Source: a virus | Reading direction: 5' to 3' (one strand) | IMG/VR virus record: IMGVR_UViG_3300017991_000060 | Coordinates: 1-64,000 of that record | DNA length: 64,000 nt | Part shown: piece by piece, positions 1-64,000 of the stretch | Layout of the letters: each line of letters begins with the position of its first letter | How positions within the stretch are numbered: position 1 is the first letter of the stretch | Made by a program: the position numbers and the translations under genes | The notes under the pieces: generated by a model | What the model was told of the DNA's origin: nothing | The model's database searches: none | The model's input: the letters and a program-made list of their open reading frames with translations, nothing else

Positions 1-2
1 CA

Positions 3-413
3 CCTACCAAGGAACCACCACCCGCCCTTCCGCTTGCACTCGCCCTCCCGCTTGATCTTCTTCCACTCCCGCTCCTCCCAGTCCTTCGCCCACTTGGGGG
101 TACCCTGGTGAGCCGCCACCGCACCCCCGGCCGCCGCGGCGACGAAGGGGAACACTTCGTCAAGCTGCCTGCCGGATCGGCTGGACTGGTAGGAGTACCG
201 GAGGCTCTCCGAGAGGTGGAACTCGCCCCCGAGGGCCTCGGCGTCATCCCCGAGCATGTCCGCCACCCTGGAGTCGGTGGTGTAGGCCGTCACCCAGGTG
301 CCGGACTTCTCGGACTTGACACGCCATCGGTACGGTGGCTTCATCTCGATGAGGCGTTCGAACGCGACCGCCTCCGCATCGCCAGGGAACTCGAACGCCA
401 AACGGAATCTCAT
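3..413 (-). CDS. Hypothetical protein, runs off the left edge; carries an internal LSE-SLR-YSYQ-SSRSGRQ-LDE motif
   Basis: Manual translation from ATG 413 (ATGA overlap with the upstream stop): MRFRLAFEFPG...EFHLSESLRYSYQSSRSGRQLDEVFPF..., open to the window edge; not in the ORF track. Confidence 0.75.
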   Translation of the reverse strand, partial: MRFRLAFEFPGDAEAVAFERLIEMKPPYRWRVKSEKSGTWVTAYTTDSRVADMLGDDAEALGGEFHLSESLRYSYQSSRSGRQLDEVFPFVAAAAGGAVAAHQGTPKWAKDWEEREWKKIKREGECKRKGGWWFLGR

Positions 414-3400
414 CTTACCCTCCGATCCGACTTGCGTTTCCGCTTCGCTAGCCACTTGTCGTTGGCGCGCTTCCAGTCCGCTCGGATGTCGTCCTTCGTG
501 ACCTTCCCTGCGATGTACTTCTTGGCAAGCCCGATAGTGCGCGCGCCTGCTGGCTCGATCCCAAGCTCGCGGCCTTTCTCCGTAGGCTCGACCTGGAACG
601 TCCGTACCACCCTGGTGATGCTGTCACCGTAGGGACTGTCCGACTTCCGCACCATCATCTCGTCTTGGATCTTGTTGACCCGCGCGAGGTCCGAGACGAA
701 AACGTCGCTCTTGAGCACCATGCCCAAGTATCGAAACGCTTCTGTGACCCACAGGCGTCGTTTGCCGCTCGCGAACTCAGGCTGGAGGACTGACGCCCAC
801 AACAGACGCCGCGCGAGGTTGCGCGCGCCCTCTTTCAGTTTGCTCTCCGCCACCTGGAGGACCTCCAGGTCCGGGTACTCATCGGCCAGGTCCGCTACAG
901 CCTTCTCCGCGTCGGGCTCACAGTGGTGCCCCCAGGGCTCCAGCTTCCCGCCGCGCTTCCGGTCGAACTTGGACACTTGCCACGGGCGGCCGGGATCACA
1001 GTCACCGCGGACGGAACGGTGAATCATGAACTCCTGGCGGTTCTTCTTGGATCGTAGGTGCACGCCGTGCTTCGCGCCGCGAACCTTGCGGACCATCACG
1101 TTGGAACGCTCCGCGGTGCGGGCCATGCCCCGGATGACGTCCTTCATCGGCCCTTCGATGCGGAGCCGCTTGAAGCGGTCCTCGAACTCCTGGTAGGTCA
1201 TCGCTCCGTTCTTCACCTTGTCCAGAAGGTCGAACCCGAGGCCCAGGTCGTCTCCCTTCGCCTCGGCTAGCTCCTTTGGCGTGAGCTTCCAGGCGAGGAC
1301 CGGCCCTTGTAGCCGCTCGGCGTTGAACATGGCCCCGAAGAAGTTCTGCCAGTCCTGGTCGCTCCAGCCGCACTGGTAGCCCTTCGTCGTCTCGCCCCAG
1401 TCGCCCTTGTCCTCCGTGCGGTGGATCGCGGCGAGGATCTTCCCGCCCGGCTTTAGGAGACCGCGGGCGGCCATGAGGACCTGGTGGCGGAGTGCCATCG
1501 TGGGGACCACGTTCAGCACGTAGTTCACCATGATGGTGTCGTACCGTTTCAGGAGCGGCTTGATGTCCGGGTGGTGCACGGGGTCGTACCGGGCGAAATC
1601 GTGCACATCGTGGCCCGCGCCATAATCGAGGACATCCCCGGTGAGTAAGCCCTGGTCCTGGTACATCTTCGCCGGCCGGCTGATCTCCTTCCGCGCGAGG
1701 GCTGTGGCCCCGCCCATCACCTTGTCGATGGTGGCGTCCTCGACGATCTCCCTCCCCAGGTAGGCTTTGGTCAGGGCGTCGCTCGCGTGGGCGGCGACCT
1801 CGAACGGGCACGCCACGCTCTCCCCGCGCTTCTTCATCGCCTCCGTCAGCTTCGGAACGACCTCCGCCTCCCAGTACTTCTTGTAACCGATGCGGTTCCG
1901 GTCGGGGTTCAGCTTCTCCCAGGCGGAGGAGCGCGCCTTGCTCGCCTCCACGTCGAAGCCCTGATAGTCGTCTCGGACGAAGGCCCACTTGTGGTGGTAT
2001 ATCTGGGGGTTCTCCGCGTTGTAGGGACGATGTGCCGCCTGGGCCACACCCTTCGCCACGCTCCAAGAGTCGCCCACCGTCGGCTCATCCGCGGCGTTCC
2101 AGTCGGGGGAGCTGGTGAACGTCACCTCGTCCGTCTGGCGGTCCCATCGGATGATGGAGTACCGCGCATCCTGGGGGAGCGCCTTCTCGGCCTCGGCCAC
2201 CCGCTCGTTCGGGATGGGCGAGTCGTCGAGGGCGGTGTGATGCACGTAGACCTTAGAGCCCACGACCTTGCCGGGTTGCCGCGCTTCTGACTCCGTGACC
2301 ATCAGCCCAGAGGACTCCTCCAGGCTGGCGCCGAGGCGGCCGACGTTCGGGTTGAAGTCGTAGGAGTACCCGTCCGGGCTCCGCCGGAGCGACTTGTCCA
2401 GGAGGTTGTCGATGGAATCGCCCAGCCCCTCGATGCCGGAACGGCTGAGCTCGTACCAGTCCCCATCCGTCGGGTCCCAGACAAAGAGGTCTCGTGCCGG
2501 GACAGACCCCCGCGAGAAGTAGTAGTCGTACTTGTTCTCCATGTCCTCGCGGTACTCGACCCCGTGCCGCTTCTTCACCTGGTAGGAGAGGACCACCACC
2601 GTACGGTCCCGGTGCGCCTCACGCCACTTCTCCTCCAACTCCTCCGGGTCGCCCCAACTGACGTAGAACTCTTCCCACTCCTCTTCTGTCTCCGGCTTCT
2701 CATCGAGAGGGGGGAACTCTGGGGCGCCGTACTCTGCGTGTTGTCCGAGCACGATATACCAGTTGTCCACGCGGTCGGCCGTCGCGACGAACACCTTGCC
2801 CCGGCTGTGTCCGGCGTAGGCCGGGGCGGTCGCGCCGATTCCACCACCCCCGGCGCCCGGCTTCAGCCCGTGGCGTCGAATGCTTTCCAGATGCCCGAAG
2901 TACGTGACGTGGTAGAGCCAAGTGTCCTCCGGCACATTGACCTTGTCTCGGAAGGCCATCTCCGCCAGCTCGGGGGCGGACTCGGCCGCGCGGTGGATGC
3001 GTGCGCCACTATGCTTCAACAGTGCCTCCAGCCCGAAGTGCTTGGGGCGGAGACGCTGTAGCTCGTCCCAAGTCACCCACTCCGCCAGCGCGGTTTCCCA
3101 GTTGAGCTTTGGTTCGAACTCCTCATCCACGAGGCCGATGAAGTTCGAGTACCGGAAGCCGCCCCCAGGCGATGTGAACACGTAGGCGGGGAAGAGATCG
3201 ATGTCACCGCGGTACCCAAGCTCTTCCTCAATCTCTCGAAGCGCGGCCTTCTTCGGGTCCTCCCCCGCATCAATGGCTCCCCCAAAGACGCCCCAGGTGT
3301 TGGGCTCGTTTACGTGGGGGGAACGTAGGCCAACCAAGATGCGGCCGGTCCTGGGGCAGATGGGAAGCACCCCAGCGCCAGCGTTGCCCCAGAACGGCTC

Positions 3401-3472
3401 ACCGCCAGCGTGGGTGTACGCCGCTTCTAGAAAGTCCCGCACCCATTTCCCGGCGATCTCAGAGAGGTTCAT
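410..3472 (-). CDS. Polyvalent polyprotein: NUDIX hydrolase, ADP-ribosyltransferase-like, Dnd-associated-MTase-like domain, class I SAM methyltransferase and two unknown modules
   Basis: Nudix box GGAIDAGEDPKKAALREIEEELG; YHVTYFGHLESIRRHGLKP; GKVVGSKVYVHH...YHHKWAFVRDDY; VLDYGAG...NYVLNVV; GGAGG RBS before ATG 3472. Confidence 0.8.
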   Translation of the reverse strand: MNLSEIAGKWVRDFLEAAYTHAGGEPFWGNAGAGVLPICPRTGRILVGLRSPHVNEPNTWGVFGGAIDAGEDPKKAALREIEEELGYRGDIDLFPAYVFTSPGGGFRYSNFIGLVDEEFEPKLNWETALAEWVTWDELQRLRPKHFGLEALLKHSGARIHRAAESAPELAEMAFRDKVNVPEDTWLYHVTYFGHLESIRRHGLKPGAGGGGIGATAPAYAGHSRGKVFVATADRVDNWYIVLGQHAEYGAPEFPPLDEKPETEEEWEEFYVSWGDPEELEEKWREAHRDRTVVVLSYQVKKRHGVEYREDMENKYDYYFSRGSVPARDLFVWDPTDGDWYELSRSGIEGLGDSIDNLLDKSLRRSPDGYSYDFNPNVGRLGASLEESSGLMVTESEARQPGKVVGSKVYVHHTALDDSPIPNERVAEAEKALPQDARYSIIRWDRQTDEVTFTSSPDWNAADEPTVGDSWSVAKGVAQAAHRPYNAENPQIYHHKWAFVRDDYQGFDVEASKARSSAWEKLNPDRNRIGYKKYWEAEVVPKLTEAMKKRGESVACPFEVAAHASDALTKAYLGREIVEDATIDKVMGGATALARKEISRPAKMYQDQGLLTGDVLDYGAGHDVHDFARYDPVHHPDIKPLLKRYDTIMVNYVLNVVPTMALRHQVLMAARGLLKPGGKILAAIHRTEDKGDWGETTKGYQCGWSDQDWQNFFGAMFNAERLQGPVLAWKLTPKELAEAKGDDLGLGFDLLDKVKNGAMTYQEFEDRFKRLRIEGPMKDVIRGMARTAERSNVMVRKVRGAKHGVHLRSKKNRQEFMIHRSVRGDCDPGRPWQVSKFDRKRGGKLEPWGHHCEPDAEKAVADLADEYPDLEVLQVAESKLKEGARNLARRLLWASVLQPEFASGKRRLWVTEAFRYLGMVLKSDVFVSDLARVNKIQDEMMVRKSDSPYGDSITRVVRTFQVEPTEKGRELGIEPAGARTIGLAKKYIAGKVTKDDIRADWKRANDKWLAKRKRKSDRRVR

Positions 3473-3537
3473 ACCGTCCTCCATCCCCTGGAGGATACCA
3501 AGCTCGGCAGCCAGCGGCTAGAGAGCTCCTCCCTACC

Positions 3538-3568
3538 GTTTGACAGACGGGGCGCAATCGGGTATTGT
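3538..3568 (+). promoter_or_regulatory. sigma70-type promoter
   Basis: GT-TTGACA-N17-TATTGT upstream of the plus-strand cassette. Confidence 0.8.
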
Positions 3569-3606
3569 TGCCCCTGGGGCAATGGTGCCCAGGAAAGGAG
3601 CGAACC

Positions 3607-4224
3607 GTGAGCAACATATTCGTGTGCGAGCACCGGGGCTACGCGATCACCATCAACTGCAATGGGAGGTTCCTGGCGGAAGTGCCGAGCCTCCGAAACG
3701 ACGACACCATCCACCACATCAGCGAGAAGACTCTCGACGACGCGAAGGCCGCCATCGACGCGAAGATCGGCGCGGACAAGCGGAAGCCCATCAACATCCC
3801 TGTCACCGTGGTAGGGCTCGACGACGGCCGGAAGTACAGCGCCAACCGACGGCCCGAGCGCGTGGTGGACGGGACCCTCATCGGCATCAACGCCTCCAGC
3901 GGGAAGTTCCGCGTCAAGGACAAAGACGCGACCCACCAGTTCACCTCGAACTACGGCAAGTGCCAAGTGATCCTCCAGGACGACCCGGAACGCGATGCGA
4001 TCCTCGCGGCCTTCCGCAAGATGAACGACGCCGACAAGGCGGCTCGTGAGGCAACCGATGCGTTCAGGGCTGCCATCAAGGGGCACGTCATCGAGGGCGG
4101 CGGCTACGGCACGAACAGCCACAACGTCATCGAGAAGGAGCGGGCTCTCGTCGAGAAAGCGGAGAGCCTCCGCGCCTCCTGGGCTAAGACGGGGAAGGCT
4201 AAGAAGAAGGGGAAGGGGAAGTAG
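3607..4224 (+). CDS. Hypothetical protein
   Basis: GTG start after AGGAG; GC3-rich codons; basic C-terminus. Confidence 0.75.
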   Translation: MSNIFVCEHRGYAITINCNGRFLAEVPSLRNDDTIHHISEKTLDDAKAAIDAKIGADKRKPINIPVTVVGLDDGRKYSANRRPERVVDGTLIGINASSGKFRVKDKDATHQFTSNYGKCQVILQDDPERDAILAAFRKMNDADKAAREATDAFRAAIKGHVIEGGGYGTNSHNVIEKERALVEKAESLRASWAKTGKAKKKGKGK

Positions 4225-4225
4225 G

Positions 4226-4723
4226 ATGGGCGAGAGCTCGCACGAGACGCAGACCCGCGAGCTCCTCGCGGAGCACGGGAAGTACATCCGGAACACGAAG
4301 CACGGCGAGCTCTGGGAGATCCCGGTCGGTACCTCCGGCCGGGTGATGACCCCGGACTCGAACGGGCACGGCGGAGGGGGTGGTGCGGAGCACCGCGCCT
4401 GGAAGAACGCCCTGGCGGATGTCCGCCGGGTGCTGCGTGAACACCAGCGGCCGGAGGCCGATGAGGAGGACGACGTGGCGACAACCAGGACGGAGATGAT
4501 CCAAGCGGCCGGGGTCCACCTAGAGACGACGACGAAGAAGATTGTGGAGCGCACAACTCGCGCGGTGCTTGACAAGGCGGCGCTTCTACAGATCGTGCTC
4601 GGCATCGACGGGATCGACGACGGTGACACCGTGAAGCTCGACATCGAGGACCTCGGAATCGAGGCCGTGCTCGGGGCCAACTTCCATTGCACCGTCACGC
4701 ACATCAGCGTCAGAGAGGAGTAG
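4226..4723 (+). CDS. Hypothetical protein with HicA-like N-terminal domain
   Basis: RNTKHGELW...RAWKNALADVRRVL pattern; ATG one base after the upstream TAG. Confidence 0.5.
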   Translation: MGESSHETQTRELLAEHGKYIRNTKHGELWEIPVGTSGRVMTPDSNGHGGGGGAEHRAWKNALADVRRVLREHQRPEADEEDDVATTRTEMIQAAGVHLETTTKKIVERTTRAVLDKAALLQIVLGIDGIDDGDTVKLDIEDLGIEAVLGANFHCTVTHISVREE

Positions 4724-4726
4724 GCC

Positions 4727-5089
4727 ATGATCGACATCAAGGCGGAGGGCGTTCCGCTCGGGCGCACGAGCGGCATCATCATGGCGGCGGCCGACAGTCT
4801 GCACCCGCTCGTCGCCCGCTACCAGGCCGGGCGCGCTGACCTGGAGCGGACGTGCCTGTGCATCGAGCACGAGGTTCGCACGGCCGCCCTCGGATGTGGT
4901 GGGAACTGGAAGGACATCCGGGTCATGTGCGACGCGGCCACGCAGTCGCCGGAGACGCTAGAAGCACGCAAGGTGCGCCTCACGTTCGGCATCAAGGTAG
5001 GGCCGACCCCGGAATGGACTGGCGGCCACTTCATCCTGGGATGCGAGCTCGGCGCGTTGATGGTTGAGTACCAACCGTGGGAGGTGTAA
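4727..5089 (+). CDS. Hypothetical protein
   Basis: ORF coupled in the plus-strand cassette. Confidence 0.65.
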   Translation: MIDIKAEGVPLGRTSGIIMAAADSLHPLVARYQAGRADLERTCLCIEHEVRTAALGCGGNWKDIRVMCDAATQSPETLEARKVRLTFGIKVGPTPEWTGGHFILGCELGALMVEYQPWEV

Positions 5090-5090
5090 C

Positions 5091-5321
5091 GTGGGAGAGA
5101 CGTGTTGTCTGTACCGCCGGAAGCTGGTCATCGGCTTGCTCGCCGTGCTCCCCGAGGAGGAGTGCGGGGTGAAGGACTCCGAGGTGGCCGACCTCATCGA
5201 CTTCGACCTCCAAGCCCCCTCGGGGAAGCCCGTCATCCGGGTACGCTTCTGCCCCTGGTGCGGGAAGCCCTGGGATGGGAAGTCGGAACAACGCATCGTG
5301 GACATCAAAGGAGTTAGCTGA
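5091..5321 (+). CDS. Small Cys-containing hypothetical protein
   Basis: GTG after GGGAGG; CC...FCPWCGK. Confidence 0.6.
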   Translation: MGETCCLYRRKLVIGLLAVLPEEECGVKDSEVADLIDFDLQAPSGKPVIRVRFCPWCGKPWDGKSEQRIVDIKGVS

Positions 5322-5574
5322 TGACTGACATCAACTTTCTTCAAGTACTTGGTGTGCGGCCGGACGTACTCTGCCGCTGTCAGTGAGCTGTGGTAGTCTC
5401 CCTGGTGAGAGCTGCCCCCCGGCGGCAGCCGTACCTAGGAAATGAGAAGGGGAGGCCGGGGTGAACCGGAAGGCGCGGGAGGGTGATTGACCTTTGCGGA
5501 GTGACTGACCCCGAACACCGAGCCAGGTACGACGCCCACCCGACAACGGCGGGCGCTCTCTTTGCACGGGTCAG

Positions 5575-5850
5575 CTAGAAGTCCACCATCGCGCGGTGGA
5601 ACCTATCCTCTGGTGTGGAGAGGGTCTTCCTCAGTATGGGTCCGATCCCGGCGATGTAGGCGATCTCCTCCGGGTTCCCCCCAGCCGCCACCACCCTCTT
5701 CTTGAGTCGCCCCTTCGCGAGCTGGAGCGCCCTCCAAGAGTGCACGCCGCGGGGGCCGTCGAAGGTTCGCGTCCTGAGGTGGTAGTAGCAGGGGCCGGGG
5801 AGGGAGAACACCCAGGCCCGGTCCTCGGGGGAGAGGTCGGAGAGGCTCAT
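5575..5850 (-). CDS. Hypothetical protein ending FHRAMVDF
   Basis: ORF track; ATGA coupling. Confidence 0.65.
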   Translation of the reverse strand: MSLSDLSPEDRAWVFSLPGPCYYHLRTRTFDGPRGVHSWRALQLAKGRLKKRVVAAGGNPEEIAYIAGIGPILRKTLSTPEDRFHRAMVDF

Positions 5851-6356
5851 TGCTCGGCCACCTCCGCCACCGCCTGTTCCACGTAGACCCGACGGGGAGG
5901 GGCCTTCCCCGCGGGCCAGCGTCGCATCACCTCCGCCACCACATCCACGGGCGTGGCGGGATCGCGCTCCGGGTTGAGCGGGCCGACGTGGGGCTTGGAC
6001 ACGACCTCGCGGGCGATGCGAGATGCCACCCGCCGTTCCTCCCCGGCGCGCTCCACCTCATCCCGCGCGGCTTCCTTCGCCCCTTCCTGAAGCTCGCGCC
6101 GTGTCCTCTCCAGTTCATCCCTGGTGTCCTGGAGCTCCACCTCGACGGCCTCCCGGCGCTCCTCCGCGTCGTGTAGGCGCGTCTCGTTCCGGTCCGTCCT
6201 CACCACGGCCCAGGCCGCGATGAACGCGGGGATGGACGCCACCAGGATGGGGCGCACCCACTTCTCCGCCCACCCCGCGCGATCCACGAGCTCTACCTTC
6301 CGCACGCCCTCCGGCTCCGGGCCGGGCTTCTCCACCGAGTACCCCATCCGTCCCAT
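5847..6356 (-). CDS. Membrane-anchored coiled-coil protein
   Basis: Hydrophobic segment ILVASIPAFIAAWAVV followed by a coiled coil. Confidence 0.6.
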   Translation of the reverse strand: MGRMGYSVEKPGPEPEGVRKVELVDRAGWAEKWVRPILVASIPAFIAAWAVVRTDRNETRLHDAEERREAVEVELQDTRDELERTRRELQEGAKEAARDEVERAGEERRVASRIAREVVSKPHVGPLNPERDPATPVDVVAEVMRRWPAGKAPPRRVYVEQAVAEVAEQ

Positions 6357-6360
6357 CTTC

Positions 6361-6789
6361 CTACCGCACCTCGCGGGCGAACACCTCGAACGCCTGGATC
6401 ATAGCATCCAGGTGGGCGTCATCGATGGTGGTCCCGCGCCCCGAGCACGTCACGTCCCGGCCGTTCACGGTGAACCCGAGGTCCACGACTTCATCCCCGT
6501 CGGGGAGGTGGCGGCCCTTCACCGCGATCCGCCCTACCCGGTCCAGGAACTCCTTCACGATGGCGGGGAGGGGCCGCTCGTTCGTGTACACCCCGGCGAT
6601 GGGGGTGGGCTGCCGCCCGGCCTCCTGGCCCCGCCGGAAGCCCTCCTCAAACCCTTTGGCGTGACCTACCTCGTAACCCTTGGCCCAAGGGATTTCCAGG
6701 GGGGCCTTTGGGACCTCCCCCAGTTGTACCACGTCCCCGTCCACCGTCATCCGTACGTTCTCGTTGGTCGTCAACTTGTCCTCCGTCAT
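6361..6789 (-). CDS. Hypothetical protein
   Basis: RBS GGGAGG before ATG 6789. Confidence 0.6.
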   Translation of the reverse strand: MTEDKLTTNENVRMTVDGDVVQLGEVPKAPLEIPWAKGYEVGHAKGFEEGFRRGQEAGRQPTPIAGVYTNERPLPAIVKEFLDRVGRIAVKGRHLPDGDEVVDLGFTVNGRDVTCSGRGTTIDDAHLDAMIQAFEVFAREVR

Positions 6790-6791
6790 CG

Positions 6792-7031
6792 TCACCTCCC
6801 CGTGCGGCGGCCCGGCCGGATTCGAGGGGCTCGCCACTTCGCGTGTTTTTGAGGTAGGGTTATCCTCCCCACCATCCCCTCACCACATCCACGAGGCCCT
6901 TCCCCGCGGCGTACATCAGGAACAGCACCGGCCATCCGGAACACTCCAGACGAGGCAGCTCCAGTCCGGCGGGGGCAGTTGCAGTAGCCGTCGTGGTCCC
7001 AGTCCCGGTCCTCTAGACTCGCCCCTGTCAT
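6792..7031 (-). CDS. Small hypothetical protein
   Basis: ATGA overlap with the HNH gene stop. Confidence 0.4.
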   Translation of the reverse strand: MTGASLEDRDWDHDGYCNCPRRTGAASSGVFRMAGAVPDVRRGEGPRGCGEGMVGRITLPQKHAKWRAPRIRPGRRTGR

Positions 7032-7774
7032 CGCGCCACGCCCAGGGCACACTCAGGTAGCATCCACCGCTCACCGCGTCCGTCCGCGCGGCACATCGCC
7101 TCCGGGAACTCCCCAGCGAGGACCCGCTTGCGGACGAGGTGCCTGGAGGTCCCGAGGCGGCCGGCGGCCTGGGGGAGCGTGAACCACCTCTCCCCCGGCG
7201 CGGAGTCCGGCCCGTCCCATCGTAGGCCGAGCACCTCCGCGGCCTCCCGCATCGACTCCAGCGGCTCCGCGTGCCTCCACGTCTCCCCCCGCTGGATCGC
7301 GCACACGTACGTCGGATCGAACCCGAGCGCCTCCCCGATCTCCTTCGGCTGGATCGGCCCGGTGGCGAGGGTTCGCACGGCGCTCGCTTGTAGCGAAGAG
7401 AGGATGGCCCGGCCGTTCTCCTCCCCGACCTGGGGCACCGTGTTCTCCTTGTGCGTCACCCACTGGAGGTTCGAGGCCCGGTTGTCCGTCTTGTTCCTGT
7501 TCTTGTGGTCAACGATGTAGCCCGGCTCAGGCATCGGGTCCAGGAACGCCTCCGCCACCAGACTGTGCACCGTACGCGAGGTGTTTACCTTGGGACCGAG
7601 GTCCGGCCGGTACAGGAGCACGCTCAAGTACCCCTTACTCGTGGGGGCGGGCCTGAGTCGATGCCACCTCCCACCTCGAACGCTGGAGAACACCTTCCCC
7701 TTCCTGGTCACGCAATAGCACGGGAACTCCACAATCCGACGGGCACCCTCCGGCACCGGCAGTCGCTCGCTCAT
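7028..7774 (-). CDS. HNH homing endonuclease (NUMOD4-HNH type) with C-terminal HTH
   Basis: KGYLSVLL...TVHSLVAEAFL...VDHKNRNKTDNRASNLQWVTHKEN. Confidence 0.85.
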   Translation of the reverse strand: MSERLPVPEGARRIVEFPCYCVTRKGKVFSSVRGGRWHRLRPAPTSKGYLSVLLYRPDLGPKVNTSRTVHSLVAEAFLDPMPEPGYIVDHKNRNKTDNRASNLQWVTHKENTVPQVGEENGRAILSSLQASAVRTLATGPIQPKEIGEALGFDPTYVCAIQRGETWRHAEPLESMREAAEVLGLRWDGPDSAPGERWFTLPQAAGRLGTSRHLVRKRVLAGEFPEAMCRADGRGERWMLPECALGVAR

Positions 7775-8061
7775 CCTCCACCTCCTGAGCACCACCATAC
7801 CCCAAGCCACCGCTCGGGCTCCAGACTAAACCTGTAGGGTTATCCGGGATGAATTGATGCCTCAGATTTCGTCCAGCCCTCGCGCGCTTTGGATCTCGGG
7901 CGGCGACCCCCACCCCCATCCCCCCGCTGACGGGATGCCTCGACCTCGCCGCGGGAGAGCTCCGCCGACGCCCAGGAAGGCATGTTGTAGTCCGTCGGTC
8001 AGGCGGCGAGAGCTCGACGAGCTCGTTCTGGCGAGCTCCTCACGCCGAGATGGGGTGTTCT

Positions 8062-8958
8062 TCAGAAGGGCTCATCAGCATCGGGCATCGTCGGAGCGAT
8101 CCCGCCGGACTCCTCCACCGGCTCGGGCGTCACCACCTCCGCCTCGACCGGCCGTGCGGAGTCGGCGTCGAGGACCTGGGCACGCGCTGTGGCGCCCGCC
8201 GCGAGAGAGGAGAGGAGCGTGCGGACCGTCTCGCGCTCCGCGGCCGAGATGGAGGAGGGCACCTGGAGCACCTCGTCTCGGCCGGAGTACTGGTCGAGCG
8301 GCGAGCCCGCGGCGACCTGGGCGGGCGGCGTCTTAGCCTCATCGATGGCGAGCTTGATGGCCTTGAGCACCATGTCCTCCCCCGTCTTGAGCTCCGCGAG
8401 AGTCTGACTCGCGATCCCTACGAGGTCCTTCGTCGGTGTGGGGCCGCCGTTCTCTCCGCCCTGGGTGATACGCCAGTCCGCGCCGAGCTCCCGGTTCGTC
8501 GCGTCGAGTCTGGCGACGGCCTGGCCGTGCAGTTCGAGCCGCGCGGAGATGAGCCCGAGCAACGCGACGCGGAGACGGTCGCGCACCGGCCCGGCCATGA
8601 TGTAGGCGGCGACCTCATCGGCCAGCGACGCCACGAACTCGGGTCGGGCCTCCAGGTGCGAGGCGACGACGCGGACTAGCTCGCCTGGCGGAGCTTGGCG
8701 AGACGAGCTTGCCGAGCTCTCCCCGTTGCTACAACCGGCCGGGAGCCCAGTGCGGGCGCGGGATACGGGCGGGGCAGAGGCATCCTGACTGAACAGGCGA
8801 GCGTACCGAGCCGCTGTGTACCCGTGCGTTTGCAGATGAGCCTTCGTCAACCGCTTGAACCGCTTCCCACACAACTGGCAGACCACCCCGTTGTCTGTAC
8901 GCGCCTTGCGAGTCGCTTTCTTTCTGGGCTTCCCCGACATATTGCTCTTGCCCGCCAT
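8062..8958 (-). CDS. Ros/MucR-like zinc-finger protein with C-terminal DEPF
   Basis: VVCQLCGKRFKRLTKAHLQTHGYTAARY; GGAGG before ATG 8958. Confidence 0.6.
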   Translation of the reverse strand: MAGKSNMSGKPRKKATRKARTDNGVVCQLCGKRFKRLTKAHLQTHGYTAARYARLFSQDASAPPVSRARTGLPAGCSNGESSASSSRQAPPGELVRVVASHLEARPEFVASLADEVAAYIMAGPVRDRLRVALLGLISARLELHGQAVARLDATNRELGADWRITQGGENGGPTPTKDLVGIASQTLAELKTGEDMVLKAIKLAIDEAKTPPAQVAAGSPLDQYSGRDEVLQVPSSISAAERETVRTLLSSLAAGATARAQVLDADSARPVEAEVVTPEPVEESGGIAPTMPDADEPF

Positions 8959-9177
8959 ATACTGTCCTCCATATACATCGGTCCACATGCATGTCTCGGT
9001 ATACCCTACGACATATGTGCCCCGCAATGGAAGAGTTTGTAATGAGGTTTTGAATACTAGGATGTCTGAATACGGCTCTATACCTACATTCCTTCGTGCC
9101 TGTTCGTGGGGATATTCTCTGGTGGGGATCCGATTGAAGTCAGCAGGTTGGTGGAGGTTGGTGGAGGTCAGTGGGGG

Positions 9178-9414
9178 TCAGTACGTCCTGGGGGGAGACT
9201 GCGGGCTTCGGTGTCGTTCACAGAGGGAAGGGCCGGGGCAACGCGGGGGCTTGTCGTGGGCGGTGGCGCTGTGGCAGCACAAGAACACTGGGGAGAGCTC
9301 GGCCTGGACGGACTCGACGAAGAAACGCGTGCGGTAGGTGCACGGGATGATGGAAGGGCAAGGGCAACAGCAACGGGGGCGGTGAGGGTGCGTCCTCTGG
9401 TCGTGGGTATTCAT
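9178..9414 (-). CDS. Small Cys/His-rich hypothetical protein
   Basis: ATGA coupling; multiple Cys and His. Confidence 0.35.
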   Translation of the reverse strand: MNTHDQRTHPHRPRCCCPCPSIIPCTYRTRFFVESVQAELSPVFLCCHSATAHDKPPRCPGPSLCERHRSPQSPPRTY

Positions 9415-9503
9415 AGTCGCGGTCCTTCCCTCTCGTTCAGGATGACGAGAAGCGCAAACGCCATGAGGAACGCGGCAAGGGCGATGGTCGCTCCGGTGCC
9501 CAC
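9411..9503 (-). CDS. Small single-pass membrane peptide
   Basis: Manual translation MGTGATIALAAFLMAFALLVILNEREGPRL. Confidence 0.4.
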   Translation of the reverse strand: MGTGATIALAAFLMAFALLVILNEREGPRL

Positions 9504-9506
9504 GGC

Positions 9507-9869
9507 TCACCAACCCGTGAAGTAGGTGTTCGAAGTGGGGCCGGTGGCAAACGTGGCGGGGCCGTTTGAGTAGAAGGTGAAGCCGCCAAGGTTGCCGCTG
9601 AACTGGACGCGGATGCCTGGTCCTCCGATGACCACCACCCTGGGCCAGCGCAGGGGAGGGGGTGGCGTGGGGGGCTGGGTGCGTTGCCGTAGGCGCTGCT
9701 TCTCCTGGAGGGTGCGCCGGTCGAACTCGGCGTCGAGGGCGGCGCGGGCCATCCCGGCTGTGGCGAGGAGACGTTCGAGGGCGGCCTCCGCAGATGCGCG
9801 CTCCCCCTCGGGAGTCTCGGGGTGGCGGATGAGGGCGAGCACCTTCAGGGCACGGTCGATGACATTCAT
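9507..9869 (-). CDS. DUF2786-like protein
   Basis: IDRALKVLAL...TPEGERASAEAALERLL. Confidence 0.6.
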   Translation of the reverse strand: MNVIDRALKVLALIRHPETPEGERASAEAALERLLATAGMARAALDAEFDRRTLQEKQRLRQRTQPPTPPPPLRWPRVVVIGGPGIRVQFSGNLGGFTFYSNGPATFATGPTSNTYFTGW

Positions 9870-10222
9870 CGGCTGCGGCCCTCCCCCCACAGACTCCGCC
9901 AGAGGACGTCGTTCGGCTCCCAGCTCGGGAAGCCCGCCGCGTCGATGGACGTGCTCTTGCGGTGTCCGATGTCCCCGCCACGGTCCAGGAAGGCCGCCAC
10001 CTTCTTTGCGAGGGCGATGACCTGAGCGCGGTGCTTGATGCGCCCCTTCACCCGGAATACCACCCGGCCCCGCCTGGGGGTCAAAGGGAACACCCCCACC
10101 GAGAAGGTCTTCTGACTCAGCCACCTCGGCCGGCAGCTTGGGCCGGGGTCACACTGGCTCCCCCACCCGTACTCCGTCCTACCCTTCCCCTTCGACTTCC
10201 TCTTCCTCATCTTCGTTGGCAC
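9866..10222 (-). CDS. Hypothetical basic protein
   Basis: GTG after GGGAGG; ATGA coupling. Confidence 0.5.
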   Translation of the reverse strand: MPTKMRKRKSKGKGRTEYGWGSQCDPGPSCRPRWLSQKTFSVGVFPLTPRRGRVVFRVKGRIKHRAQVIALAKKVAAFLDRGGDIGHRKSTSIDAAGFPSWEPNDVLWRSLWGEGRSR

Positions 10223-10264
10223 CGTCCACCTCCCTATAGGTTTGGTCCCCACCTCACCGGCCCA

Positions 10265-10474
10265 TCAGTCACAGAGCCCCCTCATGTTGGCACGCCGGAG
10301 GATGTCCTCGGCCGTCTCGCGCTGCCTGGGGGAAAGGGAGCCCGCGTTGGTGTAGGCGCGGCCGAGACGCTCCACCCACTCGACCTCCCGCTCGTTCAGG
10401 CCGTGGTCGATCTCGGAGAGGGCGAACACCACATCCCCGTCCGTCCACTTGCCCAAGTCGTTCAAGTCGATCAC
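10265..10474 (-). CDS. Small hypothetical protein
   Basis: GTG after GGGAGG. Confidence 0.6.
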   Translation of the reverse strand: MIDLNDLGKWTDGDVVFALSEIDHGLNEREVEWVERLGRAYTNAGSLSPRQRETAEDILRRANMRGLCD

Positions 10475-10501
10475 GGCACACCTCCCTACAGGTTTAGTAT
10501 G

Positions 10502-11356
10502 CTAGCCCTTGGGCGTCACCTTCTCCATCCATCTCTCCCGCTCGGAACGAGGGAGAACGTTCCACGTCTCCGCCGAGAGCTTGTCCCAATCGGTGTGGTC
10601 GATGTGGCCCGTCGGCTTGCCGCCGAAGAAGTGGGTGACTTGCCACTCGACGCCGGGGCGCGTGCTCGGGTGGAGCACGTACTGCCGTCCGCCGCCAAGC
10701 TCGACCACGTAGATGTCCTTGTCCGAGTACACGTCCATCAGGTGGGCGTCGAAGAGGTCGCGCGCCTTCTTCATGTTCATCGGGTCGCGCGGGTCCAGGG
10801 GCACGAGGTCGTACCGCCTCACCTCGGCCGAGGTGAGGGGGCGGTCGTAGACCAAGACGCCGTGCTTGAAGCGCGGGTTGGAGCTCTTGCGCGTGCGGAC
10901 CCAGCCCTTCTCGGGGGAGCCGCCAGAAAGGATGGGACGCGCCCACACCCCGTACTCGAACTCGCGGGCCAACGCCCCCTCGCTCACCTCGTACGTGTAA
11001 GTGGGCTCGGCGTCCTCGGTGATCTCGCCCTCGCGCACCTTGACAGAGATGTCCGGCACGCCCGCGGCAAGGGCGCGGTCCGCGAGGAGCTTCTTGTTCT
11101 TCGTCGCCCAGGGCACGCCCTTCAAGTCGGAGATGGTGCGGGCGAAGGCGAAAGCGTGGGCCTTCTTGCTGTAGGAGCCGATGACGATGCCGCCGGTGGG
11201 GAGGTGGATCACCGGCCACGGGCTCCCGTACACGTCGGGCATGGCGGCCTTCCGGTTGAAGGTGGCGATGTGCGGCCCGAACAGCCAGCCCTTCACCTGG
11301 AGCCCGGCCTCTTCCCACGCCGGGCCAAGCGTAAACGTCCCTGCCCTCGCCTTCAT
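10502..11356 (-). CDS. Modular protein with DarA C-terminal-like (defence against restriction) domain
   Basis: YGVWARPILSGGSP...FKHGVLVYDRPLTSAEVRRYDLVP; internal ITE..TYTYEVSE. Confidence 0.7.
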   Translation of the reverse strand: MKARAGTFTLGPAWEEAGLQVKGWLFGPHIATFNRKAAMPDVYGSPWPVIHLPTGGIVIGSYSKKAHAFAFARTISDLKGVPWATKNKKLLADRALAAGVPDISVKVREGEITEDAEPTYTYEVSEGALAREFEYGVWARPILSGGSPEKGWVRTRKSSNPRFKHGVLVYDRPLTSAEVRRYDLVPLDPRDPMNMKKARDLFDAHLMDVYSDKDIYVVELGGGRQYVLHPSTRPGVEWQVTHFFGGKPTGHIDHTDWDKLSAETWNVLPRSERERWMEKVTPKG

Positions 11357-11358
11357 CC

Positions 11359-12225
11359 CTACCTCCTGATCTCCAGGTTGTACTCCTCGGGCAAGCCGGA
11401 GTCGATGAGCCAGTCGATGAGCTCGTCGTCCGTGTACTCGTCTCCGTCGAAGGCGAGGGGGGTGAGCTCCTCGCGCACCTCCGGCACGAAGTACCGCTTG
11501 AGGTCCAGGCGCGTGACATCCCGTCGGTCGAGCTCCTCGTGGTCGTCGAAGTAGTAGAGGACCCTCCACGCACGAGTCAATTGGGGGTCGCCCGACTCGA
11601 ACGTCGGCACCGGATCACCGCGCCGGTGCATGATCTCCATCATGTCCTGGACGATGCTCCTGGGCGTCACCGTCTGGACGTGCTTCCACACGCCGGGCGG
11701 GAGCGCCTCGACGGGCGCGAAGAGGATGTAGGAGGGCGGGATCTCGTCGGCGTTGGAGGCGAGGAAGGCCATCGGGTCGTCCAAGGGGGCCTTGCTCGTC
11801 GAGTGGGGGTCCGGGATGGTGTACATCGGGAGGTTCGGCTTGGCGGTGATGCTGTAGATGTGGACTGGGCGGTCCGGGGAAAGGAACGGCTCGCCGGAAC
11901 CTGGGTGCTCGTCGGCGGCGAGGCGGCCGACCCATGCCGGGCCGGTGCCTGAGTCCGAAACGTGCAAGCCGTAGAAGCCGGGGAGGCCGTACTTCACCAT
12001 GTCGATGGGGAGGGTGAGGGGACCGGACTCCCTACGGCCGGTGTCCACCCGGTCGAACTTCCGGCCCGAGCGCACGGCCCTCGGGGTGGCATTCGTCCAC
12101 CCGCTTCGGACGTGGGTACCAAGCACGCGGGCATCCATCGCCTTGGCGTTGGGGAACCCGGCCGCCGCAGCGTACGCATCCCGGTTGGTGCGACGCCACC
12201 GTACCTCCTGGAGCCCAGTGTCCAT
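11359..12225 (-). CDS. Hypothetical protein with N-terminal LQE
   Basis: ORF track; coupled in the cluster. Confidence 0.7.
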   Translation of the reverse strand: MDTGLQEVRWRRTNRDAYAAAAGFPNAKAMDARVLGTHVRSGWTNATPRAVRSGRKFDRVDTGRRESGPLTLPIDMVKYGLPGFYGLHVSDSGTGPAWVGRLAADEHPGSGEPFLSPDRPVHIYSITAKPNLPMYTIPDPHSTSKAPLDDPMAFLASNADEIPPSYILFAPVEALPPGVWKHVQTVTPRSIVQDMMEIMHRRGDPVPTFESGDPQLTRAWRVLYYFDDHEELDRRDVTRLDLKRYFVPEVREELTPLAFDGDEYTDDELIDWLIDSGLPEEYNLEIRR

Positions 12226-12228
12226 CCC

Positions 12229-12852
12229 CTACACCTCGATCCCAAAGCCTTCGATCTTCTCGATGGTCTTCGCGAGCATCCCCTCCACGTCCGAGAGGTC
12301 GCCCAGAGGGATGCCCTGGACACCAAGGCGACGGTCCTCGAAGGGGAGATGCAAGCGGTACTTGCCCTTCGTGCCGGTGACCTTCAGCTTGTCCCAGCGC
12401 GCGGTACGTAGGAGGTGGGAAAGGGCGTTGAAGAAGAGGCGGCGGGCGGCATCCTTCTTCTCGGTGGCACTCGGCTTCGCCCCCTTGGCCTTAGCCTTCT
12501 TCTTCGGGGGCAGCACGAGGACGGAGCCGCCTTTGAAGTCCACGAAGAGGAGGGCGTCGTGGAGGTAGGGGGTGCTGGCGGAGACGGACCGTTTCCCGAA
12601 GAGGTTGCGCCACGCGCGCTCCCCAGCCTTCTTCGCCCCCGCCACGTTCGCCGCGCCCGAGTCGAAGCTCCACGCCTGGATGAGCGGGTTCGTGCGGCTC
12701 ACGCGAAGGACGCGTATCGGGCCGTGGGGGCGGTCGGGGAACTGGGGGTCCGGGCCAATAGCCGCGATCCCCGCGGGCTTGAGGAACTGGTACGGGGAGA
12801 GGACCTCCCAATCCCCTACAGGTTTGGTGCTCGACTCGTACGTGTACCCCAC
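12229..12852 (-). CDS. Hypothetical protein with MGYTYESS leader
   Basis: GGGAGG precedes GTG 12852, in frame with the track ORF. Confidence 0.7.
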   Translation of the reverse strand: MGYTYESSTKPVGDWEVLSPYQFLKPAGIAAIGPDPQFPDRPHGPIRVLRVSRTNPLIQAWSFDSGAANVAGAKKAGERAWRNLFGKRSVSASTPYLHDALLFVDFKGGSVLVLPPKKKAKAKGAKPSATEKKDAARRLFFNALSHLLRTARWDKLKVTGTKGKYRLHLPFEDRRLGVQGIPLGDLSDVEGMLAKTIEKIEGFGIEV

Positions 12853-12963
12853 CGTCTCCTCCCGCTTGCAGATGAATCGCAAGGCCATCTCGTTTCGACT
12901 TTCGGCCTCCCCCCAGTGTCCCTGGGACCCCCTGGGGGCAGAACGGCTCAGGCGCGGGCTCCC

Positions 12964-15900
12964 CTACTTCCTCAACCGCCGTTTCCGGCGCTTCCTTGGC
13001 GGTCCCGACTTGTGGTCCGACTCGTGATCGAAGGCGGCACGGTTCGCCAGGTTCCCCGCCGCGTTGTTCCTGGTGTTCCCATCCTTGTGGTGAACGTGCT
13101 TCCCGTCCCCCACACGGGCCTTGCCCTTCTTGATGAGCTTGTACCGGGCGCGGTTCCTCGCGCATCGGTCGTCCTTCCGAGCGCGCGTCTCGCGGGCGTA
13201 CTCGGCGCGGTAGTCCCGCTCGCGCTCCTGGAGCCGTGACCCTTCCCGCCACTTCGAGCCGAGGTCCGTCAAGCCGGAGGGCGGGATGCTCTTGAGCCCG
13301 TGGTGGCGCTTGATCTCCTGGAACATCGCCGTGGCAACACCGCGCCGGCGGTGCTCCTCGGGGACTTCGATGTGGTCGATGCGCGCCGTGCCGTCATCGA
13401 AGTACGAGTACTCCACCTTCCCCACCACGCGCCCGGCGTGGTCTCGGGCGATGAGGCCCATGTAGTGCTGCCCCTGGTAGCTGTCCGTGTGGAGGTGCTC
13501 GAAGCGGAGCCCGAGGGCCGGCATGATGGCCGGCTTGCCGTGCCGCTTCTCCAGGTAGCGGAGGATGGTGTCCTCGCTCGGGGAGGTGGGCGCGTGCTCC
13601 AGGTGCAAGCGCCCGCCCTTCCAGGAGGCGAAGCGCCCGCCCCCCATCCAGAGGAGGTCCAGGGCCACCCCGTCCGTCCAGAGCTTCGCGGACTCCGCCG
13701 GCCGCCGCGCGAGGAAAGCGTCGATGACCTTCTTGTGCGCCGGCGTGAGCTCGATGCGCTCCATCACGATCTCTCGCCCGTGTAGGTACCCCTTTGCGGC
13801 GAAGTCCTGATGCAGCGCGAGGGCATCCGGGGTGCGGTCGTCAGAGACGAGCAGCTTGCCGCCCTGCTCCCTAGCCCACCGCGCGGCGTGGCGGTACATC
13901 TTCGTCGCCCATCCCCTACGTTGGAAGGCGGGCCACACCATCACGTTGCTCACCTCGAACCCGCCCGGCACGGGCACGACAGCGATCTCCCCCACCTCCT
14001 TCCCACCGTCCCGGAAGATGAACTGGTGCTTGCCTCCGTAGCTGGCGTGCTGTATCGCCGCTTCGGTGAGCCCGCCGCCGTGGGCCTTGTGCACCGCCAT
14101 CACGGCCGGAACGGCGCGCCTCACCACGTCCTCGGCCGGACCATCCAGGACCAGGAGACCCATGCGCGCGAGCATGGGGAGGGTGTAGGGGGGCGAGATG
14201 CGGTACCGTCGGCTCACCGGGTCCTTCATCCACCCGCGCTTGCCGCGCTTCTCCCGCGCGAGCCACTGGTCGCAGTCGTCGTTCGGGTTCGAGGGGGTGA
14301 GGTGGCCTTGCTCGTCGTCCATCTGATGCTTCGTCACGTCCGGGCGCGCGGTGTCGTAGTGCTTCCAGACACGGTACGCCGCGGGGGAGAGGTCCTGGCG
14401 ATCCGAGATGAGCCCACCGCCCATGATCGAGGCGAGCTCGATGGCCACGTCGTAGAGTAGCGGCCCGAAGCCGTGATCGGAGCGAGAGAAGTCCACCTCC
14501 CAAGCACCATCGCACGGCGTCTCCGGGTTGTCGATGCGCGCGATGGTGATCCGGCCCGCGGGGCGCGCGGCCGGGGAGTCAGCCTCCAGGTCCCAGTACT
14601 GGGTGAGGATGATGTTGTTCCCGGCGCGGACCCAGACCCCTACACCGGGCGGGAGCGCCTGGGGTCCCTTCGCCGCTTCGGTGAGCGCGCCGCGGATGGT
14701 GTCCTCGCGGTCGCCGCCGTCGATCACCAGGCGGTCCATGCGCGCCAACATGGGGAGGGTGTAGGGAGGGTCGATCACGTACCGGCGAGAAATGGGGTCC
14801 TTCACCCACCCGCGCTTGCCGTACTTCTGCCGCGAGAGCGCCTGGTCACAGTCGTCCTCTGGGCGCGCCGGCGTCAGCGTCCCGTACTCATTGTCGAGCT
14901 GGTGCTTCTCCACGTCCGGCCGCTTGGTGTCGTAGTGCTTCCAGACTTTCCGCGCCGAGTTGGAGACGGACCGGCGATCCGAGATGAGGCCGCCGCCCAG
15001 GATCGAGGCGACCTCCACCGCGGCGTCGTAGAGGAGCGGCCCGAAGCCATGCGTCGCCCCGGACATCTTCACCTCCCACGCACCCTCGCACGGCCAGATG
15101 CTCTCGACGCGATGGAACGTGATCTCCCCCTCCAAACCTGGCCGCTCGGACGGCTCCCCAGTTTCGAGGTCACAGTAGTACACCTTGCTGATGTAGTTAC
15201 CGGCGCGCACGCCGATTCCGATGCCCGACGGGAGGTCGCGCGGCCCCTTCGCCACCTCGTCGAGCGCGGCCACCCGCTCCCGGATGTGTAGGCGTTCAGT
15301 CAGGTCAGCCCGGAGGGCGTCCTCGGCCTCCGCCATCTCCCAGGGGTCCAAAGGTCCAGCGAAGTCGCTCGGCTGCATGTCGGTGTGCTTCGCGAGGCGC
15401 TTCACCACTGACGGGATGTGCGGCCCGTTGTAGTAGAGGCGGCCCGCCTTCGCGAGCGCACGCATCGTGCTCCTCGGGTCCTTCTGGGAGCGCCGGAAGC
15501 GGCGGGACAGGGCGCTCAGGTGCCACGGGTCCGCGTCATCCTCGGCCGATCCCTGGTCACAGTCGTCGCTCGGGTCCTGGGGGGTGAGGTCGCCGTATTG
15601 GTTGTCGAGCTGTGCCTTCGTCACGTCGCGGCGGCGCTTGTCGTAGTAGCCCCAAACGCGGGCGGCGTCACCGGACACCGTGACCCGATCCGACATGAGC
15701 CCTCCCCCAGCCGCGGTGGCGAGCTCCATCGCCACGTCGTACAGGAGCGGCCCCCATCCACGGCCCGCCTCAGCGCCGGACACCATGAAAGCATCGCTAC
15801 ACGGGCCGTGCCCGCCGCGATCAATGCTCACCTCACCGCGCATCTCGGCCTCATCCTCAGCGGCGATGTCCCAGTACACCACCTGGAAGGAGTTGGGGCT

Positions 15901-17067
15901 GTAGGAGAGGAGGAGAACCACCATGTTCGGGTCCTCACGCACCAGGTCCGCCACACCCTTCGCGGATTCGACCAGGGCCGGGGTGCGGCGGCGCTCGGGA
16001 AGGAACTCCTTCCAATCGGCAGACTCAACCTCCACGTTCGGGGAGACGGCCTGCTTATAATCCGCCTCGAACTGCGGGACCCCCTCCCCGTAGACGCGGT
16101 ACAGCTTCTTCCACTTCTCGTCGTCGCGGGGCTCCACGTACATCGCGATGATCCGGTTCCGGCCGCGGAACCCTACAACGGACTGGAGGCGGCGGTGCGG
16201 CGCGATGGCCGTCGCCGTTTCGTACCGGCTCATCTCTTTCGAGATGCGGTCGAGCATCCGGCGATGCGCCTTTTCAGCTTGGGGGATGGTGGGGGCGAGG
16301 GCGTAGAGCTTCGCCTTGGTGATCTCCCAGGCGTCATCACCCTTCAGCCCGCGCATGAAGTCCCTGGCCGTCTTGCCGTCGAGCTTCATACCCTGGTCCA
16401 ACGCGGCTTGAACGAACTCGGGGCTATAGTATCCGGCGCGCTCTCTCTCCTCCTTCACGTAGTACGCCACGGCACGGTTGAGCTCTGTGTGTACCAGGGT
16501 CGGAGCCATGCGGCGGAGGAACTTCTCGTGCTCCGGATGGAGAGCCCCACCCATCCAGTGACGCGAGAGCTCCTCGATGAACGCCTCGGTGAACTTGTCC
16601 TCGACCTCGCGGCGGAAGGTGGCGTCAGCCTTCATCCGTGTCCACGTCTGAAACACAGTGTAGGAGTGGCCGAGGTCGAACATGTACCGGCCGGGGATGC
16701 CCATACCGCGTTCGAGGGCGCTCTTAACAGTCGTGTTAATGCGATCCTCGTCCCAGTACCCAGCCTTCTCCTGGGCCTCGATCACGATGTAGAGCTCCTC
16801 ACCACCGAACTTGCGCGCGGTGTTCCCAGCGGAGCTGCTGGCGGTGTGGAACTTCGGCGTAACGTAGACCCCACGGAGGGAAGCACGGCTGGGCCGCGTG
16901 GCGCTCGCGTCCGGGTCGGCCCGCCACGTCTTGTGCGTCGGTTCAGGGGAGAGCCCGTTCGCCATGATCGACTTGAGGAAGTAGGTGGAGGTTCCGTGGT
17001 ACACGATGCGACGATAGTTGAAGCGGCGCTCGTTGAGGACCTGCCACATCTGGTACGTGTAGGCCAT
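12964..17067 (-). CDS. Polyvalent polyprotein: ART-like, three tandem GNAT-like repeats, two further GNATs, HNH
   Basis: YHGTS..LKSIMANGL..GVYVT; G[WF]GPLLYD x3; QRRGWATKMY; HRRRGVATAMF; HVHHKDGNTRNN; AGGAGG before ATG 17067. Confidence 0.8.
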   Translation of the reverse strand: MAYTYQMWQVLNERRFNYRRIVYHGTSTYFLKSIMANGLSPEPTHKTWRADPDASATRPSRASLRGVYVTPKFHTASSSAGNTARKFGGEELYIVIEAQEKAGYWDEDRINTTVKSALERGMGIPGRYMFDLGHSYTVFQTWTRMKADATFRREVEDKFTEAFIEELSRHWMGGALHPEHEKFLRRMAPTLVHTELNRAVAYYVKEERERAGYYSPEFVQAALDQGMKLDGKTARDFMRGLKGDDAWEITKAKLYALAPTIPQAEKAHRRMLDRISKEMSRYETATAIAPHRRLQSVVGFRGRNRIIAMYVEPRDDEKWKKLYRVYGEGVPQFEADYKQAVSPNVEVESADWKEFLPERRRTPALVESAKGVADLVREDPNMVVLLLSYSPNSFQVVYWDIAAEDEAEMRGEVSIDRGGHGPCSDAFMVSGAEAGRGWGPLLYDVAMELATAAGGGLMSDRVTVSGDAARVWGYYDKRRRDVTKAQLDNQYGDLTPQDPSDDCDQGSAEDDADPWHLSALSRRFRRSQKDPRSTMRALAKAGRLYYNGPHIPSVVKRLAKHTDMQPSDFAGPLDPWEMAEAEDALRADLTERLHIRERVAALDEVAKGPRDLPSGIGIGVRAGNYISKVYYCDLETGEPSERPGLEGEITFHRVESIWPCEGAWEVKMSGATHGFGPLLYDAAVEVASILGGGLISDRRSVSNSARKVWKHYDTKRPDVEKHQLDNEYGTLTPARPEDDCDQALSRQKYGKRGWVKDPISRRYVIDPPYTLPMLARMDRLVIDGGDREDTIRGALTEAAKGPQALPPGVGVWVRAGNNIILTQYWDLEADSPAARPAGRITIARIDNPETPCDGAWEVDFSRSDHGFGPLLYDVAIELASIMGGGLISDRQDLSPAAYRVWKHYDTARPDVTKHQMDDEQGHLTPSNPNDDCDQWLAREKRGKRGWMKDPVSRRYRISPPYTLPMLARMGLLVLDGPAEDVVRRAVPAVMAVHKAHGGGLTEAAIQHASYGGKHQFIFRDGGKEVGEIAVVPVPGGFEVSNVMVWPAFQRRGWATKMYRHAARWAREQGGKLLVSDDRTPDALALHQDFAAKGYLHGREIVMERIELTPAHKKVIDAFLARRPAESAKLWTDGVALDLLWMGGGRFASWKGGRLHLEHAPTSPSEDTILRYLEKRHGKPAIMPALGLRFEHLHTDSYQGQHYMGLIARDHAGRVVGKVEYSYFDDGTARIDHIEVPEEHRRRGVATAMFQEIKRHHGLKSIPPSGLTDLGSKWREGSRLQERERDYRAEYARETRARKDDRCARNRARYKLIKKGKARVGDGKHVHHKDGNTRNNAAGNLANRAAFDHESDHKSGPPRKRRKRRLRK

Positions 17068-17201
17068 GAGACACATCCTCCTAGCCCGCCACGATACCAG
17101 ATGCGGCGGCTTAGTTCACGCTGTTGGGCGGGTCGCGTACGCGCACGCCAGGCACTTGCTCGACTCGGGGTCGATGGGTTGGCGCTGCTCGGGTTGATCG
17201 C

Positions 17202-17465
17202 TCATTCGGTCGCCCCCTCTACGGCTTCCACGTCTCCGATGTTGTCTTTCCACTCGCACGCGATAGCGGCGTTCGCCGTCATCATGGCCATCCGCACCTT
17301 GCGGATGGCCGCGCTCTGATCCGGCCCGGCCGGGGTCATGTTCAGGATGATCTTCGCGAAGGCCCGCGCGCCGTCGCGCAACGCCTCGTAGCGTTCCGCC
17401 TGGTCCCTGTCCGGGGGATGGTACGTGAACCAGGTATCCAAGTCTCGTTCGGTGAGAATCCTCAT
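17202..17465 (-). CDS. Acb2/Tad1-hairpin-like small protein (candidate immune-signal sponge)
   Basis: WFTYHPP..DQAERYEALR...AIRKVRMAMMTANAAIA family pattern, recognised from memory. Confidence 0.55.
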   Translation of the reverse strand: MRILTERDLDTWFTYHPPDRDQAERYEALRDGARAFAKIILNMTPAGPDQSAAIRKVRMAMMTANAAIACEWKDNIGDVEAVEGATE

Positions 17466-17504
17466 CGTTCGCTTCTCCTCCCTACCCATCAAGTGCTTAT
17501 CCTC

Positions 17505-17795
17505 TCAGAAGTCCGTCATCGCTTGCTGTAAGATGGGACGCTTCGCAGGTGAACCGTAGAATCCCTCACATACGCCAGGCGTAGGGGGGCTCGGCGGCAA
17601 CGCCCGCTCCGCGTCGTCCGCCCCCTCCAGGAACCGGGAGAGCCGGTCGCGGAGGTGACGCGCACCGTGTTGGTCGAGGGCCACCCGGAACACCTCGCGG
17701 GTCAGCGGGTCCGAGGCGGCCAAGATGAACTCGTCGCGGGACGCCCACCCCGACCCGCTGTAGGTGAGGCCGCTCGGAGAGACGTGGGAGCTCAT
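17505..17795 (-). CDS. Hypothetical protein ending LQQAMTDF
   Basis: ATGA coupling. Confidence 0.6.
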   Translation of the reverse strand: MSSHVSPSGLTYSGSGWASRDEFILAASDPLTREVFRVALDQHGARHLRDRLSRFLEGADDAERALPPSPPTPGVCEGFYGSPAKRPILQQAMTDF

Positions 17796-18184
17796 ACAAT
17801 GTCCTCCCGCTTGTTCCAGGGCATGGGGGTCCCGTTCGCAACCCACTCGTCCACAAAGTCCCAGGTACCATCGAACCGGAAGCCGCGGTCATCCGCGTAG
17901 GCCACCGCGCCGGGCTTCTCCCCTGCCGCCACGGCGTCCACCTCGATGCCGTGGAGGTCGAGCCACTGCTTCACGGCCCGCACGCCACCCGGCTCATTGC
18001 AGCGCGCCGACATCACCACCACGTCGAACCGTTCGCGGAGCTTCGCCACCGCCTCTCGGGCGCCGGGCACCGGCCCGTCGCAGACCGTCTCCACATCCAC
18101 CCAAGGGGACGTGTAGGCATGGATCACGCCGTCGAAGTCGAGGACTACGGCACGCCGCGTGCCCGTCGGGGGCATCCAAACCAT
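17792..18184 (-). CDS. HAD-family phosphatase (nucleotidase/PNKP-like)
   Basis: VVLDFDGVIH; VVVMSAR; KPGAVAYADDRG. Confidence 0.8.
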   Translation of the reverse strand: MVWMPPTGTRRAVVLDFDGVIHAYTSPWVDVETVCDGPVPGAREAVAKLRERFDVVVMSARCNEPGGVRAVKQWLDLHGIEVDAVAAGEKPGAVAYADDRGFRFDGTWDFVDEWVANGTPMPWNKREDIV

Positions 18185-18984
18185 CACGCGCCCCCGTTGA
18201 AGATAGCCGCGCGGAGCCGCTCCCCGTTCACGTCGTCGGCCTTGACATCCCCCACGGCCCACAGGAGGGCCTCCCTGATCGTAGGGGAAGCCCTCTCCGC
18301 CACCTTCCGCACCTTGGCCTTGGAGGGGCGCACCGACGACTTGCGCCGCCGCCTAGGCTTCCCGGAGGGCGTCGGGGCGGGGAGGTCCTCCTCCGCCAGC
18401 TTCGCCTCCTGGTCCTCGCGGCTCATGGTGGTGTAGGGCTTCGCGGCGGCCATCGTCATCTGGCCGCGCTCGACGGCCCGGCGCACCGGCGGGGAGAGGT
18501 CGAGAAGAGCGAGGTACCGCTTCACCTGGATGGAGCTCAGCCCCCACGCCGCGGCGGCCTCGTCCACCGTGCGGCCGGTGTCCAGGTACCGCTGCATCTT
18601 CTCGGCCTTCTCCATCAGGGTGTCGCCCCTACGGAGCTCGTTCAGGAACACCATCATGTCGATGATGCGGTCGTCGCTCCCGCGCTCCACCTCGCACGGG
18701 ACCATGAGGCGCTCGCCGCCCATCTCCTCCAGGCGGCGGTTCGCCTCGCGGCAGTTGATGACCCTACGGCGGCCGTCCACCACCTCGATGGAGTCACCGT
18801 TCTTCCGCACCTTGATGGCGACCTTCACCCCAAACGACATCATGTTCCGCACGATCTTCTCGTCCGGCGGGAGGTTCACCCGAGGGTCGTAGAGCGGGTG
18901 CGCCCTGTCGGTGATGAGCGTCAGGATGTCAGGGTCCAGGAGGAACGCCTGACGCCGCTTCCCCGGAAGTGCCTGGCCTCCCAT
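18184..18984 (-). CDS. ParB/Spo0J-like protein
   Basis: HPLYDPRV...IEVVDGRRRV; HTH-like region. Confidence 0.75.
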   Translation of the reverse strand: MGGQALPGKRRQAFLLDPDILTLITDRAHPLYDPRVNLPPDEKIVRNMMSFGVKVAIKVRKNGDSIEVVDGRRRVINCREANRRLEEMGGERLMVPCEVERGSDDRIIDMMVFLNELRRGDTLMEKAEKMQRYLDTGRTVDEAAAAWGLSSIQVKRYLALLDLSPPVRRAVERGQMTMAAAKPYTTMSREDQEAKLAEEDLPAPTPSGKPRRRRKSSVRPSKAKVRKVAERASPTIREALLWAVGDVKADDVNGERLRAAIFNGGA

Positions 18985-18985
18985 G

Positions 18986-19213
18986 TTACTTCCCCTTCCT
19001 CTCGAACTCTTGAAGCCTCCGCTCGTGGTCAGTGGCTTCCTCCTGCATGTAGGTCACGTCCGAACGGAGCGCGGCGACCTCGGCCTCCAACTCGACAACC
19101 CGCACGCGGAGCTGCACTTCTCCCTGGGCGGCGCCACGCTCGGCGTGCATCGCCATGCCAATGACCGCAACCGCCAAGCAGATGATGACGGCCAGGCTCA
19201 TACGATCTCCCAT
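18986..19213 (-). CDS. Small membrane-anchored coiled-coil protein
   Basis: LAVIICLAVAVIGMAM followed by a coiled coil. Confidence 0.55.
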   Translation of the reverse strand: MGDRMSLAVIICLAVAVIGMAMHAERGAAQGEVQLRVRVVELEAEVAALRSDVTYMQEEATDHERRLQEFERKGK

Positions 19214-19316
19214 CCCTACACTCCTTTGAACCAGCGGCAGGCGCTCCCGATCCCGTCGAGGGCGTGCAAGAGTAGCCCCAGGAGGCACCCTGAAGCCCAC
19301 GACTTACGCCGCCCGC

Positions 19317-19511
19317 TCATATCTCGCCCGCCTTCCTCATTCGCTTCAACATCTTCCCGGCCGCTTCGGGCTCCATGCCGGTGAACTCCTCCACATCGAC
19401 AACGAGGTCCTCCCAGGCATGTCGCCTTGACTCATGCTCATTCTGTAGGGCCTGCCACCGTCCGCGAATCCACGACTTCATCATCGCGAGGTTGAACTCG
19501 TCGGTGCCCAT
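19317..19511 (-). CDS. Small hypothetical protein
   Basis: ORF track; coupled. Confidence 0.55.
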   Translation of the reverse strand: MGTDEFNLAMMKSWIRGRWQALQNEHESRRHAWEDLVVDVEEFTGMEPEAAGKMLKRMRKAGEI

Positions 19512-19780
19512 CAGAAGTCCGTCATCGCTGCGCTGAAGTTGTCGCGGCTAGCGTCGCTCTCCAGCATGTGCCTCGGTACCCCTACGGCCTTGCCAATCTC
19601 GGTGAGCGCCTGCCTCGGCGGCACGTCCACCGGGGCTGGAAGGCGCTTCAGGCTGGCGGGGTCGTGGCAGCACTCGCCGGGTTCAACGGCGTCGGCGCGC
19701 GCCTGGGGGCACTCGATCAGCTCGCCGCGCTCGCGACACAGAACCCTACAGAACCCACCGCCCCAATGTCCACAAGGCAT
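19511..19780 (-). CDS. Cys-rich hypothetical protein ending FSAAMTDF
   Basis: GGAGGAG before ATG 19780, downstream of a promoter. Confidence 0.6.
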   Translation of the reverse strand: MPCGHWGGGFCRVLCRERGELIECPQARADAVEPGECCHDPASLKRLPAPVDVPPRQALTEIGKAVGVPRHMLESDASRDNFSAAMTDF

Positions 19781-19799
19781 AACGCCCTCCTCCCCGGCA

Positions 19800-19830
19800 A
19801 CAATACCAGGGCGGAGGGCGTATGTCAAAC
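19800..19830 (-). promoter_or_regulatory. sigma70-type promoter
   Basis: GT-TTGACA-N17-TATTGT. Confidence 0.8.
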
Positions 19831-19845
19831 GGTGTAGGGTCGGCG

Positions 19846-20150
19846 TCAGTCGGCGGGGGGCTCGGCCGGGGGGTCCTCGTCCGCCAACCCGGTCGCCTCC
19901 AGGATCTTCCCGAGGACCACCTGGGGAACGCCCAGGCCGCGGGCTGCATCCGCGATCTTCATCTTGCTTCGCTCGTGTTCGCCCCCGCCATGAAGATGGA
20001 CATAACCTGTACGACCCAGAAGTTGTCGGGGAGCTTGTCGGTGATGTAGGGGGCCGCGAGGACGAGCCCCGCGATCACGAGAAGGAGAAGGCTGAACTTC
20101 CCCTCGCTAGTCTGTAGTCCCGTCCTTCCGCCCTTCGTCTGCTCGCTCAT
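19846..20150 (-). CDS. Holin-like membrane protein split into two frames (19959-20150 and 19846-19962)
   Basis: GLQTSEGKFSLLLLVIAGLVLAAP plus a second hydrophobic segment; frames joined by an ATGA overlap. Confidence 0.4.
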
Positions 20151-20442
20151 CTCCGCCTCCAAGTTGCGCTTCATCGAACACGCGAATGATGTGCGTCCTC
20201 ATGCTTGCCGGACAAGTGCACTTGCCGCCGTTGCTCACGGCCGGACAGCCCTTCAAGTGCTCCCCCGTTTCCCTACGTCGGCCGACCTCCGCCGTGAGCT
20301 CGATGAAGAGCTTGAGGTTGATCGGCCGCGAGTCGTTCACCCGTTCCAGGATGCGCCGCCGGAGGGCCGGGTCATCCTTGATCTTCTGGAGGGCATATCT
20401 CCGTTGCCGCGCGAGCTGGGCTTCCAGTTCGGGGTGATCCAT
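20107..20442 (-). CDS. Hypothetical protein
   Basis: ORF track; H..CP..CTC. Confidence 0.6.
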   Translation of the reverse strand: MDHPELEAQLARQRRYALQKIKDDPALRRRILERVNDSRPINLKLFIELTAEVGRRRETGEHLKGCPAVSNGGKCTCPASMRTHIIRVFDEAQLGGGDERADEGRKDGTTD

Positions 20443-20445
20443 GCC

Positions 20446-20748
20446 CTACCTCTCTTCCTCGGCGTCTGCCTCAGCTACTCCGAACACCTCTTTCTGCCAA
20501 TCGATCTGGTCACGGAGGAGCGCCTCTACCTTCTCGCTGTAGCGCGTCTCCAACTTGCGTTCGCGAGCGTGCCAGGCGGCCCGGCACTTCTTGCACTCCT
20601 CGCGCTCCTTCAGGATGTGGCGAACGAGAAAGATGACAGCCACGATGCACAACGCCGGTACCCCGCCCTGGGTGATGATGTCAACCAGTCCGGCCGTTCC
20701 TCCGGTCGTTGTCGCATCTACCGTCGCTTGTGCCTGTGCCAGAATCAC
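20446..20748 (-). CDS. Holin-like single-TM protein
   Basis: QGGVPALCIVAVIFLVRHILKE followed by a charged coiled coil. Confidence 0.5.
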   Translation of the reverse strand: MILAQAQATVDATTTGGTAGLVDIITQGGVPALCIVAVIFLVRHILKEREECKKCRAAWHARERKLETRYSEKVEALLRDQIDWQKEVFGVAEADAEEER

Positions 20749-20966
20749 CGATACCTCCTAGACCTATCCGCATCCCCTAGTGTACTCGCAGCTAAGGCCC
20801 GCCGCTCATCGAACTCTCGTGCCAATGCGTCAACCGCTTCCCGCGGAAACGTCTGTAGGTGATCCGGCCTCAGCAAAACCCCCTTCCGCACGTACTCCCC
20901 GAGGAGGAGCTTAGAGCACGCGCCGAGCACGCAGGCCGCGTCGGCGTAGTGGATACGTTCCGTCAC
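20745..20966 (-). CDS. Small HTH-like protein
   Basis: GTG 20966; YADAACVLG...EYVRKGVL. Confidence 0.4.
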   Translation of the reverse strand: MTERIHYADAACVLGACSKLLLGEYVRKGVLLRPDHLQTFPREAVDALAREFDERRALAASTLGDADRSRRYR

Positions 20967-21367
20967 CTCACGCTGCGTGCAATGGACATCAGCTCGTACT
21001 GTAGGCCCTGGTCGGTGACTTCCTTGGACAACGCCGCGGCGTCCCAGGTGTTCCAGTTCACCGGCATCTCTTCGACGATCTTCACCACCTTCTTCGCCGT
21101 GGCGAGGTCGCGGATGTCGTGCATCATCCCGAGGCCGGTGGGAAGGTGCGTGAGCACCCAGTCCTTGGTCGCCCCGGTACCCCACGAGTGTAGGCCCCAC
21201 AAGCGGCCCTTACCCACGATGTGACCCTTCACCGTGCGCGGCCCGTCATCCTCCATGATCTTGAACGAACCGCGGCCGGCACGCTTCGGCTTGTTGAGCG
21301 GCTCCGTCATGGCCCGGCGCTTTCCGCCTCTCCGCCTCGCTTCGCTCATCTCGTACGTGAACCGCAT
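20963..21367 (-). CDS. Hypothetical protein with MRFTYEMSEA leader and HLPTG module
   Basis: AGGAGG RBS; WVLTHLPTG resembles WPVIHLPTG in 10502-11356. Confidence 0.75.
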   Translation of the reverse strand: MRFTYEMSEARRRGGKRRAMTEPLNKPKRAGRGSFKIMEDDGPRTVKGHIVGKGRLWGLHSWGTGATKDWVLTHLPTGLGMMHDIRDLATAKKVVKIVEEMPVNWNTWDAAALSKEVTDQGLQYELMSIARSVR

Positions 21368-21376
21368 GGCCGCCTC

Positions 21377-22174
21377 CTACTTCTTCGTCGGGTTGCCGAG
21401 GGCCGAACCGTACGAGCGGCCAACCTTGAGGAGCGTGTTGATGTCGAGTGGGACCACCAGGGACTTGAGCGTGAAGTTCGGGGTCGCGAGGAAGCCCTGC
21501 CCGAAGCGGTGGTGCCCATCGAGGATGTAGTCGTCGGAGCTCACGATGATGGTAGCACTCGTGGCGAGAAAGCCGCCGATTTCGGGCACGCCGAAGGCGA
21601 TGATCGACGCGATGCACTTGTCGAACCAAATCTCTCCCTGTAGAGGTTTCAGGGTCTTCACGGCGCGCATGACGACGGGGGCGCGGAGCTTGTCGTCGTT
21701 CGGGTCGCCGTCGCGCTGGCCGAGGACGGTCCACTCGATGTCACCGAACATGGGTGGGCTGGAGTGCTGCCACGGGAAGGGGTCGCCAGGAACGCACTGG
21801 GCGCACGCCATGTCCATGTCGGCGTGCGGGGAGAAGATGTCTACGTTTCCGGCGCGGATGTCCTGCTCGAACTGGCCGATGTCATCGGGCTCGATGACGG
21901 GCATCCGATCCCTGGGGATCGGGAGGGCGTGGCGCATCTTGGCCTTGAGCTGCGTGTAGTTCCGGTCGAAGTCTGGGAGCTCGGTGTCGAGGTCCAGGCC
22001 GACGGCCGAGAACATGCGCTCCGCCACCCGGCGCGCCTCCTGCGGCGACGTGGTGGCGACGTTGTGGGTGTAGCGACCCTTGTACCGCTTGAGATAGTCC
22101 TTGCCCCACGCCTCCTCCGCACTCGACCGCTCGACGATCATGGGGCCTTGGTACGACTCGTACGTGAACCGCAT
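21377..22174 (-). CDS. ParB/Sulfiredoxin-like domain protein with MRFTYE leader
   Basis: LKPLQGEIW; IIVSSDDYILDGHHR; GAGGAGGTG before ATG 22174. Confidence 0.75.
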   Translation of the reverse strand: MRFTYESYQGPMIVERSSAEEAWGKDYLKRYKGRYTHNVATTSPQEARRVAERMFSAVGLDLDTELPDFDRNYTQLKAKMRHALPIPRDRMPVIEPDDIGQFEQDIRAGNVDIFSPHADMDMACAQCVPGDPFPWQHSSPPMFGDIEWTVLGQRDGDPNDDKLRAPVVMRAVKTLKPLQGEIWFDKCIASIIAFGVPEIGGFLATSATIIVSSDDYILDGHHRFGQGFLATPNFTLKSLVVPLDINTLLKVGRSYGSALGNPTKK

Positions 22175-22233
22175 GGCTTCACCTCCTCGTGGTCCTGACA
22201 GAATAGCAAAAGGACCTGGCGGGAGGCGAGAAC

Positions 22234-22425
22234 CTACACCCGCTGGAGCCACTCGGCGGGCACGACGCGCTCCTCGCCGCGGGATCGAACGAGGAACATG
22301 GGGGCGTGCTTCTCCTTCGTGCAGTCCTCCACGACGGTCGCCTCACGCCGTCCGCCGGGCCGCGTCTCCGAGCCGGACAGGCGCAACCAGTTCACGACGA
22401 GGACCCGTTCGCCTACACGCCACAT
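22234..22425 (-). CDS. Small hypothetical protein
   Basis: ORF track. Confidence 0.45.
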   Translation of the reverse strand: MWRVGERVLVVNWLRLSGSETRPGGRREATVVEDCTKEKHAPMFLVRSRGEERVVPAEWLQRV

Positions 22426-23111
22426 CCGAAGCCTCTCAAGAGGTGGCCGACGATGACCGCTTCCATCGCCGTCACACGCGCCGGGTTCGTCGTGCGAAGG
22501 TTGATCCTCACGCTGCGGCTGTTCGCGTGCTCCCCGATGCTGTTGTCGATGCTGCCGGCCACCATCTCCTGGGACCAGTTCGAGGGTGGGTAAAACCGCG
22601 TGCGGTGGATCGCCATCGAGGAGACCATCTCGTCCACCGTGGCGGAGCGCCGCTCACCGAGCCACCTACGGCCGCGCTTCGCGACGACGGACACCGCGAC
22701 GCGATCCTCCAGGCGAAGGCCCCACAACCCAAGGATGTAGTCTCCTAGCGCGCTGCCGGGCGGCCCCTCCGCCACGATCTCCATGATGCACTGGGGGTGC
22801 GACTCAACGAACCCGAAGCCGTAGCACGCCGGGCAGTCCTTCACCTCCACGTCTCCGTCCCAACCCGGTGGGGGCACCTTCACACCGTTCTTCGTGGTGT
22901 CCCAACCGGCCGGGCACACGCTGCACGGCACGATGTCGGCCGCCGTGACTGGTGCGCCGTTCGCGCAGTCGTCACACCGCGCCCGCGCCTTCGGGAGCTT
23001 CGCGAGCTCGACGTAGTGCCCGCACTCCAGAGTGATCCCCCAAACCATCCCGCCATCAGGCGCCACCCTCGGCGTCGCCGCCTCGATCCGTCGTAGTGGC
23101 TTCCCTGCCAT
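22413..23111 (-). CDS. Cys-rich hypothetical protein
   Basis: LECGH, CDDC, CSVC, CPAC. Confidence 0.6.
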   Translation of the reverse strand: MAGKPLRRIEAATPRVAPDGGMVWGITLECGHYVELAKLPKARARCDDCANGAPVTAADIVPCSVCPAGWDTTKNGVKVPPPGWDGDVEVKDCPACYGFGFVESHPQCIMEIVAEGPPGSALGDYILGLWGLRLEDRVAVSVVAKRGRRWLGERRSATVDEMVSSMAIHRTRFYPPSNWSQEMVAGSIDNSIGEHANSRSVRINLRTTNPARVTAMEAVIVGHLLRGFGCGV

Positions 23112-23601
23112 CCCCGTATCCTTTCGGTGCCTCGGGCACGCAAGCCCGAACCACGCTGCACAGAAACCAGTCGATGCTCCCCACGACGTGGGCCACTTTC
23201 CCTAGCGCGTGGCGCGCGCCCTTGGCGTCACCGACGTACAAGGGCTCCGGCACTTTCTCAACGGTGTAGAACACCGCCGGAGCCCGCGACATCCCAACGT
23301 ACGCCGCCAGACGAAGGCGGCACTGGTCTGCGATCATCCGCGGCCGGACCCCACGGAGGTAGGGAACCATCACGTCCGGGTCCATCTCGCAGTCCCAGGC
23401 GAACTGCGCCGGGTCCTTTGCCTGGCGGCGCTCCTCTGCCCGGCCGCCCGGCGTCTCCAGGGATGGCCTAGCGATCCCGAAGCTCTGCACGAGCGTGCCG
23501 CTCTCACGCGGTTTGTCCTCTCGGATGTAGGGCATCGCGATGAAGGGCAGCGGCGCGCCTTCGAGCTCCACCATGCCGTCGTCGTCCAGGTCGTCAGTCA
23601 T
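23056..23601 (-). CDS. Hypothetical protein
   Basis: Start at MTDDL; coding-like codon use. Confidence 0.6.
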   Translation of the reverse strand: MTDDLDDDGMVELEGAPLPFIAMPYIREDKPRESGTLVQSFGIARPSLETPGGRAEERRQAKDPAQFAWDCEMDPDVMVPYLRGVRPRMIADQCRLRLAAYVGMSRAPAVFYTVEKVPEPLYVGDAKGARHALGKVAHVVGSIDWFLCSVVRACVPEAPKGYGDGREATTTDRGGDAEGGA

Positions 23602-24142
23602 CGAGTCCACCTTGGAGCAGCTCCGCGATGGTGTAGGCGTGGACCCGCCCGAACACATCGGCGTCGCCGCCGTCCCGGTGCTCCGCGAGGATGGCCGATG
23701 CCCCCAGGGAGGCCGCCTCAGCGCACACATCGTTCGGGTACGCGCTCGGGAGGACTCCGACGCTCATGGGGCACCCAAAGAACCCGGCCACCTCATACAA
23801 GCGCCGCGCATAGGTGCGGAGGAACCTCTCGTCCTGGTTCGAGCGGAGCAGCGCGATGTCCTCCCCCTGGAACCTGGGGTAGTCGTCCGGGAAGCTGTGC
23901 ACATCGAGCACGAGGGCGGGCCGCTCCTCCTCGACCACCTCCGCCACGCGGCGGCGGAACTGCGAGCCGCGCGACTCCGGCCGGTTCATGTCCGCGCGTT
24001 CGTACCTACAGCACCGGGAGATGAGAACCCGGCTCGCCACCCCGAGGTCCTGGAGTCCCTCGTGGATCGCCTTGGCAACGGCGGGGGCAGCGCGGTCGTT
24101 CTCCGGCGCGCCGTGGGGAACGGTGATGAGCACATCGAGCAT
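23594..24142 (-). CDS. N-formylglutamate amidohydrolase-like Zn hydrolase
   Basis: LITVPHG; DMNR; LVLDVHSFP; AAGGAGG RBS. Confidence 0.6.
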   Translation of the reverse strand: MLDVLITVPHGAPENDRAAPAVAKAIHEGLQDLGVASRVLISRCCRYERADMNRPESRGSQFRRRVAEVVEEERPALVLDVHSFPDDYPRFQGEDIALLRSNQDERFLRTYARRLYEVAGFFGCPMSVGVLPSAYPNDVCAEAASLGASAILAEHRDGGDADVFGRVHAYTIAELLQGGLDD

Positions 24143-24167
24143 GGCCTGGCCCTCCTTCGTCGCCAGT

Positions 24168-24500
24168 TTACTCGAACCCGTCGAGCATAGCATCGTGTAG
24201 GGCGGGCGGCTTCGGCCGCTTCGCCTCCACCGGACAGAAGCACTTGTCCGGGTATACGCACCGGCACGGCTCAGGAGGATCGGGGGCGGCCGGTCGCGCC
24301 TCAGCCTCGGCCAGCTTCTCCCGGAGCCACGCGATGTTCCGCTCGGAGTGCTTGATGGCTTCGTAGATGTGCGCCTTGAAGTGCTCGGGGCAGAGGTTGA
24401 CGGCCGAGGCAACACTGTGCCCCCACCCCCTGGGCATCTCCTCGGCCTCCACGGTGACGTGGCAGACGTAGCACCCCCAAGTCCTCATCCGTTCCTCCAC
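24168..24500 (-). CDS. Cys-containing hypothetical protein ending LHDAMLDGFE
   Basis: ORF track. Confidence 0.55.
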   Translation of the reverse strand: MEERMRTWGCYVCHVTVEAEEMPRGWGHSVASAVNLCPEHFKAHIYEAIKHSERNIAWLREKLAEAEARPAAPDPPEPCRCVYPDKCFCPVEAKRPKPPALHDAMLDGFE

Positions 24501-24727
24501 CTGTCCAGGAGGCGATGACCTTCCAGGAAGCGGGCGGCCTCGCTGCGCGTGAGCTGCTCGCAGAACAGCCGCCCCTCCTCATCATCACACTCGGCCCTGG
24601 TGTTCGCCGCATTGATGGCAGCGAGTACCGACGCGGCGCATTGGTGCCTGTTGTAGGTCTCGCCCACGTACAAACCGCATATCGGGCAATAGTCTTCTGG
24701 GCGATAGGTAGCGCCGCGTGTCCTCAT
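24485..24727 (-). CDS. Small zinc-finger-like hypothetical protein
   Basis: CPICG...HQC. Confidence 0.5.
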   Translation of the reverse strand: MRTRGATYRPEDYCPICGLYVGETYNRHQCAASVLAAINAANTRAECDDEEGRLFCEQLTRSEAARFLEGHRLLDRWRNG

Positions 24728-25494
24728 TAGAAGTCCGTCATGGCCGCGCCGAACGGGTCAGCCGCGATCTCCATGTGGCCGCCACCATCCTTGCGGCGCT
24801 GTAGGGGCGGCTCGGCGCGCTCGATCAGGCCGTGCTTCTCCGCAAGGGCGCGACGGTGGGGGAGGTCCTCGTTCGGGTGGAGGTGCCAGCCAGTGTCGTG
24901 CCCCCAGCACGTCCACCGCTCCCGCAGCCGGGTAGCGAAGAGCTCCAGGTAGGGGCCGCCGAACCGCTCCTCCAAGTAGTCTTGGATGTCCTCCGGCTTC
25001 TTGGAGTGCTTGCCGATGGGCGCATAGAACTGCTGGTCCTCGCCGCCGAGGAGGCCGATGGGCGTGCCGCTCGGGTCCCGCTTCATCGCTGGCTTCCCGC
25101 GGCGGCCGATCAGCACGAACTCCGAGCACCCCATCGTCCAGAACCCTACACCACGACGGATCTGGCCGGAGGTGGGCGAGGTCTTCACCCAGGGGATGCC
25201 GGTGACGTACTCGAAGCCCCAGACCTCCAGGAGACTCACGGCCTGGGGGAGCTTGGGCCAAGTGCCCCACTGGGCGAGGATGCAGTCCTCGGCCGCCCAC
25301 TCCTTCACCCGGAGCTGGCCGAGCTGCGCGAACGTCATCCCCGTGTAGTGAGCGCGGGCCGCGCCGTGCGCCTGGTTCGAGAAGTTCCGGTACCGCCAAG
25401 GGCAATCCACCACGATGACGCCGAAGCCGCCAGTGGGCGGGACGCCGTAGTAGGGGTGCTCGGGGTCGGTGCGTTCGAGCGGCGGCTTAGTCAT
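24727..25494 (-). CDS. MT-A70 family adenine methyltransferase
   Basis: VIVVDCPWRY; WGFEYVT..WVK; GFWTMGCSEFVLIGRRG; HSKKP; YLELFAT. Confidence 0.85.
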   Translation of the reverse strand: MTKPPLERTDPEHPYYGVPPTGGFGVIVVDCPWRYRNFSNQAHGAARAHYTGMTFAQLGQLRVKEWAAEDCILAQWGTWPKLPQAVSLLEVWGFEYVTGIPWVKTSPTSGQIRRGVGFWTMGCSEFVLIGRRGKPAMKRDPSGTPIGLLGGEDQQFYAPIGKHSKKPEDIQDYLEERFGGPYLELFATRLRERWTCWGHDTGWHLHPNEDLPHRRALAEKHGLIERAEPPLQRRKDGGGHMEIAADPFGAAMTDF

Positions 25495-25918
25495 CGAGGA
25501 GCGCCTCCCACTTCGCGTTGCGGCCGTCGGCCTCGGGCTTCGCCAAGGCGTACATCCAAGACGAGCGCCCCCGGACCGTCTCCACCTCGCCGGGAGTCCC
25601 GAGGACATCGTGGAGCTCCCGACGCGCGTGCTCCACGATCTCCGCCTTCAGGTGCTCCAAGCCAATCCGGTCGCAGAGCTCCAGGACGGCCTCGCTCTTG
25701 TGGAGCTCAGTACCAAGGCTCGTCTCCTTGAACTCCGCCACCTTCGCGACGAAGTAGGTCCTCAGCACCCCACACAGCACCTCCTCGGGGAGCTCGCCGG
25801 ACACGATCTCCGCGGCGCGGTCGAGCCCGGCGATGAGGCCGTGCGGGTCGCTGTCGTGCATGGCTTCCAGGTACGCGCGCGCGCCCTGGATCGCGTCGAT
25901 GATCTTCTGGCGGTCCAT
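25487..25918 (-). CDS. Hypothetical protein
   Basis: ORF track. Confidence 0.65.
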   Translation of the reverse strand: MDRQKIIDAIQGARAYLEAMHDSDPHGLIAGLDRAAEIVSGELPEEVLCGVLRTYFVAKVAEFKETSLGTELHKSEAVLELCDRIGLEHLKAEIVEHARRELHDVLGTPGEVETVRGRSSWMYALAKPEADGRNAKWEALLDD

Positions 25919-25919
25919 C

Positions 25920-26345
25920 CTACTCCTCCCCCGTGAGCCCGTTGGCTCTCAGCGTGCGCCAGACCACGGCCCGGCTCACGCCGAACTCGCGCTGGAGCTC
26001 CTTGTAGGTAGCGCCCTCCCGGCGGCGACGGCAGAGATCACGGATGCGGCCCTCGCTTCCGAGCTTCAGGCGCTTCGGCTCCGGCCGGATCGCGATGGGC
26101 ACCAGGTCACCCGGCCCTTTCCCCTTCACGATCTTCGCCACGTCGGCCACCGCCTCCGCGATGCCGCGCGTGCTGGCCCGCCGCCCGTTCCGCAATGCCT
26201 TCTCGGCGTAGGTTTCCACGGCCGGGAGGGCCGCTTTCACCATCGCCTTCGTGATGAACTCGATCAGCTCCTCCTGCGTCTTGGGGAGGTGAACCCCACC
26301 CTCTGGTGAGTAAGTAGGAATCTCGACTCGCTTCTTCCTTCCCAT
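25920..26345 (-). CDS. HTH DNA-binding protein
   Basis: GATYKELQREFGVSRAVVWRTL. Confidence 0.7.
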   Translation of the reverse strand: MGRKKRVEIPTYSPEGGVHLPKTQEELIEFITKAMVKAALPAVETYAEKALRNGRRASTRGIAEAVADVAKIVKGKGPGDLVPIAIRPEPKRLKLGSEGRIRDLCRRRREGATYKELQREFGVSRAVVWRTLRANGLTGEE

Positions 26346-26359
26346 CGCTCGCTCGCCTC

Positions 26360-26539
26360 CTAGATCATCCTCCGGTCCTTCTCCTCCAGGCGCGCTCCGA
26401 CCCGCACGAGGAAGAAGTGCATAGTGCGCGCCTGCTCGCTCGGCAGCGCACCAAGGTCAACGTCTCGGACGTTGACGCCCACTTCGTTCCCCAGGCGGAG
26501 CAGGAGTGCCTGTAGGAGCTGCTTCTCTCTGTCAGTCAT
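26360..26539 (-). CDS. Small hypothetical protein
   Basis: GGAGGT before ATG 26539, right after a promoter. Confidence 0.6.
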   Translation of the reverse strand: MTDREKQLLQALLLRLGNEVGVNVRDVDLGALPSEQARTMHFFLVRVGARLEEKDRRMI

Positions 26540-26555
26540 CGTGACCTCCGCTCCT

Positions 26556-26586
26556 AAGTTACCATGCCACGCGCGGTCTGTCAAAC
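26556..26586 (-). promoter_or_regulatory. sigma70-type promoter
   Basis: GT-TTGACA-N17-TAACTT. Confidence 0.75.
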
Positions 26587-26601
26587 ATCCAGTACAAGGA
26601 G

Positions 26602-26622
26602 ACGGGGGCCAACGGCCCCCGT
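26602..26622 (-). terminator. Intrinsic terminator-like hairpin
   Basis: ACGGGGGCC-AAC-GGCCCCCGT perfect 9-bp stem between a stop (26627) and the next promoter. Confidence 0.65.
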
Positions 26623-26626
26623 TACC

Positions 26627-26866
26627 CTACTCGCCGGTTTCGTCGGTATTGCGCTCGCGCTTCCGCCTGGAGAACGAGGTGCGTTTCGCCTTCTCCTTCG
26701 CGAACACGCCGCCGCGGCGGTACTCCACGGCGAAGTCGGCCAGCGCCTTCTCCGCCTCCGCCTCGGAGGCGAACGTCTTGCTCGAACCGTCGGGGTAAGT
26801 CACTTGGACCGGGCCTTGAAGGGTCGGCGCGCCAGCCGCCTTCGCTGCCTCAGCAATCTTGCCCAT
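26627..26866 (-). CDS. Small hypothetical protein
   Basis: Start MGKIAEAAK after GAGGAG. Confidence 0.6.
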   Translation of the reverse strand: MGKIAEAAKAAGAPTLQGPVQVTYPDGSSKTFASEAEAEKALADFAVEYRRGGVFAKEKAKRTSFSRRKRERNTDETGE

Positions 26867-27132
26867 TCGCCTTCGCTCCTCTTCTGCTTCGTGGCGTGGT
26901 AGACGATGCCACCGCCGCCGCATTGATCTCCGAACGCCTCCGTCCTTCGGCGGCGCTCCTCCGTCCGCACGAGGAAGCCCTCGCGCACGAGTCGCTGCAC
27001 GAACCGCCAGGCCGTAGGCTGGGGCACGTCCAGATATTCGACCAACTCCGGCACGATAAGACCACGCCTCCGCGCGGCGAGCCAACACGCCACGGGGATG
27101 CCGGAATCCCCGATGCGCTCGGGCCTAGCCAC
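26800..27132 (-). CDS. Winged-HTH (MarR-like) protein
   Basis: VPELVEYLDVPQPTAWRFVQRLVREGFL. Confidence 0.6.
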   Translation of the reverse strand: MARPERIGDSGIPVACWLAARRRGLIVPELVEYLDVPQPTAWRFVQRLVREGFLVRTEERRRRTEAFGDQCGGGGIVYHATKQKRSEGEWARLLRQRRRLARRPFKARSK

Positions 27133-27517
27133 CCCTACCTCTCGGCGGGGTCGTGGCCGCAGTGTAAGCCAGGTTCATGAACGTCCGCACCGACGCGGCC
27201 ACGTCTCCGTCGGGGTGGACGACTCCGTTGTCCTGGAGGACCCTACACGCACGGCGGACATGCGGAGCGTCGGGGAGCCCGGACATCTCGATCCAGGCCG
27301 CGGTGGGGTCCGGCTCGATCCGCGCCCACAACCACCTTAGTCGGAGGTGGGCCGGGGTGTCTGGTGGGCACTCCTCATCCGGGTCCTCGTCCTCCTGGAG
27401 CTGCATGGAGGTCCACGCCGCCACAAGCTGTAGGTGGATCGGGTTCGCCTTCACCATCGTGAAGGTCGGGCCGTCGTCGCGTTCCTTCAGGCTCAGGAGG
27501 ATGTCGGATGCCTTCAT
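27125..27517 (-). CDS. Hypothetical protein
   Basis: ORF track; coupled. Confidence 0.6.
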   Translation of the reverse strand: MKASDILLSLKERDDGPTFTMVKANPIHLQLVAAWTSMQLQEDEDPDEECPPDTPAHLRLRWLWARIEPDPTAAWIEMSGLPDAPHVRRACRVLQDNGVVHPDGDVAASVRTFMNLAYTAATTPPRGRGG

Positions 27518-27936
27518 AGTCCTGCCTTCCAGCCGTCCTCGTCCTGCGTGAAGTCGTGCGCCACGCGGTCGAATGTGGTGAGGGCGCGGGCGGCCACATC
27601 GTAGGTGGTCCCGAGCTCCTCAGCCGCCGCTCTCGTGTTCCTCCCCAGGTGCATCAAGTGCATCACGCGTACGGCCAAAATGACTTGCTCGACCAGCTCC
27701 CGCGGCGGGAGGTTCGCCGCCTGCCACCTCCCGACCTCGAACACGCGGAGCGCGGCCGGTGGAATCTCGCGGGACTGGCAAACCTCCACGGCGCGACCAA
27801 GCCCTACAGCACCGGCCAGAGAGGCAAACGCCCAGAGGTCAGGCGCGCGGCAGGCCCGGAGAAGCAACCGCATCGCCGGGCCTGGGAGCCGCTCAGGAAT
27901 CGGAGGGAAGCGCGGCGTCTCCTGCGCGGAGGGCAT
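27514..27936 (-). CDS. Hypothetical protein with C-terminal HTH-like segment
   Basis: TRAAAEELGTTYDVAARAL. Confidence 0.55.
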   Translation of the reverse strand: MPSAQETPRFPPIPERLPGPAMRLLLRACRAPDLWAFASLAGAVGLGRAVEVCQSREIPPAALRVFEVGRWQAANLPPRELVEQVILAVRVMHLMHLGRNTRAAAEELGTTYDVAARALTTFDRVAHDFTQDEDGWKAGL

Positions 27937-28921
27937 AGTCGATCTCCTTCAGGAGCGGCCCTACCTGCTCGTCGTCCTTGTACCAGAGGAGCACCTCGCG
28001 GACGCGGGCGAGGAGGCCGGACTTGCCCGCGACCACCAGGGGTACTCCGTACTTCGTCTCGATGGACTGGCAGAGGAACTCCACCTCCACGGGGAGGCCG
28101 CCCTCGCTCACGTCAGGCACCGAGCTCATGTAGTGCGTCGCCATGAGCGCCGCGGCGGCCGAGTCGCCCATCTCGTGATCCTCGGGGCACGCGCGCTGCT
28201 TCACCTTCCTCAACGCGGCCCGCCAAAGACGTAGGTTCTCCCGACCTTCCTTGTTCCCAGGGAAGATCATGGACACCTTGACCTGGGGCTTCTTCTCCTC
28301 GCGCGGCTTCGGGTCCAGCGTAGGGGAGCCGATGTCCTCGTCCTCGTCAAACCCCTCGGCCGCCGCGGAAGTCACCTCGCCCGCCGTCGTCCTGGTCCCG
28401 GTCGCGCCGGAGAGCTTCACCTCGTCGCGGAGGTCGAGGTAGTTGATGCCGTGCTCCTCGATCCGGTCGAGCCACTGGAGGAGCGTCATCTCCGAGCGCG
28501 CGACGCGGAGCACAGCGTCGATCTTGCCCCACCCAAGACGTAGGACCCGCGCCATCGTGTGCTCCGAGAGGTTCATCGCCGTGAGGTCCAGGTAAATCTT
28601 GCGGAGCCGATACGCCTTGCTCTGACGGCAGTTCAGAATCGACCAGGACCAGTCGTCGAAGTGCTTGTAGGTCTTGCCGTCCGGCCACTGTTGCCAGTAT
28701 GGGGTGGACAGGGTGCCATCCGGCAGGCGGTACCTCACGGTCGCCTCGTGAATCATCTGGCCGAGCACCATGATCTCCGTATGGCTCCGGTTGATGAGGA
28801 CCTGGGAAAGACGGTTGGCGAAGTGACGTAGGTACCTGTTGTCGATCATGCCGTCCTGCCGAACGCGATCCAGGTATTCCGGCGGGGCGGGTACGATAGG
28901 GTCTGGTCCTGACTGGCTCAT
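27893..28921 (-). CDS. Hypothetical protein
   Basis: Long ORF; ATGA coupling. Confidence 0.7.
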   Translation of the reverse strand: MSQSGPDPIVPAPPEYLDRVRQDGMIDNRYLRHFANRLSQVLINRSHTEIMVLGQMIHEATVRYRLPDGTLSTPYWQQWPDGKTYKHFDDWSWSILNCRQSKAYRLRKIYLDLTAMNLSEHTMARVLRLGWGKIDAVLRVARSEMTLLQWLDRIEEHGINYLDLRDEVKLSGATGTRTTAGEVTSAAAEGFDEDEDIGSPTLDPKPREEKKPQVKVSMIFPGNKEGRENLRLWRAALRKVKQRACPEDHEMGDSAAAALMATHYMSSVPDVSEGGLPVEVEFLCQSIETKYGVPLVVAGKSGLLARVREVLLWYKDDEQVGPLLKEIDYALRAGDAALPSDS

Positions 28922-29160
28922 ACAGGTGCGTTCTCCTCGACCCATCGCGCATGGTAGCGGATGAAGGCCGTGCACGAAATGCCGAGGTCCTCGGACATCT
29001 CACGTAGGGTCCACGTACCACCACCCCGCTTCACCGTCCGGGCAGCGAGGTACTCCTTGAACCTGTCGAAGCCTAGCTCGCGAATGGCTACTAGGATGTC
29101 CTCCTGCGCGGCGTGAAGGGGCGATCCCAGCGGACACACCTTGTCTTTGAAGCGCGGCAT
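28918..29160 (-). CDS. Small HTH protein
   Basis: WTLREMSEDLGIS. Confidence 0.6.
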   Translation of the reverse strand: MPRFKDKVCPLGSPLHAAQEDILVAIRELGFDRFKEYLAARTVKRGGGTWTLREMSEDLGISCTAFIRYHARWVEENAPV

Positions 29161-29162
29161 CC

Positions 29163-30191
29163 CTACCTCCAGGCGCTTTCCGGTGCGTCTCGACCGAAGC
29201 ACATCGAGCACGCCGGGCACTTCCTCGCCATCTCGTCCCTGGGGTCAGAACAGACCCGCGCGTCCGCGAGAGTATGCGATCCGTCCGCAAGCGCGACGTT
29301 CACCGCGTCTATCCTACCACGGACAGCGGCCAGTATCTCGGGGTCCAGCGGGGCGACGATCTCCTTCCACTTGGAGACGGCATTCTTGTTGACGTAGATG
29401 AACAGGATGTGGGTGATGCCGTGGCAAGCCGCGTACAGAGTGGACTGCCGAACGTGGTCGGCCTTTGGCAGCACGCGGTAGTCCCTCGGGATCTCGGACA
29501 CCCATCCGGGCGGCGCGGTCCACCCGGCCGCCAACGCGAGGTCCTCCCAGTACGTGTTCTTCCCCTCGCACCACCCGAACTCGTTGATGGACTTGATCTC
29601 CAGGACGTACCTGAACAACGTGTCGCCTACGCGGTGGTGGACCTCGCCGTCCATCATACCGTTGATCCCGAGCTCCTTCGCCAGCGGGAGGCCGCGCATC
29701 CACGGCTCGATGTAGATCCACGGCATCTGATCGCGCCGGTTCATCCCGTTGCACCTGGGGCACGGCGCAGCGTCGAAGATCGGCTCCCCGTTGTGGCCTG
29801 GGTAGTGCGTCCTGGGCATGTACCCCTTGTCAGTGCGGTGCCCACAGTGGGCGCACTTCCACTTCCCCCAGAGCTTCCCTACCACACCGAGCTGGTACTG
29901 CACCATGCGGTGGACAGCATCGCCCACAACAAACTCGCTGTAGAGGTGCGGGGGGAACCTCTGCGCCTCGGCCGCGGACCGCTTGAACTCGAACCCCCAC
30001 CGGATCACGGCCGGGTCGTCGGAGTACAGCGCCTCGTCGGCCTGAACCATGTAGTAGCGGAACACCGGGCAGAAGTCATCGCGGCTCACCTGGCTCGGGT
30101 GGAACCCAGGCGACCGCGGCGTCTCGCGGCGCGTGCGGTAGTAGGCATTCACCAAACGGCGAAGCCCAAGACTGTTCGGAACGTCGCTCAT
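29163..30191 (-). CDS. PD-(D/E)XK (Cas4-like) exonuclease with Zn-ribbon insertion
   Basis: FHPSQ..CP; GDAVH; GMMDG; LEIKS; QSTLY; insert CAHC...CPRC. Confidence 0.8.
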   Translation of the reverse strand: MSDVPNSLGLRRLVNAYYRTRRETPRSPGFHPSQVSRDDFCPVFRYYMVQADEALYSDDPAVIRWGFEFKRSAAEAQRFPPHLYSEFVVGDAVHRMVQYQLGVVGKLWGKWKCAHCGHRTDKGYMPRTHYPGHNGEPIFDAAPCPRCNGMNRRDQMPWIYIEPWMRGLPLAKELGINGMMDGEVHHRVGDTLFRYVLEIKSINEFGWCEGKNTYWEDLALAAGWTAPPGWVSEIPRDYRVLPKADHVRQSTLYAACHGITHILFIYVNKNAVSKWKEIVAPLDPEILAAVRGRIDAVNVALADGSHTLADARVCSDPRDEMARKCPACSMCFGRDAPESAWR

Positions 30192-30583
30192 GCCAACCCC
30201 TCCAGGAGACGTATCGCCGCACCAGCATCCCCGTCCATGACTGCGGCGGCGGCCTTCATCAACAGCTCCGCCTTCGCGAGCGGGAGGGCGGCCCAGTCGA
30301 AGCCCTCCCAGCCGAACACGAACACCGGGGCCTGCCCTACAGCAAGGGCCTGGGCGCGGATCTCCTCCAGGTCCTCCCGCTTCACCCGGATGGTCTTGGC
30401 GGCCGGGTCCGCCCTCGTCTTGCACGACGCGCGGAACATGCCGCCGGTCGCGTCGCCCTTGTGCGTCGGCCGCCACCCGCACCCGCTACCTGGGGTCCGC
30501 TTACCCGCCGGAAGCGCCCTTGCGGCAGCGTCCTCTTGCACCTCGTGAGTAGGCTTCCTCGGCCCTCTGAACCTTCGCTTCAT
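30188..30583 (-). CDS. Holliday junction resolvase-like PD-(D/E)XK nuclease
   Basis: QEDAAAR...GKRTPGSG..KGDA..ASCKT. Confidence 0.65.
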   Translation of the reverse strand: MKRRFRGPRKPTHEVQEDAAARALPAGKRTPGSGCGWRPTHKGDATGGMFRASCKTRADPAAKTIRVKREDLEEIRAQALAVGQAPVFVFGWEGFDWAALPLAKAELLMKAAAAVMDGDAGAAIRLLEGLA

Positions 30584-30698
30584 CGTCCACCCGCTTTGCC
30601 GCGCCGCACTTGCCAACGTGTCGGACGAACGGCCCCCATCTCTCGTATCGCTTGCCGCAAGCACAACGGTACGGCTTGTCCTCGTAGGCCAGAGCCAC
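30501..30698 (-). CDS. Small zinc-finger protein
   Basis: CACGKRYERWGPFVRHVGKC; overlaps the next gene start. Confidence 0.45.
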   Translation of the reverse strand: MALAYEDKPYRCACGKRYERWGPFVRHVGKCGAAKRVDDEAKVQRAEEAYSRGARGRCRKGASGG

Positions 30699-30700
30699 CC

Positions 30701-32281
30701 CTACACCTTCAGGGCCGCGCCGCGCGCCCAGAGGACCTGGAGCACCCTCGCGCGGAGGTCGTCATAGATCGGCGTGTGCGCGCGGAGGAACGCGGTGCAG
30801 TCGCCCACGCGGGGGAACACCTTCTCCCCGCCGTCGATGAAGTCGGAGTACAGGGTGAGCCGCGCCTTCCCGCTTCCGTCCTTCAGGAAGCCCTCGCCCA
30901 GCTCGCGGGCGTACCGCATCACCACGTCGAGGTCGTCCGAATCCCCTACAGCGTGGTCGGCGTCGCGCACGAGCCAGTACCGGATGGTCCCGGAGACGCC
31001 ACAGCTCCCGCCGTACTTGTGCTTGCTGATCTCGAACTCGAAGTCGCCGTGGAGCGAGACGGTGTTCGTGGCGTCGAAGGTGTAGCCCCTCGCCATGAGC
31101 CGGAGGTCGAGGGAGCAAGCGTGCTCGACCTTGTTCCCCCCGGTCGGCCCGAGGAACGGGTGCTTCCCCCATCCGATGTTCTTCGTCGTCACCTGGGAGG
31201 TGAGGAGCACGGTGGGTCTGTAGCGCGCGGTCAGGCCCTCCTCGAAACACTGGGCGATGTGCCTGGTGATGAAGCGGCCCATGACGTTCGCGTGGGCGGC
31301 GACCACCGGCGACTCGTCGAGGGCCTTCTCCTGGTTGCTCTGCGGGTTCAGCATGGAGATGGAGTCGATGATGATGAGGTCGAACTCCTGGGCCACTACA
31401 GCTTCCTCGATGGTGGAGAGCGACTTCTCCGCCCAGCCGCTCCCCACCAGGAGTACGTTCGAGGTGTCCACCCCGTTCTCCCGCGCCCACCGCTCGTCGA
31501 TGGTACCCTCGGAGTCGAGGTAGAGGCAGCGCCACGGCTCGCACCTGTTCGCCGGGGCGAACACCACCTGGCGCGGCTTCGGCTTCGCTTTGCCCGCCGC
31601 CTTCACTACGTGCTCCGGCGGGTCGCAGTCGATGGCCGGGAGCGCCACCTTCCCGAGCGTCGGGTGTTCCACCGTGCGGAGCTCGTGCCCGTCGGGGAGC
31701 TGGCCGTTGCTGATCTCCAGCGCGGCCTTGGCCGGGAGCCACGGGTAGTCGTCTTCGTTCATGAGCCAGAAACGAGGCTTCGGGCACCTACAGTCCACGC
31801 ACCGCACGTCCTCCCCCTCCGCCTGGCGGACCTTCACCGGACACGGGGCGTCGCCGAAGTCCAGGCCGAGGCGTTCCTGCTGCGCCCTCGTCTGACAGGT
31901 GCAGTCCGGGTGACGCACGAGCGGGGTCTTGCAATGACGACAGTGGTTCTGCGCCGAGCTGAGGGCGCGTAGGCACAGCGTGGACTTCAGGACGGACTTC
32001 GGACCCCACAGACGGTTGATGCCGCCGACGCGGAGGCCGCCCTTGGTGAGCCAGTCCAACATCAAGATGCCGAACGGGAGGGTGCGGACCCGCGCGACGG
32101 GGGCCACGTCGAGCGGCATGGCCGCGGTGCGGCCCCAGGTGCGGCCGATGGACTCCGCTATCGCGGACACCCGCGTCTGCCCGAGGGACGGCGAGCCGCC
32201 CTGGTCGTAGGCGGAGAGGTCCGGCATCTTGAGGTCCTGCTTCTTCGGCTTCGGCTTGCTCGCCCGTTTTCTCTTGCTCAC
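30701..32281 (-). CDS. recA: RecA/UvsX-like recombinase with a large Cys-rich insertion
   Basis: GILMLDWLTKGGLRVGGINRLWGPKSVLKST; YLDSEG; LIIIDSIS; GGNKVEH. Confidence 0.8.
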   Translation of the reverse strand: MSKRKRASKPKPKKQDLKMPDLSAYDQGGSPSLGQTRVSAIAESIGRTWGRTAAMPLDVAPVARVRTLPFGILMLDWLTKGGLRVGGINRLWGPKSVLKSTLCLRALSSAQNHCRHCKTPLVRHPDCTCQTRAQQERLGLDFGDAPCPVKVRQAEGEDVRCVDCRCPKPRFWLMNEDDYPWLPAKAALEISNGQLPDGHELRTVEHPTLGKVALPAIDCDPPEHVVKAAGKAKPKPRQVVFAPANRCEPWRCLYLDSEGTIDERWARENGVDTSNVLLVGSGWAEKSLSTIEEAVVAQEFDLIIIDSISMLNPQSNQEKALDESPVVAAHANVMGRFITRHIAQCFEEGLTARYRPTVLLTSQVTTKNIGWGKHPFLGPTGGNKVEHACSLDLRLMARGYTFDATNTVSLHGDFEFEISKHKYGGSCGVSGTIRYWLVRDADHAVGDSDDLDVVMRYARELGEGFLKDGSGKARLTLYSDFIDGGEKVFPRVGDCTAFLRAHTPIYDDLRARVLQVLWARGAALKV

Positions 32282-32874
32282 GTTCGCCTGTTCCTCCTGT
32301 GCCGCTCCCCCTTGCCGAGCGGGACCCACGAGACGCCGGAGTCGCGCAGCTCGCTCTCGACGAGGGCGGCGAGGACCTTCCTACTTCCGTTCCCGTTGTG
32401 CTCGTACATCGCCCGCACGGCGCGGGCGGCGGCGTCGATGAACGGTTGCGTGAACCAGTACCGGCCGCCCAGCTCGATGGACGATCCGGGCAGAACGCCC
32501 CCCGCGAGCCAGGACCGCACCGTGGCCTGGGAACGACCTACAGCATCCGCGAGGTACCGAGTGGAGTACACCCACTGACCCTTCGCATCGTCGCGCGGGC
32601 CGCGCACGGAGTCGATGGGCCGAACGCACCTGGGGAGTCCTCTCCGCCCGGCCGAGGTCGCGCCTCGCGGCGGGGTGGGCTCGGAGCGGTTGCGCTCGAA
32701 CCGCTCCTCGGCGCGCCGCCTTCTCGCCGCGGCCCTCCGGCTCCTACTACGTTCGAGCACGGCCTCCCGGTACTCCCGGTCCTTCTTGTACCGCTTGCGC
32801 CGGTTCGCGTTGAACGACTCGCGGTTCTCCTCGTACCACTTCCGGTACCTCTCCCGCGGCGTCTGTGCAGTCAT
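32278..32874 (-). CDS. MerR-like HTH protein
   Basis: YSTRYLADAVGRSQATVRSWLAGGVLP. Confidence 0.65.
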   Translation of the reverse strand: MTAQTPRERYRKWYEENRESFNANRRKRYKKDREYREAVLERSRSRRAAARRRRAEERFERNRSEPTPPRGATSAGRRGLPRCVRPIDSVRGPRDDAKGQWVYSTRYLADAVGRSQATVRSWLAGGVLPGSSIELGGRYWFTQPFIDAAARAVRAMYEHNGNGSRKVLAALVESELRDSGVSWVPLGKGERHRRNRRT

Positions 32875-34295
32875 ACAGGCATCCTCCACGGCCAGGGTTC
32901 ATTCCGAATGGTGAACCCCTTGGCCTTGTAGTATTCGAGTCGCCTATACGCCTGCTGGATCAACTTCCTGTGCCCATACACGAAGTCGAGTATGAGCGGA
33001 CGGCACGGTGCCTGGGGCTGTAGACCCCGGCCCATCGCCTGCCTGACATCGGTGATGGGTCCGAAGATGCCCAGGAGGGTCGGAGGTGGCTGGAAGTCCA
33101 CGCCCTTCGCTGCGGCCTTGAAGGTCCCGATGCATGGAGACTTCGCCATCTCCGTGGCCGTCGTGTTGCCGCCCACGTAGGACCCAGGGTTCGCGCCGCG
33201 CTGTCTGAGCCGCTCGACGACCAGGGCTATATGAGCGCGGAGCCCGGCGAGCGCGAGGACATGGCGGCCCTCGTCGTGCGCCCGGAACAGCATGTCCGCC
33301 ACGGTGGAGGTGTAGACCGGATCGGCCATCATCGCCTTCTCCGCCTCGACCCGGTTCAGGGTCCCAAAGGTGATGATGCGAGGGAACCCCATGTACGGCT
33401 CGCCGGTTTCCTTCCGCACCTTCGGGATGCGATGCTTGGTGTAGGGGATCGGGACGAACGCCACGTCGGCACGCATCTCCCTGGTGAGCTCAGCGATCAC
33501 CGGCCCGATAAGCCAGAAGATCGCTTGCTCCAAGCCGTCCTTCCGGTCCGGGGTCGCGCTCAGTCCGATGATGTAGGCGGCGTCGAACCGAACGAGCGCC
33601 CCCATAATGAGGTCGCACGGCGCGGAGTCGCACTCGTCAACGATGATCGTCCCGAACTTCCGGCGCACCTCCGGCGGGATGTCACGGTTCATCAAGGTCT
33701 GCGCCATCGCCACCACGATGGGCTTGTCCACGTCAAACCGCTCACGCTGGATCACCCCTACGGGCACCGGCCGTCCCTGGGCATCGCGCACGAACTTCTC
33801 CACGTCGCGGATGAACTGCCCCTTGAGGTTGTCCTGGGTGACGATGATGAGGACGTGGCCGCCGAGCTCCATCGCCGCCTGGATCGAGATGAGCGTCTTG
33901 CCGGAGCGGGTCGGCGCGACAAACACACCGCCGAGGCCGTTCGCCCTACAGCCGCTCACGATGTCTGTGATCGCTTGGCGCTGTCCAGGTGGGAAGGGTG
34001 GAGCGCCCCACTCGATGCCGGTGACGCTAGAACCCGGAGGTAGCGGCCATCCAGAACTCCGGTTGTCCATCGCGCGGAGCCAAGGGACGAGCCAAGCCCC
34101 CTCTGGAGAGAGGGGGTACGCCCTGGGGATGTGCGTCCACCGGCCGCCGTTCATCCAGAACGGCATCTGAATCGACGGGCCGTGCTGTTGACGTTGCCAC
34201 AGTGTCAGCGTGCGTTGTAGGTATTCCAGGGCTTGCGCTTCGTGGGGCTCCGCACCCAGCGCCAGGGTCCCAGACATCCATGCGTACATCCGCAC
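32871..34295 (-). CDS. Superfamily 2 (DExD/H, UvsW-like) helicase
   Basis: APTRSGKT; IIVDECD; GLSATPDRKDG. Confidence 0.85.
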   Translation of the reverse strand: MRMYAWMSGTLALGAEPHEAQALEYLQRTLTLWQRQQHGPSIQMPFWMNGGRWTHIPRAYPLSPEGAWLVPWLRAMDNRSSGWPLPPGSSVTGIEWGAPPFPPGQRQAITDIVSGCRANGLGGVFVAPTRSGKTLISIQAAMELGGHVLIIVTQDNLKGQFIRDVEKFVRDAQGRPVPVGVIQRERFDVDKPIVVAMAQTLMNRDIPPEVRRKFGTIIVDECDSAPCDLIMGALVRFDAAYIIGLSATPDRKDGLEQAIFWLIGPVIAELTREMRADVAFVPIPYTKHRIPKVRKETGEPYMGFPRIITFGTLNRVEAEKAMMADPVYTSTVADMLFRAHDEGRHVLALAGLRAHIALVVERLRQRGANPGSYVGGNTTATEMAKSPCIGTFKAAAKGVDFQPPPTLLGIFGPITDVRQAMGRGLQPQAPCRPLILDFVYGHRKLIQQAYRRLEYYKAKGFTIRNEPWPWRMPV

Positions 34296-35847
34296 CTCCG
34301 CCCGTGAATATACCCGGACGCGCGGCGTCTGTCAAACTGCCCCACTCCACTTGGTCGCACCCGACGACACCTACGACATCGTACGCAGTCGCGATGCGAA
34401 GCGTTGGATGCGGAATGCCGCGCGTCACCCGGAGCACATCTGGAAAGTCCGCCTCCAACCGCTTGAGCGCGTCGTTCACCGTGCCCGGCTTGAGGCCGAG
34501 GACCCGGGCGACGGTGCGGCGACCCAGGAAGAACTGGCGGCGGGGGTGTAGGCCGCGCCCCCAGAACCAGAACGAAATAAGGAAAGCAAGGACCCGCGCG
34601 TCAACCCTGGACCGGCGGCGGCGAAGCCGCTGGTGGACCTCCCACCACGGGTTCAAGGTACCCTCGATCTCCTCGGGAGGCGGGAACGCCGTCACCCACT
34701 CGGGCATCTCCTCACCCTTCGCCGGGGTCCAAGCGGCGAGGGCCGACACGTAGTCCGCGCGTCCGGTGGCCGCCGCCTTGGTCCCTGGTAGGTCCTGTAA
34801 CGCCTTCGCGATGCCGCGGGGGGAAACGCCTTGCCGGGCCATCTGCCGCGCAAGGTGCGCGTCCCTGCCGCTCCTGCCGCCTTTCCAAACAGCGACGGGG
34901 GAGGCTAGCGCCCATCGATACTGCGTGTGCCTTCGCTGCATCCTGCGGATGATCGCAGCGTCCCGAAGGGGGTCGCCCTCGGGGAGCGGCCCGACATCTC
35001 CAGGCGCGGGAACCGGAATCTCGCAGCGCAAGCCCTCCGGGAAGTAGGAGCGGAGCGCCTCGACCACCCGCTCCGGCTCGCACGCCGCCGCGCTCATCGT
35101 AACGGAGGAGCTCCGCGTCACGTTCGCGTCGCGCATCGCCTCGACCACCGCGTCCAGGTTCGTCACCGGCCGGAGCTCCGGCGTCAGTAGGATGCCGCCA
35201 CCGTGGTCATGGTCGGCTGGGTGAAGAGGGAGCGCGTGCATCGTCCCGTACCCAGCTTGGTGCTGCGCTCCTGGGATGATGTCGCACCGGCCGTCAGCCC
35301 CGATGGCCCGGCGGATCGCCCTCCCCACGGTCGAAGTCGCCGTCGTTGGGACCGGCGCGTCGAGGAACACAAATACGTGCGCCCCGGTGCCGCTCTTGCT
35401 CGCGAAGACGAGCGGGGGGAACCCGAGCCCGAGACACGCGCCGACCGCGGCGGCGACCATCTTCCCGGTGCCCGTCTCCCCGTTGTGCGCGTCGATGTCA
35501 ATGCAGAGGTAAGTGGTGCCAAGGCCGTCGCAAGTGTGCTCCCCGATGCACCCGCACTCACCGGTTCCGAGAAAGGGGTAGGACCCGGCACGGACGGCCC
35601 CAACGAGATGTGCGCGGAACGCCGTCTCGCGGTCTGTCCTGGGGGCGGGGTGCCATCCCTTCCAGATGCCGCGCTGTTCGAATAGGGCCGGTACCGGATG
35701 GCCGCAGAACAGGTCGAGGGACGCATCAAGCAAGCCTGGGTGGGCGTGCCGTCCTCCGGTGAGGGCGTCGAGCCCATACCCAGGGAGTCGGCGTGGGCGG
35801 CGGCGTGACCGACCCCTACACCAAGGGCACGAACATACTGTTTCCAA
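34027..35847 (-). CDS. Archaeo-eukaryotic primase-like protein
   Basis: LCIDID; SKSGTGAHVFVF; start uncertain. Confidence 0.6.
   Translation of the reverse strand: METVCSCPWCRGRSRRRPRRLPGYGLDALTGGRHAHPGLLDASLDLFCGHPVPALFEQRGIWKGWHPAPRTDRETAFRAHLVGAVRAGSYPFLGTGECGCIGEHTCDGLGTTYLCIDIDAHNGETGTGKMVAAAVGACLGLGFPPLVFASKSGTGAHVFVFLDAPVPTTATSTVGRAIRRAIGADGRCDIIPGAQHQAGYGTMHALPLHPADHDHGGGILLTPELRPVTNLDAVVEAMRDANVTRSSSVTMSAAACEPERVVEALRSYFPEGLRCEIPVPAPGDVGPLPEGDPLRDAAIIRRMQRRHTQYRWALASPVAVWKGGRSGRDAHLARQMARQGVSPRGIAKALQDLPGTKAAATGRADYVSALAAWTPAKGEEMPEWVTAFPPPEEIEGTLNPWWEVHQRLRRRRSRVDARVLAFLISFWFWGRGLHPRRQFFLGRRTVARVLGLKPGTVNDALKRLEADFPDVLRVTRGIPHPTLRIATAYDVVGVVGCDQVEWGSLTDAARPGIFTGGGADVRMDVWDPGAGCGAPRSASPGIPTTHADTVATSTARPVDSDAVLDERRPVDAHPQGVPPLSRGGLARPLAPRDGQPEFWMAATSGF
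34307..34337 (-). promoter_or_regulatory. sigma70-type promoter inside the 3' end of the AEP-like gene
   Basis: GT-TTGACA-N17-TATATT upstream of the helicase. Confidence 0.8.
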
Positions 35848-35899
35848 GGGTCCGCTCCTGGCGCGTGATGCTTCCCCGAAACGCGCTTGGTAAGAGTCC

Positions 35900-36256
35900 T
35901 CAGTATCGCGTTTTCCTAAACTGAATGAAAGGGGTCAGCGAAGGATGGTCAGCGACTAACATCCGGGCGATATACGCCGTGTAGTTGTTGTTCACCTTGT
36001 AGTCCAGCCCGTAGGTGAACGTCACCTCCCAACGCACACGCTCTGCCAACAGCTTCACACCGAATCGCCGCCCCTTCGTGGACATCTCCAACGCAAACCT
36101 AATGAAGAGTCGATAAACGTCGGGATTCGCGGTGATCCACTTCTCCGCGGCCCTCCGAAGGTCCTCTCCAAAAGGGTTGTTCTCCCGCGCCGGTCCTACG
36201 TCATCCGGGTCAGGGATGCCGCCGAAGCCACCAACCATCGCGTCATGAAAGTCCAT
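35900..36256 (-). CDS. Conserved-looking phage hypothetical protein
   Basis: LLAERVRWE...YKVNNNYTAYIAR. Confidence 0.65.
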   Translation of the reverse strand: MDFHDAMVGGFGGIPDPDDVGPARENNPFGEDLRRAAEKWITANPDVYRLFIRFALEMSTKGRRFGVKLLAERVRWEVTFTYGLDYKVNNNYTAYIARMLVADHPSLTPFIQFRKTRY

Positions 36257-38664
36257 CAATGTGCGTCTCCCCACGTCTTGGCTACAGCACCATCCGCGAA
36301 CACCGGGACGGCGAGCTGCACCACGTGCTCCAGCTCCCAACACATGATAGCGAGGACCTCGTGCGCCACCTCATCCGGCGCTTCGTAAAGGAGCTCGTCG
36401 TGGACCTGGTTGATGAGCTTCGCCTGCCGAACCAAGGGGTTCTCGTGATTCCGTAGGCGCTCTCGGATGCGGATCATGGCGAGCTTCATGATGACGCCGG
36501 TTCCTCCCTGGGCGAGCACATTCACCGCCTGACGGATGATCTCTTCCCACTCCCAGAACCGGAAGTTATCGGACTTCATCAGAAGGCGTTGCGCGTGGAA
36601 CCGGCGGACGTGCCCGCTGAACATCTGGACGTAACCGTGCTCGCTGACCTCGAACCGAACCCGCTTATGGAGCCTGGCCCGAACGTAGGGGTACTCCTTG
36701 TCCAGCGATTTGAGCGCGGCCTTCGCATCCTTGAGCGTCATGTTCTCGCGCCGAGCGAGGGTGCGGTGGCCCATGCCGTAGTTGAAGGCGTGGTTCACCG
36801 GCTTCGCGGCCTGGCGGCCTTCACCCGGCCCGTACTTGTCGAAAAGGCCGATGGCGACGGAGGACTTGCTATGGATGTCGCGACCCAGGCAGAACCCACT
36901 GAGCGGCGGCTGGTCCTTCTGGGCCTTGTCCCTCTTACCCTCAGCCGCTCCGCACACCGGGCACTCATGTAGGGGTTGGTCCGTCTCCCCAGAGTTCCCG
37001 CACTCCGCACAATCCCACCCGCGGAACAGCGCGAGGAGGGTAGGGTCCTTCGACTCGTGGGCGATGAGCCGGTTCTCGATCTGCGCGAGGTCGGCAGAGC
37101 AGAGGGACCAGTCCTCCTCGGAGATGAACACCTGGCGGAGCGACTGGACCCGCCAGACCTTGCGCTTCTTCTTCCCTTCCTGGACCTCGCCCGTCACCAC
37201 GCCGCGCGGCGGGTTGTCGTAGTCGGCATAGACGGTGCCGTCCTTCGCCGTGAACGGGAAGGGCACCTCCGGCATCGTGAACGGCCTGGGGATGTTCTCG
37301 ACGTTCGGATCGTCCGAGGAGAAGCGGCCGGTGCGCGCGCCGACCGGCCAGAACGAAGCGTGAATGCGGTTGTCCGGGTCCAACGTCGCGCGCTCCAGCA
37401 TCGGGGCGACGTAGGTGCCCATGATCTTCTCGTACGCCCGAAGGGTGAGGAGGCGCTGGATGTGCTCGCGGTAAGGCTTCAGGGCGTGCTGCGAGAGGTA
37501 CCCAAGGACATCCTTGTCCACCTTGCAGTACCCGTCGGACCGCTTCCACTTCGGCTGGAGTTCTCCGTTCCGTAGGGTCCATGGCGGCGGCCTAAGCTGC
37601 CACTCGTCCCATATCTTCTTCGCCACCTGGGGCGTCGAGGCCGGGTTGAACAGGTCCTTCTCCGGCGCGCCCTCGATGACGCCGCCCCACCGCTCTACGA
37701 CTTCGGCGCGGAGGTCTGCAAGGACCTTCTCCATCACGCCGTGCATGGAGGCGATCTCATCGATGTCGATCTTGAGTCCGTTCTCCTCCATCTCCGTCAC
37801 GCACGGGTGACACACCTTCGTCTCCAGGTCCACCAGAGAAAAGAGGTCCACGCCGTACCTCTCGGAGTCGCGCTGTAGGCGCGGCCAGAGCCAGAAGAAC
37901 ACGCCAAGAGTGATGCCTGCGTCCTCAGCGCCGTAAAGAGAAAAGCGTTCGATGGCCTCGCGGTCGTACTTGCCGAGGACGACCGGCTCGATGATCTCCC
38001 GCATCGCGGCCTCGACGTTCCGCTTCAACATCCGCGCCGGTAGGCGCATGACGGCCTGGGTGAGCGGCGGCCACGACGGATCGATGCACGGCTCCTCCTT
38101 CAACTTCTTCCGGTGGTCGCGGTAGACCTCCCAGCACTCCTTAAGAAGTCGCCGCACCTCCTTCGGGCCTTGCTTCTTGATCTTCGCTATCTCGCGTTGA
38201 GTCTGCGCGTAGGAGGACTGGCCGTGCATCCCGAGAAGGGTACCGCCGAGCTCCTTCAGCCCCTTCGGCATGTTCTCGTCGTAGACGTGGATCATGGAGA
38301 AGGTGCACCACACCCGGCACCTGAAGTCGTCCTCCGTCACCCCACGGGCGCGGATGACCTGAGCGTCCACCTTGGGCGGGTGCATAACGAAATGCCGGTT
38401 CGGGTCCCGAATGATGGGGAGCAACACGTTCTCCCGGACGTACGACCACGGGTGGATCTCGGAGCCATTGATGTAAGGCCAGAAGGTACAGAAGATCCCC
38501 GTCTCCGGCGTGCCCCCAGCGAAGGAAATGCCATGGAGCGGGGCATGACACGTCGGCTTCCCTTCGCTCGTGTCGAACTCGGTGTCCATCGCGACGACGG
38601 GGGAGACGGTGGAATCGAGTAGGAGAGGGATCGCTTCGTCGGGGGTGAGTACCTTCAGTTCCAT
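36256..38664 (-). CDS. polA: Family A DNA polymerase with 3'-5' exonuclease
   Basis: VAMDTEF; TGRFSSDDPNVENIP; motif A DLAQIENR; motif B RQAAKPVNHAFNYG; motif C NQVHDEL. Confidence 0.92.
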   Translation of the reverse strand: MELKVLTPDEAIPLLLDSTVSPVVAMDTEFDTSEGKPTCHAPLHGISFAGGTPETGIFCTFWPYINGSEIHPWSYVRENVLLPIIRDPNRHFVMHPPKVDAQVIRARGVTEDDFRCRVWCTFSMIHVYDENMPKGLKELGGTLLGMHGQSSYAQTQREIAKIKKQGPKEVRRLLKECWEVYRDHRKKLKEEPCIDPSWPPLTQAVMRLPARMLKRNVEAAMREIIEPVVLGKYDREAIERFSLYGAEDAGITLGVFFWLWPRLQRDSERYGVDLFSLVDLETKVCHPCVTEMEENGLKIDIDEIASMHGVMEKVLADLRAEVVERWGGVIEGAPEKDLFNPASTPQVAKKIWDEWQLRPPPWTLRNGELQPKWKRSDGYCKVDKDVLGYLSQHALKPYREHIQRLLTLRAYEKIMGTYVAPMLERATLDPDNRIHASFWPVGARTGRFSSDDPNVENIPRPFTMPEVPFPFTAKDGTVYADYDNPPRGVVTGEVQEGKKKRKVWRVQSLRQVFISEEDWSLCSADLAQIENRLIAHESKDPTLLALFRGWDCAECGNSGETDQPLHECPVCGAAEGKRDKAQKDQPPLSGFCLGRDIHSKSSVAIGLFDKYGPGEGRQAAKPVNHAFNYGMGHRTLARRENMTLKDAKAALKSLDKEYPYVRARLHKRVRFEVSEHGYVQMFSGHVRRFHAQRLLMKSDNFRFWEWEEIIRQAVNVLAQGGTGVIMKLAMIRIRERLRNHENPLVRQAKLINQVHDELLYEAPDEVAHEVLAIMCWELEHVVQLAVPVFADGAVAKTWGDAH

Positions 38665-38684
38665 CGCTCGCTCCAGGTGAGACG

Positions 38685-38713
38685 GTGGGAGGCGGGCGTT
38701 ACCCCGCCCCCCA
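38685..38713 (-). terminator. Possible terminator hairpin after the SSB gene
   Basis: GGCGGG-loop-CCCGCC with flanking GTGGG/CCCAC pairing. Confidence 0.4.
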
Positions 38714-38723
38714 CCGGGGGAAA

Positions 38724-40148
38724 CTAGAACGGCTCATCCTTGCTGCCGGGCTGGGACGAGTTCCAACCCTGCTGGAAGTCGTAGCCGCCACCGACAGCGG
38801 GCGGCCCGTTCTGACCCTGGGGAGCGGCCGGGGGAGCGGCCTGACCCTGGGGAGCGGCCGGGGGCTGGCTCGGGGGAGCCGGGGTAGCCGGGGGAGGGGC
38901 CTGGGGTTGCGCCGGAGGAGCGGCCGGGGGCATCTGGGCCGGGTTCGGGGCCTTCGGCACGGACTCCAAGGGGGTGCCTCCGAACGTAGGGGGCTGGGGA
39001 GCCGTCTGCTGCGTCGGGGGCGGCGGGGGTGCCTGGGCACCGGCGGGCGGCTGAACGCCCGGAGGAGGCGGCGGCGTGGCGGCCCAGGGGGGCGGAGCGG
39101 GGGGAGTGCCCGGAGCCGCGGGCGCGGGCGGAGTGGCCGGGGCCTGGGGCTGTGCCGGGGGAGCGTGCGCCGGAGCCGGAGGCCCTACGTGCGTCGGCGG
39201 GGCCTGGGGCGCTGCCGGGGCCGTGCCGGGGAAGGGCGGGGGAGCTGCCGGGGCGGCCGGGGGCTGGCTCGGGGGAGTGGGCGGGTTGTACGCCGGGACC
39301 TGGCCCGGCATCACCGCGCCGGGGGCCGGGGCGAAGCCGCCAGGAACGCCCGCACCGGGAGCGCCGGGGATCGGGGGCGCAGACTGCCACCCCCCACCGC
39401 CGCCCTGGGCACCGAGCTGGCCCTCCAGGTATCCGACGAACTGCGACGCCTCCTCGGGCTTGTAGGTCCCGATCTCCTGCCCGTAGTCGATGGGAGAGAT
39501 GAGCTCAGCCACCGTCGCGGCGTGGTCCTTCGGCTGTTCGCCGCGCCGCTGGGAGCTCTCCATCATGCCCTTGATGGCCGGGGAGTACCAGAAGTGCTCC
39601 GTCGGGTTCACCACCCCGAGGTCGGTCCAGTGGTCGCCGTGCTTCGCGCTCGTCTGGGGCTTACCCTTCGGGGCCTGGGACCTGTAGACCTTGAACCGGC
39701 GGAACTTCATCTGCCCGTACGTCCTAGCGAGGTGGGAGAAGGAGTCGAAGCCCTTGGCGTCGAGCTCCAGGAGCATCTTCATGTCCTTGTACTGCTTGTT
39801 GTTGTAGGTAAACTCCCGCTCGTCGATGATCGTCACGTACGCGAGCCCGTCCCGGCCGATCTTCCGGGGGTACTTGAGGGAGGCGTTGCAGACGAGGCAC
39901 TCGCGCGGGCAGGGGTCCTTGTTCCCGTCGGGGTTCCAGCCCCAGCACGTCTGCCTCATCCGCGCCGCTACGTTGTCGCGGCGGAGGAACAGCTTGTGAC
40001 GGACGACCCGCACGGGCGGCTCATCCAGGATGGTGATGGTCGTCTCGCCCCCAGGCGGGAGCCAGAAGATCCTCGGTCCCTTGACGGCGCGGCCCTTGTC
40101 TACGTTCAGGTCGCCCGCCTGACCATAGCCTCTCGGCAGTTCCGGCAT
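38724..40148 (-). CDS. Single-stranded DNA-binding protein (gp32-like) with long Pro/Ala/Gln/Gly tail
   Basis: IFWLPPGGETTITILD; CP..C.VC; acidic-PF C-terminus KDEPF; position next to polA. Confidence 0.65.
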   Translation of the reverse strand: MPELPRGYGQAGDLNVDKGRAVKGPRIFWLPPGGETTITILDEPPVRVVRHKLFLRRDNVAARMRQTCWGWNPDGNKDPCPRECLVCNASLKYPRKIGRDGLAYVTIIDEREFTYNNKQYKDMKMLLELDAKGFDSFSHLARTYGQMKFRRFKVYRSQAPKGKPQTSAKHGDHWTDLGVVNPTEHFWYSPAIKGMMESSQRRGEQPKDHAATVAELISPIDYGQEIGTYKPEEASQFVGYLEGQLGAQGGGGGWQSAPPIPGAPGAGVPGGFAPAPGAVMPGQVPAYNPPTPPSQPPAAPAAPPPFPGTAPAAPQAPPTHVGPPAPAHAPPAQPQAPATPPAPAAPGTPPAPPPWAATPPPPPGVQPPAGAQAPPPPPTQQTAPQPPTFGGTPLESVPKAPNPAQMPPAAPPAQPQAPPPATPAPPSQPPAAPQGQAAPPAAPQGQNGPPAVGGGYDFQQGWNSSQPGSKDEPF

Positions 40149-40237
40149 CAGTCTTTCCTTCCTGCTGGCTCTGGCGGCTGGCCCACGGCCACCGCTTCCG
40201 AGCACGCTGCACACAGAAACACACACAGTCCGCTGCC

Positions 40238-41284
40238 CTACGTAGGCAACGGTGGTGGATTATACGCGGGTGTCTCCCGCTTGTCAAACGCTAGGTACCG
40301 CGCCTCCCGGTCGGCGCGTATAAGCTCCGCCGCCGTCACGTCCGCCGGGTCCTTCTCACCTGGGAGGGACGCGATGCGGACGGGGAAGTAGGGCCGGAGC
40401 TGCTGCTTCAGGCCGGGGTGCCACTTCCCCTTCGGGTCCTTCCACCCGTGGACGGCGCGCCGCCCGGCCTCATCGTTCTCGTAGATGACGGTGACGGTGC
40501 GCGCCCACTGACGGAGCTTCCTCAGCCGCTCCGGGGTGATGCCCGTCGTCGCCCCGAGGACCCCCAGGACGTTTGGAAGCACGCGGGCCGCCCAGACGGT
40601 GGAGGTACAACCCTCGACGAGCCGGACATGCTCCCGCGTCGGGTCGATAAAGTTCTCGCCGTAGAACACGCCGCGCTTCCACTGGCCTACAGGCTCGTCG
40701 TGGTACTTCGGGGTGATCTCCGGCGAGACGGCGCGCCTGGAGATCCCGACCAGACGGCCTCGATGATCCCGACACGGGAAGGTCGCCCGGCCGCGTTCTG
40801 GATCGTAGCCGATCTGCCACTTCACCACGTCCGAACGGATGATGCCGCGCTTCACCAGGTACTCCGGGACCCCGTTCCGGTAGCACTGGAGCGCGTACCT
40901 CTCCAGCCATTCACCGTAGGTCAGCCGATCAACCTCGGCCGGTGCGCCGGTGCGGATCGCCCTCGCCCTGGACAGAGCGGCGGCGAAGCTCGGCTGGTCA
41001 TTCTCAGCGGTGAAGGCTACCGCGGCGGCGAGGCCGCCGATGTCCGCCTCAGCCTGGGCGAACACGGACGAGAGGGTACCCGCCACTTGGCAGCGGTGGC
41101 AGTAACAAGAGGACGGCCCAGCCGTGTTCACCAAGACGGAGAGCGTCGGGGTGCCCTTGTCGCCCGGCGGGTGCCGCCTTGGGTCGAGGTAGTAGGGGCA
41201 ACGGATATGGACGTTCTCCGCCTTCGCCCGGTCGATGGGCGAGTCGGTGATCCGTGCGAGCTCGTGAATCAAGAGGCGGTCCAT
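40238..41284 (-). CDS. DnaG-like Toprim primase with Zn-binding domain
   Basis: CP..CYCHRC; FPCRDHRGRLVGISRR; LVEG; YENDEAG. Confidence 0.75.
   Translation of the reverse strand: MDRLLIHELARITDSPIDRAKAENVHIRCPYYLDPRRHPPGDKGTPTLSVLVNTAGPSSCYCHRCQVAGTLSSVFAQAEADIGGLAAAVAFTAENDQPSFAAALSRARAIRTGAPAEVDRLTYGEWLERYALQCYRNGVPEYLVKRGIIRSDVVKWQIGYDPERGRATFPCRDHRGRLVGISRRAVSPEITPKYHDEPVGQWKRGVFYGENFIDPTREHVRLVEGCTSTVWAARVLPNVLGVLGATTGITPERLRKLRQWARTVTVIYENDEAGRRAVHGWKDPKGKWHPGLKQQLRPYFPVRIASLPGEKDPADVTAAELIRADREARYLAFDKRETPAYNPPPLPT
40259..40289 (-). promoter_or_regulatory. Consensus sigma70 promoter for the SSB-polA operon
   Basis: GT-TTGACA-N17-TATAAT. Confidence 0.88.
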
Positions 41285-41327
41285 CGCTTCCTCGCGCAGT
41301 CAGGGCAGAACCAGGTCAGAGCCTCGC

Positions 41328-41636
41328 CTACTTTCCCTGGGGGGCAGTACCAGAACTCGGCCCATCCGTCGGCCCGTGCGGAGGTGACGTGGGCGGCGTT
41401 GGAACATCCTGCCGCACCACACGAGTAGTAGGGTCCGGGCTCTCCCATGGGATCTCCGTCGCCTCGAACTTCATCCTCTGAACGAGGTGGAGATGCATCG
41501 CCTCCATGCCGCGCTTCACCGCCTGGGCCACTAGCCACCTGAGCCGTTCTCCTTCAACTTCCTCGACCGGGGCAACGAACGTGAGCCGCCGCATCGGCTT
41601 GTCCTGGATGAGCATCACCACCACTTCAAGGGCCAC
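41328..41636 (-). CDS. Hypothetical protein (overlapping alternative Cys-rich frame 41269-41538)
   Basis: ORF track; reading frame ambiguous. Confidence 0.4.
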   Translation of the reverse strand: MALEVVVMLIQDKPMRRLTFVAPVEEVEGERLRWLVAQAVKRGMEAMHLHLVQRMKFEATEIPWESPDPTTRVVRQDVPTPPTSPPHGPTDGPSSGTAPQGK

Positions 41637-41645
41637 GGCAACCTC

Positions 41646-42335
41646 CTAGAAGTCCGTCATCGGGTTGTAGTGCCCGCGGCCCTTGGGGAGTGGGTCCTCC
41701 ACCTCCTCGGGGAGCCGCTCGAACACCGTGTACCATCGCGCCCGGTTGTTCCGCCCGGTACCAACGCCGACGACGGCGACCTCCTTCCCCCACTTGCCAG
41801 GGTGCGGCCAGATGTAGTCGAGGACACCCACCCGTCCTCCGGGCTCGACGCACCGGAGGCACCGCTTCAGGAGGTCGTTCAGGTCGCTCGGGAACACCTC
41901 GGCCGGGACGTTGTAGTGCTCGTGGTCCGCCGCGGTGTAGGGGCGGTCGATCATGATGGCGGGCCACAACGGAACTTGCTTCTGCCGCATGTACTCCGTC
42001 GAAACAGAGGATGTGCGCCGAGCCCCGATCACAACGAAATCCGGCCGCGGGTAAAGATCCTCACTGCCCACGCCGATCCGGCGCGCGTCCATGAGGTAGT
42101 CGGGCTCGGTGGCCGGGTCCAAGTCCAACGTGCGGTCGTGCGGCCCGAAGCCGCGGTAGAGGTTCTTCTTCACAAGCCCGGCGCAGACGTGGAGCACCGG
42201 GTCCTCCCACCGCACGCCGAGGAGCTGGCGGGCGCGGTGAAGGAACCCGGCCGGGTACGCGCCGTAGTAGCGGGCTCCGTCCCGGAGCTTCGCGCGGGCG
42301 AGAATCCACACGTCACAGATGGGCCGGTAACTCAC
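41646..42335 (-). CDS. Putative DNA methyltransferase ending NPMTDF
   Basis: YYGAYPAGFL; VLHVCAG; TLDLDP; IMIDRPY (DPPY-like). Confidence 0.6.
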   Translation of the reverse strand: MSYRPICDVWILARAKLRDGARYYGAYPAGFLHRARQLLGVRWEDPVLHVCAGLVKKNLYRGFGPHDRTLDLDPATEPDYLMDARRIGVGSEDLYPRPDFVVIGARRTSSVSTEYMRQKQVPLWPAIMIDRPYTAADHEHYNVPAEVFPSDLNDLLKRCLRCVEPGGRVGVLDYIWPHPGKWGKEVAVVGVGTGRNNRARWYTVFERLPEEVEDPLPKGRGHYNPMTDF

Positions 42336-42369
42336 AGTCCAAACCCCTCCTTCGCCACGCCGGTGTGCG

Positions 42370-42567
42370 TTAGAGGGCCTCGTAGACCTCGTAGCCCCAC
42401 GAGGTCGTCTTGATCTTGCGGCCCCGTTCCTTGTGGGTCCGTGTCCACTCGGGCGCGAACTCGGGCGCGATTCGGCCGGCTCCGATCTGCCGGACGAGGT
42501 GGACGAACCCCTCCGTGCCATCATCGAACGTGATCGTGTCCAGCTCTTGCTTCTGCTTCTTGCTCAT
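42370..42567 (-). CDS. Small hypothetical protein
   Basis: ORF track. Confidence 0.6.
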   Translation of the reverse strand: MSKKQKQELDTITFDDGTEGFVHLVRQIGAGRIAPEFAPEWTRTHKERGRKIKTTSWGYEVYEAL

Positions 42568-42720
42568 CTTGGCCTCCTGTCTACGGGATATCCAGATGCA
42601 CGTAGGGCGTGCCGCGTGCGGTCTCCTGGATCAGGATCTCGCGCCCGGCATGCTGCTACAAAAGCAGCCACCCAAACGGTGCCGCTCTTGGGGTACGTGA
42701 TTATGGCGATGTCGGGCTTG

Positions 42721-43158
42721 TTAGGCATCACTCACCCCCTCCGGCAGAATGATGCCGCCCTCAGTGGTCCGCTCCTCACCATCGGCCGGGGCCTCGATCT
42801 GGGACTCGCCGGGGGCGGGGCCGGGCATGGCGATGGAGGTCACGTTGCCCAGGGCGATGTCTACGACGCCGTGGATGATGAGCGCCACCGGCTCGCCCCC
42901 GCGGCCATCGTCCATCGTGAGGGTGAGGGCGCGGTCGTCGCCCTGGAAGCTGGCAGAACGGAGCCGCTGCCCTACGATCTCCGGCCACGCCTCCGAGAGC
43001 TTCTGGTGGAGCGCCGCCGACGCGCGGCGTTGTTTCTCGGGGTTGTTCGCCCTGGTCCCGCTCCGCCCCGCGTTCTTCTTCCGCTGCTTCGCCGCCGCGC
43101 GGGCGCGCTGCTTCCGCGTCGGGGTCCCTTTACGCCGCTTACCCATCTCCGCCTCCAT
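42721..43158 (-). CDS. Hypothetical basic protein
   Basis: ORF track. Confidence 0.6.
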   Translation of the reverse strand: MEAEMGKRRKGTPTRKQRARAAAKQRKKNAGRSGTRANNPEKQRRASAALHQKLSEAWPEIVGQRLRSASFQGDDRALTLTMDDGRGGEPVALIIHGVVDIALGNVTSIAMPGPAPGESQIEAPADGEERTTEGGIILPEGVSDA

Positions 43159-44521
43159 CTACTATCTCGGTGAAATCGAGCGTCGCCTTGACATCGAATC
43201 TGGTTTTCAGCTCGCGGAGCGGTAGGCCGTCCCGCACCTTGAGCGTACGCCAGATGGCCTCCCTGGCTTGCTCCACCTCGGGGGGCCGGAACAGCCCCAT
43301 GAGCACGTCGCACGCGCGCCCTACCTCATCGGTGAGGATCGCGGAGTTCATGCTCGCTCGGGTCGAGTCCTCGGACACGTCCCGGTTGAAGTGCCACGAC
43401 ATCGCGCCTGGGATGCCCATGCGCTTGTTGAGGTCCACGAAGTCGAGGACCAAGTTCGAGGCCGCCACCTTCTTGTCGCGGCCCTGGGCGGCGAGGTAGG
43501 CCGAGTCCCAGAGCACGATGTCCGGCTGGAACCCGACGACCTCCATCTCCAGGTCGGCCACGCTCCGAACGAGCGGAGCGGCCACCACCTTCAAGCGGCC
43601 GAACGCGCAAGCCGGGTTCTCCAGGTACTCGTAGAACTGGATGATCTGGCGCTCCTCGTTCGGGGTGAGGAGCCCGTTGGTGAACCGCCACGCCGACACG
43701 CGCGCCGACACGGCGTCGAAGCGTGTGGTGAGCCGCTGACGGGCGAGGTCGGCGTCCGGGCACTCCTCGTTCGGGTCCACCCCTTCCTCGTGGCAGTAGA
43801 TGCACGCGCGCCGCACGATCCGGTGCTTCGCTCTCCCCCGCCCCGCGGATTCTGGCGGCGTCTCCATCGAGCAGAACAGCACGTCGAGCCCGATCTGCCA
43901 GAGGTAGGTCGCCCAGAGGATCATGCCCCAGGTCTTGCCGACGCTCGGCCGCGCGAGGAGAACCCAAGTGTCTCCCCCCATGAACCCGCGGGTGGCCTTG
44001 GTTAGCGCCTCGTGCGGGAGGGGGAGCCCCTGACGGCCGCGCGCCCGCTTCCGGCGTAGGTAGTCCCGGTACCTGTCCCGCACGCCCTCCCGGATGTCCG
44101 AGAGCATGAGCCCCTTCTCCGGCGGCCGGAACGTGCGGCCTATCTCGGAGAGGACCGCCCGCGCGCCGTCGAGGGCGGTGTGCGGCTCCGCCTTCTCCAG
44201 CGGTTGCGCCACCTTCTCGGTGAAGCCCTCCTCCATCGCCACGCGGAGCGCGTTGTCCGCGACCATCTGCGCGTAGTAGGCGATGTCGTCCTGGGCCGGG
44301 GGGAGACCCATGTTGAACGTCTGCTTCAGAGTGTCGGCGTGGGGGAGCTTCGAGTGCTCGCGGACGAAGCCGAGCACCCAGTCATAGATCGGCCGCCACT
44401 CCGGGGTGAGATGGTCGCGCTCAATCCGCCGTAGGTCCGCGACCGCGCACTGCCCCGAGAGGAGGGCGGAGAAGTACATGGCATCGTGGTTCACCAGGCG
44501 CTCTCCAGGTTGTCGGGCCAC
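43139..44521 (-). CDS. dnaB: DnaB-like replicative helicase
   Basis: ARPSVGKT; FCSME; IVLWDS; HFNR; start uncertain. Confidence 0.85.
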   Translation of the reverse strand: MARQPGERLVNHDAMYFSALLSGQCAVADLRRIERDHLTPEWRPIYDWVLGFVREHSKLPHADTLKQTFNMGLPPAQDDIAYYAQMVADNALRVAMEEGFTEKVAQPLEKAEPHTALDGARAVLSEIGRTFRPPEKGLMLSDIREGVRDRYRDYLRRKRARGRQGLPLPHEALTKATRGFMGGDTWVLLARPSVGKTWGMILWATYLWQIGLDVLFCSMETPPESAGRGRAKHRIVRRACIYCHEEGVDPNEECPDADLARQRLTTRFDAVSARVSAWRFTNGLLTPNEERQIIQFYEYLENPACAFGRLKVVAAPLVRSVADLEMEVVGFQPDIVLWDSAYLAAQGRDKKVAASNLVLDFVDLNKRMGIPGAMSWHFNRDVSEDSTRASMNSAILTDEVGRACDVLMGLFRPPEVEQAREAIWRTLKVRDGLPLRELKTRFDVKATLDFTEIVDGGGDG

Positions 44522-45099
44522 TGGTCGTTGTCGATGCCCACCGGGACGATGACGCGGCGGAGGACGGACACGAGCCCGTCGGCGCGCGTGTAGGCCGAGG
44601 GAAGCTGGTCCCAGTTGGTGTTCGAGGTGATGATGACGGAGCGGTGACGGTCGTACATGTCCCGAGCCGCCGCCTCCAGGGCTGCACCGGCCGGGCCGCT
44701 CAGTCTGAACTTCTCGGATCCGAGGTCATCGATGATGAGTAGGTCCGAGGATAGAAGGCGGTCGTGGAGCTTCGCGTTCCGCTCCGTGTCCCGGAAGATG
44801 ACGCCGGGGATGTGGCGCGTCGGGAGCCAGAGGCACCGCTCGCACCGGCGAGCTGCGTCCATGAGGAGGATAGCCGCTAGGCTGCTCTTGCCCACGTTGA
44901 ACCGGCCGTGGATGTAGAAACCGTGACCCATGCCGAGCCACGTCTTGATATTCGCGAGGGCTTCCTGGACCCACTTCCGGATGTCCTGCGGCGCGATGCA
45001 GTCGGTGTTCGCGACCCAGTACCGCTCCGGCAGGTTCGAATCCATGAGCACCTCACGCATCTCGTCCTCCGGGATGCGGTAGTCCCTGATCCGCCTCAT
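44491..45099 (-). CDS. DnaC/IstB-like AAA+ helicase loader
   Basis: HGRFNVGKSS; LIIDDLGSE; IITSN. Confidence 0.85.
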   Translation of the reverse strand: MRRIRDYRIPEDEMREVLMDSNLPERYWVANTDCIAPQDIRKWVQEALANIKTWLGMGHGFYIHGRFNVGKSSLAAILLMDAARRCERCLWLPTRHIPGVIFRDTERNAKLHDRLLSSDLLIIDDLGSEKFRLSGPAGAALEAAARDMYDRHRSVIITSNTNWDQLPSAYTRADGLVSVLRRVIVPVGIDNDQWPDNLESAW

Positions 45100-45563
45100 C
45101 GCTTCTTCCTCCCTAGAACGGTGCCGCCGGTGTCCACCCACTCCCGCCCTGGTCCGCGGGACGGCGCGGGCCGCTTGAGCTTCGGCGCTTCCTCGGGGAG
45201 CACGTCGGCCAGGACGTTTCGCGTCACCACCCCCCATTCCCCCGTGAGCCCCTGGGCGGCCACGTCGGCCTGGAGGTAGTAGGTATACCCGACGCGGTGC
45301 CCGAGCTCCCTGGGGGCGTTGTGGTCGCTGATCCACCTGAAGTTGAAGAGCTGCCAGAGGTCGCCCCGCGCCGCGGCCAGACCGACGCCTACACGCTTCG
45401 CGAGGGCGGCCACCGTGGCGTGGCTCACGAGCTTGTGCCGAGCCATCGCGCCGGACGCCTCGACCACCATCGGCGGGGGGAGGTACTCGATGGCCTCGCG
45501 GACCAGCTCCCGATAGAGCGCCCGCGGACCGGCCATCTTCCCAAGGTACTCACCGGGCCGCAT
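45096..45563 (-). CDS. Hypothetical protein
   Basis: ORF track; coupled. Confidence 0.6.
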   Translation of the reverse strand: MRPGEYLGKMAGPRALYRELVREAIEYLPPPMVVEASGAMARHKLVSHATVAALAKRVGVGLAAARGDLWQLFNFRWISDHNAPRELGHRVGYTYYLQADVAAQGLTGEWGVVTRNVLADVLPEEAPKLKRPAPSRGPGREWVDTGGTVLGRKKR

Positions 45564-45885
45564 CGTCCACCTCGTACGTGATCTTCGCCCCGAAGTTGGT
45601 GTGGTAGGGAAACTCCACCCCGATCCACTTCATCCGGTAGAGATGCTGCCGCACGCCCCAGGTCATGGACCGCGGCACGTACCCGATGTGCGTCCAGTCC
45701 CACCCTCCCTCGAAGTTCTGGATGTAGAGGTAGACGCCGATGGCGTCCGGGTCGTACGGGTCGTTCGGCTCCGGGCACAAGTACGGGAACACCCGGCCGA
45801 CCTTCGCCACCCCGGCCGCGCGGGCTATCAACGTCTGGCGACCCTCGAACGTCACGCCCGCGACCTTGAACTGGTAGACGCTCAT
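45550..45885 (-). CDS. HIRAN domain protein
   Basis: VAGVTF; EPNDPYDPDAI; IGYVP. Confidence 0.8.
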   Translation of the reverse strand: MSVYQFKVAGVTFEGRQTLIARAAGVAKVGRVFPYLCPEPNDPYDPDAIGVYLYIQNFEGGWDWTHIGYVPRSMTWGVRQHLYRMKWIGVEFPYHTNFGAKITYEVDDAAR

Positions 45886-46733
45886 CCTCCGAGGCTCCCT
45901 CCCACCGCCGGCTTCGGGTCCACCAAATAACGCGGAATGATCGACCAGGCGGGCGAGTGGCGCACCTGGCCGGAGTGCATCCTGCCGTGAAGGTCCTCCA
46001 GGAACAGCTTGGCCGCCGCGTACTCCTTGTAGGAGGGGGCGGCCGGGATCACCCGGAGGAGGTACGCCGGGTGGCGCGTGTAGCCGAAGGTGACGCCCTC
46101 GACCTCGTGCCAGGTATTCGGGTACATCCCCTTCACGTCATCGAAGAAGGCGCTCGCCGCGTGATCCCCGAGGAGGAGAACCAGGCCGGGGCGGAGCGCC
46201 CGAAGAAGGGACAGGAACCGCTCGGAACACGCCATGAGCTCCGCGAGCGTAGGGGGCCGATCACGGTCGAATCGATGATCGACCGGGCGGCAGCCCACCA
46301 AATTGATCCACCCCAGGTCGCGGTCCGGGTCGATGCCGACCTCGCGGAAGAGCTCGGACATCAACCGGCCGCTCGCCCCGACGAAAGGCTTACCCTTCAT
46401 GTCCTCGGTGCGGCCTGGGCCTTCACCGATGGCGACGATGGGACTGTAGGGGTTCCCCCGGAACAGCACGACGCACTGACGGCTCGTCGAGAGGTGGCAC
46501 CGGCCACAGTGCACGTACTCCCGCTCGATCATCGCTAGGCCCGTCGCCGGGTCGGGCGGCATCTGCGGGTAGTGGAGCTGGAAGTGCTCCAGTTGCGTGA
46601 TGGGGAGGGCGTTCTCGTGAGAGATCGCCCCGATTATCGTGGGGGCTTCGACGGGCCACGGTGCGACGTATGTAGACATGGGCACCGGCGCGTTCGGATG
46701 TGGGCGCTGGTGCATTGCTTGGTACACGAACAA
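45882..46733 (-). CDS. Uracil-DNA glycosylase family 4
   Basis: CGRCHL..RQC; IGEGPG; PFVGASG; HPAY. Confidence 0.85.
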   Translation of the reverse strand: MFVYQAMHQRPHPNAPVPMSTYVAPWPVEAPTIIGAISHENALPITQLEHFQLHYPQMPPDPATGLAMIEREYVHCGRCHLSTSRQCVVLFRGNPYSPIVAIGEGPGRTEDMKGKPFVGASGRLMSELFREVGIDPDRDLGWINLVGCRPVDHRFDRDRPPTLAELMACSERFLSLLRALRPGLVLLLGDHAASAFFDDVKGMYPNTWHEVEGVTFGYTRHPAYLLRVIPAAPSYKEYAAAKLFLEDLHGRMHSGQVRHSPAWSIIPRYLVDPKPAVGGSLGG

Positions 46734-46824
46734 GGCGCGCTCCTGGTGGCGTCTTTCACCCCGAATGACGCCGCTCTACGACCAACGTATTCAGGATATT
46801 ACCATGGCGCGTCCGGTTCGTCAA

Positions 46825-47274
46825 CTAGAGGCCGGAGAGCACCATCCTGACGAGGAACTTCAAGCCGATCTCGCCTACGCCCTTGAGCACACCGAGCACG
46901 GCGTTCCACGATTCCTCGCGCTCCTTGGACTCGGCCACGGCCGCGTCACCGGCCGCGTGCATGGCGGCCCGACGCTCTGCGAAGGTCGCCTGCGTCTCCA
47001 GGTAGAGACGCCGTGCCGCGGCCTCATCGCCGTCCTCCCAGTGTCCCATGAGGTGAGCGAACCCTACCTTCCCGAGACGGACGAACGGCTTCTTGTTGGC
47101 GTCGAGGAGGTTCAGGGCGTTGTACGCGGCCCTCGTGCCCTCCTCCCCGAGCCCGAGGCCCTTCAAGACATCCGCGGCTTTCCTACCTTCGTCGATGAGC
47201 TTGCCGAGGTACTCCTCGCCACCCTCATCGATGATGTCGTCGCCCTTCTTCTTCAGGGTTTCCATAAGGCTCAT
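46825..47274 (-). CDS. Hypothetical protein
   Basis: ORF track. Confidence 0.65.
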   Translation of the reverse strand: MSLMETLKKKGDDIIDEGGEEYLGKLIDEGRKAADVLKGLGLGEEGTRAAYNALNLLDANKKPFVRLGKVGFAHLMGHWEDGDEAAARRLYLETQATFAERRAAMHAAGDAAVAESKEREESWNAVLGVLKGVGEIGLKFLVRMVLSGL

Positions 47275-47537
47275 TTTCCGTCGGCCCCCTTCCGCGCGTC
47301 CATGCGCGCCTTGACTTCCTTCGGAAGCTCCTCGCCGGTGAGGACGTGGAGGATCTGCCAGTCAAAGTCGTAGTTGTCCTGGGCGATGAGCTTCGCCTCT
47401 TCGGGGAGTGCCTTGTCATTCATGTGCCCCTTATTCACCGCGACGGCGTCCTTCAGGGCCTTCTCTACCATGGGGTGGCCGGTGCAACAGCCCGCGATGC
47501 ACACCACGATGATAATGGTGAGAATCATCCTCCGCAT
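47271..47537 (-). CDS. Small lipoprotein
   Basis: Signal MILTIIIVVCIAGC with lipobox. Confidence 0.6.
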   Translation of the reverse strand: MRRMILTIIIVVCIAGCCTGHPMVEKALKDAVAVNKGHMNDKALPEEAKLIAQDNYDFDWQILHVLTGEELPKEVKARMDARKGADGK

Positions 47538-47538
47538 A

Positions 47539-48489
47539 TCAGTTCCTCCAGGTTAGGTACTCACGCATAATATCATCCCGCGACACGTATGGCTTCCACA
47601 CTACGCGCCCGACGAACTGTACGGTATCCCCATCGCACAAGTTCTTCCCGATGAGAGTGAAATCCCATGCGGGTTGTACCGGGGCGCGCCATCGCATCAC
47701 CGTGAACCTGACTTCGCGGCGAGACGTGCATAGCACATCGAACATCACCGCGTAGACCATACCCCCAACGCACCGCCCGAAATACAAGGGCAGCACCGGA
47801 TGCACCGCCGCCGAGGCGGTGAGGTTCAGGTCCAAGTCGGGGTCGCTGCCATCGAACCGGATGGTAGTGCCGGCCGGTGCGTAGCTCTCGCCCATCCTCC
47901 CTTGGACACGCCGCGAAGACGCCCACCCTCCCCCATCCACAGGAAACATGATGTCGGGGCTGGTGGCCGACAGCATGTAGGAGGCGAAGAACATCGCCGC
48001 GAACCCCTCAGGGGCGAACTCCGACGCGTCTAGCACCAATGCTGTGACCGCGAAGTCCACATAATGTGGCGGCACCACACGGTAGTCCACTTCACACTTC
48101 ATGCCCCGCACTCGCCCTCGCCCTCGCAGCCGAGCGCCGCCGGGGGTGGAGACGAGCTCCAGATGGGCATTCCTCGGGGCGAAGGCGTTATCGGGGTGTG
48201 GGTGCCCGCAGAGAACGTGCTCGAAATTGAGACCGCCCACGTTGAAAGCGGAGTGCTCGGCATAAGAGAGCGCCCGCACCCCGTTCAGGCCGCCGGCATT
48301 GCCGCCGAAAGTAGCTCGGATATCCCCAACAGCGACGTCCACTCCCCCCGCAGACGTGGGTGACGAAGCGTCCGCGCATCCCAAAGCGACTAGGGAAGCG
48401 GCCCCAACGATGAGAAAGATTCCCCGTCCCATGCCCACCCCCAGAACTTCCCGTCCGTGACCCCAGCGGCGCTCATAGCGGCTTGCCAC
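47539..48489 (-). CDS. Putative lipoprotein with atypical codon usage
   Basis: LIVGAASLVALGC lipobox; start uncertain. Confidence 0.55.
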   Translation of the reverse strand: MASRYERRWGHGREVLGVGMGRGIFLIVGAASLVALGCADASSPTSAGGVDVAVGDIRATFGGNAGGLNGVRALSYAEHSAFNVGGLNFEHVLCGHPHPDNAFAPRNAHLELVSTPGGARLRGRGRVRGMKCEVDYRVVPPHYVDFAVTALVLDASEFAPEGFAAMFFASYMLSATSPDIMFPVDGGGWASSRRVQGRMGESYAPAGTTIRFDGSDPDLDLNLTASAAVHPVLPLYFGRCVGGMVYAVMFDVLCTSRREVRFTVMRWRAPVQPAWDFTLIGKNLCDGDTVQFVGRVVWKPYVSRDDIMREYLTWRN

Positions 48490-48653
48490 GCGGCCAAGTC
48501 ACCATCGAAGTACCTTCGCGTCTGCCCCGGCTGGGGAGCGAGACACCCTTCTTCCACGCTGCACACCAACGCGATCCCGTCTCGGGCCGCATCACCATGG
48601 CAGTGTACGCGAATGCGATTGTCCCCATCGTCCGTAATCACACAGATGCCCAT
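48390..48653 (-). CDS. Small protein after the tail fiber gene
   Basis: ORF track; position. Confidence 0.5.
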   Translation of the reverse strand: MGICVITDDGDNRIRVHCHGDAARDGIALVCSVEEGCLAPQPGQTRRYFDGDLAAWQAAMSAAGVTDGKFWGWAWDGESFSSLGPLP

Positions 48654-48666
48654 CGTTCGCGCCTCC

Positions 48667-50190
48667 CTACGCGATCCTCGTCACGTTCACGCGGCCTGTC
48701 ATGCCGGTAGCCGCGTTATCGTTCCGCATCCACACAGTCGCAGTGGTGATGTTGTGAATACGCCCGCAAAATATGCCCCCACTCACGCCGACGAAATAGG
48801 GCGTGTTGAGAACAGGATCATGCCCGTTGTCGTTCGTGACCATACCGGTGATCTGGTAGTCCCCCAGCGAGCCCCCCAGACCGTGATTGAACACGGCGCT
48901 CGCGGAAGGGCCGCACGATGCCGTAGCGGTGAAGTGCCCCCGCACCCTTGGCGCGCTCCGCGTGATCGAGATGTTCTGGCCACCTGCGTCAGCCACGGAC
49001 ATCCCGGCGCCACTCGTCAGGTTGACGGCGCCCGTCTTGGCGCCGGGGGACAGGGAAGTAACGCCGGCTGCGGCTCCAGCCGCTGCGATCCCAACCCTGC
49101 CACCACCGGCATCCGACAGTGTGATGTTCGCCCCGGCCTTCAAGTGCGAAAACCGCGTGCCGACAGGGTTGCCACCAGAATCCTCAGCCTGGATCGGGGT
49201 GTTGACTCGGGAATCGTTGCCCTGCACCGCCTCCAATGATGCCGTGTCCAAGTTGGCGGCGAATTGGACCTTGCCCTTCTGCGCCTCGGTGCCGTCGGGG
49301 ATGTCGCCGGCCACCTGATCGGAGACGCGGTACACCTCGGAGGTGAACAGGGGGCGGTTCGGGTCGTTCCGGCTGAACACCTTGGGCACGCCGACGAGGT
49401 GCACGTCCGTCGGTGCCGGAGTGAGCGTGCTCGGGTCCACCGTCTGCTCCGCGCCGGACGCATCCTTGTAGTAGTAGCTCAGGGTCCATACCCCGGCTGC
49501 TTCGGTGATGCGTCCGTACACCTTCGCTCCGGCCGCCAGGTCGTTCTCGATCTCGTCACCGGCCTGGTCGAGAATCTGCACGTAGTTCGCCGGTGAGGTC
49601 GTGACGATGCCGACTTGGGTAGAGCTGCCACCGGAGTTCGGGACCACGGTACCGGCCGGGGCCTGGATGCGCGTCTCCGCGGCGAACATGGCGGACACGT
49701 CATCGCTCATGCCGGAAGGCGCGGAACCGAACAGCCCCTTGTCCACTCGGTACCCATCGAGGTCGCGCGAGAGGGCGATGAAGCCGTTCACCTGCCAGAT
49801 GTCGTTGTAGTCCACGATGACGGATGCCGTCTCGTCGATGAGGACGTAGGCCACCGGAGAGCCGACAGGCATGGGCGGGCCGTTATTCTGTCCAGGCGCG
49901 CCATCCAGGAACGCGGAGGCCGTCAGGACCTCGACGCCCTGGGCCACCTGGACGGTGCCGGTGAGATCGATATACACGAGGTCGTACCGCTTGGTCCCGG
50001 CGGACACCACGGAGAACCCTACAGTGAGCTGGTCGCCGCCGGTGAACTTGTCGTACACCGTGTCCGAACCGGCGAAGCCAAACCCGGCCTTCACCCGTAC
50101 CTGGTTGGCGGCCGGGTCCAACGGTTCGGGCCGGAACCAGGCGGCCGGTCCGATGTCGAGCTGACGTTGTGGCGTGGGGGTCAATGCCAT
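48667..50190 (-). CDS. Tail fiber / receptor-binding protein
   Basis: Gly/Thr-rich; DGTEAQKGKVQF fiber motif; position. Confidence 0.65.
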   Translation of the reverse strand: MALTPTPQRQLDIGPAAWFRPEPLDPAANQVRVKAGFGFAGSDTVYDKFTGGDQLTVGFSVVSAGTKRYDLVYIDLTGTVQVAQGVEVLTASAFLDGAPGQNNGPPMPVGSPVAYVLIDETASVIVDYNDIWQVNGFIALSRDLDGYRVDKGLFGSAPSGMSDDVSAMFAAETRIQAPAGTVVPNSGGSSTQVGIVTTSPANYVQILDQAGDEIENDLAAGAKVYGRITEAAGVWTLSYYYKDASGAEQTVDPSTLTPAPTDVHLVGVPKVFSRNDPNRPLFTSEVYRVSDQVAGDIPDGTEAQKGKVQFAANLDTASLEAVQGNDSRVNTPIQAEDSGGNPVGTRFSHLKAGANITLSDAGGGRVGIAAAGAAAGVTSLSPGAKTGAVNLTSGAGMSVADAGGQNISITRSAPRVRGHFTATASCGPSASAVFNHGLGGSLGDYQITGMVTNDNGHDPVLNTPYFVGVSGGIFCGRIHNITTATVWMRNDNAATGMTGRVNVTRIA

Positions 50191-50202
50191 TCTGCCTACT
50201 CC

Positions 50203-51081
50203 TTACCCGAGCGCCCGCTGAATGAGCAGCACCCGGTCGCCCGGATTGAGGACGAACCCGGAAAGGTCGATACCCTTGTTGCCAGCCGGGCCGCCCACGG
50301 GAGGGGTCAGGAAGCCCTTGTCCGTTTCGGTGTACTCGACCCCAGGGTATAGACGCTGCCGATTGAGGAAGGCGTCCACGAGGTTGCCGTTGACCTGGAA
50401 GTCGAACGTAGCGGCAACGGAAGCCTCTCCGCCAGTAGCGACGTAGTAAGTCATAGACGCCACGGTGCTCGGGCCGATGAGCGCGACGCCCGCGCAGTCT
50501 CCGCCGCTCGTGTTGACCAGGAAGGTGATGTACCAGGTGAACCGCATCTGGTAGGAGGAGGTCTTGGTGATCGGAGAGAACGCCTTGCGCGCGAAGAGGG
50601 ACCCAGCCCCAAGGAGGCCAGTGAACAACCCGGCCTCGGTGTAGACAAACCCGTTGCCCTCCGTCGTGGCCCAAGTCACCTCGGCACGCACCACGTTCCC
50701 GCTCGCCGTCAGCACCGCGGCTTTGCGCTGCCCCGTGGTCTGCTGAAGCGCAATGTCCGCGAGGATGGGCGGGTTCGCCGGGAACGCCGGATCTCCAAGC
50801 TCGATGTAGTTGAGCGCGGAGTTCGCCGCGCCAAGCGCCATCTGGGCCATGAGGACCTCGGCCTGGGAGACGACCAGGTTGTCGTCGTCCACCACCTTCA
50901 CCCACTCGTCGTCACCCTCCCGGCGCATCTCCACCACGAGGTGGCCGACCGCCTTCGGGGCGTAGTCGCCGCCGAGGAGGTTGTCGGAGCGGGACTGGGC
51001 GATCTCGCTGGCCGCCCGCCGCCCCGCCGCCCGCATGGCCTTTCTCGTCTCGATGTAGCGCCGGGCCTTCTCAAGTGCCAT
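50203..51081 (-). CDS. Baseplate/tail-fiber attachment protein
   Basis: YIELGD...YTEAGLF..LFARKAFSPITK. Confidence 0.65.
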   Translation of the reverse strand: MALEKARRYIETRKAMRAAGRRAASEIAQSRSDNLLGGDYAPKAVGHLVVEMRREGDDEWVKVVDDDNLVVSQAEVLMAQMALGAANSALNYIELGDPAFPANPPILADIALQQTTGQRKAAVLTASGNVVRAEVTWATTEGNGFVYTEAGLFTGLLGAGSLFARKAFSPITKTSSYQMRFTWYITFLVNTSGGDCAGVALIGPSTVASMTYYVATGGEASVAATFDFQVNGNLVDAFLNRQRLYPGVEYTETDKGFLTPPVGGPAGNKGIDLSGFVLNPGDRVLLIQRALG

Positions 51082-51090
51082 CGGACCCTC

Positions 51091-51579
51091 CTAACCCACC
51101 ACCACCGCGTACCCGTCTTGGGCGGCCGGGTGCGTGATGATGACCCTGTTCTCGGTCGAATGCTGTAGGATGTACTGATCGACCCCAGGTGCCAACGGCA
51201 CCGCCTGGAGCTGCCTCCAAGTGAGATCGAACACCTGGACAATTGGCTGGCTCCCGAGGTTGTGGTCGATCTGCCAGACGGCCAGACCCGGACTGTCCAC
51301 CTTCGTGATGATCTTCGCCGGTGCCGGATAGCCGAGCTGGAGCTGCTGGAACAACGTGCGCCAGTTGGTGTCGTAGAACATCTGGAGCTTCACGTTGTTC
51401 GGGTCCTCGTTCAGCACCCGCATCATGCCGTCCCTACGCTGCGTCGAGTCCGGCACGTCGGGGTCCGAGCTGAGGTTGGTCTGCCCAAGCGCGGTAAAGT
51501 TGTCTCTGACCTCCGAGGAGAGCGCCGGGGTCTTCGTCGCGGGCCGCTCGAACCTGAAGAGTTCACCTGGTTCCGCCAT
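51091..51579 (-). CDS. Tail-associated protein
   Basis: WQIDHNLGSQPIVQV. Confidence 0.6.
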   Translation of the reverse strand: MAEPGELFRFERPATKTPALSSEVRDNFTALGQTNLSSDPDVPDSTQRRDGMMRVLNEDPNNVKLQMFYDTNWRTLFQQLQLGYPAPAKIITKVDSPGLAVWQIDHNLGSQPIVQVFDLTWRQLQAVPLAPGVDQYILQHSTENRVIITHPAAQDGYAVVVG

Positions 51580-51588
51580 CTGAACCTC

Positions 51589-52842
51589 CTACCACAACCC
51601 ATCGGCGGGCGAAGCGCCTCCGGTGTCGATCTCCAACACGTCGAGGGGGCACACGATCTCCGCGCGGTCGTCGAACGGCGCCTCGGCCCCGACCACTGTA
51701 CCCAATGCGTCGAGCACTTCCACCAGCATCCCATCCTCGCCACGCACGGCCTCGTCGATGATGTAGAGATCCGAGAGTCCGAAGGAGAGCGGATCGCTCG
51801 GCACCGGATCGACGAGATTCTGCGCCGTCTGGGCGCACGACTCCTGGTCTGTCGCCCCAGGCTGGAGTGTGTCTTGGAACTCGACGGTGAGCCCGAGCGT
51901 CCGTAGGAGGACGTGGATGGGCTTGCACTCGTCGAGTCGCTCCAAGATGTTCGAGACCGCCTCCTCGTCGATCACCGGGGGGTCCACGCCAGCGGGGGAG
52001 ATGTTGATCTCGATGTCGATCCGCGCCGCCTGGTAGGGCCACTCCTCAGTGACCTGCTCGTAGTCCACCGTCACCGCGCCGACCGTGGCGGCCTGGAAGT
52101 CAACGGTGAACCGGCCGGTGGTGTGGTCTATCTCACCGAACACGACGCCACCGGCCCCTACGATATCGTCCGAGTCCTCCGAGGACCTAGCGGACGTGGT
52201 GCCATCGGTGAAGAGGACGGTGCCCGGCTTGATCGGCACGTTCGGGAGTGCGCCGGTGTACACCTGGTTCCCGGCCGGACCGACGGCCTGCCCCGTGATG
52301 GGCGTCGTCGCGTACCTGGACTGGTTGTAGTCGTTGTTCTCCTCGTACACGTCCTTCTTGTGCAGCGGGATGATGTCCAGCACCTCGAACCCGATCATGC
52401 GGTACCAAACCTTGATCCCGGCGTACTGGCCGATGCGCTTGTAGGCGTCCCGGAGCCCGAGGACGACGGCGCGCTGCATGTCCTCCGGGATGCTGACCTC
52501 CAGGTCGTACCCGAAGGAACGGGCGAGGACCGGCAGCATGTTCACCGGACACGTCATCGGATCGAGTAAAGCGTCAAGGCTCTCCAGAACTGCGAGGTCC
52601 TCGCCCTCCGCCTCTTCGATGGCGTACATGAAGTTCTGGATGATCGGCGTGAGGCCGATGGCGTCCCAAGCGAGCTGCACGGCCGCCTCGGGGTCGTTCG
52701 CCGTGTCCCACTCGGAGTCCGGGTCATCCCAGTGCAGGGCGTGCCCGAAGGTCAGCGATTGCTGGTCCTCCAGTTGGATTCGCGGGAGGAGGCGGCGGTA
52801 CAGGTCCACCCGAAGGCGGTTGTAGGCTTCGCGGTTAGCCAA
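51589..52842 (-). CDS. Baseplate wedge protein (P2 gpI-like)
   Basis: LDPMTCPVNMLPVLA; KPIHV. Confidence 0.7.
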   Translation of the reverse strand: MANREAYNRLRVDLYRRLLPRIQLEDQQSLTFGHALHWDDPDSEWDTANDPEAAVQLAWDAIGLTPIIQNFMYAIEEAEGEDLAVLESLDALLDPMTCPVNMLPVLARSFGYDLEVSIPEDMQRAVVLGLRDAYKRIGQYAGIKVWYRMIGFEVLDIIPLHKKDVYEENNDYNQSRYATTPITGQAVGPAGNQVYTGALPNVPIKPGTVLFTDGTTSARSSEDSDDIVGAGGVVFGEIDHTTGRFTVDFQAATVGAVTVDYEQVTEEWPYQAARIDIEINISPAGVDPPVIDEEAVSNILERLDECKPIHVLLRTLGLTVEFQDTLQPGATDQESCAQTAQNLVDPVPSDPLSFGLSDLYIIDEAVRGEDGMLVEVLDALGTVVGAEAPFDDRAEIVCPLDVLEIDTGGASPADGLW

Positions 52843-55800
52843 GCTGCACCTCCGGCGGTTTCTCCGTGAGGTTCACCCGGCCAAGCGACGCGATCTGGCT
52901 CCCGTCGATGGGAATGTCGAGGGACGGGGGAACGCCCGTGAGGCTGTCGTAGGTGAGCACCATGGCCCGCCCGGCCGCGACCGGGCTCCCAGCCAGAGAG
53001 GACACGTACCGGCCGCGGAGGTGGTCGAGGCGATCCGTGGGGAAGGTGTTCGCCGGTCCTGCCGCTGGCGGACCCCAGAGGCGGCCGGTGTGGTCCGCAA
53101 ACAGCCCCTTGTCCAGTCCGGGTGCCCCAGGAGTCTTCACTCTGAACACCCACCCCGAGTACATGAGGGTCGCCACATTTGTGACCCAGATGAGGAAGGT
53201 AGGAGAAGCCGCCGCGGCCGGAGGGGTAAGGAACGTGATAGTCCCACTGCCACCGCCGTACGCGATGACGTTCGTTCCCTCCGGGTCGAGACTCTCACCG
53301 TTGATGTCGCCGTTCCAGTTGTCATAGGCGTCCTCGAACGCGACGCCCGGCGTTGCGAGGTCCGTCAGTTGGAGCCGAAGGCGTCCCTCGCCGTCGAGCC
53401 CTCCTCGGGAGAAGTCCTGGCCAGTGGTGAACGCGAACTGCCTGGTCACGCCGTCCGGCACCGGGGAGAGCGTCGCGACGTAGGACCCCCCAGCGCCCGG
53501 TCCTGGAGCCGGGGCAACGGACCAGGTGAACTCGATCTTCCCGTCCTCGTACCGGATCGCGTACGTCTTGGTGATGTCCACGTTCCCATAGATCGCCTCC
53601 TCGCCGTCATCGTAGGCGAAGAGTACTCCGCCGGGCTGGAGGCCGTCAGCGTCGAAGCCGCCCCACAGGAACACCCGGCCCTCGTCGAAGGGGGAGAACT
53701 CGTCCGGGATGTACACCTCCACCGTCTCCGTTTGCCACAACGCACGGATGACGGTGGTAGGGAGCGCGTTCCAAGTGAACGCCACGTCGCCAGTCTGGTA
53801 GTTGACGGACCCCACCACCCCAACGGGAGGAGAAGTCTGTACGAGCGCGCCGGTTCCGTTGTCCGACACGACTTGCCCGCCGCTGTCCTGGATGGTCAAG
53901 GTGTTCTGGAGGACACCCGCGGCCAGCCGCCCGGCCATCTGCTGCGTGGAGCCAATCTGGAAGGAGTCCACCACACGCACCTGGTCGCCGCTCCACACAC
54001 CCTGGGGGCGGCGTTGGACGATGGGGTAGTAGTCCGTCGCGCCGTCCAACCGGCCGACGTTCCCGTCGCTCCCCCCGAGGTCTTCCTCGCGCGCGAAGTA
54101 CACCTCGGCCCTGGCCGTAGCGTACACGCGGCTCCCGATGGGCGGCGGGTCCGCGAACTGTAGGGAGAACACCCCAGTGCTCATGTCCACCGCATTCCCG
54201 GTGGAACCAGGCGAGATGCTGTTGTCGTTGTCGCCGGTGAACGCACCTTCCCCATCGTCAACGGCCTGTTGACCGCCGTCGGCGTCAGCGATGATGACGG
54301 ACTGCGGGACGAGGGCCGTGCCTTCCTGTAGCACCAGGTTCCCGGAGAACAAGACGGCGAACCCATCGCCGGTGCCGATCTCCTGGGAGATGCGCGAAGC
54401 GCCCGTCACCTTGATGATCTCTGCGCTCTCGACGCCACCCGTCTCTTGGATCGCGTTGTAAAGGCGGCTCACGCTCAAGTCCACGCCGGGGAGCACGAAG
54501 GCGCTGGAGAAGAACTTCTCGATGGACTGCCGAATGGCCGCCCACACCGTCTGGCGCGCCGCGCCCGTCTCCAGAATCACCGAGGCGTCGATGTCCATGA
54601 CGACGACCTGGCCGTCTACGACCTCCACGTTCGTGCAGATGGTGCGCTTGGAGTCAAGGTACTTCTTCACGGCGTACTTGAGCGGCGTGTTCGAGGTGGT
54701 GAGGTTCCCCTCGGAGTCCCTACCCCACGTCGCGATCTCAACGGTGTTCAGCTCCGGCACCGTCTGCTTCAGGTACGCCGAGGCGTGGGCGAGCGCGCCG
54801 TACACCTGGTCAAAGTAGGTAGCGGCGTGGGTGGTAAAGTCCAAACGGCGAACCGCACGGTCGCCAGATACGGCGAACTTGGGGGCGAAGTACCGGGCAT
54901 GATCCACCGACTCCGGCGGATTGCCGCCGCTCCCGGTTTCTAGGTTGTAGAGGCGGACGGACGCCCGAGCGCCACTCGGGAGGAAGCCCTGGACCGTCGT
55001 GTCAATCGCCCCAATGTCCACGTTCCCGCGGACACCTCCACCGACACGGTACCGGAACACGATCTCCGAACCGGCCGGAGGAATCAGTCCAAAGATCCCG
55101 TCACCGAAGAGAACGATGGCCGTGTCGTCCTGGTCGTAGGTGAGCTGGTACCGCTTCTGCGCGCCGACGATGAGATAGTGAACGTCGATCACATCCCCGG
55201 CCGCCGGGGCCGCCCCGTCCGCGACGGTACCGAACCGGATCTTCGTGGTTCCGTCCACCTCCTGGACCACATCGTATTCCAGGGGGGCGCCGGTCAGGCC
55301 GGACGCGAGGGGTGCCTGTCGCCACGTCACCGCGGCGGAAGAAGGTTGGCCGGATGGCTGCACGAGCAAGAGGATGCCATCCTCGTCGTCCGGGTCGATG
55401 ACGGCGTGTAGAAGGCTGAGAGTGAACTCCTGGTTGTCCGTCCCGTCTCCAACGAAGGTATCCCGCCCGCGCCGGTCGCCTTCGGAGAACACGAGGGACG
55501 GCACCTCCTCCCACAGCTCAGCCGCCACCTCCACCGTCACGGAGCCCTCGATGGTGTTCGGATGCTCCAGGGGGAACTTCTGCCACTTCTCCCCGGTGCT
55601 AACGTGGCGGACTTCCTTGGTGACGCCCTCGGTAAACACGATGAGATCGTCGGTAGTGCCATCCGGCCAAACCGGAGCACCAGCCGGGATCTGCGTGTCC
55701 TCCAGGAGCTCGAACGTCAGGTCGCCCACCTGGACCTTCAGGCCGGAGCGTAGGGTGATGGCCCCACCCTGAACCGGTACGGGCGTGCAGCGCACTGCAA

Positions 55801-56095
55801 CAGACGCCGACGAGGCAGGCTTCATGCGGTAGCCCTGGGCGCGGCATAGGAGGACCATCGCCTCCCGCGTGTCAGCCAACGCAAGGAGCGAGTTGATCAT
55901 CTTGCGGTCGTAGTAGAAAGCGTTCTGCGCGTGGAACCACGCGAGCACATCGAGGATGGCACCAGCGATGTCGGTGGCGAGAAGGGCGTTGTAGCGGCCG
56001 TCGCCAACGCGCCGACGCACAAGCTCCCTAGCCCGACGGGCGCACACGTCGAAGGTCCTGGCGGTGTAGTCGATCTCGATTGCGGTGCCCATCAT
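52835..56095 (-). CDS. Baseplate wedge subunit (T4 gp6 / gpJ-like)
   Basis: DYTARTF..; IRFGT/FGDGIFG; RYRVGGGVRGN; RAVRRLDF. Confidence 0.8.
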   Translation of the reverse strand: MMGTAIEIDYTARTFDVCARRARELVRRRVGDGRYNALLATDIAGAILDVLAWFHAQNAFYYDRKMINSLLALADTREAMVLLCRAQGYRMKPASSASVAVRCTPVPVQGGAITLRSGLKVQVGDLTFELLEDTQIPAGAPVWPDGTTDDLIVFTEGVTKEVRHVSTGEKWQKFPLEHPNTIEGSVTVEVAAELWEEVPSLVFSEGDRRGRDTFVGDGTDNQEFTLSLLHAVIDPDDEDGILLLVQPSGQPSSAAVTWRQAPLASGLTGAPLEYDVVQEVDGTTKIRFGTVADGAAPAAGDVIDVHYLIVGAQKRYQLTYDQDDTAIVLFGDGIFGLIPPAGSEIVFRYRVGGGVRGNVDIGAIDTTVQGFLPSGARASVRLYNLETGSGGNPPESVDHARYFAPKFAVSGDRAVRRLDFTTHAATYFDQVYGALAHASAYLKQTVPELNTVEIATWGRDSEGNLTTSNTPLKYAVKKYLDSKRTICTNVEVVDGQVVVMDIDASVILETGAARQTVWAAIRQSIEKFFSSAFVLPGVDLSVSRLYNAIQETGGVESAEIIKVTGASRISQEIGTGDGFAVLFSGNLVLQEGTALVPQSVIIADADGGQQAVDDGEGAFTGDNDNSISPGSTGNAVDMSTGVFSLQFADPPPIGSRVYATARAEVYFAREEDLGGSDGNVGRLDGATDYYPIVQRRPQGVWSGDQVRVVDSFQIGSTQQMAGRLAAGVLQNTLTIQDSGGQVVSDNGTGALVQTSPPVGVVGSVNYQTGDVAFTWNALPTTVIRALWQTETVEVYIPDEFSPFDEGRVFLWGGFDADGLQPGGVLFAYDDGEEAIYGNVDITKTYAIRYEDGKIEFTWSVAPAPGPGAGGSYVATLSPVPDGVTRQFAFTTGQDFSRGGLDGEGRLRLQLTDLATPGVAFEDAYDNWNGDINGESLDPEGTNVIAYGGGSGTITFLTPPAAAASPTFLIWVTNVATLMYSGWVFRVKTPGAPGLDKGLFADHTGRLWGPPAAGPANTFPTDRLDHLRGRYVSSLAGSPVAAGRAMVLTYDSLTGVPPSLDIPIDGSQIASLGRVNLTEKPPEVQLG

Positions 56096-56099
56096 ACCC

Positions 56100-56588
56100 T
56101 CACAGGTTCATCTTCGGGAAGTCGGCCGCCGCATTGTACACCCTCCGCTCGGGATCACCGTACACGGAGAAACCGACTGACACGTACACGGCGTACGGGT
56201 TCACGTCAGGGTCCCAGTCCACGTTGACGGCAACCACCTCGGCGCGAGGCTCCTGGTCCGCGAGGTCCTGGCGCGCGTAGTAACCGATCTGCTGAATGGT
56301 GATGTCGTCCAGCGGCTCGAACAGAAGGTACGGCAGCTCGCTTCCGATGTCCGGGTCGTAAGGTATCGACCGCTTCGGCGTGGAAAGGATGTTGACGAGC
56401 GACGTAGCAATAATCGCAACGTCGTCCTGAACCGGCCCCAGGACGCTCTGGGGTGTAGCGCCGAACGGGTACCCGGCCCCGCGGTGAAGTCCGCGCGTTT
56501 TGGCAAACACCCTACGGTCCACCTGGGGAGGCGCGAGTCGCTGCGATTCGTACCCAGTCGTCAGCTCCGGGGGGATCGGGTCTGCCAT
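56100..56588 (-). CDS. gp25/GPW-like baseplate protein
   Basis: SLVNILSTPKRSIPYDPDIGSEL..LLFEP; EPRAEV. Confidence 0.8.
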   Translation of the reverse strand: MADPIPPELTTGYESQRLAPPQVDRRVFAKTRGLHRGAGYPFGATPQSVLGPVQDDVAIIATSLVNILSTPKRSIPYDPDIGSELPYLLFEPLDDITIQQIGYYARQDLADQEPRAEVVAVNVDWDPDVNPYAVYVSVGFSVYGDPERRVYNAAADFPKMNL

Positions 56589-57640
56589 CAGCTTGCCACC
56601 ACCTCCTGAGTCACATCCGTAGAGGACGGGCTCAAATCGGCCACCGGCAACGGCCCCGCGGTCGGTGTCGGCACACCTGGACCTGGGCTGTAAAGATGCG
56701 TGTGGCCGTTGTACTTGGTCAGGAACGCCTCCGTCGCAAGGCGTTGCTTCGCCGCAGCGATGGACCCAAGGGCTAGACTACCAGCGCCGCCAGCGGTCGC
56801 GATGATGAGCGACGCTCCGGTGAGCGTCAGAACACCGCCCACCGTCAACGTGAACGCCGTGCCTACCAACATCGAGAACGCGAGCGCGAACGTCCAAGTG
56901 GCAGCCCCGAGGAAGTTCTTGATCGAGACGCCTCCGCCGGTGGACACGCTCGGGGCCACGCCCGTACTCTGTAGGGTAACGCCCTGAGCGACCACGGTGG
57001 CCGCCCCTCCGGCCGTCACGTTCGCCTGGCCCGGCGTGGTGACGTTGATGGCCTGGGCCGCGGTGTCGATGACCACGGACTGCGTTGCGTCCTTCATGCG
57101 CGCCTGCTGAACGGTGTCGTCGAGCACCATCTCACGGTTGCCCGGCGTCGTGACGCGCGCCTTCTTCTCCACGTCGTCAAGGAGGAACTCGTAGCCACCC
57201 TCCGTAACGGCCAGAATCTTCTCCTCGCCAGGCTTGAAACGCATCTCGATGACGTGCCCGTTCGGAGTCCGCATAAGCCACGTCTTGGGGCCTTGCGCGT
57301 AGGAGCTCTTGAACTCGTCAGGGATCTTCGCCTGGGAGAACCACCCACCGAACCACACCGGCCGCTCGCCGTCGCCGTCGCGGAACATCACCCAGACCTC
57401 CGCGCCAATCTCCGGCACGGCGATTATGCCGGACTTGTTCCCGGTGCAGAGCGCGCCCGGCCTAGCCCACGGGAGCTGGTCGTCCTCGATCTTCTCGCCC
57501 TCGTCCTGCGCTCCGTAAACGCTCGGCACACGGATGCGGAGACGGCCCCCGGTGTCAGGGTCCTTGTCATCAACGACGACACCAGGCCATGGGCCGGTCC
57601 ACGTCGCGGGCGCGTGGTCTTGCGTCGCCGCCTCCATCAA
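56588..57640 (-). CDS. Baseplate central spike (gp5/gpV OB-fold) without lysozyme domain
   Basis: GVVVDDKDP..GRLRIRVP; PEIGAEVWVMFRDGD..PVW; C-terminal HTH His pair. Confidence 0.85.
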   Translation of the reverse strand: MMEAATQDHAPATWTGPWPGVVVDDKDPDTGGRLRIRVPSVYGAQDEGEKIEDDQLPWARPGALCTGNKSGIIAVPEIGAEVWVMFRDGDGERPVWFGGWFSQAKIPDEFKSSYAQGPKTWLMRTPNGHVIEMRFKPGEEKILAVTEGGYEFLLDDVEKKARVTTPGNREMVLDDTVQQARMKDATQSVVIDTAAQAINVTTPGQANVTAGGAATVVAQGVTLQSTGVAPSVSTGGGVSIKNFLGAATWTFALAFSMLVGTAFTLTVGGVLTLTGASLIIATAGGAGSLALGSIAAAKQRLATEAFLTKYNGHTHLYSPGPGVPTPTAGPLPVADLSPSSTDVTQEVVAS

Positions 57641-58851
57641 TCTATCTCCTCCGCCACCAAGGTCGTCCTCGGGCGGTTCCGGCCGCCCACGGAATGCTGG
57701 TCCGAGGTCTGCCCCCTAGACACACTCGAACCCGTCGGCTCCGCCACGCCAAAGAACGACTCACGACGGAAGCACAAGGCCGTCGTCTTGCACCCGCCCT
57801 GAAAGCCGTTGTGCACCACTTCCAGAACCACGTAGCGGCCGAACACGCCGATGTCTTGGTCCGGCGTACTAACCCCCTGGACCTCAATCATATCGCCTGG
57901 ATGCAACGTGGTGTCGCATATGCTGTCCAAGCGCAGAGAGAAGTACCTCGGACCATGCGCTCCCCACGCCGCGCGGACGCGCTCCTCAACACCGGCCTCG
58001 GACTCAGAGGTGGTAGGAATAACGCGGAGGCCATCGTCCGGGTCGCGCGCCAAGCGGCTCCCGAGAGCTGGTTGCGAGCTGGCGGCCTGGGCTCCCATCT
58101 CGAACACGGCAGGGGAACCGGCGTCAAGATCGAACCCAACACCAGTCAAGGTCGCACCGCCGCCGCGGTCGATAGATCGGCCGTTGTACGAGAGCAACAT
58201 CCGGTCCAGTCTGGAGTCTCCGATGCTCAGCCGGTACTGGCGCACCGACGACGCTCCGAGGTTCGGAGGCCCGTACCGGAGAACATCGTCGTCGAGCCAA
58301 AGGTAGGTGTCCGCACGGCCGGACTCGGCAGCCGACTCCGCCGCAAGATAGCGCGCATAGTCCCAGTCGGACTGCCGGAGCTGCCAACGGTCGCGCGTCC
58401 TAGCGGTACCAGTGATGTCGTGTTGAAGCCCGTACTCCACGGCGATGCGCCGTAAGACACTGGAGATAGACGTTGCGGGCCACGCCCGAGTCCTGGCTCT
58501 CTGGAGCATCTCCAACCGCTTGTCACCACCGTACACCCTGGCCGACATACCATTTCCGTCGAAGCCCATCCTAGAGTTGTCGAAGTAGACCCTCCGCCAT
58601 TCCTCAGGCGCGTCGTAGTTCGCGCCGCTGAGTCGGAGCCGCATGTAACGAACGGGCTCCTCGTCGCGGCCGACCAGAAAGTCCTTCCACTCCGCCCAGT
58701 TGTCAGCACTGAACTCGATCATCCAGTACCACCCGCCGCGCAACGCACTTTCGATCCAAGTGTACGCGTTCAAGTGCTGCGTGATGTCGTCTGCCACCTC
58801 CTCGGTCTTCAGCTCGAACGATACTTGCAGGCTGGTGTCGGCTTCTGGCAT
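57637..58851 (-). CDS. Baseplate hub (gp27/gpD-like)
   Basis: WQLRQSDWDYARYLA; LHPGDMIEVQG; position. Confidence 0.7.
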   Translation of the reverse strand: MPEADTSLQVSFELKTEEVADDITQHLNAYTWIESALRGGWYWMIEFSADNWAEWKDFLVGRDEEPVRYMRLRLSGANYDAPEEWRRVYFDNSRMGFDGNGMSARVYGGDKRLEMLQRARTRAWPATSISSVLRRIAVEYGLQHDITGTARTRDRWQLRQSDWDYARYLAAESAAESGRADTYLWLDDDVLRYGPPNLGASSVRQYRLSIGDSRLDRMLLSYNGRSIDRGGGATLTGVGFDLDAGSPAVFEMGAQAASSQPALGSRLARDPDDGLRVIPTTSESEAGVEERVRAAWGAHGPRYFSLRLDSICDTTLHPGDMIEVQGVSTPDQDIGVFGRYVVLEVVHNGFQGGCKTTALCFRRESFFGVAEPTGSSVSRGQTSDQHSVGGRNRPRTTLVAEEID

Positions 58852-59202
58852 TTACGTCACCTCGCCGCGCTTCGCAGCGCGGAGCAGAGCGGCCGACACA
58901 TGTACCGGCTTCGGGACCTTCAGGCGCAGACCCGGCACCACCTGTTCCAGCGGGAAGTAGATTTGGTTCGCGTTGGCGATCACCCACCAGAGGGCGTGGT
59001 TCCCCTCACCGTAAGCACGGCGCGCGAAGAGTTCGAGTTGCCCTTCCTCCCCCTCCTGGACGACGTACTCCTCCTCATCTCCGTCCATCTGGATGCTCAT
59101 GTTGTCCCAGACGCCAAAGAAGCTCTTGCCGCCCTTCACGAAGAGGCGCGTGGCCTTCAAGCGCGATGTGAACGGTAGGTCCAGCTCGAACCGTGCCATC
59201 AC
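58852..59202 (-). CDS. LysM-like / tail X baseplate protein
   Basis: YVVQEG..AYG..LWWVIANAN..PGLRLKVP. Confidence 0.75.
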   Translation of the reverse strand: MMARFELDLPFTSRLKATRLFVKGGKSFFGVWDNMSIQMDGDEEEYVVQEGEEGQLELFARRAYGEGNHALWWVIANANQIYFPLEQVVPGLRLKVPKPVHVSAALLRAAKRGEVT

Positions 59203-60083
59203 CGAACTCTCCCCAGGAGACGGGAAGCGGTGCGCGTGTTGATGGTGTTGAACCTCTCATTCGCGATGCGCCGCTCCATCGCACGGGTTGACGGACCCTT
59301 CCCAATGCTACCCTGCTCGGACGCCTCCAAGCTAGCCAGGTACTTAGAGTCCGCACCGGCGTTGTTGCCGTGGTAACGGATGTATTCCCAGTTCGGCACC
59401 CTCCTGAGAAGCGGCTTCATCTGAAGCCTGACTGTGGCCCCGTAGGGACGGCCTGATATCGGGTGCCACGGCGGCTCCCACGTCACCGCGATGTTGGTGA
59501 TGTACCCGCGGATGATCTTCCACGAGCCGATCACGAGGAGCACCATCGGGGGGTCACGCCGCTTCGCGTTCTGCCACCTACGCCTCATACCCCTGCTGGT
59601 TGCTGCCGTCGGGATGTTGAGCGTCCTGAACTGCTGCCATGCGTCCGGCCGCTCCAGGCGGAACCCGAGCGCCATGCACCAGTTCACCTTGCGCTCCATC
59701 GCGATGAGTGCCTCGTTCAAGGTGTAGGGCCACATGGCATTCGGGTCTGACATCCGGCCGCCATCACCCGTCTTGATGCCAGTGCGGAACTTCAGGACGA
59801 GGTTGATGTCGCCCCAGCTCCCACCCTTGTAGTTCACATGCGTCGGTTGTGGTGCGACGTTGCCGCCGTGCTCCTGGTACGCCGCCAACGAGTAGGACTC
59901 CTCCATGTTCTCGTGGAACGGGAAGGCGTCGAACACGAGGCGCGAGTCGCCCGGCACCGGAGCGTACTCCAGGACCAGCGCGCACATCGTCGTATTGCTC
60001 CACGTCGCGTTCGGCGCGAGGCGCGCAACGTGCGGGGATTGCCAGGGCTGAGTCTCCTCCCGTCTTGCCGCGTCGTCTACCAT
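59199..60083 (-). CDS. Tail tube initiator-like protein
   Basis: PPMVLLVIG..IRGYITNI; position. Confidence 0.6.
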   Translation of the reverse strand: MVDDAARREETQPWQSPHVARLAPNATWSNTTMCALVLEYAPVPGDSRLVFDAFPFHENMEESYSLAAYQEHGGNVAPQPTHVNYKGGSWGDINLVLKFRTGIKTGDGGRMSDPNAMWPYTLNEALIAMERKVNWCMALGFRLERPDAWQQFRTLNIPTAATSRGMRRRWQNAKRRDPPMVLLVIGSWKIIRGYITNIAVTWEPPWHPISGRPYGATVRLQMKPLLRRVPNWEYIRYHGNNAGADSKYLASLEASEQGSIGKGPSTRAMERRIANERFNTINTRTASRLLGRVR

Positions 60084-62515
60084 ACGAAGCCTCCAGCGCC
60101 CACGGCGTCGTTCAGGTCAGCGTAGCGGTCCGTCCCGCCATCCGGCTTGGGCGGCGTTGCGTCCAGGACACGAAGCGGGTTCTGGAGGACCTCCAGAATG
60201 CGGTTCGCGGTCGCTACGAGCTCGTCCACCCCCTCCAGGGACATGCGGTCCATCACCGGAGACACGAACGTCCGCACGGCCTCCGCCGTGAGCGGGACCA
60301 CGGCCTCGGGTACGCCCGCCTCCGCGATGGCCGCGGTAGTCTCATCGGTGACGACACCACCAGCCGCCAGCTCCGGGATATGGTACTCTGCGCCCCAGAG
60401 GATGTTGCTGATGGTGCCGCCCGGAATCACCGGCGGGTCCCATTCCAGGATGTCGTTCGCGAGGTCGATGACCCAGTAGTTGATGAGCCCCTTCATCGCT
60501 TCGATGGGAGCCTGTAGCGCGCTGAGGATGGTGTTGACGATGCCCTCGGCGGCCTCCCCAATACTGTCGAGGCCCAAGAAGTTGTAGATCGCCTCGCCAA
60601 TGCCAGCGATCCACAGGAGGAAGTCCTGGCCCTTCCGAACGATCCAATCGAAGAACCCAGCAATCGCGTTCGGGATGATGCTCACGAAGAAGTTGATGAC
60701 CCCATCCACCGCGCCGTCGATCCAGTCTATGAGCTTGTTCAGCGTCTTCACGATGAGGCCGGGGTTCGGGGAGAAGATGCTCTTGAAAGACTCCCAGATG
60801 CCAGTAAACAGCCCAATAACCATGTCGTAGGCCGATTCGAACGGCTTCACAAACGTCTCGTACAGCTTCTTCCCACCGATCTCCAGGGCCTCAAAGAACA
60901 ACGTCACCTTGTCGGCCAGCCACACGATAGCCTCGATGATCGGCTTCAGGATGGGCAGCACCGCACGCAGTAGGCCAATGGCGATCTTCAGGACGATCTT
61001 GATGAAGGGCGCGAGCGCCTTGATGATCGCCTTGTTGATCTCCGCGAACGCCTTCACCAGCGGCATCAGGATCGGGAGGAGCTCGCCCAGGAGCCCCACC
61101 AGGTCCGGCATGATCTCCTGGATGATGTCCGCGAACACTTCCACCCGCGTTAGGAACAGGTCCACGAAAATCTCTACGAGCTGCATCACGATGGGGAGGA
61201 GCGTCTCCACCAGGTCCATCACGATAGGGAGGATCTTCTCGACGATGGGCAATAGGGTGGCAAACACCTTCTGCACGAGCGGCACCATACTCCCGATGGC
61301 GTCTATGATCGGACCAAGGATTCCGCCAGCGCCCTCCAGGGCGTCCTGTAACGGATCGGCCACAAGCATCACCACCTCCTCGATCATCTCGACGAGGGGA
61401 AACATGATGCGCTCGATCACCGGGGCCATGTTGTCGAAGATCGTAGAGAGCTGCGAAGCGATGGGGGCGAACACGTTCTCCAAGACGCCGCCCATGATCT
61501 CGAACGCCGGTTGTAGCGTCCGCGTGAAGATGTCGATGAGCGGCTGAAGAAGCGTGAGGAGCGGGCCGATGGGTCCCAAGAGGAACGCCGTCAAGCCACC
61601 CTTCCCAAAGGACGCGCCCAGGCCCTTCATCAACCCAGCCCCGAACTTCGCGCCCATGAAGTTCGAGTTCTCCAGGGAGCGGGCCAAGGAATCGAAGGTG
61701 GCGCTCGCTTTCCCTACACCGGCCTTCAGAAGATCCGCCCCCTTCGTGACGGAGCTGAATCCCTTGCTGAGGATGGAGAACGCGGACTGCGCCACCTTGA
61801 TGGTGTTGGGGAACTCCTCCTCCGCGATCTGCGTGATGGCCTTGCCGAAGTCCGCACCGATGTTCTTCACGGCCATGAGGTTGTGCTGTAGGGCTCCGAG
61901 CGGGCCGCCGCCCTCACGGTTGAGCCCGATCATCCCCTTCGCCGCCTCGAACACCGTGTCGCGGAAGCTCGCCATCTTGTCCGGCATGGTGCCGAGCACG
62001 GAATCGAACTTGGAGAACCCATCGAATGCGGAACCGAGGAGCGGGGTCGCCTTGATGAGATCGCGTAGGGCCTCGACCATCGCCGTGAGGTTCTCGGCCG
62101 GTTCCTCCGGTACCTCGACCTCCGGCATCTCGACTTCGCCGAGGAGGTCCTCCAATGCGGCGGCCTCCACGTCATCCTTGAAGCCGAGGGCGGCCTCCCC
62201 GAGCGACTGAAGGTGATCCATGAACGGCGTGGCGTCGGGTTCCTCGAACACCTCGTCGAGCATCCCCACGTCGTCTCCGAAGCTATCCAGATAATCCTGA
62301 ACGTCGAGCATCGCCGTGGTGGTCGAGGTCGCCGCGGAGGCGGCGGCTTCCCCGGCCTGGGCCGTCACCTCCTCGACGGTCCCGGCGATGTCTCCAATGT
62401 GCTCCTGCATAACGGGTACGGCGTCATCGAGCACGGCCTGGGCGCGCTCGATGTTCGGGGTGGCGAGGTCCTCGGCGGAGAAGATGAACGCGAACTCTTG
62501 CGTGATGTCGGCCAT
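60077..62515 (-). CDS. Tape measure protein
   Basis: Long amphipathic-helical repeats; C-terminal LAAGGVV..AEAGVPEAVVPL. Confidence 0.8.
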   Translation of the reverse strand: MADITQEFAFIFSAEDLATPNIERAQAVLDDAVPVMQEHIGDIAGTVEEVTAQAGEAAASAATSTTTAMLDVQDYLDSFGDDVGMLDEVFEEPDATPFMDHLQSLGEAALGFKDDVEAAALEDLLGEVEMPEVEVPEEPAENLTAMVEALRDLIKATPLLGSAFDGFSKFDSVLGTMPDKMASFRDTVFEAAKGMIGLNREGGGPLGALQHNLMAVKNIGADFGKAITQIAEEEFPNTIKVAQSAFSILSKGFSSVTKGADLLKAGVGKASATFDSLARSLENSNFMGAKFGAGLMKGLGASFGKGGLTAFLLGPIGPLLTLLQPLIDIFTRTLQPAFEIMGGVLENVFAPIASQLSTIFDNMAPVIERIMFPLVEMIEEVVMLVADPLQDALEGAGGILGPIIDAIGSMVPLVQKVFATLLPIVEKILPIVMDLVETLLPIVMQLVEIFVDLFLTRVEVFADIIQEIMPDLVGLLGELLPILMPLVKAFAEINKAIIKALAPFIKIVLKIAIGLLRAVLPILKPIIEAIVWLADKVTLFFEALEIGGKKLYETFVKPFESAYDMVIGLFTGIWESFKSIFSPNPGLIVKTLNKLIDWIDGAVDGVINFFVSIIPNAIAGFFDWIVRKGQDFLLWIAGIGEAIYNFLGLDSIGEAAEGIVNTILSALQAPIEAMKGLINYWVIDLANDILEWDPPVIPGGTISNILWGAEYHIPELAAGGVVTDETTAAIAEAGVPEAVVPLTAEAVRTFVSPVMDRMSLEGVDELVATANRILEVLQNPLRVLDATPPKPDGGTDRYADLNDAVGAGGFVW

Positions 62516-62518
62516 TTC

Positions 62519-62800
62519 CTACACCCCAAGGAACCTAGAAACCAACACCTGAACAAGCCCGGCCAACTTGCCCTTGCTGTCCTGGCCTCCGGCGATCAAC
62601 TTCAACTGCTCTTGCAGGTCCCGATGGTGGCGGTACAGGAGATCCTGCCGCTGCCACTTCGTCAGGCGGCCCCACTCCTCCGGGGAGATGCCGACTTTCG
62701 AAACGAGACGCCACCTCTCTTCGTAGAGGACCTCGATTCGGGAGCGGCCGTCAGCTCCTTTTGGAACGAGGAGGTCTACGGCGAAACATAGCCCCATCAA
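62519..62800 (-). CDS. Tail assembly chaperone-like small protein
   Basis: LYEERWRLV..GISPEEW..LTKWQR; precedes the tape measure gene. Confidence 0.6.
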   Translation of the reverse strand: MMGLCFAVDLLVPKGADGRSRIEVLYEERWRLVSKVGISPEEWGRLTKWQRQDLLYRHHRDLQEQLKLIAGGQDSKGKLAGLVQVLVSRFLGV

Positions 62801-63941
62801 GGGGCAACCTCACCTTGAACGAAGCCCCGCAAGGACACCGGAAGCGCGGCCTCGTGTCGTAGCCCCAGCTCCGCAAGCCAGTGTGGTCGCGGAAGCCGGA
62901 AAGGGTTTGCGTCGCGGAGCCCTGGACCCACCGCATCGCCTCCAGGCGGCTCACCCGCCGCCCGTTGATGGCGACGATCTGTAGCGCCAAGAGGAACGAG
63001 TGCATCGGATTCCCCTCGTCGGTGTTCGCGTCTCCGAGGCGCGCCGCGAAGTCCTCGGCCGTCTCCACGTCGGCCACCCGCGGGAGCCTCCAGGTGATGA
63101 CCTCGTTGGTGATGGGGAGGGGGTCCGTCTCGAACGGTTCCTCCATCTGCGACGGGGAGAGCCTGAACTCCTCGACGCCCTTGGCGGCATCCTCCTCGCG
63201 CTCCATCTCACGGAGGATGGCCTCCACATCGGCCGCCTCCTCGTCCTCCGGGACAGGCGGCCAGTTCACGTCCTCAGCCTCCCCGGCGAAGCGGAGAACC
63301 CTACACGGGAGCTCCGCCATCGGGAACGTCACCAGGAAGGGCTTGCACTTCCCGTGCTTCGGGCGGAGGCCGATGATGTCCGAGCCGTTACAGTACGAGA
63401 GCCAGTTGAGGACCAGGGCCACCCAGTCGAAGAGGACCAGCTCCTCGTAGGGGATCGGCCCAGTGTCCACGCAGTCGCGCATGATCTTGCGGAGCATAGC
63501 GACGCTAGCCTCGGGGCTGTCCGCCGCCCCGGCCATGACGTTCTCCTGGGCTCCGCGCGTAGGCACCATGAGGATCGTCTTGTGGTGCCCGTACTGCCCG
63601 TAGCACACGCCGCCGCTGGGGAGGTCGTAGGGCCTCGCCAGCGGGTCCCGGGCCACCGTGTTGCCGGAGGTGGCCTGGGCCGCCCCGCGGCCCTTGCCGG
63701 AGCTCTGGGGCGGCTGCATAGGGTTGGGAATGCCGAGTTCTCCCGGCGGTGCGTTGAGGGGAGCGCCCCCGAGGTGGGGAGGACCCCCGCCCGCCATTTC
63801 GGTGCCGGGCGGGGGCGTCCACAGCCCCTCACCTTCCGCTGCCTGCGATGGAGTCTGCCTGGGGGTCCGCATGGCCTTCAGGGCCTCCGCCGCGATGGGA
63901 GTCGTGCGTTCCCTGGGGGTGTCCGCCTCACCCGCCATCAA
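62751..63941 (-). CDS. T4 gp26-like baseplate hub / tail assembly protein
   Basis: YDLPSGG..; GYD..FRCPCG..LPLD. Confidence 0.6.
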   Translation of the reverse strand: MMAGEADTPRERTTPIAAEALKAMRTPRQTPSQAAEGEGLWTPPPGTEMAGGGPPHLGGAPLNAPPGELGIPNPMQPPQSSGKGRGAAQATSGNTVARDPLARPYDLPSGGVCYGQYGHHKTILMVPTRGAQENVMAGAADSPEASVAMLRKIMRDCVDTGPIPYEELVLFDWVALVLNWLSYCNGSDIIGLRPKHGKCKPFLVTFPMAELPCRVLRFAGEAEDVNWPPVPEDEEAADVEAILREMEREEDAAKGVEEFRLSPSQMEEPFETDPLPITNEVITWRLPRVADVETAEDFAARLGDANTDEGNPMHSFLLALQIVAINGRRVSRLEAMRWVQGSATQTLSGFRDHTGLRSWGYDTRPRFRCPCGASFKVRLPLDGAMFRRRPPRSKRS

Positions 63942-64000
63942 TCACCTCTCTCTGGTCTACGCGCCCCTGGGCGCTGCTTGGTTGAAGACGCTGGACTTCG

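Follow-up and report, generated by a model that had tools for sequence, protein, structure and literature searches.

Two large proteins of an uncultured myovirus, P0001 (1024 aa) and P0002 (1370 aa), have a modular architecture in which a motif placed at the junctions, [LIV]-x-E, is the presumed cut site of a prohead protease with conserved motifs encoded elsewhere in the same genome, and P0002 starts with a leader resembling that of proteins targeted to the T4 capsid. In both proteins it is the position of the [LIV]xE sites, not their number, that exceeds chance. The occurrence of this presumed protease motif at nearly every junction, together with the T4-like leader on one of the two proteins, points to probable capsid loading, cutting and injection. 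We give an even chance to the reading that P0001 and P0002 are polyvalent effectors which would be loaded into the head, where the prohead protease would cleave them in trans.

Head-maturation genes and two polyvalent proteins

The two genes lie in a 64,000-nt window (positions 1 to 64,000 of IMG/VR record IMGVR_UViG_3300017991_000060) of a 118-kb, 66% GC virus without close cultured relative. This phage is a myovirus with a head on the T4 plan: its contig encodes a gp20-like portal (Portal_T4 PF07230, E=1.5e-22), as in phages that package by portal and terminase, a gp23-like capsid protein (Gp23), a tail sheath and a gp21-type S77 prohead protease. A gp21-like protease had been predicted from the window alone, and the gene was indeed found at genome positions 79356-81635 (minus strand). 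Residues 58-197 of its 759-aa product match Peptidase_S77 (PF03420) in Pfam with 37.5 bits (cut-off 27), the protein also matches phrog_207 in PHROGs (E=1.8e-17), and its QLEHPS and GLSSRGNGS segments align with ELNHPP and GVSSRGLGS of T4 gp21 (HP and SSRG motifs), the aligned His and Ser being presumably the catalytic residues of gp21. The S77 protease is matched by 552 phage records, chiefly gp21 from T4-like cyanophages. The N-terminal 87 aa of the capsid protein are variable among this phage and three relatives, while in all of them an invariant [LV]-x-E immediately precedes the conserved TSRAS core, and this variable/conserved boundary ([LV]-x-E/TSRAS, the slash marking the predicted cut here and below) is where the capsid protein would be expected to be matured. 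The head-region proteins adjoining the protease gene contain [LIV]xE in excess. The cleavage site of T4 gp23 is FLTE/A, and an identical LTE/A is found at three junctions of P0001 and P0002.

Both large ORFs exist as the preliminary description had them (Table 1), with all listed sites in place; each of these is (L/V/I)-x-E apart from FLEA, which has F at P3. In P0001, cuts are predicted after residues 175 (LAE/M), 390 (LEE/S), 398 (VTE/S), 548 (LTE/A), 582 (IVE/D), 741 (LAE/A), 880 (VAE/S) and 885 (LKE/G). Module A is a NUDIX hydrolase by profile and by predicted fold (AlphaFold2 pLDDT >90; Foldseek E=6.5e-9 and, for model residues 23-172, VIA Z 16.4 to RenU 6uuf); it is preceded by a helical leader of ~20 aa ending LSE/I and FLE/A, and followed by LAE/M. 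Homologues of module C that stand alone are 147-157 aa long, and module D, bounded by IVE/D at its start and LAE/A at its end, has a stand-alone homologue of 160 aa (P0144). The domain of module E is found again in P0017 and two times in P0005; a homologue search with module F found none. In P0002, which is almost without relatives in which conservation could be compared, the predicted cuts follow residues 16 (LNE/R), 370 (VES/A...), 607 (LDE/V), 800 (LTE/A), 1005 (LTE/A), 1106 (VME/R) and 1284 (LQE/R). Its three tandem repeats each have an invariant A-L-x-E-x-A-K-G at the head, the sequence directly upstream being variable, and GNAT 1 is flanked by LTE/A and VME/R; P0154, from its residue 3 on, matches P0002 aa 1008-1111 at 78% identity.

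The ART module claimed beforehand is now a lead. Module B of P0001 is possibly ART-like by motif alone (LYHVTYFG...); its region was modelled with a pLDDT of 38, and a profile search gave no PARP/Tpt1-type ART match. The N-terminal module of P0002 has sub-threshold matches to PARP (E=0.16) and Tpt1 (E=0.21), and its homologue P0150 matches PARP at E=0.012. For the ART-like modules of both proteins, neighbours in a language-model atlas (at 0.88-0.93) include PARP, Tox-ART-HYD1, Arr and DarT, and a profile search against the PDB gave no match.

Table 1. Coordinates of P0001, P0002 and associated features in the window
Feature	Position	Strand	Remarks
P0001, 1024-aa polyvalent protein, six modules split by [LIV]xE sites	410..3484	-	gene-caller start 3472
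Extended -10-like element TGGTATCCT	3492..3500	-	20 nt upstream of P0001 start
Module A, NUDIX hydrolase, aa 23-172	2969..3418	-	Pfam PF00293, E=1.4e-14
Module B, aa 176-390, ends LEE/S and VTE/S	2315..2959	-	bounded by homologues P0017, P0108, P0123, P0005
Module C, aa 399-548, phrog_16075, ends LTE/A	1841..2290	-	AF2 pLDDT 95-98
Module D, SAM-methyltransferase-like, aa 583-741	1262..1738	-	weak Methyltransf_12/23 matches; AF2 pLDDT >90
Internal MTYQEF, aa 762-767	1184..1201	-	TYQEF identical to T4 capsid-targeting core (PMC8442874)
Module E, aa about 790-880, ends VAE/S then LKE/G	845..1117	-	AF2 pLDDT 65-83
Module F, helical basic tail, aa 886-1024	413..829	-	
284-aa protein, DarA_C at aa 133-187	10502..11356	-	Pfam PF18789, 28.2 bits vs cut-off 27
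Leader-bearing protein, MGYTYESS...	12229..12852	-	GTG start
P0002, 1370-aa polyvalent protein	12964..17076	-	MAYTYQ start at 17067
CTS-like leader of P0002, MAYTYQMWQVLNE/	17029..17067	-	
N-terminal ART-like module of P0002, aa 17-361	15994..17028	-	IVYHGTS motif; homology to P0139, P0150
Three tandem GNAT-like repeats, aa 371-545, 608-800, 801-1005	14062..15966	-	
GNAT 1 (aa 1006-1106), further segment, GNAT 2 (to LQE/R, 1284)	13225..14061	-	Pfam
C-terminal HNH-like basic tail, aa 1285-1370	12967..13224	-	HNH_3 E=3e-4 (below cut-off); phrog_7545
Leader-bearing 134-aa basic protein, MRFTYEMSE/A...	20963..21367	-	
Leader-bearing 265-aa protein, MRFTYESYQGPMIVE/R...	21377..22174	-	

That phage heads carry multi-effector 'polyvalent proteins' is a published concept (Iyer, Burroughs, Anand, de Souza, Aravind 2017; PMC5512222): these have two to fifteen unrelated effector/enzymatic domains and are predicted to enter the head and to reach the host alongside the DNA. 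P0001 and P0002 are such proteins, since they carry multiple unrelated domains of conflict type on one chain, in a portal-terminase phage, and their modules are shuffled and reused as a mosaic among relatives. The difference concerns release, which in the published proteins is attributed to embedded peptidase domains (MPTase, others), frequent but not obligatory, whereas here nearly every junction has the presumed motif of a separate enzyme; no peptidase family was found in P0001 or P0002 (Pfam E<=0.1, PHROGs E<=0.01), and hence none was seen for release in cis. PMC5512222 describes neither the junction motif nor the CTS-like leader; a search of its text gave no 'linker', and prohead protease only in one reference.

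Placement of the [LIV]xE sites

Overall, [LIV]xE is not over-represented (19 observed against 15.3 expected in P0001, 16 against 15.6 in P0002), and [LIV]xE[ASG] occurs 8 times against 3.5 expected in P0001 and 4 times against 3.7 in P0002. The junction intervals were taken independently from homologue end-points, but drawn after the sites were seen. Those of P0001, six with 116 aa in total, all contain [LIV]xE (permutation p=3.5e-4), as do three of the four in P0002 (permutation p=0.018). Control motifs in P0001 ([LIV]xD/K/R/Q, [AGS]xE, Ex[LIV]) were flat at junctions (permutation p>0.1), and since these include the same hydrophobic position and the reversed motif, composition alone fails to explain the pattern. 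The AlphaFold2 model of P0001 places sites 582, 741, 880 and 885 in linkers with pLDDT<50, sites 175 and 398 at domain edges, and site 548 in the final helix of module C. Between six and twelve [LIV]xE sites fall within domains, five of these in the NUDIX core, and accessibility, rather than sequence, would thus have to decide which get cut.

Homologues from other phages place the motif similarly. In tests with anchors blind to the motif (about 90 homologues), [LIV]xE was present 8-30 aa before the FWG anchor of NUDIX modules in 52 of 77 homologues (shuffles 23, maximum 34 in 200 shuffles) and on the C-side in 39 of 55 internal modules (shuffles 24, maximum 33), although such family-wide counts are not fully independent because the homologues share descent. 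Stand-alone NUDIX versions terminate at the position where the motif sits. Among the non-domain 4-mers of 28 large homologues, LTEA is the most over-represented (10 observed against 1.1 expected), and V-x-E-[SA] is the usual ending of module E in P0017 and P0005, the exception being one P0017 copy.

The possibility that all this is chance, 16-19 sites per protein having met boundaries picked with the sites known, would fit the overall counts, which equal expectation, the post hoc intervals and a crude zone test using all BLAST HSP ends in the 28 large homologues, which was not significant (ratio 1.0; for [LIV]xE[ASG] in the same test, ratio 1.36, p=0.06). It appears very improbable in view of the permutation result for P0001, the modelled linkers, which are independent of the motif, and the anchored tests, which beat all 200 shuffles on both sides. 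Concentration of the motif at linkers, as initially proposed, is thus borne out.

Leader and genomic setting

The preliminary description had also noted a leader common to neighbouring genes. It is real, and was found in five ORFs, P0002 among them, which begin M-x-[FY]-[TS]-Y-[EQ] and encode otherwise unrelated proteins. The core [FYWT][TS]Y[EQ] has only 8 matches in the six frames of the genome, five of them exactly two codons past a real ORF start. In sequence, the leader resembles the T4 capsid-targeting sequence (CTS) MKTYQEFIAE, in which residues 4 and 7 are for targeting and residues 8 and 10 for processing (PMC8442874, PMC9026906). The likeness to T4 IPI-III and Alt extends to unrelated proteins with a common short N-terminal leader, a T-Y-Q/E core and a gp21-family protease. 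However, the register (M-x-[FY]-T-Y-[EQ]) differs from that of the T4 CTS, and whereas the T4 leaders end in (L/I)-x-E, a canonical [LIV]xE within 19 aa is found in three of the five (LNE, IVE, LDE); one of the other two has Met at P3, and the protein encoded at 12229-12852 has zero [LIV]xE sites along its whole sequence. The N-terminus of P0001 is without this leader, its MTYQEF being in the inter-module segment 742-790.

The genes of P0001 and P0002 share an accessory island, 60-100 kb away from the head genes, with genes that are non-structural (Acb2/Tad1, HNH, Ros/MucR, ParB-HTH). The -10-like element upstream of P0001 belongs to a class seen again at 17091-17099 (before P0002) and 22200-22208 (before 21377-22174); these three genes have TGnTATnnT, while virion genes have TGGAAC-N17-TAGnnT, and the effectors may therefore differ from the head genes in the timing of their expression. 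Both the island and the promoter-like element would suit cytoplasmic multi-domain enzymes that act after infection and are never packaged, as would the closest NUDIX homologue in a cultured phage, BcepSaruman gp100, which stands alone in a nucleotide-metabolism neighbourhood and has no clear site. The leader would then have another role (e.g. as context for translation initiation or as a fold element common to the N-termini), and the junction motif would reflect the ordinary composition of helical Glu/Ala/Leu-rich linkers. We regard this as unlikely: motifs with D/K/R/Q at P1 and reversed motifs are not enriched at junctions, the leader is similar to an experimentally defined T4 CTS, down to TYQEF, and distance from the head genes is no peculiarity of this phage, the T4 IP and alt genes being likewise dispersed away from theirs.

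A model for packaging and release

From these sequence features we infer packaging, cleavage, injection and a biological role for P0001 and P0002 as follows. The two proteins would co-assemble into the prohead core, P0002 entering via its T4-CTS-like leader and P0001 via either its own leader of about 20 aa or the internal MTYQEF segment. The prohead protease would then cleave after the Glu of [LIV]-x-E, removing the leader and cutting the inter-module linkers, and the freed enzymes would remain in the head and reach the host with the DNA, possibly for early take-over or anti-defence.

Precedents for such processing are partial. In T4, gp21 cleaves the packaged ART Alt at both ends (PMC9026906), but T4 substrates are single-function and lose short propeptides, whereas cutting here would release up to seven or eight modules from one another. 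In phiKZ-like giant phages, an S77 protease also cuts after Glu in a three-residue motif, and processing affects many proteins inside the head, some of them at several sites (inner-body and ejection proteins, the substrates of phiKZ gp175 and SPN3US gp245). However, the motif there is [S/A/G]-x-E, long N-terminal propeptides are removed, and the substrates are mostly non-enzymatic or vRNAP subunits instead of strings of effector enzymes. For the SPN3US S77 protease, every known cleavage besides self-cleavage removes N-terminal propeptides and none splits enzymes (PMC10052503).

It is this propeptide-only record of known S77 substrates (PMC10052503), together with the packaging of N4 vRNAP, a published polyvalent protein, in unprocessed form (PMC5512222), that lends some weight to a scenario in which P0001 and P0002 are packaged and injected essentially whole, at most the N-terminal leader being removed. 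The junction motifs would in that case be vestiges of fused leader-bearing genes, or linkers reused as recombination joints in module shuffling. Modules A-E do occur in other orders in P0005 (2220 aa), P0017, P0006, P0124 and others, the junction strings DPLTEA and EAEWGTGAHA are each present twice in P0005, and leader-like strings occur internally in P0154 and P0001. Nevertheless, exposed L-x-E/A in linkers with pLDDT<50 would be hard to shield from an active Glu-specific prohead protease, and homologues with less than 50% identity retain the junction motif but not the sequence that flanks it, which makes delivery of intact chains fairly unlikely.

If release in trans is correct, it would join the study of proteolysis in head maturation to that of polyvalent anti-defence proteins, two fields so far kept apart, and would explain how one gene lacking an embedded protease could supply many pre-made enzymes for delivery. 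Leader and L-x-E/A joints would amount to a sequence rule predicting capsid cargo and mature effector boundaries from genomes, and the T4 capsid-targeting system, already used for packaging foreign proteins, would be far older and wider than T-even phages. A more tentative generalization is that, wherever a phage has a T4-type head, its S77 prohead protease also serves to release polyvalent effectors, the CTS-like leader and [LIV]-x-E/[AS] joints making up a grammar of plug-and-play cassettes. The capsid cargo could then be extended by any enzyme module (NUDIX, ART-like, GNAT, MTase, DarA_C, SAM-lyase-like); it would be kept as a single gene product but arrive in the host as individual enzymes. 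Dozens of phage lineages would share this grammar, among them uncultured GC-rich myoviruses at one extreme and AT-rich T4-like phages at the other.

DarA_C, initially ascribed to the large proteins, has no Pfam match in P0001 or P0002 and is instead found in the neighbouring ORF 10502-11356, as well as in the homologue P0017. This recalls the P1 Dar system (DarA, DarB and DdrB, head-packaged and anti-defence), in which there are however a packaging order and DdrB autoprocessing, this small domain being the sole shared part. DarA_C modules begin immediately after ...E[A]/FEYG; in ORF 10502-11356 the domain starts right after LARE/FEYG, with an internal TYTYE upstream of it.

Modular architecture of the two polyvalent proteins

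The modules of P0001, a 1024-aa polyvalent protein (410-3484, minus strand), were set by the end-points of matches from an exhaustive HMMER search (4338 hits), many of these matches being giant proteins of 2200-3100 aa that display the same modules in different orders. In an AlphaFold2 model that drew on 50 homologues, modules A, C and D are confident domains and E is moderate, with linkers of pLDDT<50 at residues 558-583, 740-748 and 878-888. The NUDIX fold of module A was confirmed by fold search, and searches with the whole model returned matches to NUDIX alone, none to modules C, D or E. Module B modelled from six sequences reached a pLDDT of 38, and the sole matches of its profile among PDB sequences were the NUDIX parts of longer rows. 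The second protein, P0002 (1370 aa), has almost no relatives: word-based searches recovered itself and one 339-aa fragment only, and IMG/VR and metagenome scans yielded none. In the MAFFT alignment for its N-terminal module, NUDIX parts of the homologues predominated, and the putative ART identity of both candidate modules (P0001 B and P0002 N-terminal) is only a lead. Each P0002 repeat opens with an invariant A-L-x-E-x-A-K-G, the residues just upstream being variable, and P0154, a fragment from a related phage, is 78% identical to GNAT 1, starting exactly after LTE↓A (↓, putative cut) and reaching a conserved V-M-x-E↓R. DarA_C, which the preliminary description placed in these large proteins, is absent from both and located in the neighbouring ORF 10502-11356. 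Domain searches found no embedded peptidase in P0001 or P0002, in contrast to the polyvalent proteins of Iyer et al., for which release by embedded peptidases has been proposed (PMC5512222).

Both genes lie on a single contig of 117,865 bp (66% GC), whose first 64 kb form the window and whose minus strand holds nearly all genes. Searches of INPHARED by megablast and tblastn, with the region and with P0002, revealed no close relative among 50,697 phage records. An ORF at 3-413(-), which starts MRFRLAFEF, has an ATGA overlap with the P0001 stop and contains YSYQ...LDE↓V, runs off the contig start. The record may lack ~6 kb or a terminal repeat because the same protein set is present on a 124,239-bp contig.

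Features of the effector genes, their neighbourhood and the head genes (window positions unless marked genome or aa)
Feature	Position	Strand	Remarks
P0001 module A, NUDIX	aa ~23-172
P0001 module B	aa ~176-390
P0001 module C	aa ~399-550		stand-alone homologues 147-157 aa
P0001 module D, methyltransferase-like	aa ~581-737		stand-alone homologue 160 aa
P0001 module E	aa ~790-877
P0001 module F, helical tail	C-terminal part
P0002	12964-17076	-	13-residue leader MAYTYQMWQVLNE↓, ART-like module, three tandem GNAT-like repeats, two Pfam GNATs, HNH-like tail
Leader MRFTYESYQGPMIVE↓	21377-22174
Leader MRFTYEMSE...	20963-21367
Leader MGYTYESS...	12229-12852
Leader MGFSYETF...LDE↓A	genome 105429-106034	-	201-aa protein adjoining portal gene, outside window
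Acb2/Tad1-like sponge, 96 aa	17202-17492	-	hairpin domain PF24729, E=2.3e-12; immediately upstream of P0002
MT-A70 family adenine methyltransferase	24727-25608	-	PF05063, E=5e-20; just past 22-kb stretch
gp23-type major capsid protein	genome 76276-77736		outside window
gp20-type portal	genome 103592-105424		outside window
759-aa protein	genome 79356-81635	-	first 200 residues Peptidase_S77 (T4 gp21) prohead protease; outside window
TAT-type element (TGnTATnnT)	3492-3500, 17091-17099, 22200-22208	-	ahead of P0001, P0002 and 21377-22174, respectively
TAG-type element, TGGAAC 17 nt upstream	genome 70258-70286, 76172-76200, 84578-84606	-	ahead of virion genes

A putative cut-site motif at module joints

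The preliminary description viewed these proteins as candidate capsid-packaged polyproteins bearing, at almost every domain boundary, an [LIV]xE site, the T4 prohead protease gp21 cutting after (L/I)-x-E. All the sites that it listed are where it put them, and the motif is enriched at junctions by position but not in overall number, its count in P0001 and P0002 not exceeding composition expectation. In P0001, end-points of homologues delimit six junction intervals, together 116 residues, and none of the six lacks a site (permutation p=3.5e-4, with intervals drawn when the sites were already in view); six control motifs gave p>0.1. Sites 582, 741, 880 and 885 are within the low-confidence linkers of the AlphaFold2 model, 175 and 398 at domain edges and 548 where the final helix of module C ends. 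In P0002, a site is present at 3/4 junctions defined from outside homologues (p=0.018). A crude test on 28 large homologues, in which every BLAST end-point counted as a junction and the zones covered 22-55% of residues, was negative.

The motif was then followed into homologues from other phages. In 28 proteins of at least 700 aa (P0001, P0002 and 26 matches), LTEA is the most over-represented non-domain 4-mer (10 observed versus 1.1 expected), its contexts being L-x-E↓A immediately ahead of new modules. With NUDIX anchors (FWG and HFGL) picked regardless of site position, [LIV]xE was found 8-30 residues ahead of FWG in 52 of 77 homologues (shuffles 23, maximum 34 in 200 shuffles) and 12-45 residues past HFGL in 39 of 55 internal modules (shuffles 24, maximum 33), these being counts over homologues related by descent. 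No enrichment of [LIV]xD/K/R, [AGS]xE or Ex[LIV] was seen at NUDIX flanks in the anchored tests. In stand-alone NUDIX proteins the chain stops at a median of 23 residues past HFGL, the place of the motif in fused forms, so that the motif is to be assigned to the joint rather than the fold. Most module E copies in P0017 and P0005 have V-x-E-[SA] at their end (one P0017 copy deviates), and DarA_C modules start directly after ...E[A]↓FEYG.

One of the two main rival explanations is that the proteins are packaged but not internally cleaved, the joints being vestigial or recombinational. Several [LIV]xE sites are inside folded domains, which weighs against the main reading (prohead targeting and cleavage in trans). 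S77 cleavage takes off propeptides in characterised systems, and in T4 Alt both ends are trimmed, so that separating one chain into many enzymes would give a known machine a new role. In Vibrio phage KVP40, the product of KVP40.0371 (NC_005083 231409-232371) consists of module C, then NLTE↓S, then a second domain, and its gene is flanked on both sides by genes annotated prohead protease inhibitor (inh), making it a cultured system where the junction-cleavage idea is testable.

Prohead protease, leader and promoter-like elements

A gp21-like protease, whose presence had been anticipated, is encoded in the genome. Its Peptidase_S77 domain matches gp21 from hundreds of T4-like cyanophages and vibriophages and can be aligned to T4 gp21, with HP and SSRG motifs intact (a phmmer search of the protease against the PDB did not reach gp21). 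A C-terminal extension of ~530 aa, fused to this domain, has a long acidic tract (aa ~548-606) and 21 [LIV]xE versus 14 expected; the whole may be a protease-scaffold fusion. Bearing on the predicted specificity of the protease, the N-terminal 87 residues vary among the capsid protein and its three relatives of 68-90% identity and are followed by an invariant [LV]-x-E, then by the conserved core TSRAS..., which is the pattern of a putative maturation site; T4 gp23 is cleaved at FLTE↓A. An Asp at P1 prevents processing in T4 (PMC9026906). [LIV]xE is in excess in proteins whose genes lie around those of the protease and portal, a tail sheath gene is found on the contig beyond the window, and PF03420 occurs in one of five IMG/VR fragments bearing module C. 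Between portal and protease, large proteins with no annotation (943, 967, 305 and 596 aa; genome 84594-91162 and 101623-103413(-)) have [LIV]xE in excess, and their modules recur in polyvalent proteins with NUDIX from other phages (P0018, P0010, P0012, P0015, P0017 and P0005). These shared modules were downgraded as proof of head location, the proteins being unannotated and a UvrD helicase lying in the same region.

The leader resembles the T4 capsid-targeting sequence MKTYQEFIAE, in which targeting depends on residues 4 and 7 and processing on residues 8 and 10 (PMC8442874, PMC9026906). All six frames of the genome together contain just eight instances of the leader pattern [FYWT][TS]Y[EQ], and five of these stand exactly two codons past the start codon of an ORF with GC3 support. 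The shared leader is absent from the start of P0001, whose N-terminus is a 20-residue helix ending in LSE and FLE and whose linker segment past LAE↓A includes MTYQEF. Many N-terminal NUDIX homologues of AT-rich phages start with T4-like strings, e.g. MKTFENFNIE or MKYLKLFEE. The leader-bearing protein adjoining the portal gene weakly matches an S-adenosylmethionine lyase family (PF23780, 25.9 bits versus a cut-off of 28) and may be a capsid-delivered anti-restriction enzyme. The homologous module of P0059 follows a NUDIX domain in one fused chain.

The most economical reading, whose chances we consider evenly balanced, is that P0001 and P0002 are polyvalent proteins as defined by Iyer et al. 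(PMC5512222) that would be directed to the prohead and cleaved in trans by the S77 protease. The other main rival is that they are not packaged at all. The minus strand has 12 copies of TG[GC]TA[GT]nnT, of which six are intergenic and 20-60 nt ahead of a start codon, and the TAT-type and TAG-type elements suggest two putative promoter classes. The late-type TGGAAC-N17-TAGnnT of virion genes is absent ahead of the effector genes, and its difference from their TGnTATnnT weighs against the reading of prohead targeting and cleavage. A k-mer search for a common promoter produced a Shine-Dalgarno motif and a non-significant 8-mer only.

An accessory island

These genes belong to an accessory island of 22 kb. 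The Acb2/Tad1 proteins are an anti-CBASS/anti-Thoeris sponge family, and other island genes encode an HNH endonuclease, a Ros/MucR-like protein, a ParB-HTH protein and a DarA_C protein. Polyvalent homologues from elsewhere also carry Acb1 (P0061) or DarA_C (P0017), and this content, judged from domain matches, would fit an anti-defence role. P0061 (944 aa) combines Acb1, an anti-CBASS nuclease (E=5e-24), with NUDIX and an LYHAT ART-like module.

Follow-up and report, generated by a model that had tools for sequence, protein, structure and literature searches.

We sought to explain why several otherwise unrelated proteins of one uncultured T4-type phage begin with nearly the same few residues. 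In a stretch of 64,000 nucleotides (the window) from the 117,865-bp virus record of this phage, the original prediction had noticed four proteins starting with M-x-[YF]-T-Y-[EQ], and had read this start as a zip-code for head loading like the capsid-targeting sequence (CTS) of phage T4. All four starts were confirmed on the minus strand; a GGAGG-type ribosome-binding site lies upstream of each (4/4), and the start sites match exact predicted proteins in a public collection (P0001, P0121, P0212 and P0214). A six-frame search of the whole record, in which 138 genes were called, returned seven copies of the strict motif [YF][TS]Y[EQ], all inside real minus-strand genes and five of them at residue 3, each in a different gene. 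By chance the whole proteome should hold about 0.63 strict copies, and residue 3 only 0.0024; the binomial P(>=5) at that position is 6e-16, a post hoc value like our other P values because the motif was defined from the same data, although the margin is very large. The proteome-wide search thus bore out the anticipated N-terminal enrichment, and the motif was, as claimed, absent from replication and tail genes (0 copies in any recognisable one). The fifth N-terminal copy, MGFSYE, lies beyond the window at genome position 106034, and MRFTYH at 106689 makes a sixth carrier under the relaxed form M-x-[YF]-[TS]-Y only. This relaxed form starts 6 of 138 genes (P ~2e-13), compared with 0/267, 0/259 and 1/634 in three other phage genomes subjected to the same gene calling (1/1,160 in total). 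Outside the tag, BLASTP found no similarity among the carriers (all E > 0.08). What these proteins have in common is a short N-terminal leader, and they are otherwise unrelated. A near-match in g084 (MASFSYD) was left out of the count, being part of a conserved structural N-terminus.

The carriers occur in neighbouring pairs (g029/g030, g017/g018 and g116/g118), and four of the six are basic, with pI values of 8.9-10.2 where the proteome median is 5.9. On the minus strand at 21377-22174, g030 encodes 265 residues with the leader MRFTYE (nt 22157-22174), a putative cleavage site IVE at residues 13-15, and a ParB/Srx-like domain with an ILDGHHR motif and a match to phrog_2859; 175 homologues were found. 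Its best Foldseek matches are ParB, Noc and sulfiredoxin, all weak (E ~1), and sequence searches of the PDB with g116 and the g030 family gave no match. Next to it, g029 (20963-21367, minus strand; 134 residues, pI 10.2) starts with MRFTYE as well (nt 21350-21367) and has putative sites MSE at residues 7-9 and MTE at 20-22; its cargo belongs to no known family, and the exact protein is present in the public collection. The largest carrier, g018 (12964-17067, minus strand; 1367 residues), combines the leader MAYTYQ (nt 17050-17067) and a putative LNE site at residues 11-13 (nt 17029-17037) with the architecture of a polyvalent effector: an N-terminal YHGTS domain, at least two GNAT acetyltransferase domains by Pfam and a C-terminal HNH domain. 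The N-terminal domain is ART-like by its YHGTS motif only, a profile search having returned no match. Its neighbour g017 (12229-12852, minus strand; 207 residues, pI 10.0) opens from a GTG start with MGYTYE (nt 12835-12852) and carries a cargo of no known family. The two carriers outside the window are g116 (MGFSYE) and g118 (MRFTYH); we tentatively regard g116 as SAM-lyase-like, its score against the SAM-lyase Pfam profile being 25.9 bits, under the 28-bit cut-off.

Conservation of the leader could be followed in three orthologues, close relatives of the phage being represented only by short metagenomic fragments. Cultured phages gave no megablast match to the region, and none has a capsid protein more than 27% identical to the one here. 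Relatives of the capsid protein come only from 5-9 kb fragments that hold no leader genes. When g030, g017 and g018 were used one at a time to scan viral contigs, no relatives emerged, and the one metagenome scan recovered a single relative, L079. In L079 the g030 orthologue reads MEFTYES, with the synonymous codons ACC, GAA and TCA. P0213, a g017 orthologue (74% identical) that also uses a GTG start, reads (M)KYTYES. The g018 orthologue of L079 has acquired an extra 340-residue HELGHW zincin domain, yet it still starts with MPFTYNLTE, and the junction after the putative site is kept (..SLNE-RRFHY, against ..VLNE-RRFNY here). Across these orthologues (59-74% identity) and within the genome, residues 3-5 are fixed while residue 2 and everything past residue 6 diverge. 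Judged by the synonymous codon changes, the tag is conserved as protein.

Homologous cargo in other phages carries other leaders. In low-GC phages the g030 homologues start with MRFKNYLTE, and a common form M[RK][FL]xx[YF][LI]xE is found on two to four neighbouring ORFs in most such loci and on up to ten in L037; one record of this type encodes an S77 protease. Unlike the tag described here, the low-GC form M[RK]Fxx[YF][LI]xE does resemble the T-even CTS. In G003, a complete 191-kb phage, 17 proteins start with M-x-x-[SA]-x-QL-x-EA, and the g030 homologue has a leader of this type (MGGLADQLAEA) upstream of its called start. Homologues of g018 start with MSDLTEAL.. or with MKAFEIINE; two loci (L090 and L091) have the latter, and P0122 has another leader. 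In the AlphaFold model of g030, residues 1-10 lie outside the fold and are modelled as disordered (pLDDT 37). Because the same cargo carries other leaders elsewhere, the tag stays N-terminal despite a 340-residue insertion, and the leader is disordered in the model, sequence comparison and modelling together indicate that the leader is portable and independent of the cargo fold. A general Y-x-Y leader in the 518-kb phage G011 was considered and rejected (9 N-termini against 5.9 expected). The g018 homologue of G011 reads ..AYKYWMQ..ILTE.

By its Pfam matches, all above cut-offs, the phage has a T4-type head module: a Gp23 capsid protein (PF07068, 6.9e-18), a Gp20 portal (PF07230, Portal_T4, 1.5e-22) and an S77/gp21 protease (PF03420, Peptidase_S77, 2.2e-9). 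The protease, g093, is 31% identical to T4 gp21 and has LEHP and GLSSRG at the positions of T4 His85 and Ser140. A putative cleavage motif, [LIM]-x-E, lies within residues 6-22 of five of the six carriers, as opposed to 16% of other genes (P 5e-4); the distance to this putative site ranges between 7 and 19 residues, and in g017 the first 25 residues contain no [LIVM]-x-E. Taken together, the gp20/gp21/gp23 module, the conservation in orthologues, the different leaders on homologous cargo, the [LIM]-x-E enrichment and the effector-like cargo support the proposed zip-code. We therefore read M-x-[YF]-[TS]-Y-(E/Q/H) as a probable lineage-specific leader for capsid targeting and processing of injected effectors, with a probability of roughly 0.6. 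During prohead assembly, the exposed and unstructured leader would dock its cargo onto the scaffolding core, for which the acidic g092, encoded between the protease and capsid genes, is a candidate. The gp21-type protease g093 would then cut after the nearby Glu in [L/I/M]-x-E, and the mature effectors, retained inside the head, would be delivered to the host together with the DNA. The injected set would comprise the ParB/Srx-like protein, the YHGTS/GNAT/HNH polyprotein, the SAM-lyase-like protein and two small basic proteins. For the original prediction this means that the enrichment, protein-level conservation and modularity of the leader, the T4-type head module and the excess of the putative cleavage motif are established, while docking onto the core, packaging, cleavage and injection are steps that we infer.

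Other observations count against head loading. The large polyprotein g002 (NUDIX-methyltransferase) would be an obvious effector, yet it starts with MNLSE.. and lacks the leader. Four carriers lie at the far genome end, past the replication genes. The variable distance to the putative site, the lack of one in g017 and a tag consensus that departs from the T4 CTS in its aromatic spacing point the same way.

The strongest alternative keeps an N-terminal signal that acts at the protein level but gives it another role, unrelated to head loading. The leader could be a propeptide that silences toxic effectors, or the point where a chaperone or modifying enzyme of the phage docks; it could also govern timing or mark the protein for degradation. 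Enrichment and protein-level conservation would suit any peptide signal, as would a leader that is disordered in the model, and g018 itself carries GNAT acetyltransferases. We know of no N-degron or ClpX N-motif rule that the leader follows, residue 2 being G, A or R. A different role would, however, leave unexplained both the [LIM]-x-E site after the tag and the occurrence of T4-CTS-like leaders on the same cargo families in phages with gp21-type proteases, and we consider it unlikely.

If the signal were instead carried by the nucleic acid, the shared letters would represent a translation-initiation enhancer after the start codon, or a homology block for gene-cassette recombination as proposed for the T-even IP locus. 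The DNA does invite this reading: g029 and g030 are identical over 18 nt from the ATG, TCGTACGTG is common to four sites, and T4 IPII and IPIII have 30 identical nucleotides in common. Codon bias predicts such identity, however: the genome uses TAC at 92%, GAG at 87% and TTC at 92%. Tag variants within the genome use TCC, ACC, CAG and CAC; g116 (TTC TCC TAC GAG) and g118 (ACC..CAC) keep the peptide but not the DNA, and so do the L079 orthologues (ACC, GAA, TCA, AAC). The 12-mer has no copy in another frame or on the opposite strand, and the 9-mer recurs only once elsewhere, at the C-terminus of g061, where it codes for ITYE. The original prediction had named conservation only as DNA, in any frame, as the result that would speak against it. 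The outcome favours a peptide signal: codon bias accounts for the 9-mer, which neither the Ser/ACC variants nor the orthologues contain. Given the codon bias, the variants that differ in DNA and the synonymous changes seen in orthologues, we rejected the DNA element and consider a nucleic-acid signal very improbable. Slightly less credible still is that 5'-end duplications or fusions, recurring within one genome, left the leaders behind without a present function, a history which the adjacent pairs of carriers would suit but which does not account for residues 3-5 staying fixed while residue 2 and positions past 6 diverge, nor for a tag that is still N-terminal after a domain insertion.

The leader had also been proposed to exist as internal, excisable copies. 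Two internal strict copies are indeed present as described, but their number is not above chance (2 seen against 0.63 expected, Poisson P ~0.13, not significant; 11 against ~6 for the relaxed motif), so the notion of excisable copies is unsupported. One of them, YTYE at residues 120-123 (nt 10988-10999) of the 284-residue g015 (10502-11356, minus strand), sits in the linker ITE-DAEPT-YTYE-VSE, 9 residues ahead of a DarA_C-like domain (Pfam match at residues 133-187). Among 89 representative g015 homologues, many are stand-alone proteins of ~150 residues that start exactly at the ..YEYG.. domain start. Since the copy lies just before a domain that stands alone in many homologues, it fits a gene-fusion relic; it may be what is left of a former N-terminal leader, or it may be chance. 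A resemblance of the g029 body to the N-terminal domain of g015 was not significant (E 0.22). The other copy, YSYQ at residue 73 (nt 186-197) of g001 (1-413, minus strand; partial, cut by the contig end), uses differing codons (TCC, CAG); no supporting context was found for it, and it is probably a chance occurrence.

In T4, the first 10 residues of IPIII suffice for packaging, with targeting assigned to CTS residues 4 and 7 and cleavage directed by residues 8 and 10 (PMC9026906; PMC8442874). As on T4 IPI, IPII, IPIII and Alt, the leader here is short, N-terminal and placed on unrelated, often basic, anti-defence proteins, the basic pI of the carriers recalling the T4 internal proteins. It likewise has a conserved aromatic core, followed in most carriers by a putative Glu-ending L/I-x-E-type site, its carrier genes are clustered, and both phages encode the gp23 capsid protein, the gp20 portal and the gp21 S77 protease. 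The two differ in consensus (M-x-[YF]-[TS]-Y here, MKTYQEFIAE in T4) and in aromatic spacing (i, i+2 here, i, i+3 in T4). In addition, the distance to the putative site is variable here, the cargo includes a 1367-residue polyvalent enzyme, and the head-loading role is a predicted one. The likeness to MKTYQEFIAE drawn in the original prediction is thus plausible as a functional counterpart, but the sequence resemblance is superficial, being confined to T-Y-[QE] and out of register.

Other phages offer further comparisons. In the myovirus P1, a giant anti-restriction protein is brought into the head by an N-terminal signal of 30 residues (PMC9024508), and a DarA_C-like domain also occurs here, in g015. 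The P1 proteins have no common leader consensus (PMC9024508), whereas here one consensus is found on six proteins, and the P1 major capsid protein is reported to carry its own scaffold domain. In phiKZ, 201phi2-1 and SPN3US, a protease related to gp21 cuts the propeptides of inner-head and ejection proteins after Glu, and these propeptides are believed to direct their proteins to the prohead (PMC5694885). Those propeptides exceed 100 residues and have no shared short consensus; the tag here spans 5-6 residues, and cleavage is predicted to fall probably within 22 residues. Packaging and injection have been predicted for phage polyvalent proteins (Iyer et al. 2017; PMC5512222), and ART-like, ParB/Srx-like and DarA domains are found here too, together with a zincin MPTase in the L079 orthologue. 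That survey gives domain architectures, in contrast to the shared N-terminal address tag described here.

Four leader forms can now be set side by side: MKTYQEFIAE in T4, MRFxxYLxE in the low-GC phages, QLxEA in G003 and [YF][TS]Y here. We tentatively suggest, at somewhat less than even odds, that every phage with a gp21/S77 prohead protease has a short N-terminal address code peculiar to its lineage, which co-evolves with the scaffold core. If so, the genome of any such phage would directly reveal its set of injected proteins, and in gene fusions like g015 an internal copy might remain active once proteolysis has taken place. If the leader does direct head loading, at least six proteins of an uncultured phage would be marked as injected cargo, among them a 1367-residue multi-enzyme, a ParB/Srx-like protein and a SAM-lyase-like protein, and the CTS principle would extend well beyond the T-even phages. 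Searching each genome for its own leader could then show which anti-defence effectors metagenomic phages inject, and the leaders themselves would provide new short tags for packaging proteins into phage heads for delivery.

A six-frame search for [YF][TS]Y[EQ] returned seven copies in the virus genome, six of them in the window; every copy falls within a real gene of the minus strand. The IMG/VR record (117,865 bp, 66% G+C, estimated to be 95% complete), whose first 64 kb make up the window, holds nearly all of its genes on that strand, and a script using codon usage and Shine-Dalgarno signals called 138 of them. Five copies lie at residue 3, immediately behind the start codon: those of g017 (12229-12852, GTG start, MGYTYE), g018 (12964-17067, MAYTYQ), g029 (20963-21367, MRFTYE), g030 (21377-22174, MRFTYE) and g116 (genome 105429-106034, locus L006:1429-2034, MGFSYE). 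The relaxed form MRFTYH begins g118 (genome 106423-106689, minus strand). The start sites of all the carriers are those of the exact proteins in a public collection. Given the proteome composition, 0.63 strict copies would be expected in total, and 0.0024 at residue 3; P is 6e-16 when only strict copies are counted and 2e-13 when the relaxed form brings the carriers to six. In three other phage genomes called alike such an N-terminus occurred in 1 of 1,160 genes. Beyond the leader, BLASTP found no similarity among the carriers. The original observation that four unrelated proteins share this N-terminus was borne out, far above expectation, with g116 as a fifth strict copy. A literature search did not find the consensus described in any paper. 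A near-match shifted by one residue, MASFSYD in g084 (genome 70716-71942, L004:6716-7942, minus strand), was rejected as part of a conserved fold, since over its first 104 residues the protein shares 45% identity with a structural protein (DUF2460) of the phage G003.

At the DNA level, the sites have TCGTACGTG in common. Given the codon bias of the genome, in which Tyr, Phe and Glu each use one codon about 90% of the time and Thr uses ACG at 46%, this is what the peptide would yield. The sole further copy of the 9-mer codes for ITYE at the C-terminus of g061. Variant codons keep the peptide: the Ser codon of g116 is TCC, and g118 has ACC and CAC. On L079, the metagenome contig that is the nearest relative found, the g030 orthologue (about 60-63% identical) reads MEFTYES with ACC, GAA and TCA where g030 has ACG, GAG and TCG. 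An orthologue of g017 (74% identical) begins (M)KYTYES; residues 3-5 are fixed and residue 2 is freely variable. Judged by these codons, the constraint acts on the peptide.

The internal copies, which had been proposed as excisable versions of the leader, fared less well. Both sites are real, at residue 120 of g015, in the linker ITE-DAEPT-YTYE-VSE, and at residue 73 of g001 (both minus strand), but their numbers are consistent with chance and give the functional class no statistical support. The g015 copy lies nine residues ahead of a domain that starts many stand-alone proteins of about 150 aa. It may have been left behind when a gene with a leader was fused to one upstream of it, or it may be a linker between domains. 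A weak similarity that includes HLPTG, between the g029 body (20963-21367) and the first 100 residues of g015 (10502-11356), was not significant (23% identity, E 0.22).

Homologues of the cargo, the protein bodies behind the leader, were found with other N-termini. On L079 (5125-6147) the g018 orthologue has gained 340 residues at its N-terminus, a zincin-like domain with the motif HELGHW that is missing here, and MPFTYNLTE still comes first despite the insertion, with a good ribosome-binding site ahead. The old junction is kept (..SLNE-RRFHY in L079, MAYTYQMWQVLNE-RRFNY in g018), a conservation that makes LNE a likely processing site. A similar HELSHW domain stands behind the leader in L023/L025. 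Remoter homologues of the g018 domain start MSDLTEALTGLL.. (P0122) or MKAFEIINE (L090/L091). In the 518-kb phage G011, a homologue of the g018 N-terminal domain (L093:9962-11122, 30% identical) reads ..AYKYWMQINDILTE-RK, close to the MAYTYQMWQVLNE-RR of g018, and a neighbouring ORF at about L093:11995 starts MDYVYEML; genome-wide, the tag was without enrichment there. The g030 family is large and unnamed (175 homologues, ILDGHHR motif). Its members in low-GC phages begin MRFKNYLTE, and at most of these loci 2-4 neighbouring ORFs also carry M[RK][FL]xx[YF][LI]xE, a form recognisably like the T4 capsid targeting sequence MKTYQEFIAE; the adjacent-gene arrays (L037:391-11927, L025:9293-12668, L030:9971-12193) reach ten ORFs in L037. 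The neighbours include a CCA-adding enzyme (tRNA nucleotidyltransferase) and a polynucleotide-kinase-like ATPase, possibly packaged RNA-repair enzymes. The phage G003 (191.6 kb, complete) encodes an S77 protease and has 17 clustered proteins that start M-x-x-[SA]-x-QL-x-EA (for example at 71121-72857, 97927-100618 and 149246-150936, within loci L069-L078). It yields 47 N-terminal similarity pairs, where control offsets give 9 and 7; applied to T4, this analysis ranked the IPII/IPIII pair first. The L-x-E of the G003 leader matches the T4 gp21 cleavage site, and the G003 homologue of g030 has an MGGLADQLAEA-type leader upstream of its called start. These varied leaders on homologous cargo argue that a cargo protein wears whichever leader its phage currently uses. 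The leader of this virus is real, acts as a peptide, and is portable and lineage-specific.

The head machinery is of the T4 type: the capsid protein g091 belongs to the Gp23 family, the portal g115 to the Gp20 family, and g093 is a Peptidase_S77 protein. This protease aligns to T4 gp21 at 31% identity, with LEHP and GLSSRG at the places of T4 His85 and Ser140; like those of G003 and G009, it is extended at its C-terminus by about 540 aa. The gene for g092 (genome 77770-79344, L004:13770-15344, minus strand) lies between those of the protease and the capsid protein; g092, because of this position, its strongly acidic N-terminal stretch (D/E runs) and its lack of a family match, is a likely candidate for the scaffold core protein. 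S77 proteases occur in six other records with cargo homologues, five with g030-family genes (one with an MRFKHYLTE cluster) and the sixth, G011, with the g018 homologue. Of the 6 carriers, 5 have the putative cleavage motif [LIM]-x-E between residues 6 and 22, compared with 16% of the remaining genes (P 5e-4). On L079 the leaders read ..HLTE and ..NLTE. In T4 IPIII the first 10 residues are enough for packaging, residues 4 and 7 being required for targeting and 8 and 10 for cleavage, and diverse internal proteins of T4-related phages bear similar sequences (PMC9026906, PMC3012670, PMC8442874). P1 DarB has an N-terminal signal of 30 residues, the Dar proteins having no common consensus (PMC9024508), and giant-phage propeptides are long (PMC5694885). 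We infer packaging, cleavage and injection alike, and consider head targeting followed by S77 cleavage the most likely role of the leader (probability about 0.6).

The cargo domain types match those of phage polyvalent proteins, for which packaging and injection have been predicted (PMC5512222). Pfam places at least two GNAT domains in g018, which also has an HNH domain; g015 has a DarA_C domain. The g030 product is ParB/Srx-like with weak Foldseek matches, and residues 1-10 of its AlphaFold model lie outside the fold (pLDDT 37). Four carriers (g017, g018, g029 and g118) are basic. TGnTAT(C/T)(C/G)T occurs on the minus strand in the gaps upstream of effector genes g002 (3492-3500), g018 (17091-17099) and g030 (22200-22208), about 28-34 nt before the start and without a TTGACA -35; the same GGTATCGTGG precedes the g018 orthologue on L079. 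In the replication region, g039, g049 and g062 have full TTGACA-N17-TGgTAA promoters, and virion genes have TGnTAG sites without a -35. On these grounds the effectors may be under common late-type control. The g116 product, encoded between terminase and portal, resembles an S-adenosylmethionine (SAM) lyase just under the Pfam cut-off (25.9 vs 28 bits), and if it is a head-loaded SAM lyase, it would be an anti-restriction device.

What the first reader, a model, noticed from the sequence alone, without database searches (positions are those of the whole stretch)
5575..41672. Five unrelated proteins end in a PIP-box-like M-[TV]-D-F tail, two of them methyltransferases
Seen: C-termini FHRAMVDF (5575), ILQQAMTDF (17505), FSAAMTDF (19511), FGAAMTDF (24727, MT-A70) and YNPMTDF (41646, putative MTase). 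Stops differ (TAG, TGA, TGA, TAA, TAG), favouring protein-level selection. Related: LHDAMLDGFE (24168) and FHDAMVGGF (N-terminus of 35900-36256). Known: the p21 PCNA-binding PIP box is QTSMTDFY, and T4-type clamp partners use C-terminal hydrophobic peptides. Inference: a shared docking tag, possibly tethering DNA methyltransferases and small regulators to a sliding clamp. A degron is an alternative. No clamp gene is visible in this window.
Basis: partly seen in the sequence, partly recalled or inferred. Interest (0 to 1): 0.8.

Follow-up and report, generated by a model that had tools for sequence, protein, structure and literature searches.

The report
Shared docking tail on phage DNA enzymes
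Eight otherwise unrelated DNA-handling proteins of a 118-kb uncultured phage, including two DNA methyltransferases and a Holliday-junction resolvase, carry the same short A-M-x-D-F peptide on a floppy linker at one end. Relatives keep this peptide, so it is most likely an address tag that hooks them all onto one DNA-bound partner, which I could not identify.

Summary
The pattern ATG-RYN-GAY-TTY-stop occurs 5 times in the window (0.01 expected). These are its only occurrences in the 117,865-bp virus genome, and all five are gene ends.

I found three more carriers:
- a small Zn-finger protein ending ...AMLDGFE;
- a small protein translationally coupled to the family-A DNA polymerase, with the motif at its N-terminus;
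- a RusA resolvase at 101.6 kb, outside the window, also with an N-terminal copy.

Selection acts on the protein, not the DNA:
- MT-A70 orthologues down to about 50% identity keep the tail on a diverged linker, with synonymous codon changes.
- A second methyltransferase family and the RusA orthologues keep the tail or its variants (...ALDF, ...ALEGF, ...MEGGF).
- AlphaFold2 models the MT-A70 tail as disordered.

Copies at either terminus argue against a C-degron, an SSB tip or a PDZ-type ligand, and fit a clamp-type docking peptide. The closest sequence matches are RB69 polymerase ...DMFDF and T4 ...SLDFLF.

The genome encodes no clamp and no clamp loader, and its replicase is PolA. The partner is therefore unidentified. 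Host beta clamp is my first guess at about 0.4. PolA, the ParB-like protein or an unknown hub are alternatives.

This scan has noted similar methyltransferase tails in other phages, all of which had their own clamp.

Verdict: a new variant of a known kind.

The parts
5575..5850 (-). Carrier 1: 91-aa protein of no known family. Its C-terminal tail is F-H-R-A-M-V-D-F (tail codons 5578-5601).
   Evidence: The ATGA start overlaps the upstream gene. GC3 is 0.83-0.97.
17505..17795 (-). Carrier 2: ~96-aa protein of no known family, ending L-Q-Q-A-M-T-D-F after a basic K-R-P stretch.
   Evidence: The likely start is the ATG at 17795, which overlaps the upstream stop.
19511..19780 (-). Carrier 3: ~89-aa Cys-rich small protein ending F-S-A-A-M-T-D-F. 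Its stop overlaps the next ATG (TGATG).
24168..24488 (-). Carrier 4 (variant tail): ~106-aa Zn-finger-like protein ending L-H-D-A-M-L-D-G-F-E.
   Evidence: coding GC3 0.77-0.97, whereas the overlapping 23594-24415 frame has GC2 0.9 here. Its orthologue begins at the end of contig L044.
24727..25494 (-). Carrier 5: MT-A70-family N6-adenine DNA methyltransferase (255 aa) with a ~28-aa disordered linker and the tail F-G-A-A-M-T-D-F.
   Evidence: PF05063 E 5e-20 and phrog_359. Orthologues keep the tail. AF2 gives pLDDT <50 for residues 228-255.
35900..36256 (-). Carrier 6: 118-aa protein (phrog_13625, unknown function) with the motif at its N-terminus (M-D-F-H-D-A-M-V-G-G-F, then a G/P/D linker). 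It is translationally coupled to PolA.
41646..42335 (-). Carrier 7: phrog_3816-type DNA methyltransferase (229 aa). The core ends at ...FERL and is followed by a 24-aa extension ending Y-N-P-M-T-D-F.
18184..18984 (-). ParB-like protein (G-R-R-R motif, HTH_ParB, basic linker) lying between carriers 2 and 3. It is a candidate hub. Alternatively it may be a ninth carrier, because its own C-terminus (...L-R-A-A-I-F-N-G-G-A) is motif-like.
   Evidence: literature PMC13229309 and PMC12704722
36256..38664 (-). Family-A DNA polymerase (802 aa), the phage replicase. It is a candidate hub by analogy with T7 gp5. It carries no copy of the motif itself.
   Evidence: PF00476 E 8e-57
38724..40148 (-). SSB-like protein, assigned by architecture only: ~265-aa N-domain, ~220-aa P/A/Q linker, and the tip ...S-K-D-E-P-F. 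This is a different tail class from the A-M-x-D-F motif.
   Evidence: No Pfam, PHROG or PDB hit.

Best explanation
The A-M-x-D-F peptide has the fuller form hydrophobic-x-x-A-[M/L/I]-x-[D/G]-F. It is a short linear docking motif that sits on a disordered linker at the extreme C- or N-terminus of at least eight phage proteins that act on DNA: two DNA methyltransferases, a RusA resolvase, a polymerase-coupled small protein and four small, partly Zn-finger, proteins. It tethers all of them to one common DNA-bound hub, so that methylation, junction resolution and regulation happen where phage DNA is being copied. By its behaviour the motif belongs to the clamp-binding class of peptides. The phage encodes no clamp, so the most likely hub is the host beta sliding clamp, as shown for phage Mu MuC/Mor. 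Shown here: the motif, its terminal position, the disordered linker and its conservation in orthologues. Inferred: that it docks at all, and on what. My odds are about 0.85 for a docking peptide and about 0.4 for a sliding clamp as the hub.
For: The motif is strongly non-random and occurs only at gene ends.

It is conserved in orthologues of three unrelated families:
- MT-A70: P0133 (82% identity) ...AAMTDF; P0134 ...DAMVDF; P0135 and P0136 ...AAI[MA]DF; more distant ones ...ALEDF...ALEGF...ELDGF...ALGF...ALDF. The terminal F is invariant in the alignment while the linker is not alignable.
- phrog_3816 methyltransferases: 9 of 12 homologues with a C-terminal extension end in aromatic-acidic tails such as ...EALDF...NAFDF...MEGGF.
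- RusA: N-terminal L-R-A-A-M-T-D-F in P0254 and ...A-M-A-E-G-F in P0255.

Codons differ between orthologues (GAT TTT versus GAC TTC; ATT, ATA or CTA for the hydrophobic residue). AF2 models the MT-A70 tail as disordered.

The same motif works at either terminus, as clamp-binding motifs do. Hda carries its motif N-terminally, Pol II and Pol IV C-terminally (review PMC11139829), and MuC carries one at both ends (PMC12867686).

The carriers are typical clamp clients. T4 gp43, gp55 and gp33 share a hydrophobic-acidic C-terminus on a divergent flexible linker (PMC2988020).

Sequence likeness, verified here: RB69 gp43 ends ...D-M-F-D-F, and T4 gp43 and gp55 end ...S-L-D-F-L-[FY]. A phage-display peptide ending ...L-D-F binds E. 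coli beta clamp at low micromolar affinity, and the hexameric motif class Q-phi-x-[LM]-x-[FL] allows any residue before the last one (PMC11139829).
Against: No binding was shown. No clamp or clamp loader is encoded in the 118 kb, and the replicase is a family-A polymerase, which does not normally use a clamp.

The motif fits the beta-clamp consensus only partly. Q is present in 1 of 8 carriers. T occupies the [L/M] position in four tails. The motif looks more like gp45/PCNA-type peptides, whose clamp is absent here.

Tail variants differ between related phages. This fits a co-evolving phage-encoded hub at least as well as a conserved host pocket.

The host is unknown. The record is cut at its left end, and another assembly is ~6 kb longer, so absence of a clamp gene is not absolute.
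Confidence: 0.42

Rival explanations
1. The tails dock on a phage-encoded replisome protein, most plausibly the family-A DNA polymerase. This would parallel T7, where the tails of helicase gp4 and SSB gp2.5 both end in D-F and bind the polymerase gp5.
For: T7 gp4 ends ...N-D-T-D-F and gp2.5 ends ...E-D-G-D-F. The C-terminal Phe is essential and binds the polymerase (PMC12339929 and its references 41 and 42). This phage has PolA, a DnaB-like helicase, a DnaG-like primase and a loader. Carrier 6 is translationally coupled to PolA. Tail variants differ between related phages, as expected for a co-evolving phage partner.
Against: The phage's own helicase and SSB-like protein do not carry this motif; the SSB-like protein ends ...D-E-P-F. 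The tails are not acidic runs. N-terminal copies, where F is not the last residue, are conserved, whereas the T7 system relies on the terminal Phe. Eight clients competing for one site on the replicase seems awkward.
Confidence: 0.18
2. The hub is the phage's ParB-like protein. It would act as a CTP-switch clamp that loads only on phage DNA, serving as a private tool-belt that directs methyltransferases and other enzymes to phage DNA.
For: A ParB-like gene with a G-R-R-R motif and HTH_ParB lies between carriers 2 and 3. Phage ParB homologues activate cognate DNA-modifying dioxygenases that carry an essential C-terminal extension (PMC13229309). ParB-CTPase folds are often fused to DNA methyltransferases in phages (PMC12704722).
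Against: The evidence is only neighbourhood and analogy. ParB's own C-terminus looks motif-like, which suggests it is a client rather than the hub. There is no precedent for RusA or polymerase-associated proteins as ParB partners. This was not tested here.
Confidence: 0.1
3. The tail is a degradation tag that times the removal of early and middle proteins by a host or phage protease.
For: Short, conserved C-terminal hydrophobic tails on disordered linkers are typical of degrons. The carriers are non-structural proteins.
Against: The same motif is conserved at N-termini, followed by G/P linkers, in RusA orthologues and in carrier 6. It matches no known ClpX, ClpA or Lon tag class, as far as I know from the established literature. 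All carriers act on DNA, which points to localisation rather than turnover.
Confidence: 0.07
4. The tail is a capsid-targeting or packaging signal for proteins injected with the DNA, as in the phage P1 Dar system.
For: The phage has a DarA_C-domain protein (PF18789) and giant multi-enzyme proteins. Carriers 1 and 2 lie among them. P1 DarB is a packaged methyltransferase (established knowledge).
Against: A RusA resolvase and a polymerase-coupled protein are unlikely cargo. Two carriers sit inside the replication module. No virion gene carries the motif. Known phage capsid-targeting signals are N-terminal and are cleaved off.
Confidence: 0.04
5. What is conserved is a DNA element (the 12-mer ATGACGGACTTC), acting as a regulatory or translational-coupling site rather than as a peptide.
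For: Four copies are identical at the DNA level, and all lie at gene junctions.
Against: With GC3 near 85%, M-T-D-F is almost forced to be encoded by this 12-mer. Upstream motif residues use different codons. Orthologues and N-terminal copies encode the motif with other codons. The stops and downstream spacers differ.
Confidence: 0.01

Closest known systems
C-terminal clamp-binding peptides of T4/RB69 (gp43, gp55 and gp33 binding the gp45 clamp)
   Same: Several unrelated proteins share a hydrophobic-acidic terminal peptide on a divergent flexible linker. RB69 gp43 ends ...D-M-F-D-F, the same M-x-D-F-COOH pattern as here. T4 ends ...S-L-D-F-L-[FY], compared with ...A-L-D-F in relatives here (PMC2988020).
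   Different: T4 and RB69 encode the clamp and its loader and use a family-B polymerase that carries the peptide itself. This phage has no clamp or loader gene, uses PolA, and its polymerase lacks the peptide. Its clients include methyltransferases and RusA.
Bacterial beta-clamp-binding motifs (Q-L-[SD]-L-F; Q-phi-x-[LM]-x-[FL]), including phage Mu MuC/Mor, which use the host clamp
   Same: These are short motifs in disordered N- or C-termini of many DNA-transaction proteins, with a final F. A phage-display peptide ending ...L-D-F binds the clamp (PMC11139829). Phage Mu, which also lacks a clamp gene, uses the host clamp through terminal motifs at either end (PMC12867686).
   Different: Q is mostly absent here. 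In the main form, T occupies the position where L or M is expected. Binding is untested and the host is unknown.
PIP box (p21 Q-T-S-M-T-D-F-Y; DNMT1-PCNA coupling of methylation to replication)
   Same: The M-T-D-F core is identical to that of p21. The concept of a clamp-tethered DNA methyltransferase is the same.
   Different: Here there is no second aromatic residue, Q is present in only one carrier, and neither bacteria nor this phage has PCNA. The p21 and DNMT1 facts are from established knowledge and were not checked here.
T7 gp4 and gp2.5 acidic tails ending in Phe, which bind the family-A polymerase gp5
   Same: The endings are ...T-D-F and ...G-D-F, and both phages have a family-A replicase.
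   Different: The T7 tails are long acidic runs on replisome subunits and depend on the terminal Phe. Here the tails are not acidic runs, sit on non-replisome enzymes, and also occur N-terminally.
SSB C-terminal tip (D-D-D-I-P-F type)
   Same: It is a terminal Phe tag that organises DNA enzymes. Two other proteins of this phage (the SSB-like and MucR-like proteins) end in ...D-E-P-F.
   Different: The SSB tip is one tail read by many partners. It has a penultimate Pro and needs the free carboxylate. The A-M-x-D-F motif is many tails read by one presumed partner, has no Pro, and also works N-terminally.
ParB-dependent phage DNA-modifying enzymes (5mYOX with ParB)
   Same: A phage DNA-modifying enzyme with an essential C-terminal extension depends on a phage ParB homologue (PMC13229309). 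This phage has a ParB-like gene among the carriers.
   Different: No shared short motif is described for that system, and the link here is only neighbourhood.

Membership tests
PIP box (PCNA-interacting peptide) | Q at position 1 of Q-x-x-[ILM]-x-x-[FY]-[FY] | tested here: not met
   Only carrier 2 (Q-Q-A-M-T-D-F) has Q in register. The other carriers have H, S, G, Y or D there.
PIP box (PCNA-interacting peptide) | Aliphatic residue at position 4 and an aromatic pair at positions 7-8 | tested here: not met
   M and one F are in register, but the chain ends after F. In the N-terminal copies S or G follows F. There is no second aromatic residue.
PIP box (PCNA-interacting peptide) | A PCNA-type clamp is available | tested here: not met
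   PF00705, PF02916 and PF09116 give no match in the genome. Bacterial hosts lack PCNA (established knowledge).
Bacterial beta-clamp-binding motif | Sequence Q-phi-x-[LM]-[FL] or Q-phi-x-[LM]-x-[FL] (PMC11139829) | tested here: inconclusive
   The final F is invariant, and the penultimate D or G is allowed in the hexameric class. Position 4 is T (4 carriers), V or L in this phage, and L in relatives with ...ALDF. Q is mostly absent.
Bacterial beta-clamp-binding motif | Located in a disordered terminus or loop; works at the N- or C-terminus | tested here: met
   AF2 pLDDT is <50 for the MT-A70 tail. N-terminal copies are conserved in RusA orthologues. G/P-rich linkers follow the motif.
Bacterial beta-clamp-binding motif | Binds the hydrophobic pocket of the beta clamp | not testable with these tools
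See Tried and rejected for the single co-fold job.
T4/RB69 gp45-clamp clients | Shared hydrophobic-acidic terminal peptide on a divergent flexible linker in several unrelated proteins | tested here: met
   Compare RB69 ...DMFDF and T4 ...SLDFLF.
T4/RB69 gp45-clamp clients | The phage encodes a gp45 clamp and a gp44/62 loader, and the polymerase carries the peptide | tested here: not met
   No PF02916, PF09116 or PF13177 match. PolA ends ...W-G-D-A-H. Caveat: about 6 kb of the genome is missing from this record.
T7-type acidic Phe tails | Long acidic run ending in an essential C-terminal Phe, carried by helicase and SSB | tested here: not met
   The tails have at most 1-2 acidic residues. The helicase ends ...G-G-G-D-G and the SSB-like protein ends ...D-E-P-F. 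In the N-terminal copies F is not the last residue.
SSB C-terminal tip | Acidic residues, then [IL]-P-F-COOH with a free carboxylate | tested here: not met
   The A-M-x-D-F tails have no Pro, and N-terminal copies exist. The feature is met only by the two separate ...D-E-P-F proteins.

The most novel reading that the evidence does not exclude
A phage with no clamp and a family-A polymerase runs its own tool-belt. The A-M-x-D-F peptide would dock methyltransferases, a resolvase, a polymerase accessory protein and small regulators onto a phage-encoded hub that is not a classical sliding clamp. The most concrete candidate is its ParB-like CTP-switch clamp, which loads only on phage DNA, so that modification and repair would be confined to 'self' phage DNA.
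Probability: 0.12. Interest if true: 0.9.

Novelty: new variant of a known kind. Interest (0 to 1): 0.62.

Why it matters
If the tails dock on a hub at the replication fork, this phage couples protective DNA methylation, junction resolution and probably gene regulation to DNA synthesis through one exchangeable eight-residue tag.

I found no paper describing shared docking tails on phage DNA methyltransferases. This scan has noted them in several large phages that encode their own clamp. The present case adds a phage that has the tags but no clamp and a PolA replicase. Either the host clamp is hijacked on a large scale, as recently shown for a single Mu transcription factor, or a new kind of hub exists.

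The motif is short, conserved and testable. A peptide pull-down would identify the partner directly. The tail could also serve as a portable recruitment tag or as a lead for clamp-blocking peptides.

Tried and rejected
1. Co-fold (the single complex-prediction job). I paired Caulobacter beta clamp, as a stand-in for the unknown host's clamp, with the MT-A70 tail (alignment A3, residues 211-255). ipSAE was 0.03 and 0.02 against a mark of 0.32. The tool's verdict was 'no answer', so this is neither support nor evidence against binding.

I could not fetch the longer contigs of the close relatives or the 124-kb assembly. The planned test, whether the tail variant co-varies among the clients of one genome, could not be run.

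3. Collection scans for relatives:
- IMG/VR holds no close relative.
- DNA-pattern scans for the tail gave only chance hits.
- The metagenome scan gave short contigs. L044 is syntenic with window 24.2-31.5 kb, but it ends 54 codons into the orthologue of carrier 4.
- The genome-contig scan gave one distant Leptospirales MAG hit, which gives no clue to the host.

4. Search for a cryptic clamp among unknown proteins:
- 27893-28975 (360 aa) looks ParB/KorB/DUF3102-like rather than clamp-like.
- The other mid-size unknown proteins had no Pfam or PHROG clamp hit.

5. The AF2 model of the SSB-like N-domain from a single sequence was unusable (pLDDT 33.6). A PDB sequence search found nothing.

6. About 1.2 Mb of loci from more distant phages showed no multi-copy tail of this kind. 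The phenomenon is therefore specific to this clade.

7. A BRC/RAD51-type F-x-x-A reading, with the UvsX-like recombinase as hub, was considered. I dropped it as unsupported beyond a four-residue likeness.

Full report
**What the window is.** The window is the first 64 kb of a 117,865-bp IMG/VR virus record with 66% GC, estimated about 95% complete. Nearly all genes are on the minus strand.

The left end cuts a gene (ORF 3..455). Another assembly of the same phage is 124,239 bp, so roughly 6 kb are missing from this record.

The region holding the finding contains these genes:
- giant multi-enzyme proteins (NUDIX..., GNAT/HNH) and a DarA_C protein;
- a ParB-like protein;
- an exonuclease and a UvsX-like recombinase;
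- a helicase, an AEP primase-polymerase and a family-A DNA polymerase;
- an SSB-like protein;
- a DnaG-like primase;
- a DnaB-like helicase with a DnaC/IstB-like loader, and a UDG.

**Check of the observation.** All five tails are present as described. The degenerate pattern for M-[T/V/..]-D-F plus a stop has 5 hits against 0.01 expected. Across the whole genome, on both strands and in all frames, it occurs only at these five gene ends.

DNA similarity around the tails is confined to about 15 nt. With GC3 near 85%, M-T-D-F is nearly forced to be ATG-ACG-GAC-TTC. The upstream motif residues use different codons. The carriers are otherwise unrelated.

Two carriers are DNA methyltransferases: MT-A70 (PF05063) and a phrog_3816 type. 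The two 'related' sequences are real genes. 24168-24488 has the coding GC3 signature and ends ...L-H-D-A-M-L-D-G-F-E. 35900-36256 begins M-D-F-H-D-A-M-V-G-G-F at an ATG overlapping the PolA stop, with a Shine-Dalgarno sequence in front.

**New carriers and the N-terminal form.** A motif scan of all predicted proteins found a RusA-family resolvase outside the window (genome 101111-101626, PF05866, E 6e-20).
- Its GTG start overlaps the upstream stop (GTGA).
- It begins V-T-P-D-L-I-R-D-A-M-L-D-F, followed by a G/P-rich linker.
- Its two orthologues (73% and 71% identity) begin with ...L-R-A-A-M-T-D-F and ...L-R-A-M-A-E-G-F.

The motif therefore works at either terminus and does not need a free carboxylate. 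This makes eight carriers, all non-structural. No virion gene carries the motif.

**Conservation.**
- Among MT-A70 homologues, the nearest ones keep the tail: 82% identity ...AAMTDF, 69% ...DAMVDF, 59% and 52% ...AAI[MA]DF. More distant ones have ...ALEDF...ALEGF...WLEGF...ELDGF...ALGF and ...ALDF.
- In the alignment the catalytic core aligns, the 15-50-residue linker does not, and the final F is invariant.
- Most homologues of the second methyltransferase end right after the core (...F-E-R-L, about 180 aa). Of the 12 with an extension, 9 end in the same kind of tail (...EALDF...NAFDF...MEGGF...MDGGFDA...DWGF...GKGF...SEFDL). This tail often follows Zn-ribbon modules and an R-R-R-R stretch.
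- Orthologues encode the tail with different codons.
- AlphaFold2 on the MT-A70 alignment gives a confident core and pLDDT <50 with no secondary structure for residues 228-255.
- The position table gives the consensus [L/F]-x-x-A-[M/I/L]-x-D-F, with D and F invariant in 15 of 15 instances of the main class.

Together these results show protein-level selection on a terminal short linear motif. They dispose of the DNA-element reading.

**What kind of motif it is.**
- Conserved copies at either terminus argue against readers that need the alpha-carboxylate, such as an SSB-tip pocket, a PDZ-like domain, or the T7-type dependence on the terminal Phe.
- They also argue against a C-degron.
- A separate tail class...D-E-P-F, sits on the SSB-like and MucR-like proteins. 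The phage therefore appears to use two distinct terminal tags.
- The behaviour matches clamp-binding peptides: many unrelated DNA enzymes and small regulators, a flexible divergent linker, and use of either terminus.
- The literature supports this. T4 gp43, gp55 and gp33 share a hydrophobic-acidic C-terminus on a divergent linker, and the peptides are interchangeable (PMC2988020). Beta-clamp motifs sit at N- or C-termini or in loops, with classes Q-phi-x-[LM]-[FL] and Q-phi-x-[LM]-x-[FL], and a selected peptide ending ...L-D-F binds at low micromolar affinity (PMC11139829). Phage Mu, which has no clamp gene, uses the host clamp through motifs at both ends of MuC (PMC12867686).
- I verified from the genome records that RB69 gp43 ends ...D-M-F-D-F, that T4 gp43 and gp55 end ...S-L-D-F-L-F-G and ...S-L-D-F-L-Y-E-A-N-D, and that T7 gp4 and gp2.5 end ...D-T-D-F and ...G-D-F.

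**The missing partner.** The genome has no match at E <= 10 to any of these families:

| Family | Pfam accession |
|---|---|
| DnaN, three domains | PF00712, PF02767, PF02768 |
| gp45 N- and C-domains | PF02916, PF09116 |
| PCNA_N | PF00705 |
| clamp-loader delta' | PF13177 |

None of the mid-size unknown proteins looked clamp-like.

The candidate hubs are:
- **The host beta clamp.** The motif fits only partly: Q is rare, and T sits where L or M is expected in four tails.
- **The phage PolA or another replisome protein.** T7 is the precedent, and carrier 6 is co-translated with PolA.
- **The ParB-like protein between carriers 2 and 3.** Phage ParB homologues activate DNA-modifying enzymes that carry a C-terminal extension (PMC13229309), and ParB folds are often fused to phage methyltransferases (PMC12704722). 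Its own C-terminus is motif-like, so it may instead be a client.
- **An unrecognised protein, or a gene in the missing 6 kb.**

The variation of the tail between related phages (A-M in this phage and its nearest relatives; A-I, A-L, S-M or D-W elsewhere) is compatible with a co-evolving phage hub. It is also compatible with the known degeneracy of clamp motifs.

**Limits.**
- The single co-fold job gave no answer (see Tried and rejected).
- The host is unknown.
- Gene calls are my own GC3-based calls.

**Verdict.** The interpretation as a shared docking tag is well supported. Filing it as a PIP box is not supported. Clamp tethering remains an inference without an identified clamp. My odds:

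| Reading | Odds |
|---|---|
| Docking peptide of some kind | ~0.85 |
| Hub is a sliding clamp (host beta) | ~0.4 |
| Hub is phage PolA or another replisome protein | ~0.18 |
| Hub is the ParB-like protein | ~0.1 |
| Degradation tag | ~0.07 |
| Packaging signal | ~0.04 |
| DNA element | ~0.01 |
| Other, unknown hub | the rest |

Earlier notes of this scan describe similar methyltransferase tails in other phages, each with its own clamp. Those notes are unverified leads, not evidence. This case differs in lacking a clamp and in using PolA.

Noticed in passing
window 38724-40148 (-) and 8062-9027 (-): A second terminal tag class. The SSB-like protein has a ~265-aa N-domain with a Cys motif, a ~220-aa P/A/Q-rich linker and the tip ...S-K-D-E-P-F. 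A Ros/MucR-type regulator (PF05443, E 5e-7) ends ...D-A-D-E-P-F. Both resemble bacterial SSB tips. A transcription regulator carrying an SSB-like tip is unusual.
   Followed up: partly
genome 101111-101626 (-) = L183:3112-3627 (-), outside the window: A RusA resolvase with the A-M-L-D-F motif at its N-terminus. The motif is conserved in two orthologues (P0254, P0255).
   Followed up: yes
window 10502-11569 (-): A protein with a DarA_C domain (PF18789, 27.7 bits against a cut-off of 27) and a weak phrog_1926 hit ('released from the phage upon host infection'). This suggests a P1 Dar-like set of packaged anti-restriction proteins next to the giant multi-enzyme proteins (410-3484 and 12964-17076).
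   Followed up: no
window 17202-17492 (-): A 96-aa protein with an Acb2/Tad1 hairpin domain (PF24729, E 2e-12). It is a likely sponge for cyclic-nucleotide immune signals (anti-CBASS or anti-Thoeris) and lies directly downstream of carrier 2.
   Followed up: no
window 43139-44521 (-), residues ~92-100 of the DnaB-like helicase: An internal sequence L-R-V-A-M-E-E-G-F in the N-terminal domain matches the motif pattern. It may be chance, or it may be the helix that the terminal motif mimics.
   Followed up: no
window 18184-18984 (-): The ParB-like protein ends ...L-R-A-A-I-F-N-G-G-A, and its nearest homologue P0259 ends ...F-D-A-I-T-F-A-S-E-T. These are motif-like C-termini, so ParB may be a ninth client.
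   Followed up: partly
window 1-455 and the whole record: The record is cut inside a minus-strand gene at its left end (ORF 3..455, 3' open). The same proteins occur on a 124,239-bp contig elsewhere, so about 6 kb are missing from this record.
   Followed up: partly
window 3469-4782 (-): This 437-aa ORF is not a gene. Its composition is S/L/V/R-rich, typical of a wrong frame. The real genes here seem to be on the plus strand (3565-4224 and 4046-4723), an exception in this minus-strand genome.
   Followed up: no
proteins P0010-P0018 (relatives of the 41646 methyltransferase): In relatives, this methyltransferase is extended by one to three Cys-rich Zn-ribbon modules and an R-R-R-R(R) stretch before the tail. 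The small Zn-finger carriers of this phage (19511 and 24168) may be free-standing versions of those modules.
   Followed up: no
window 24485-24727 (-): An 80-aa Zn-ribbon-like protein lies between two carriers and is translationally coupled to MT-A70 (TAATG). It is 85% identical in the relative contig L044, which is more conserved than the methyltransferase itself (69%).
   Followed up: no
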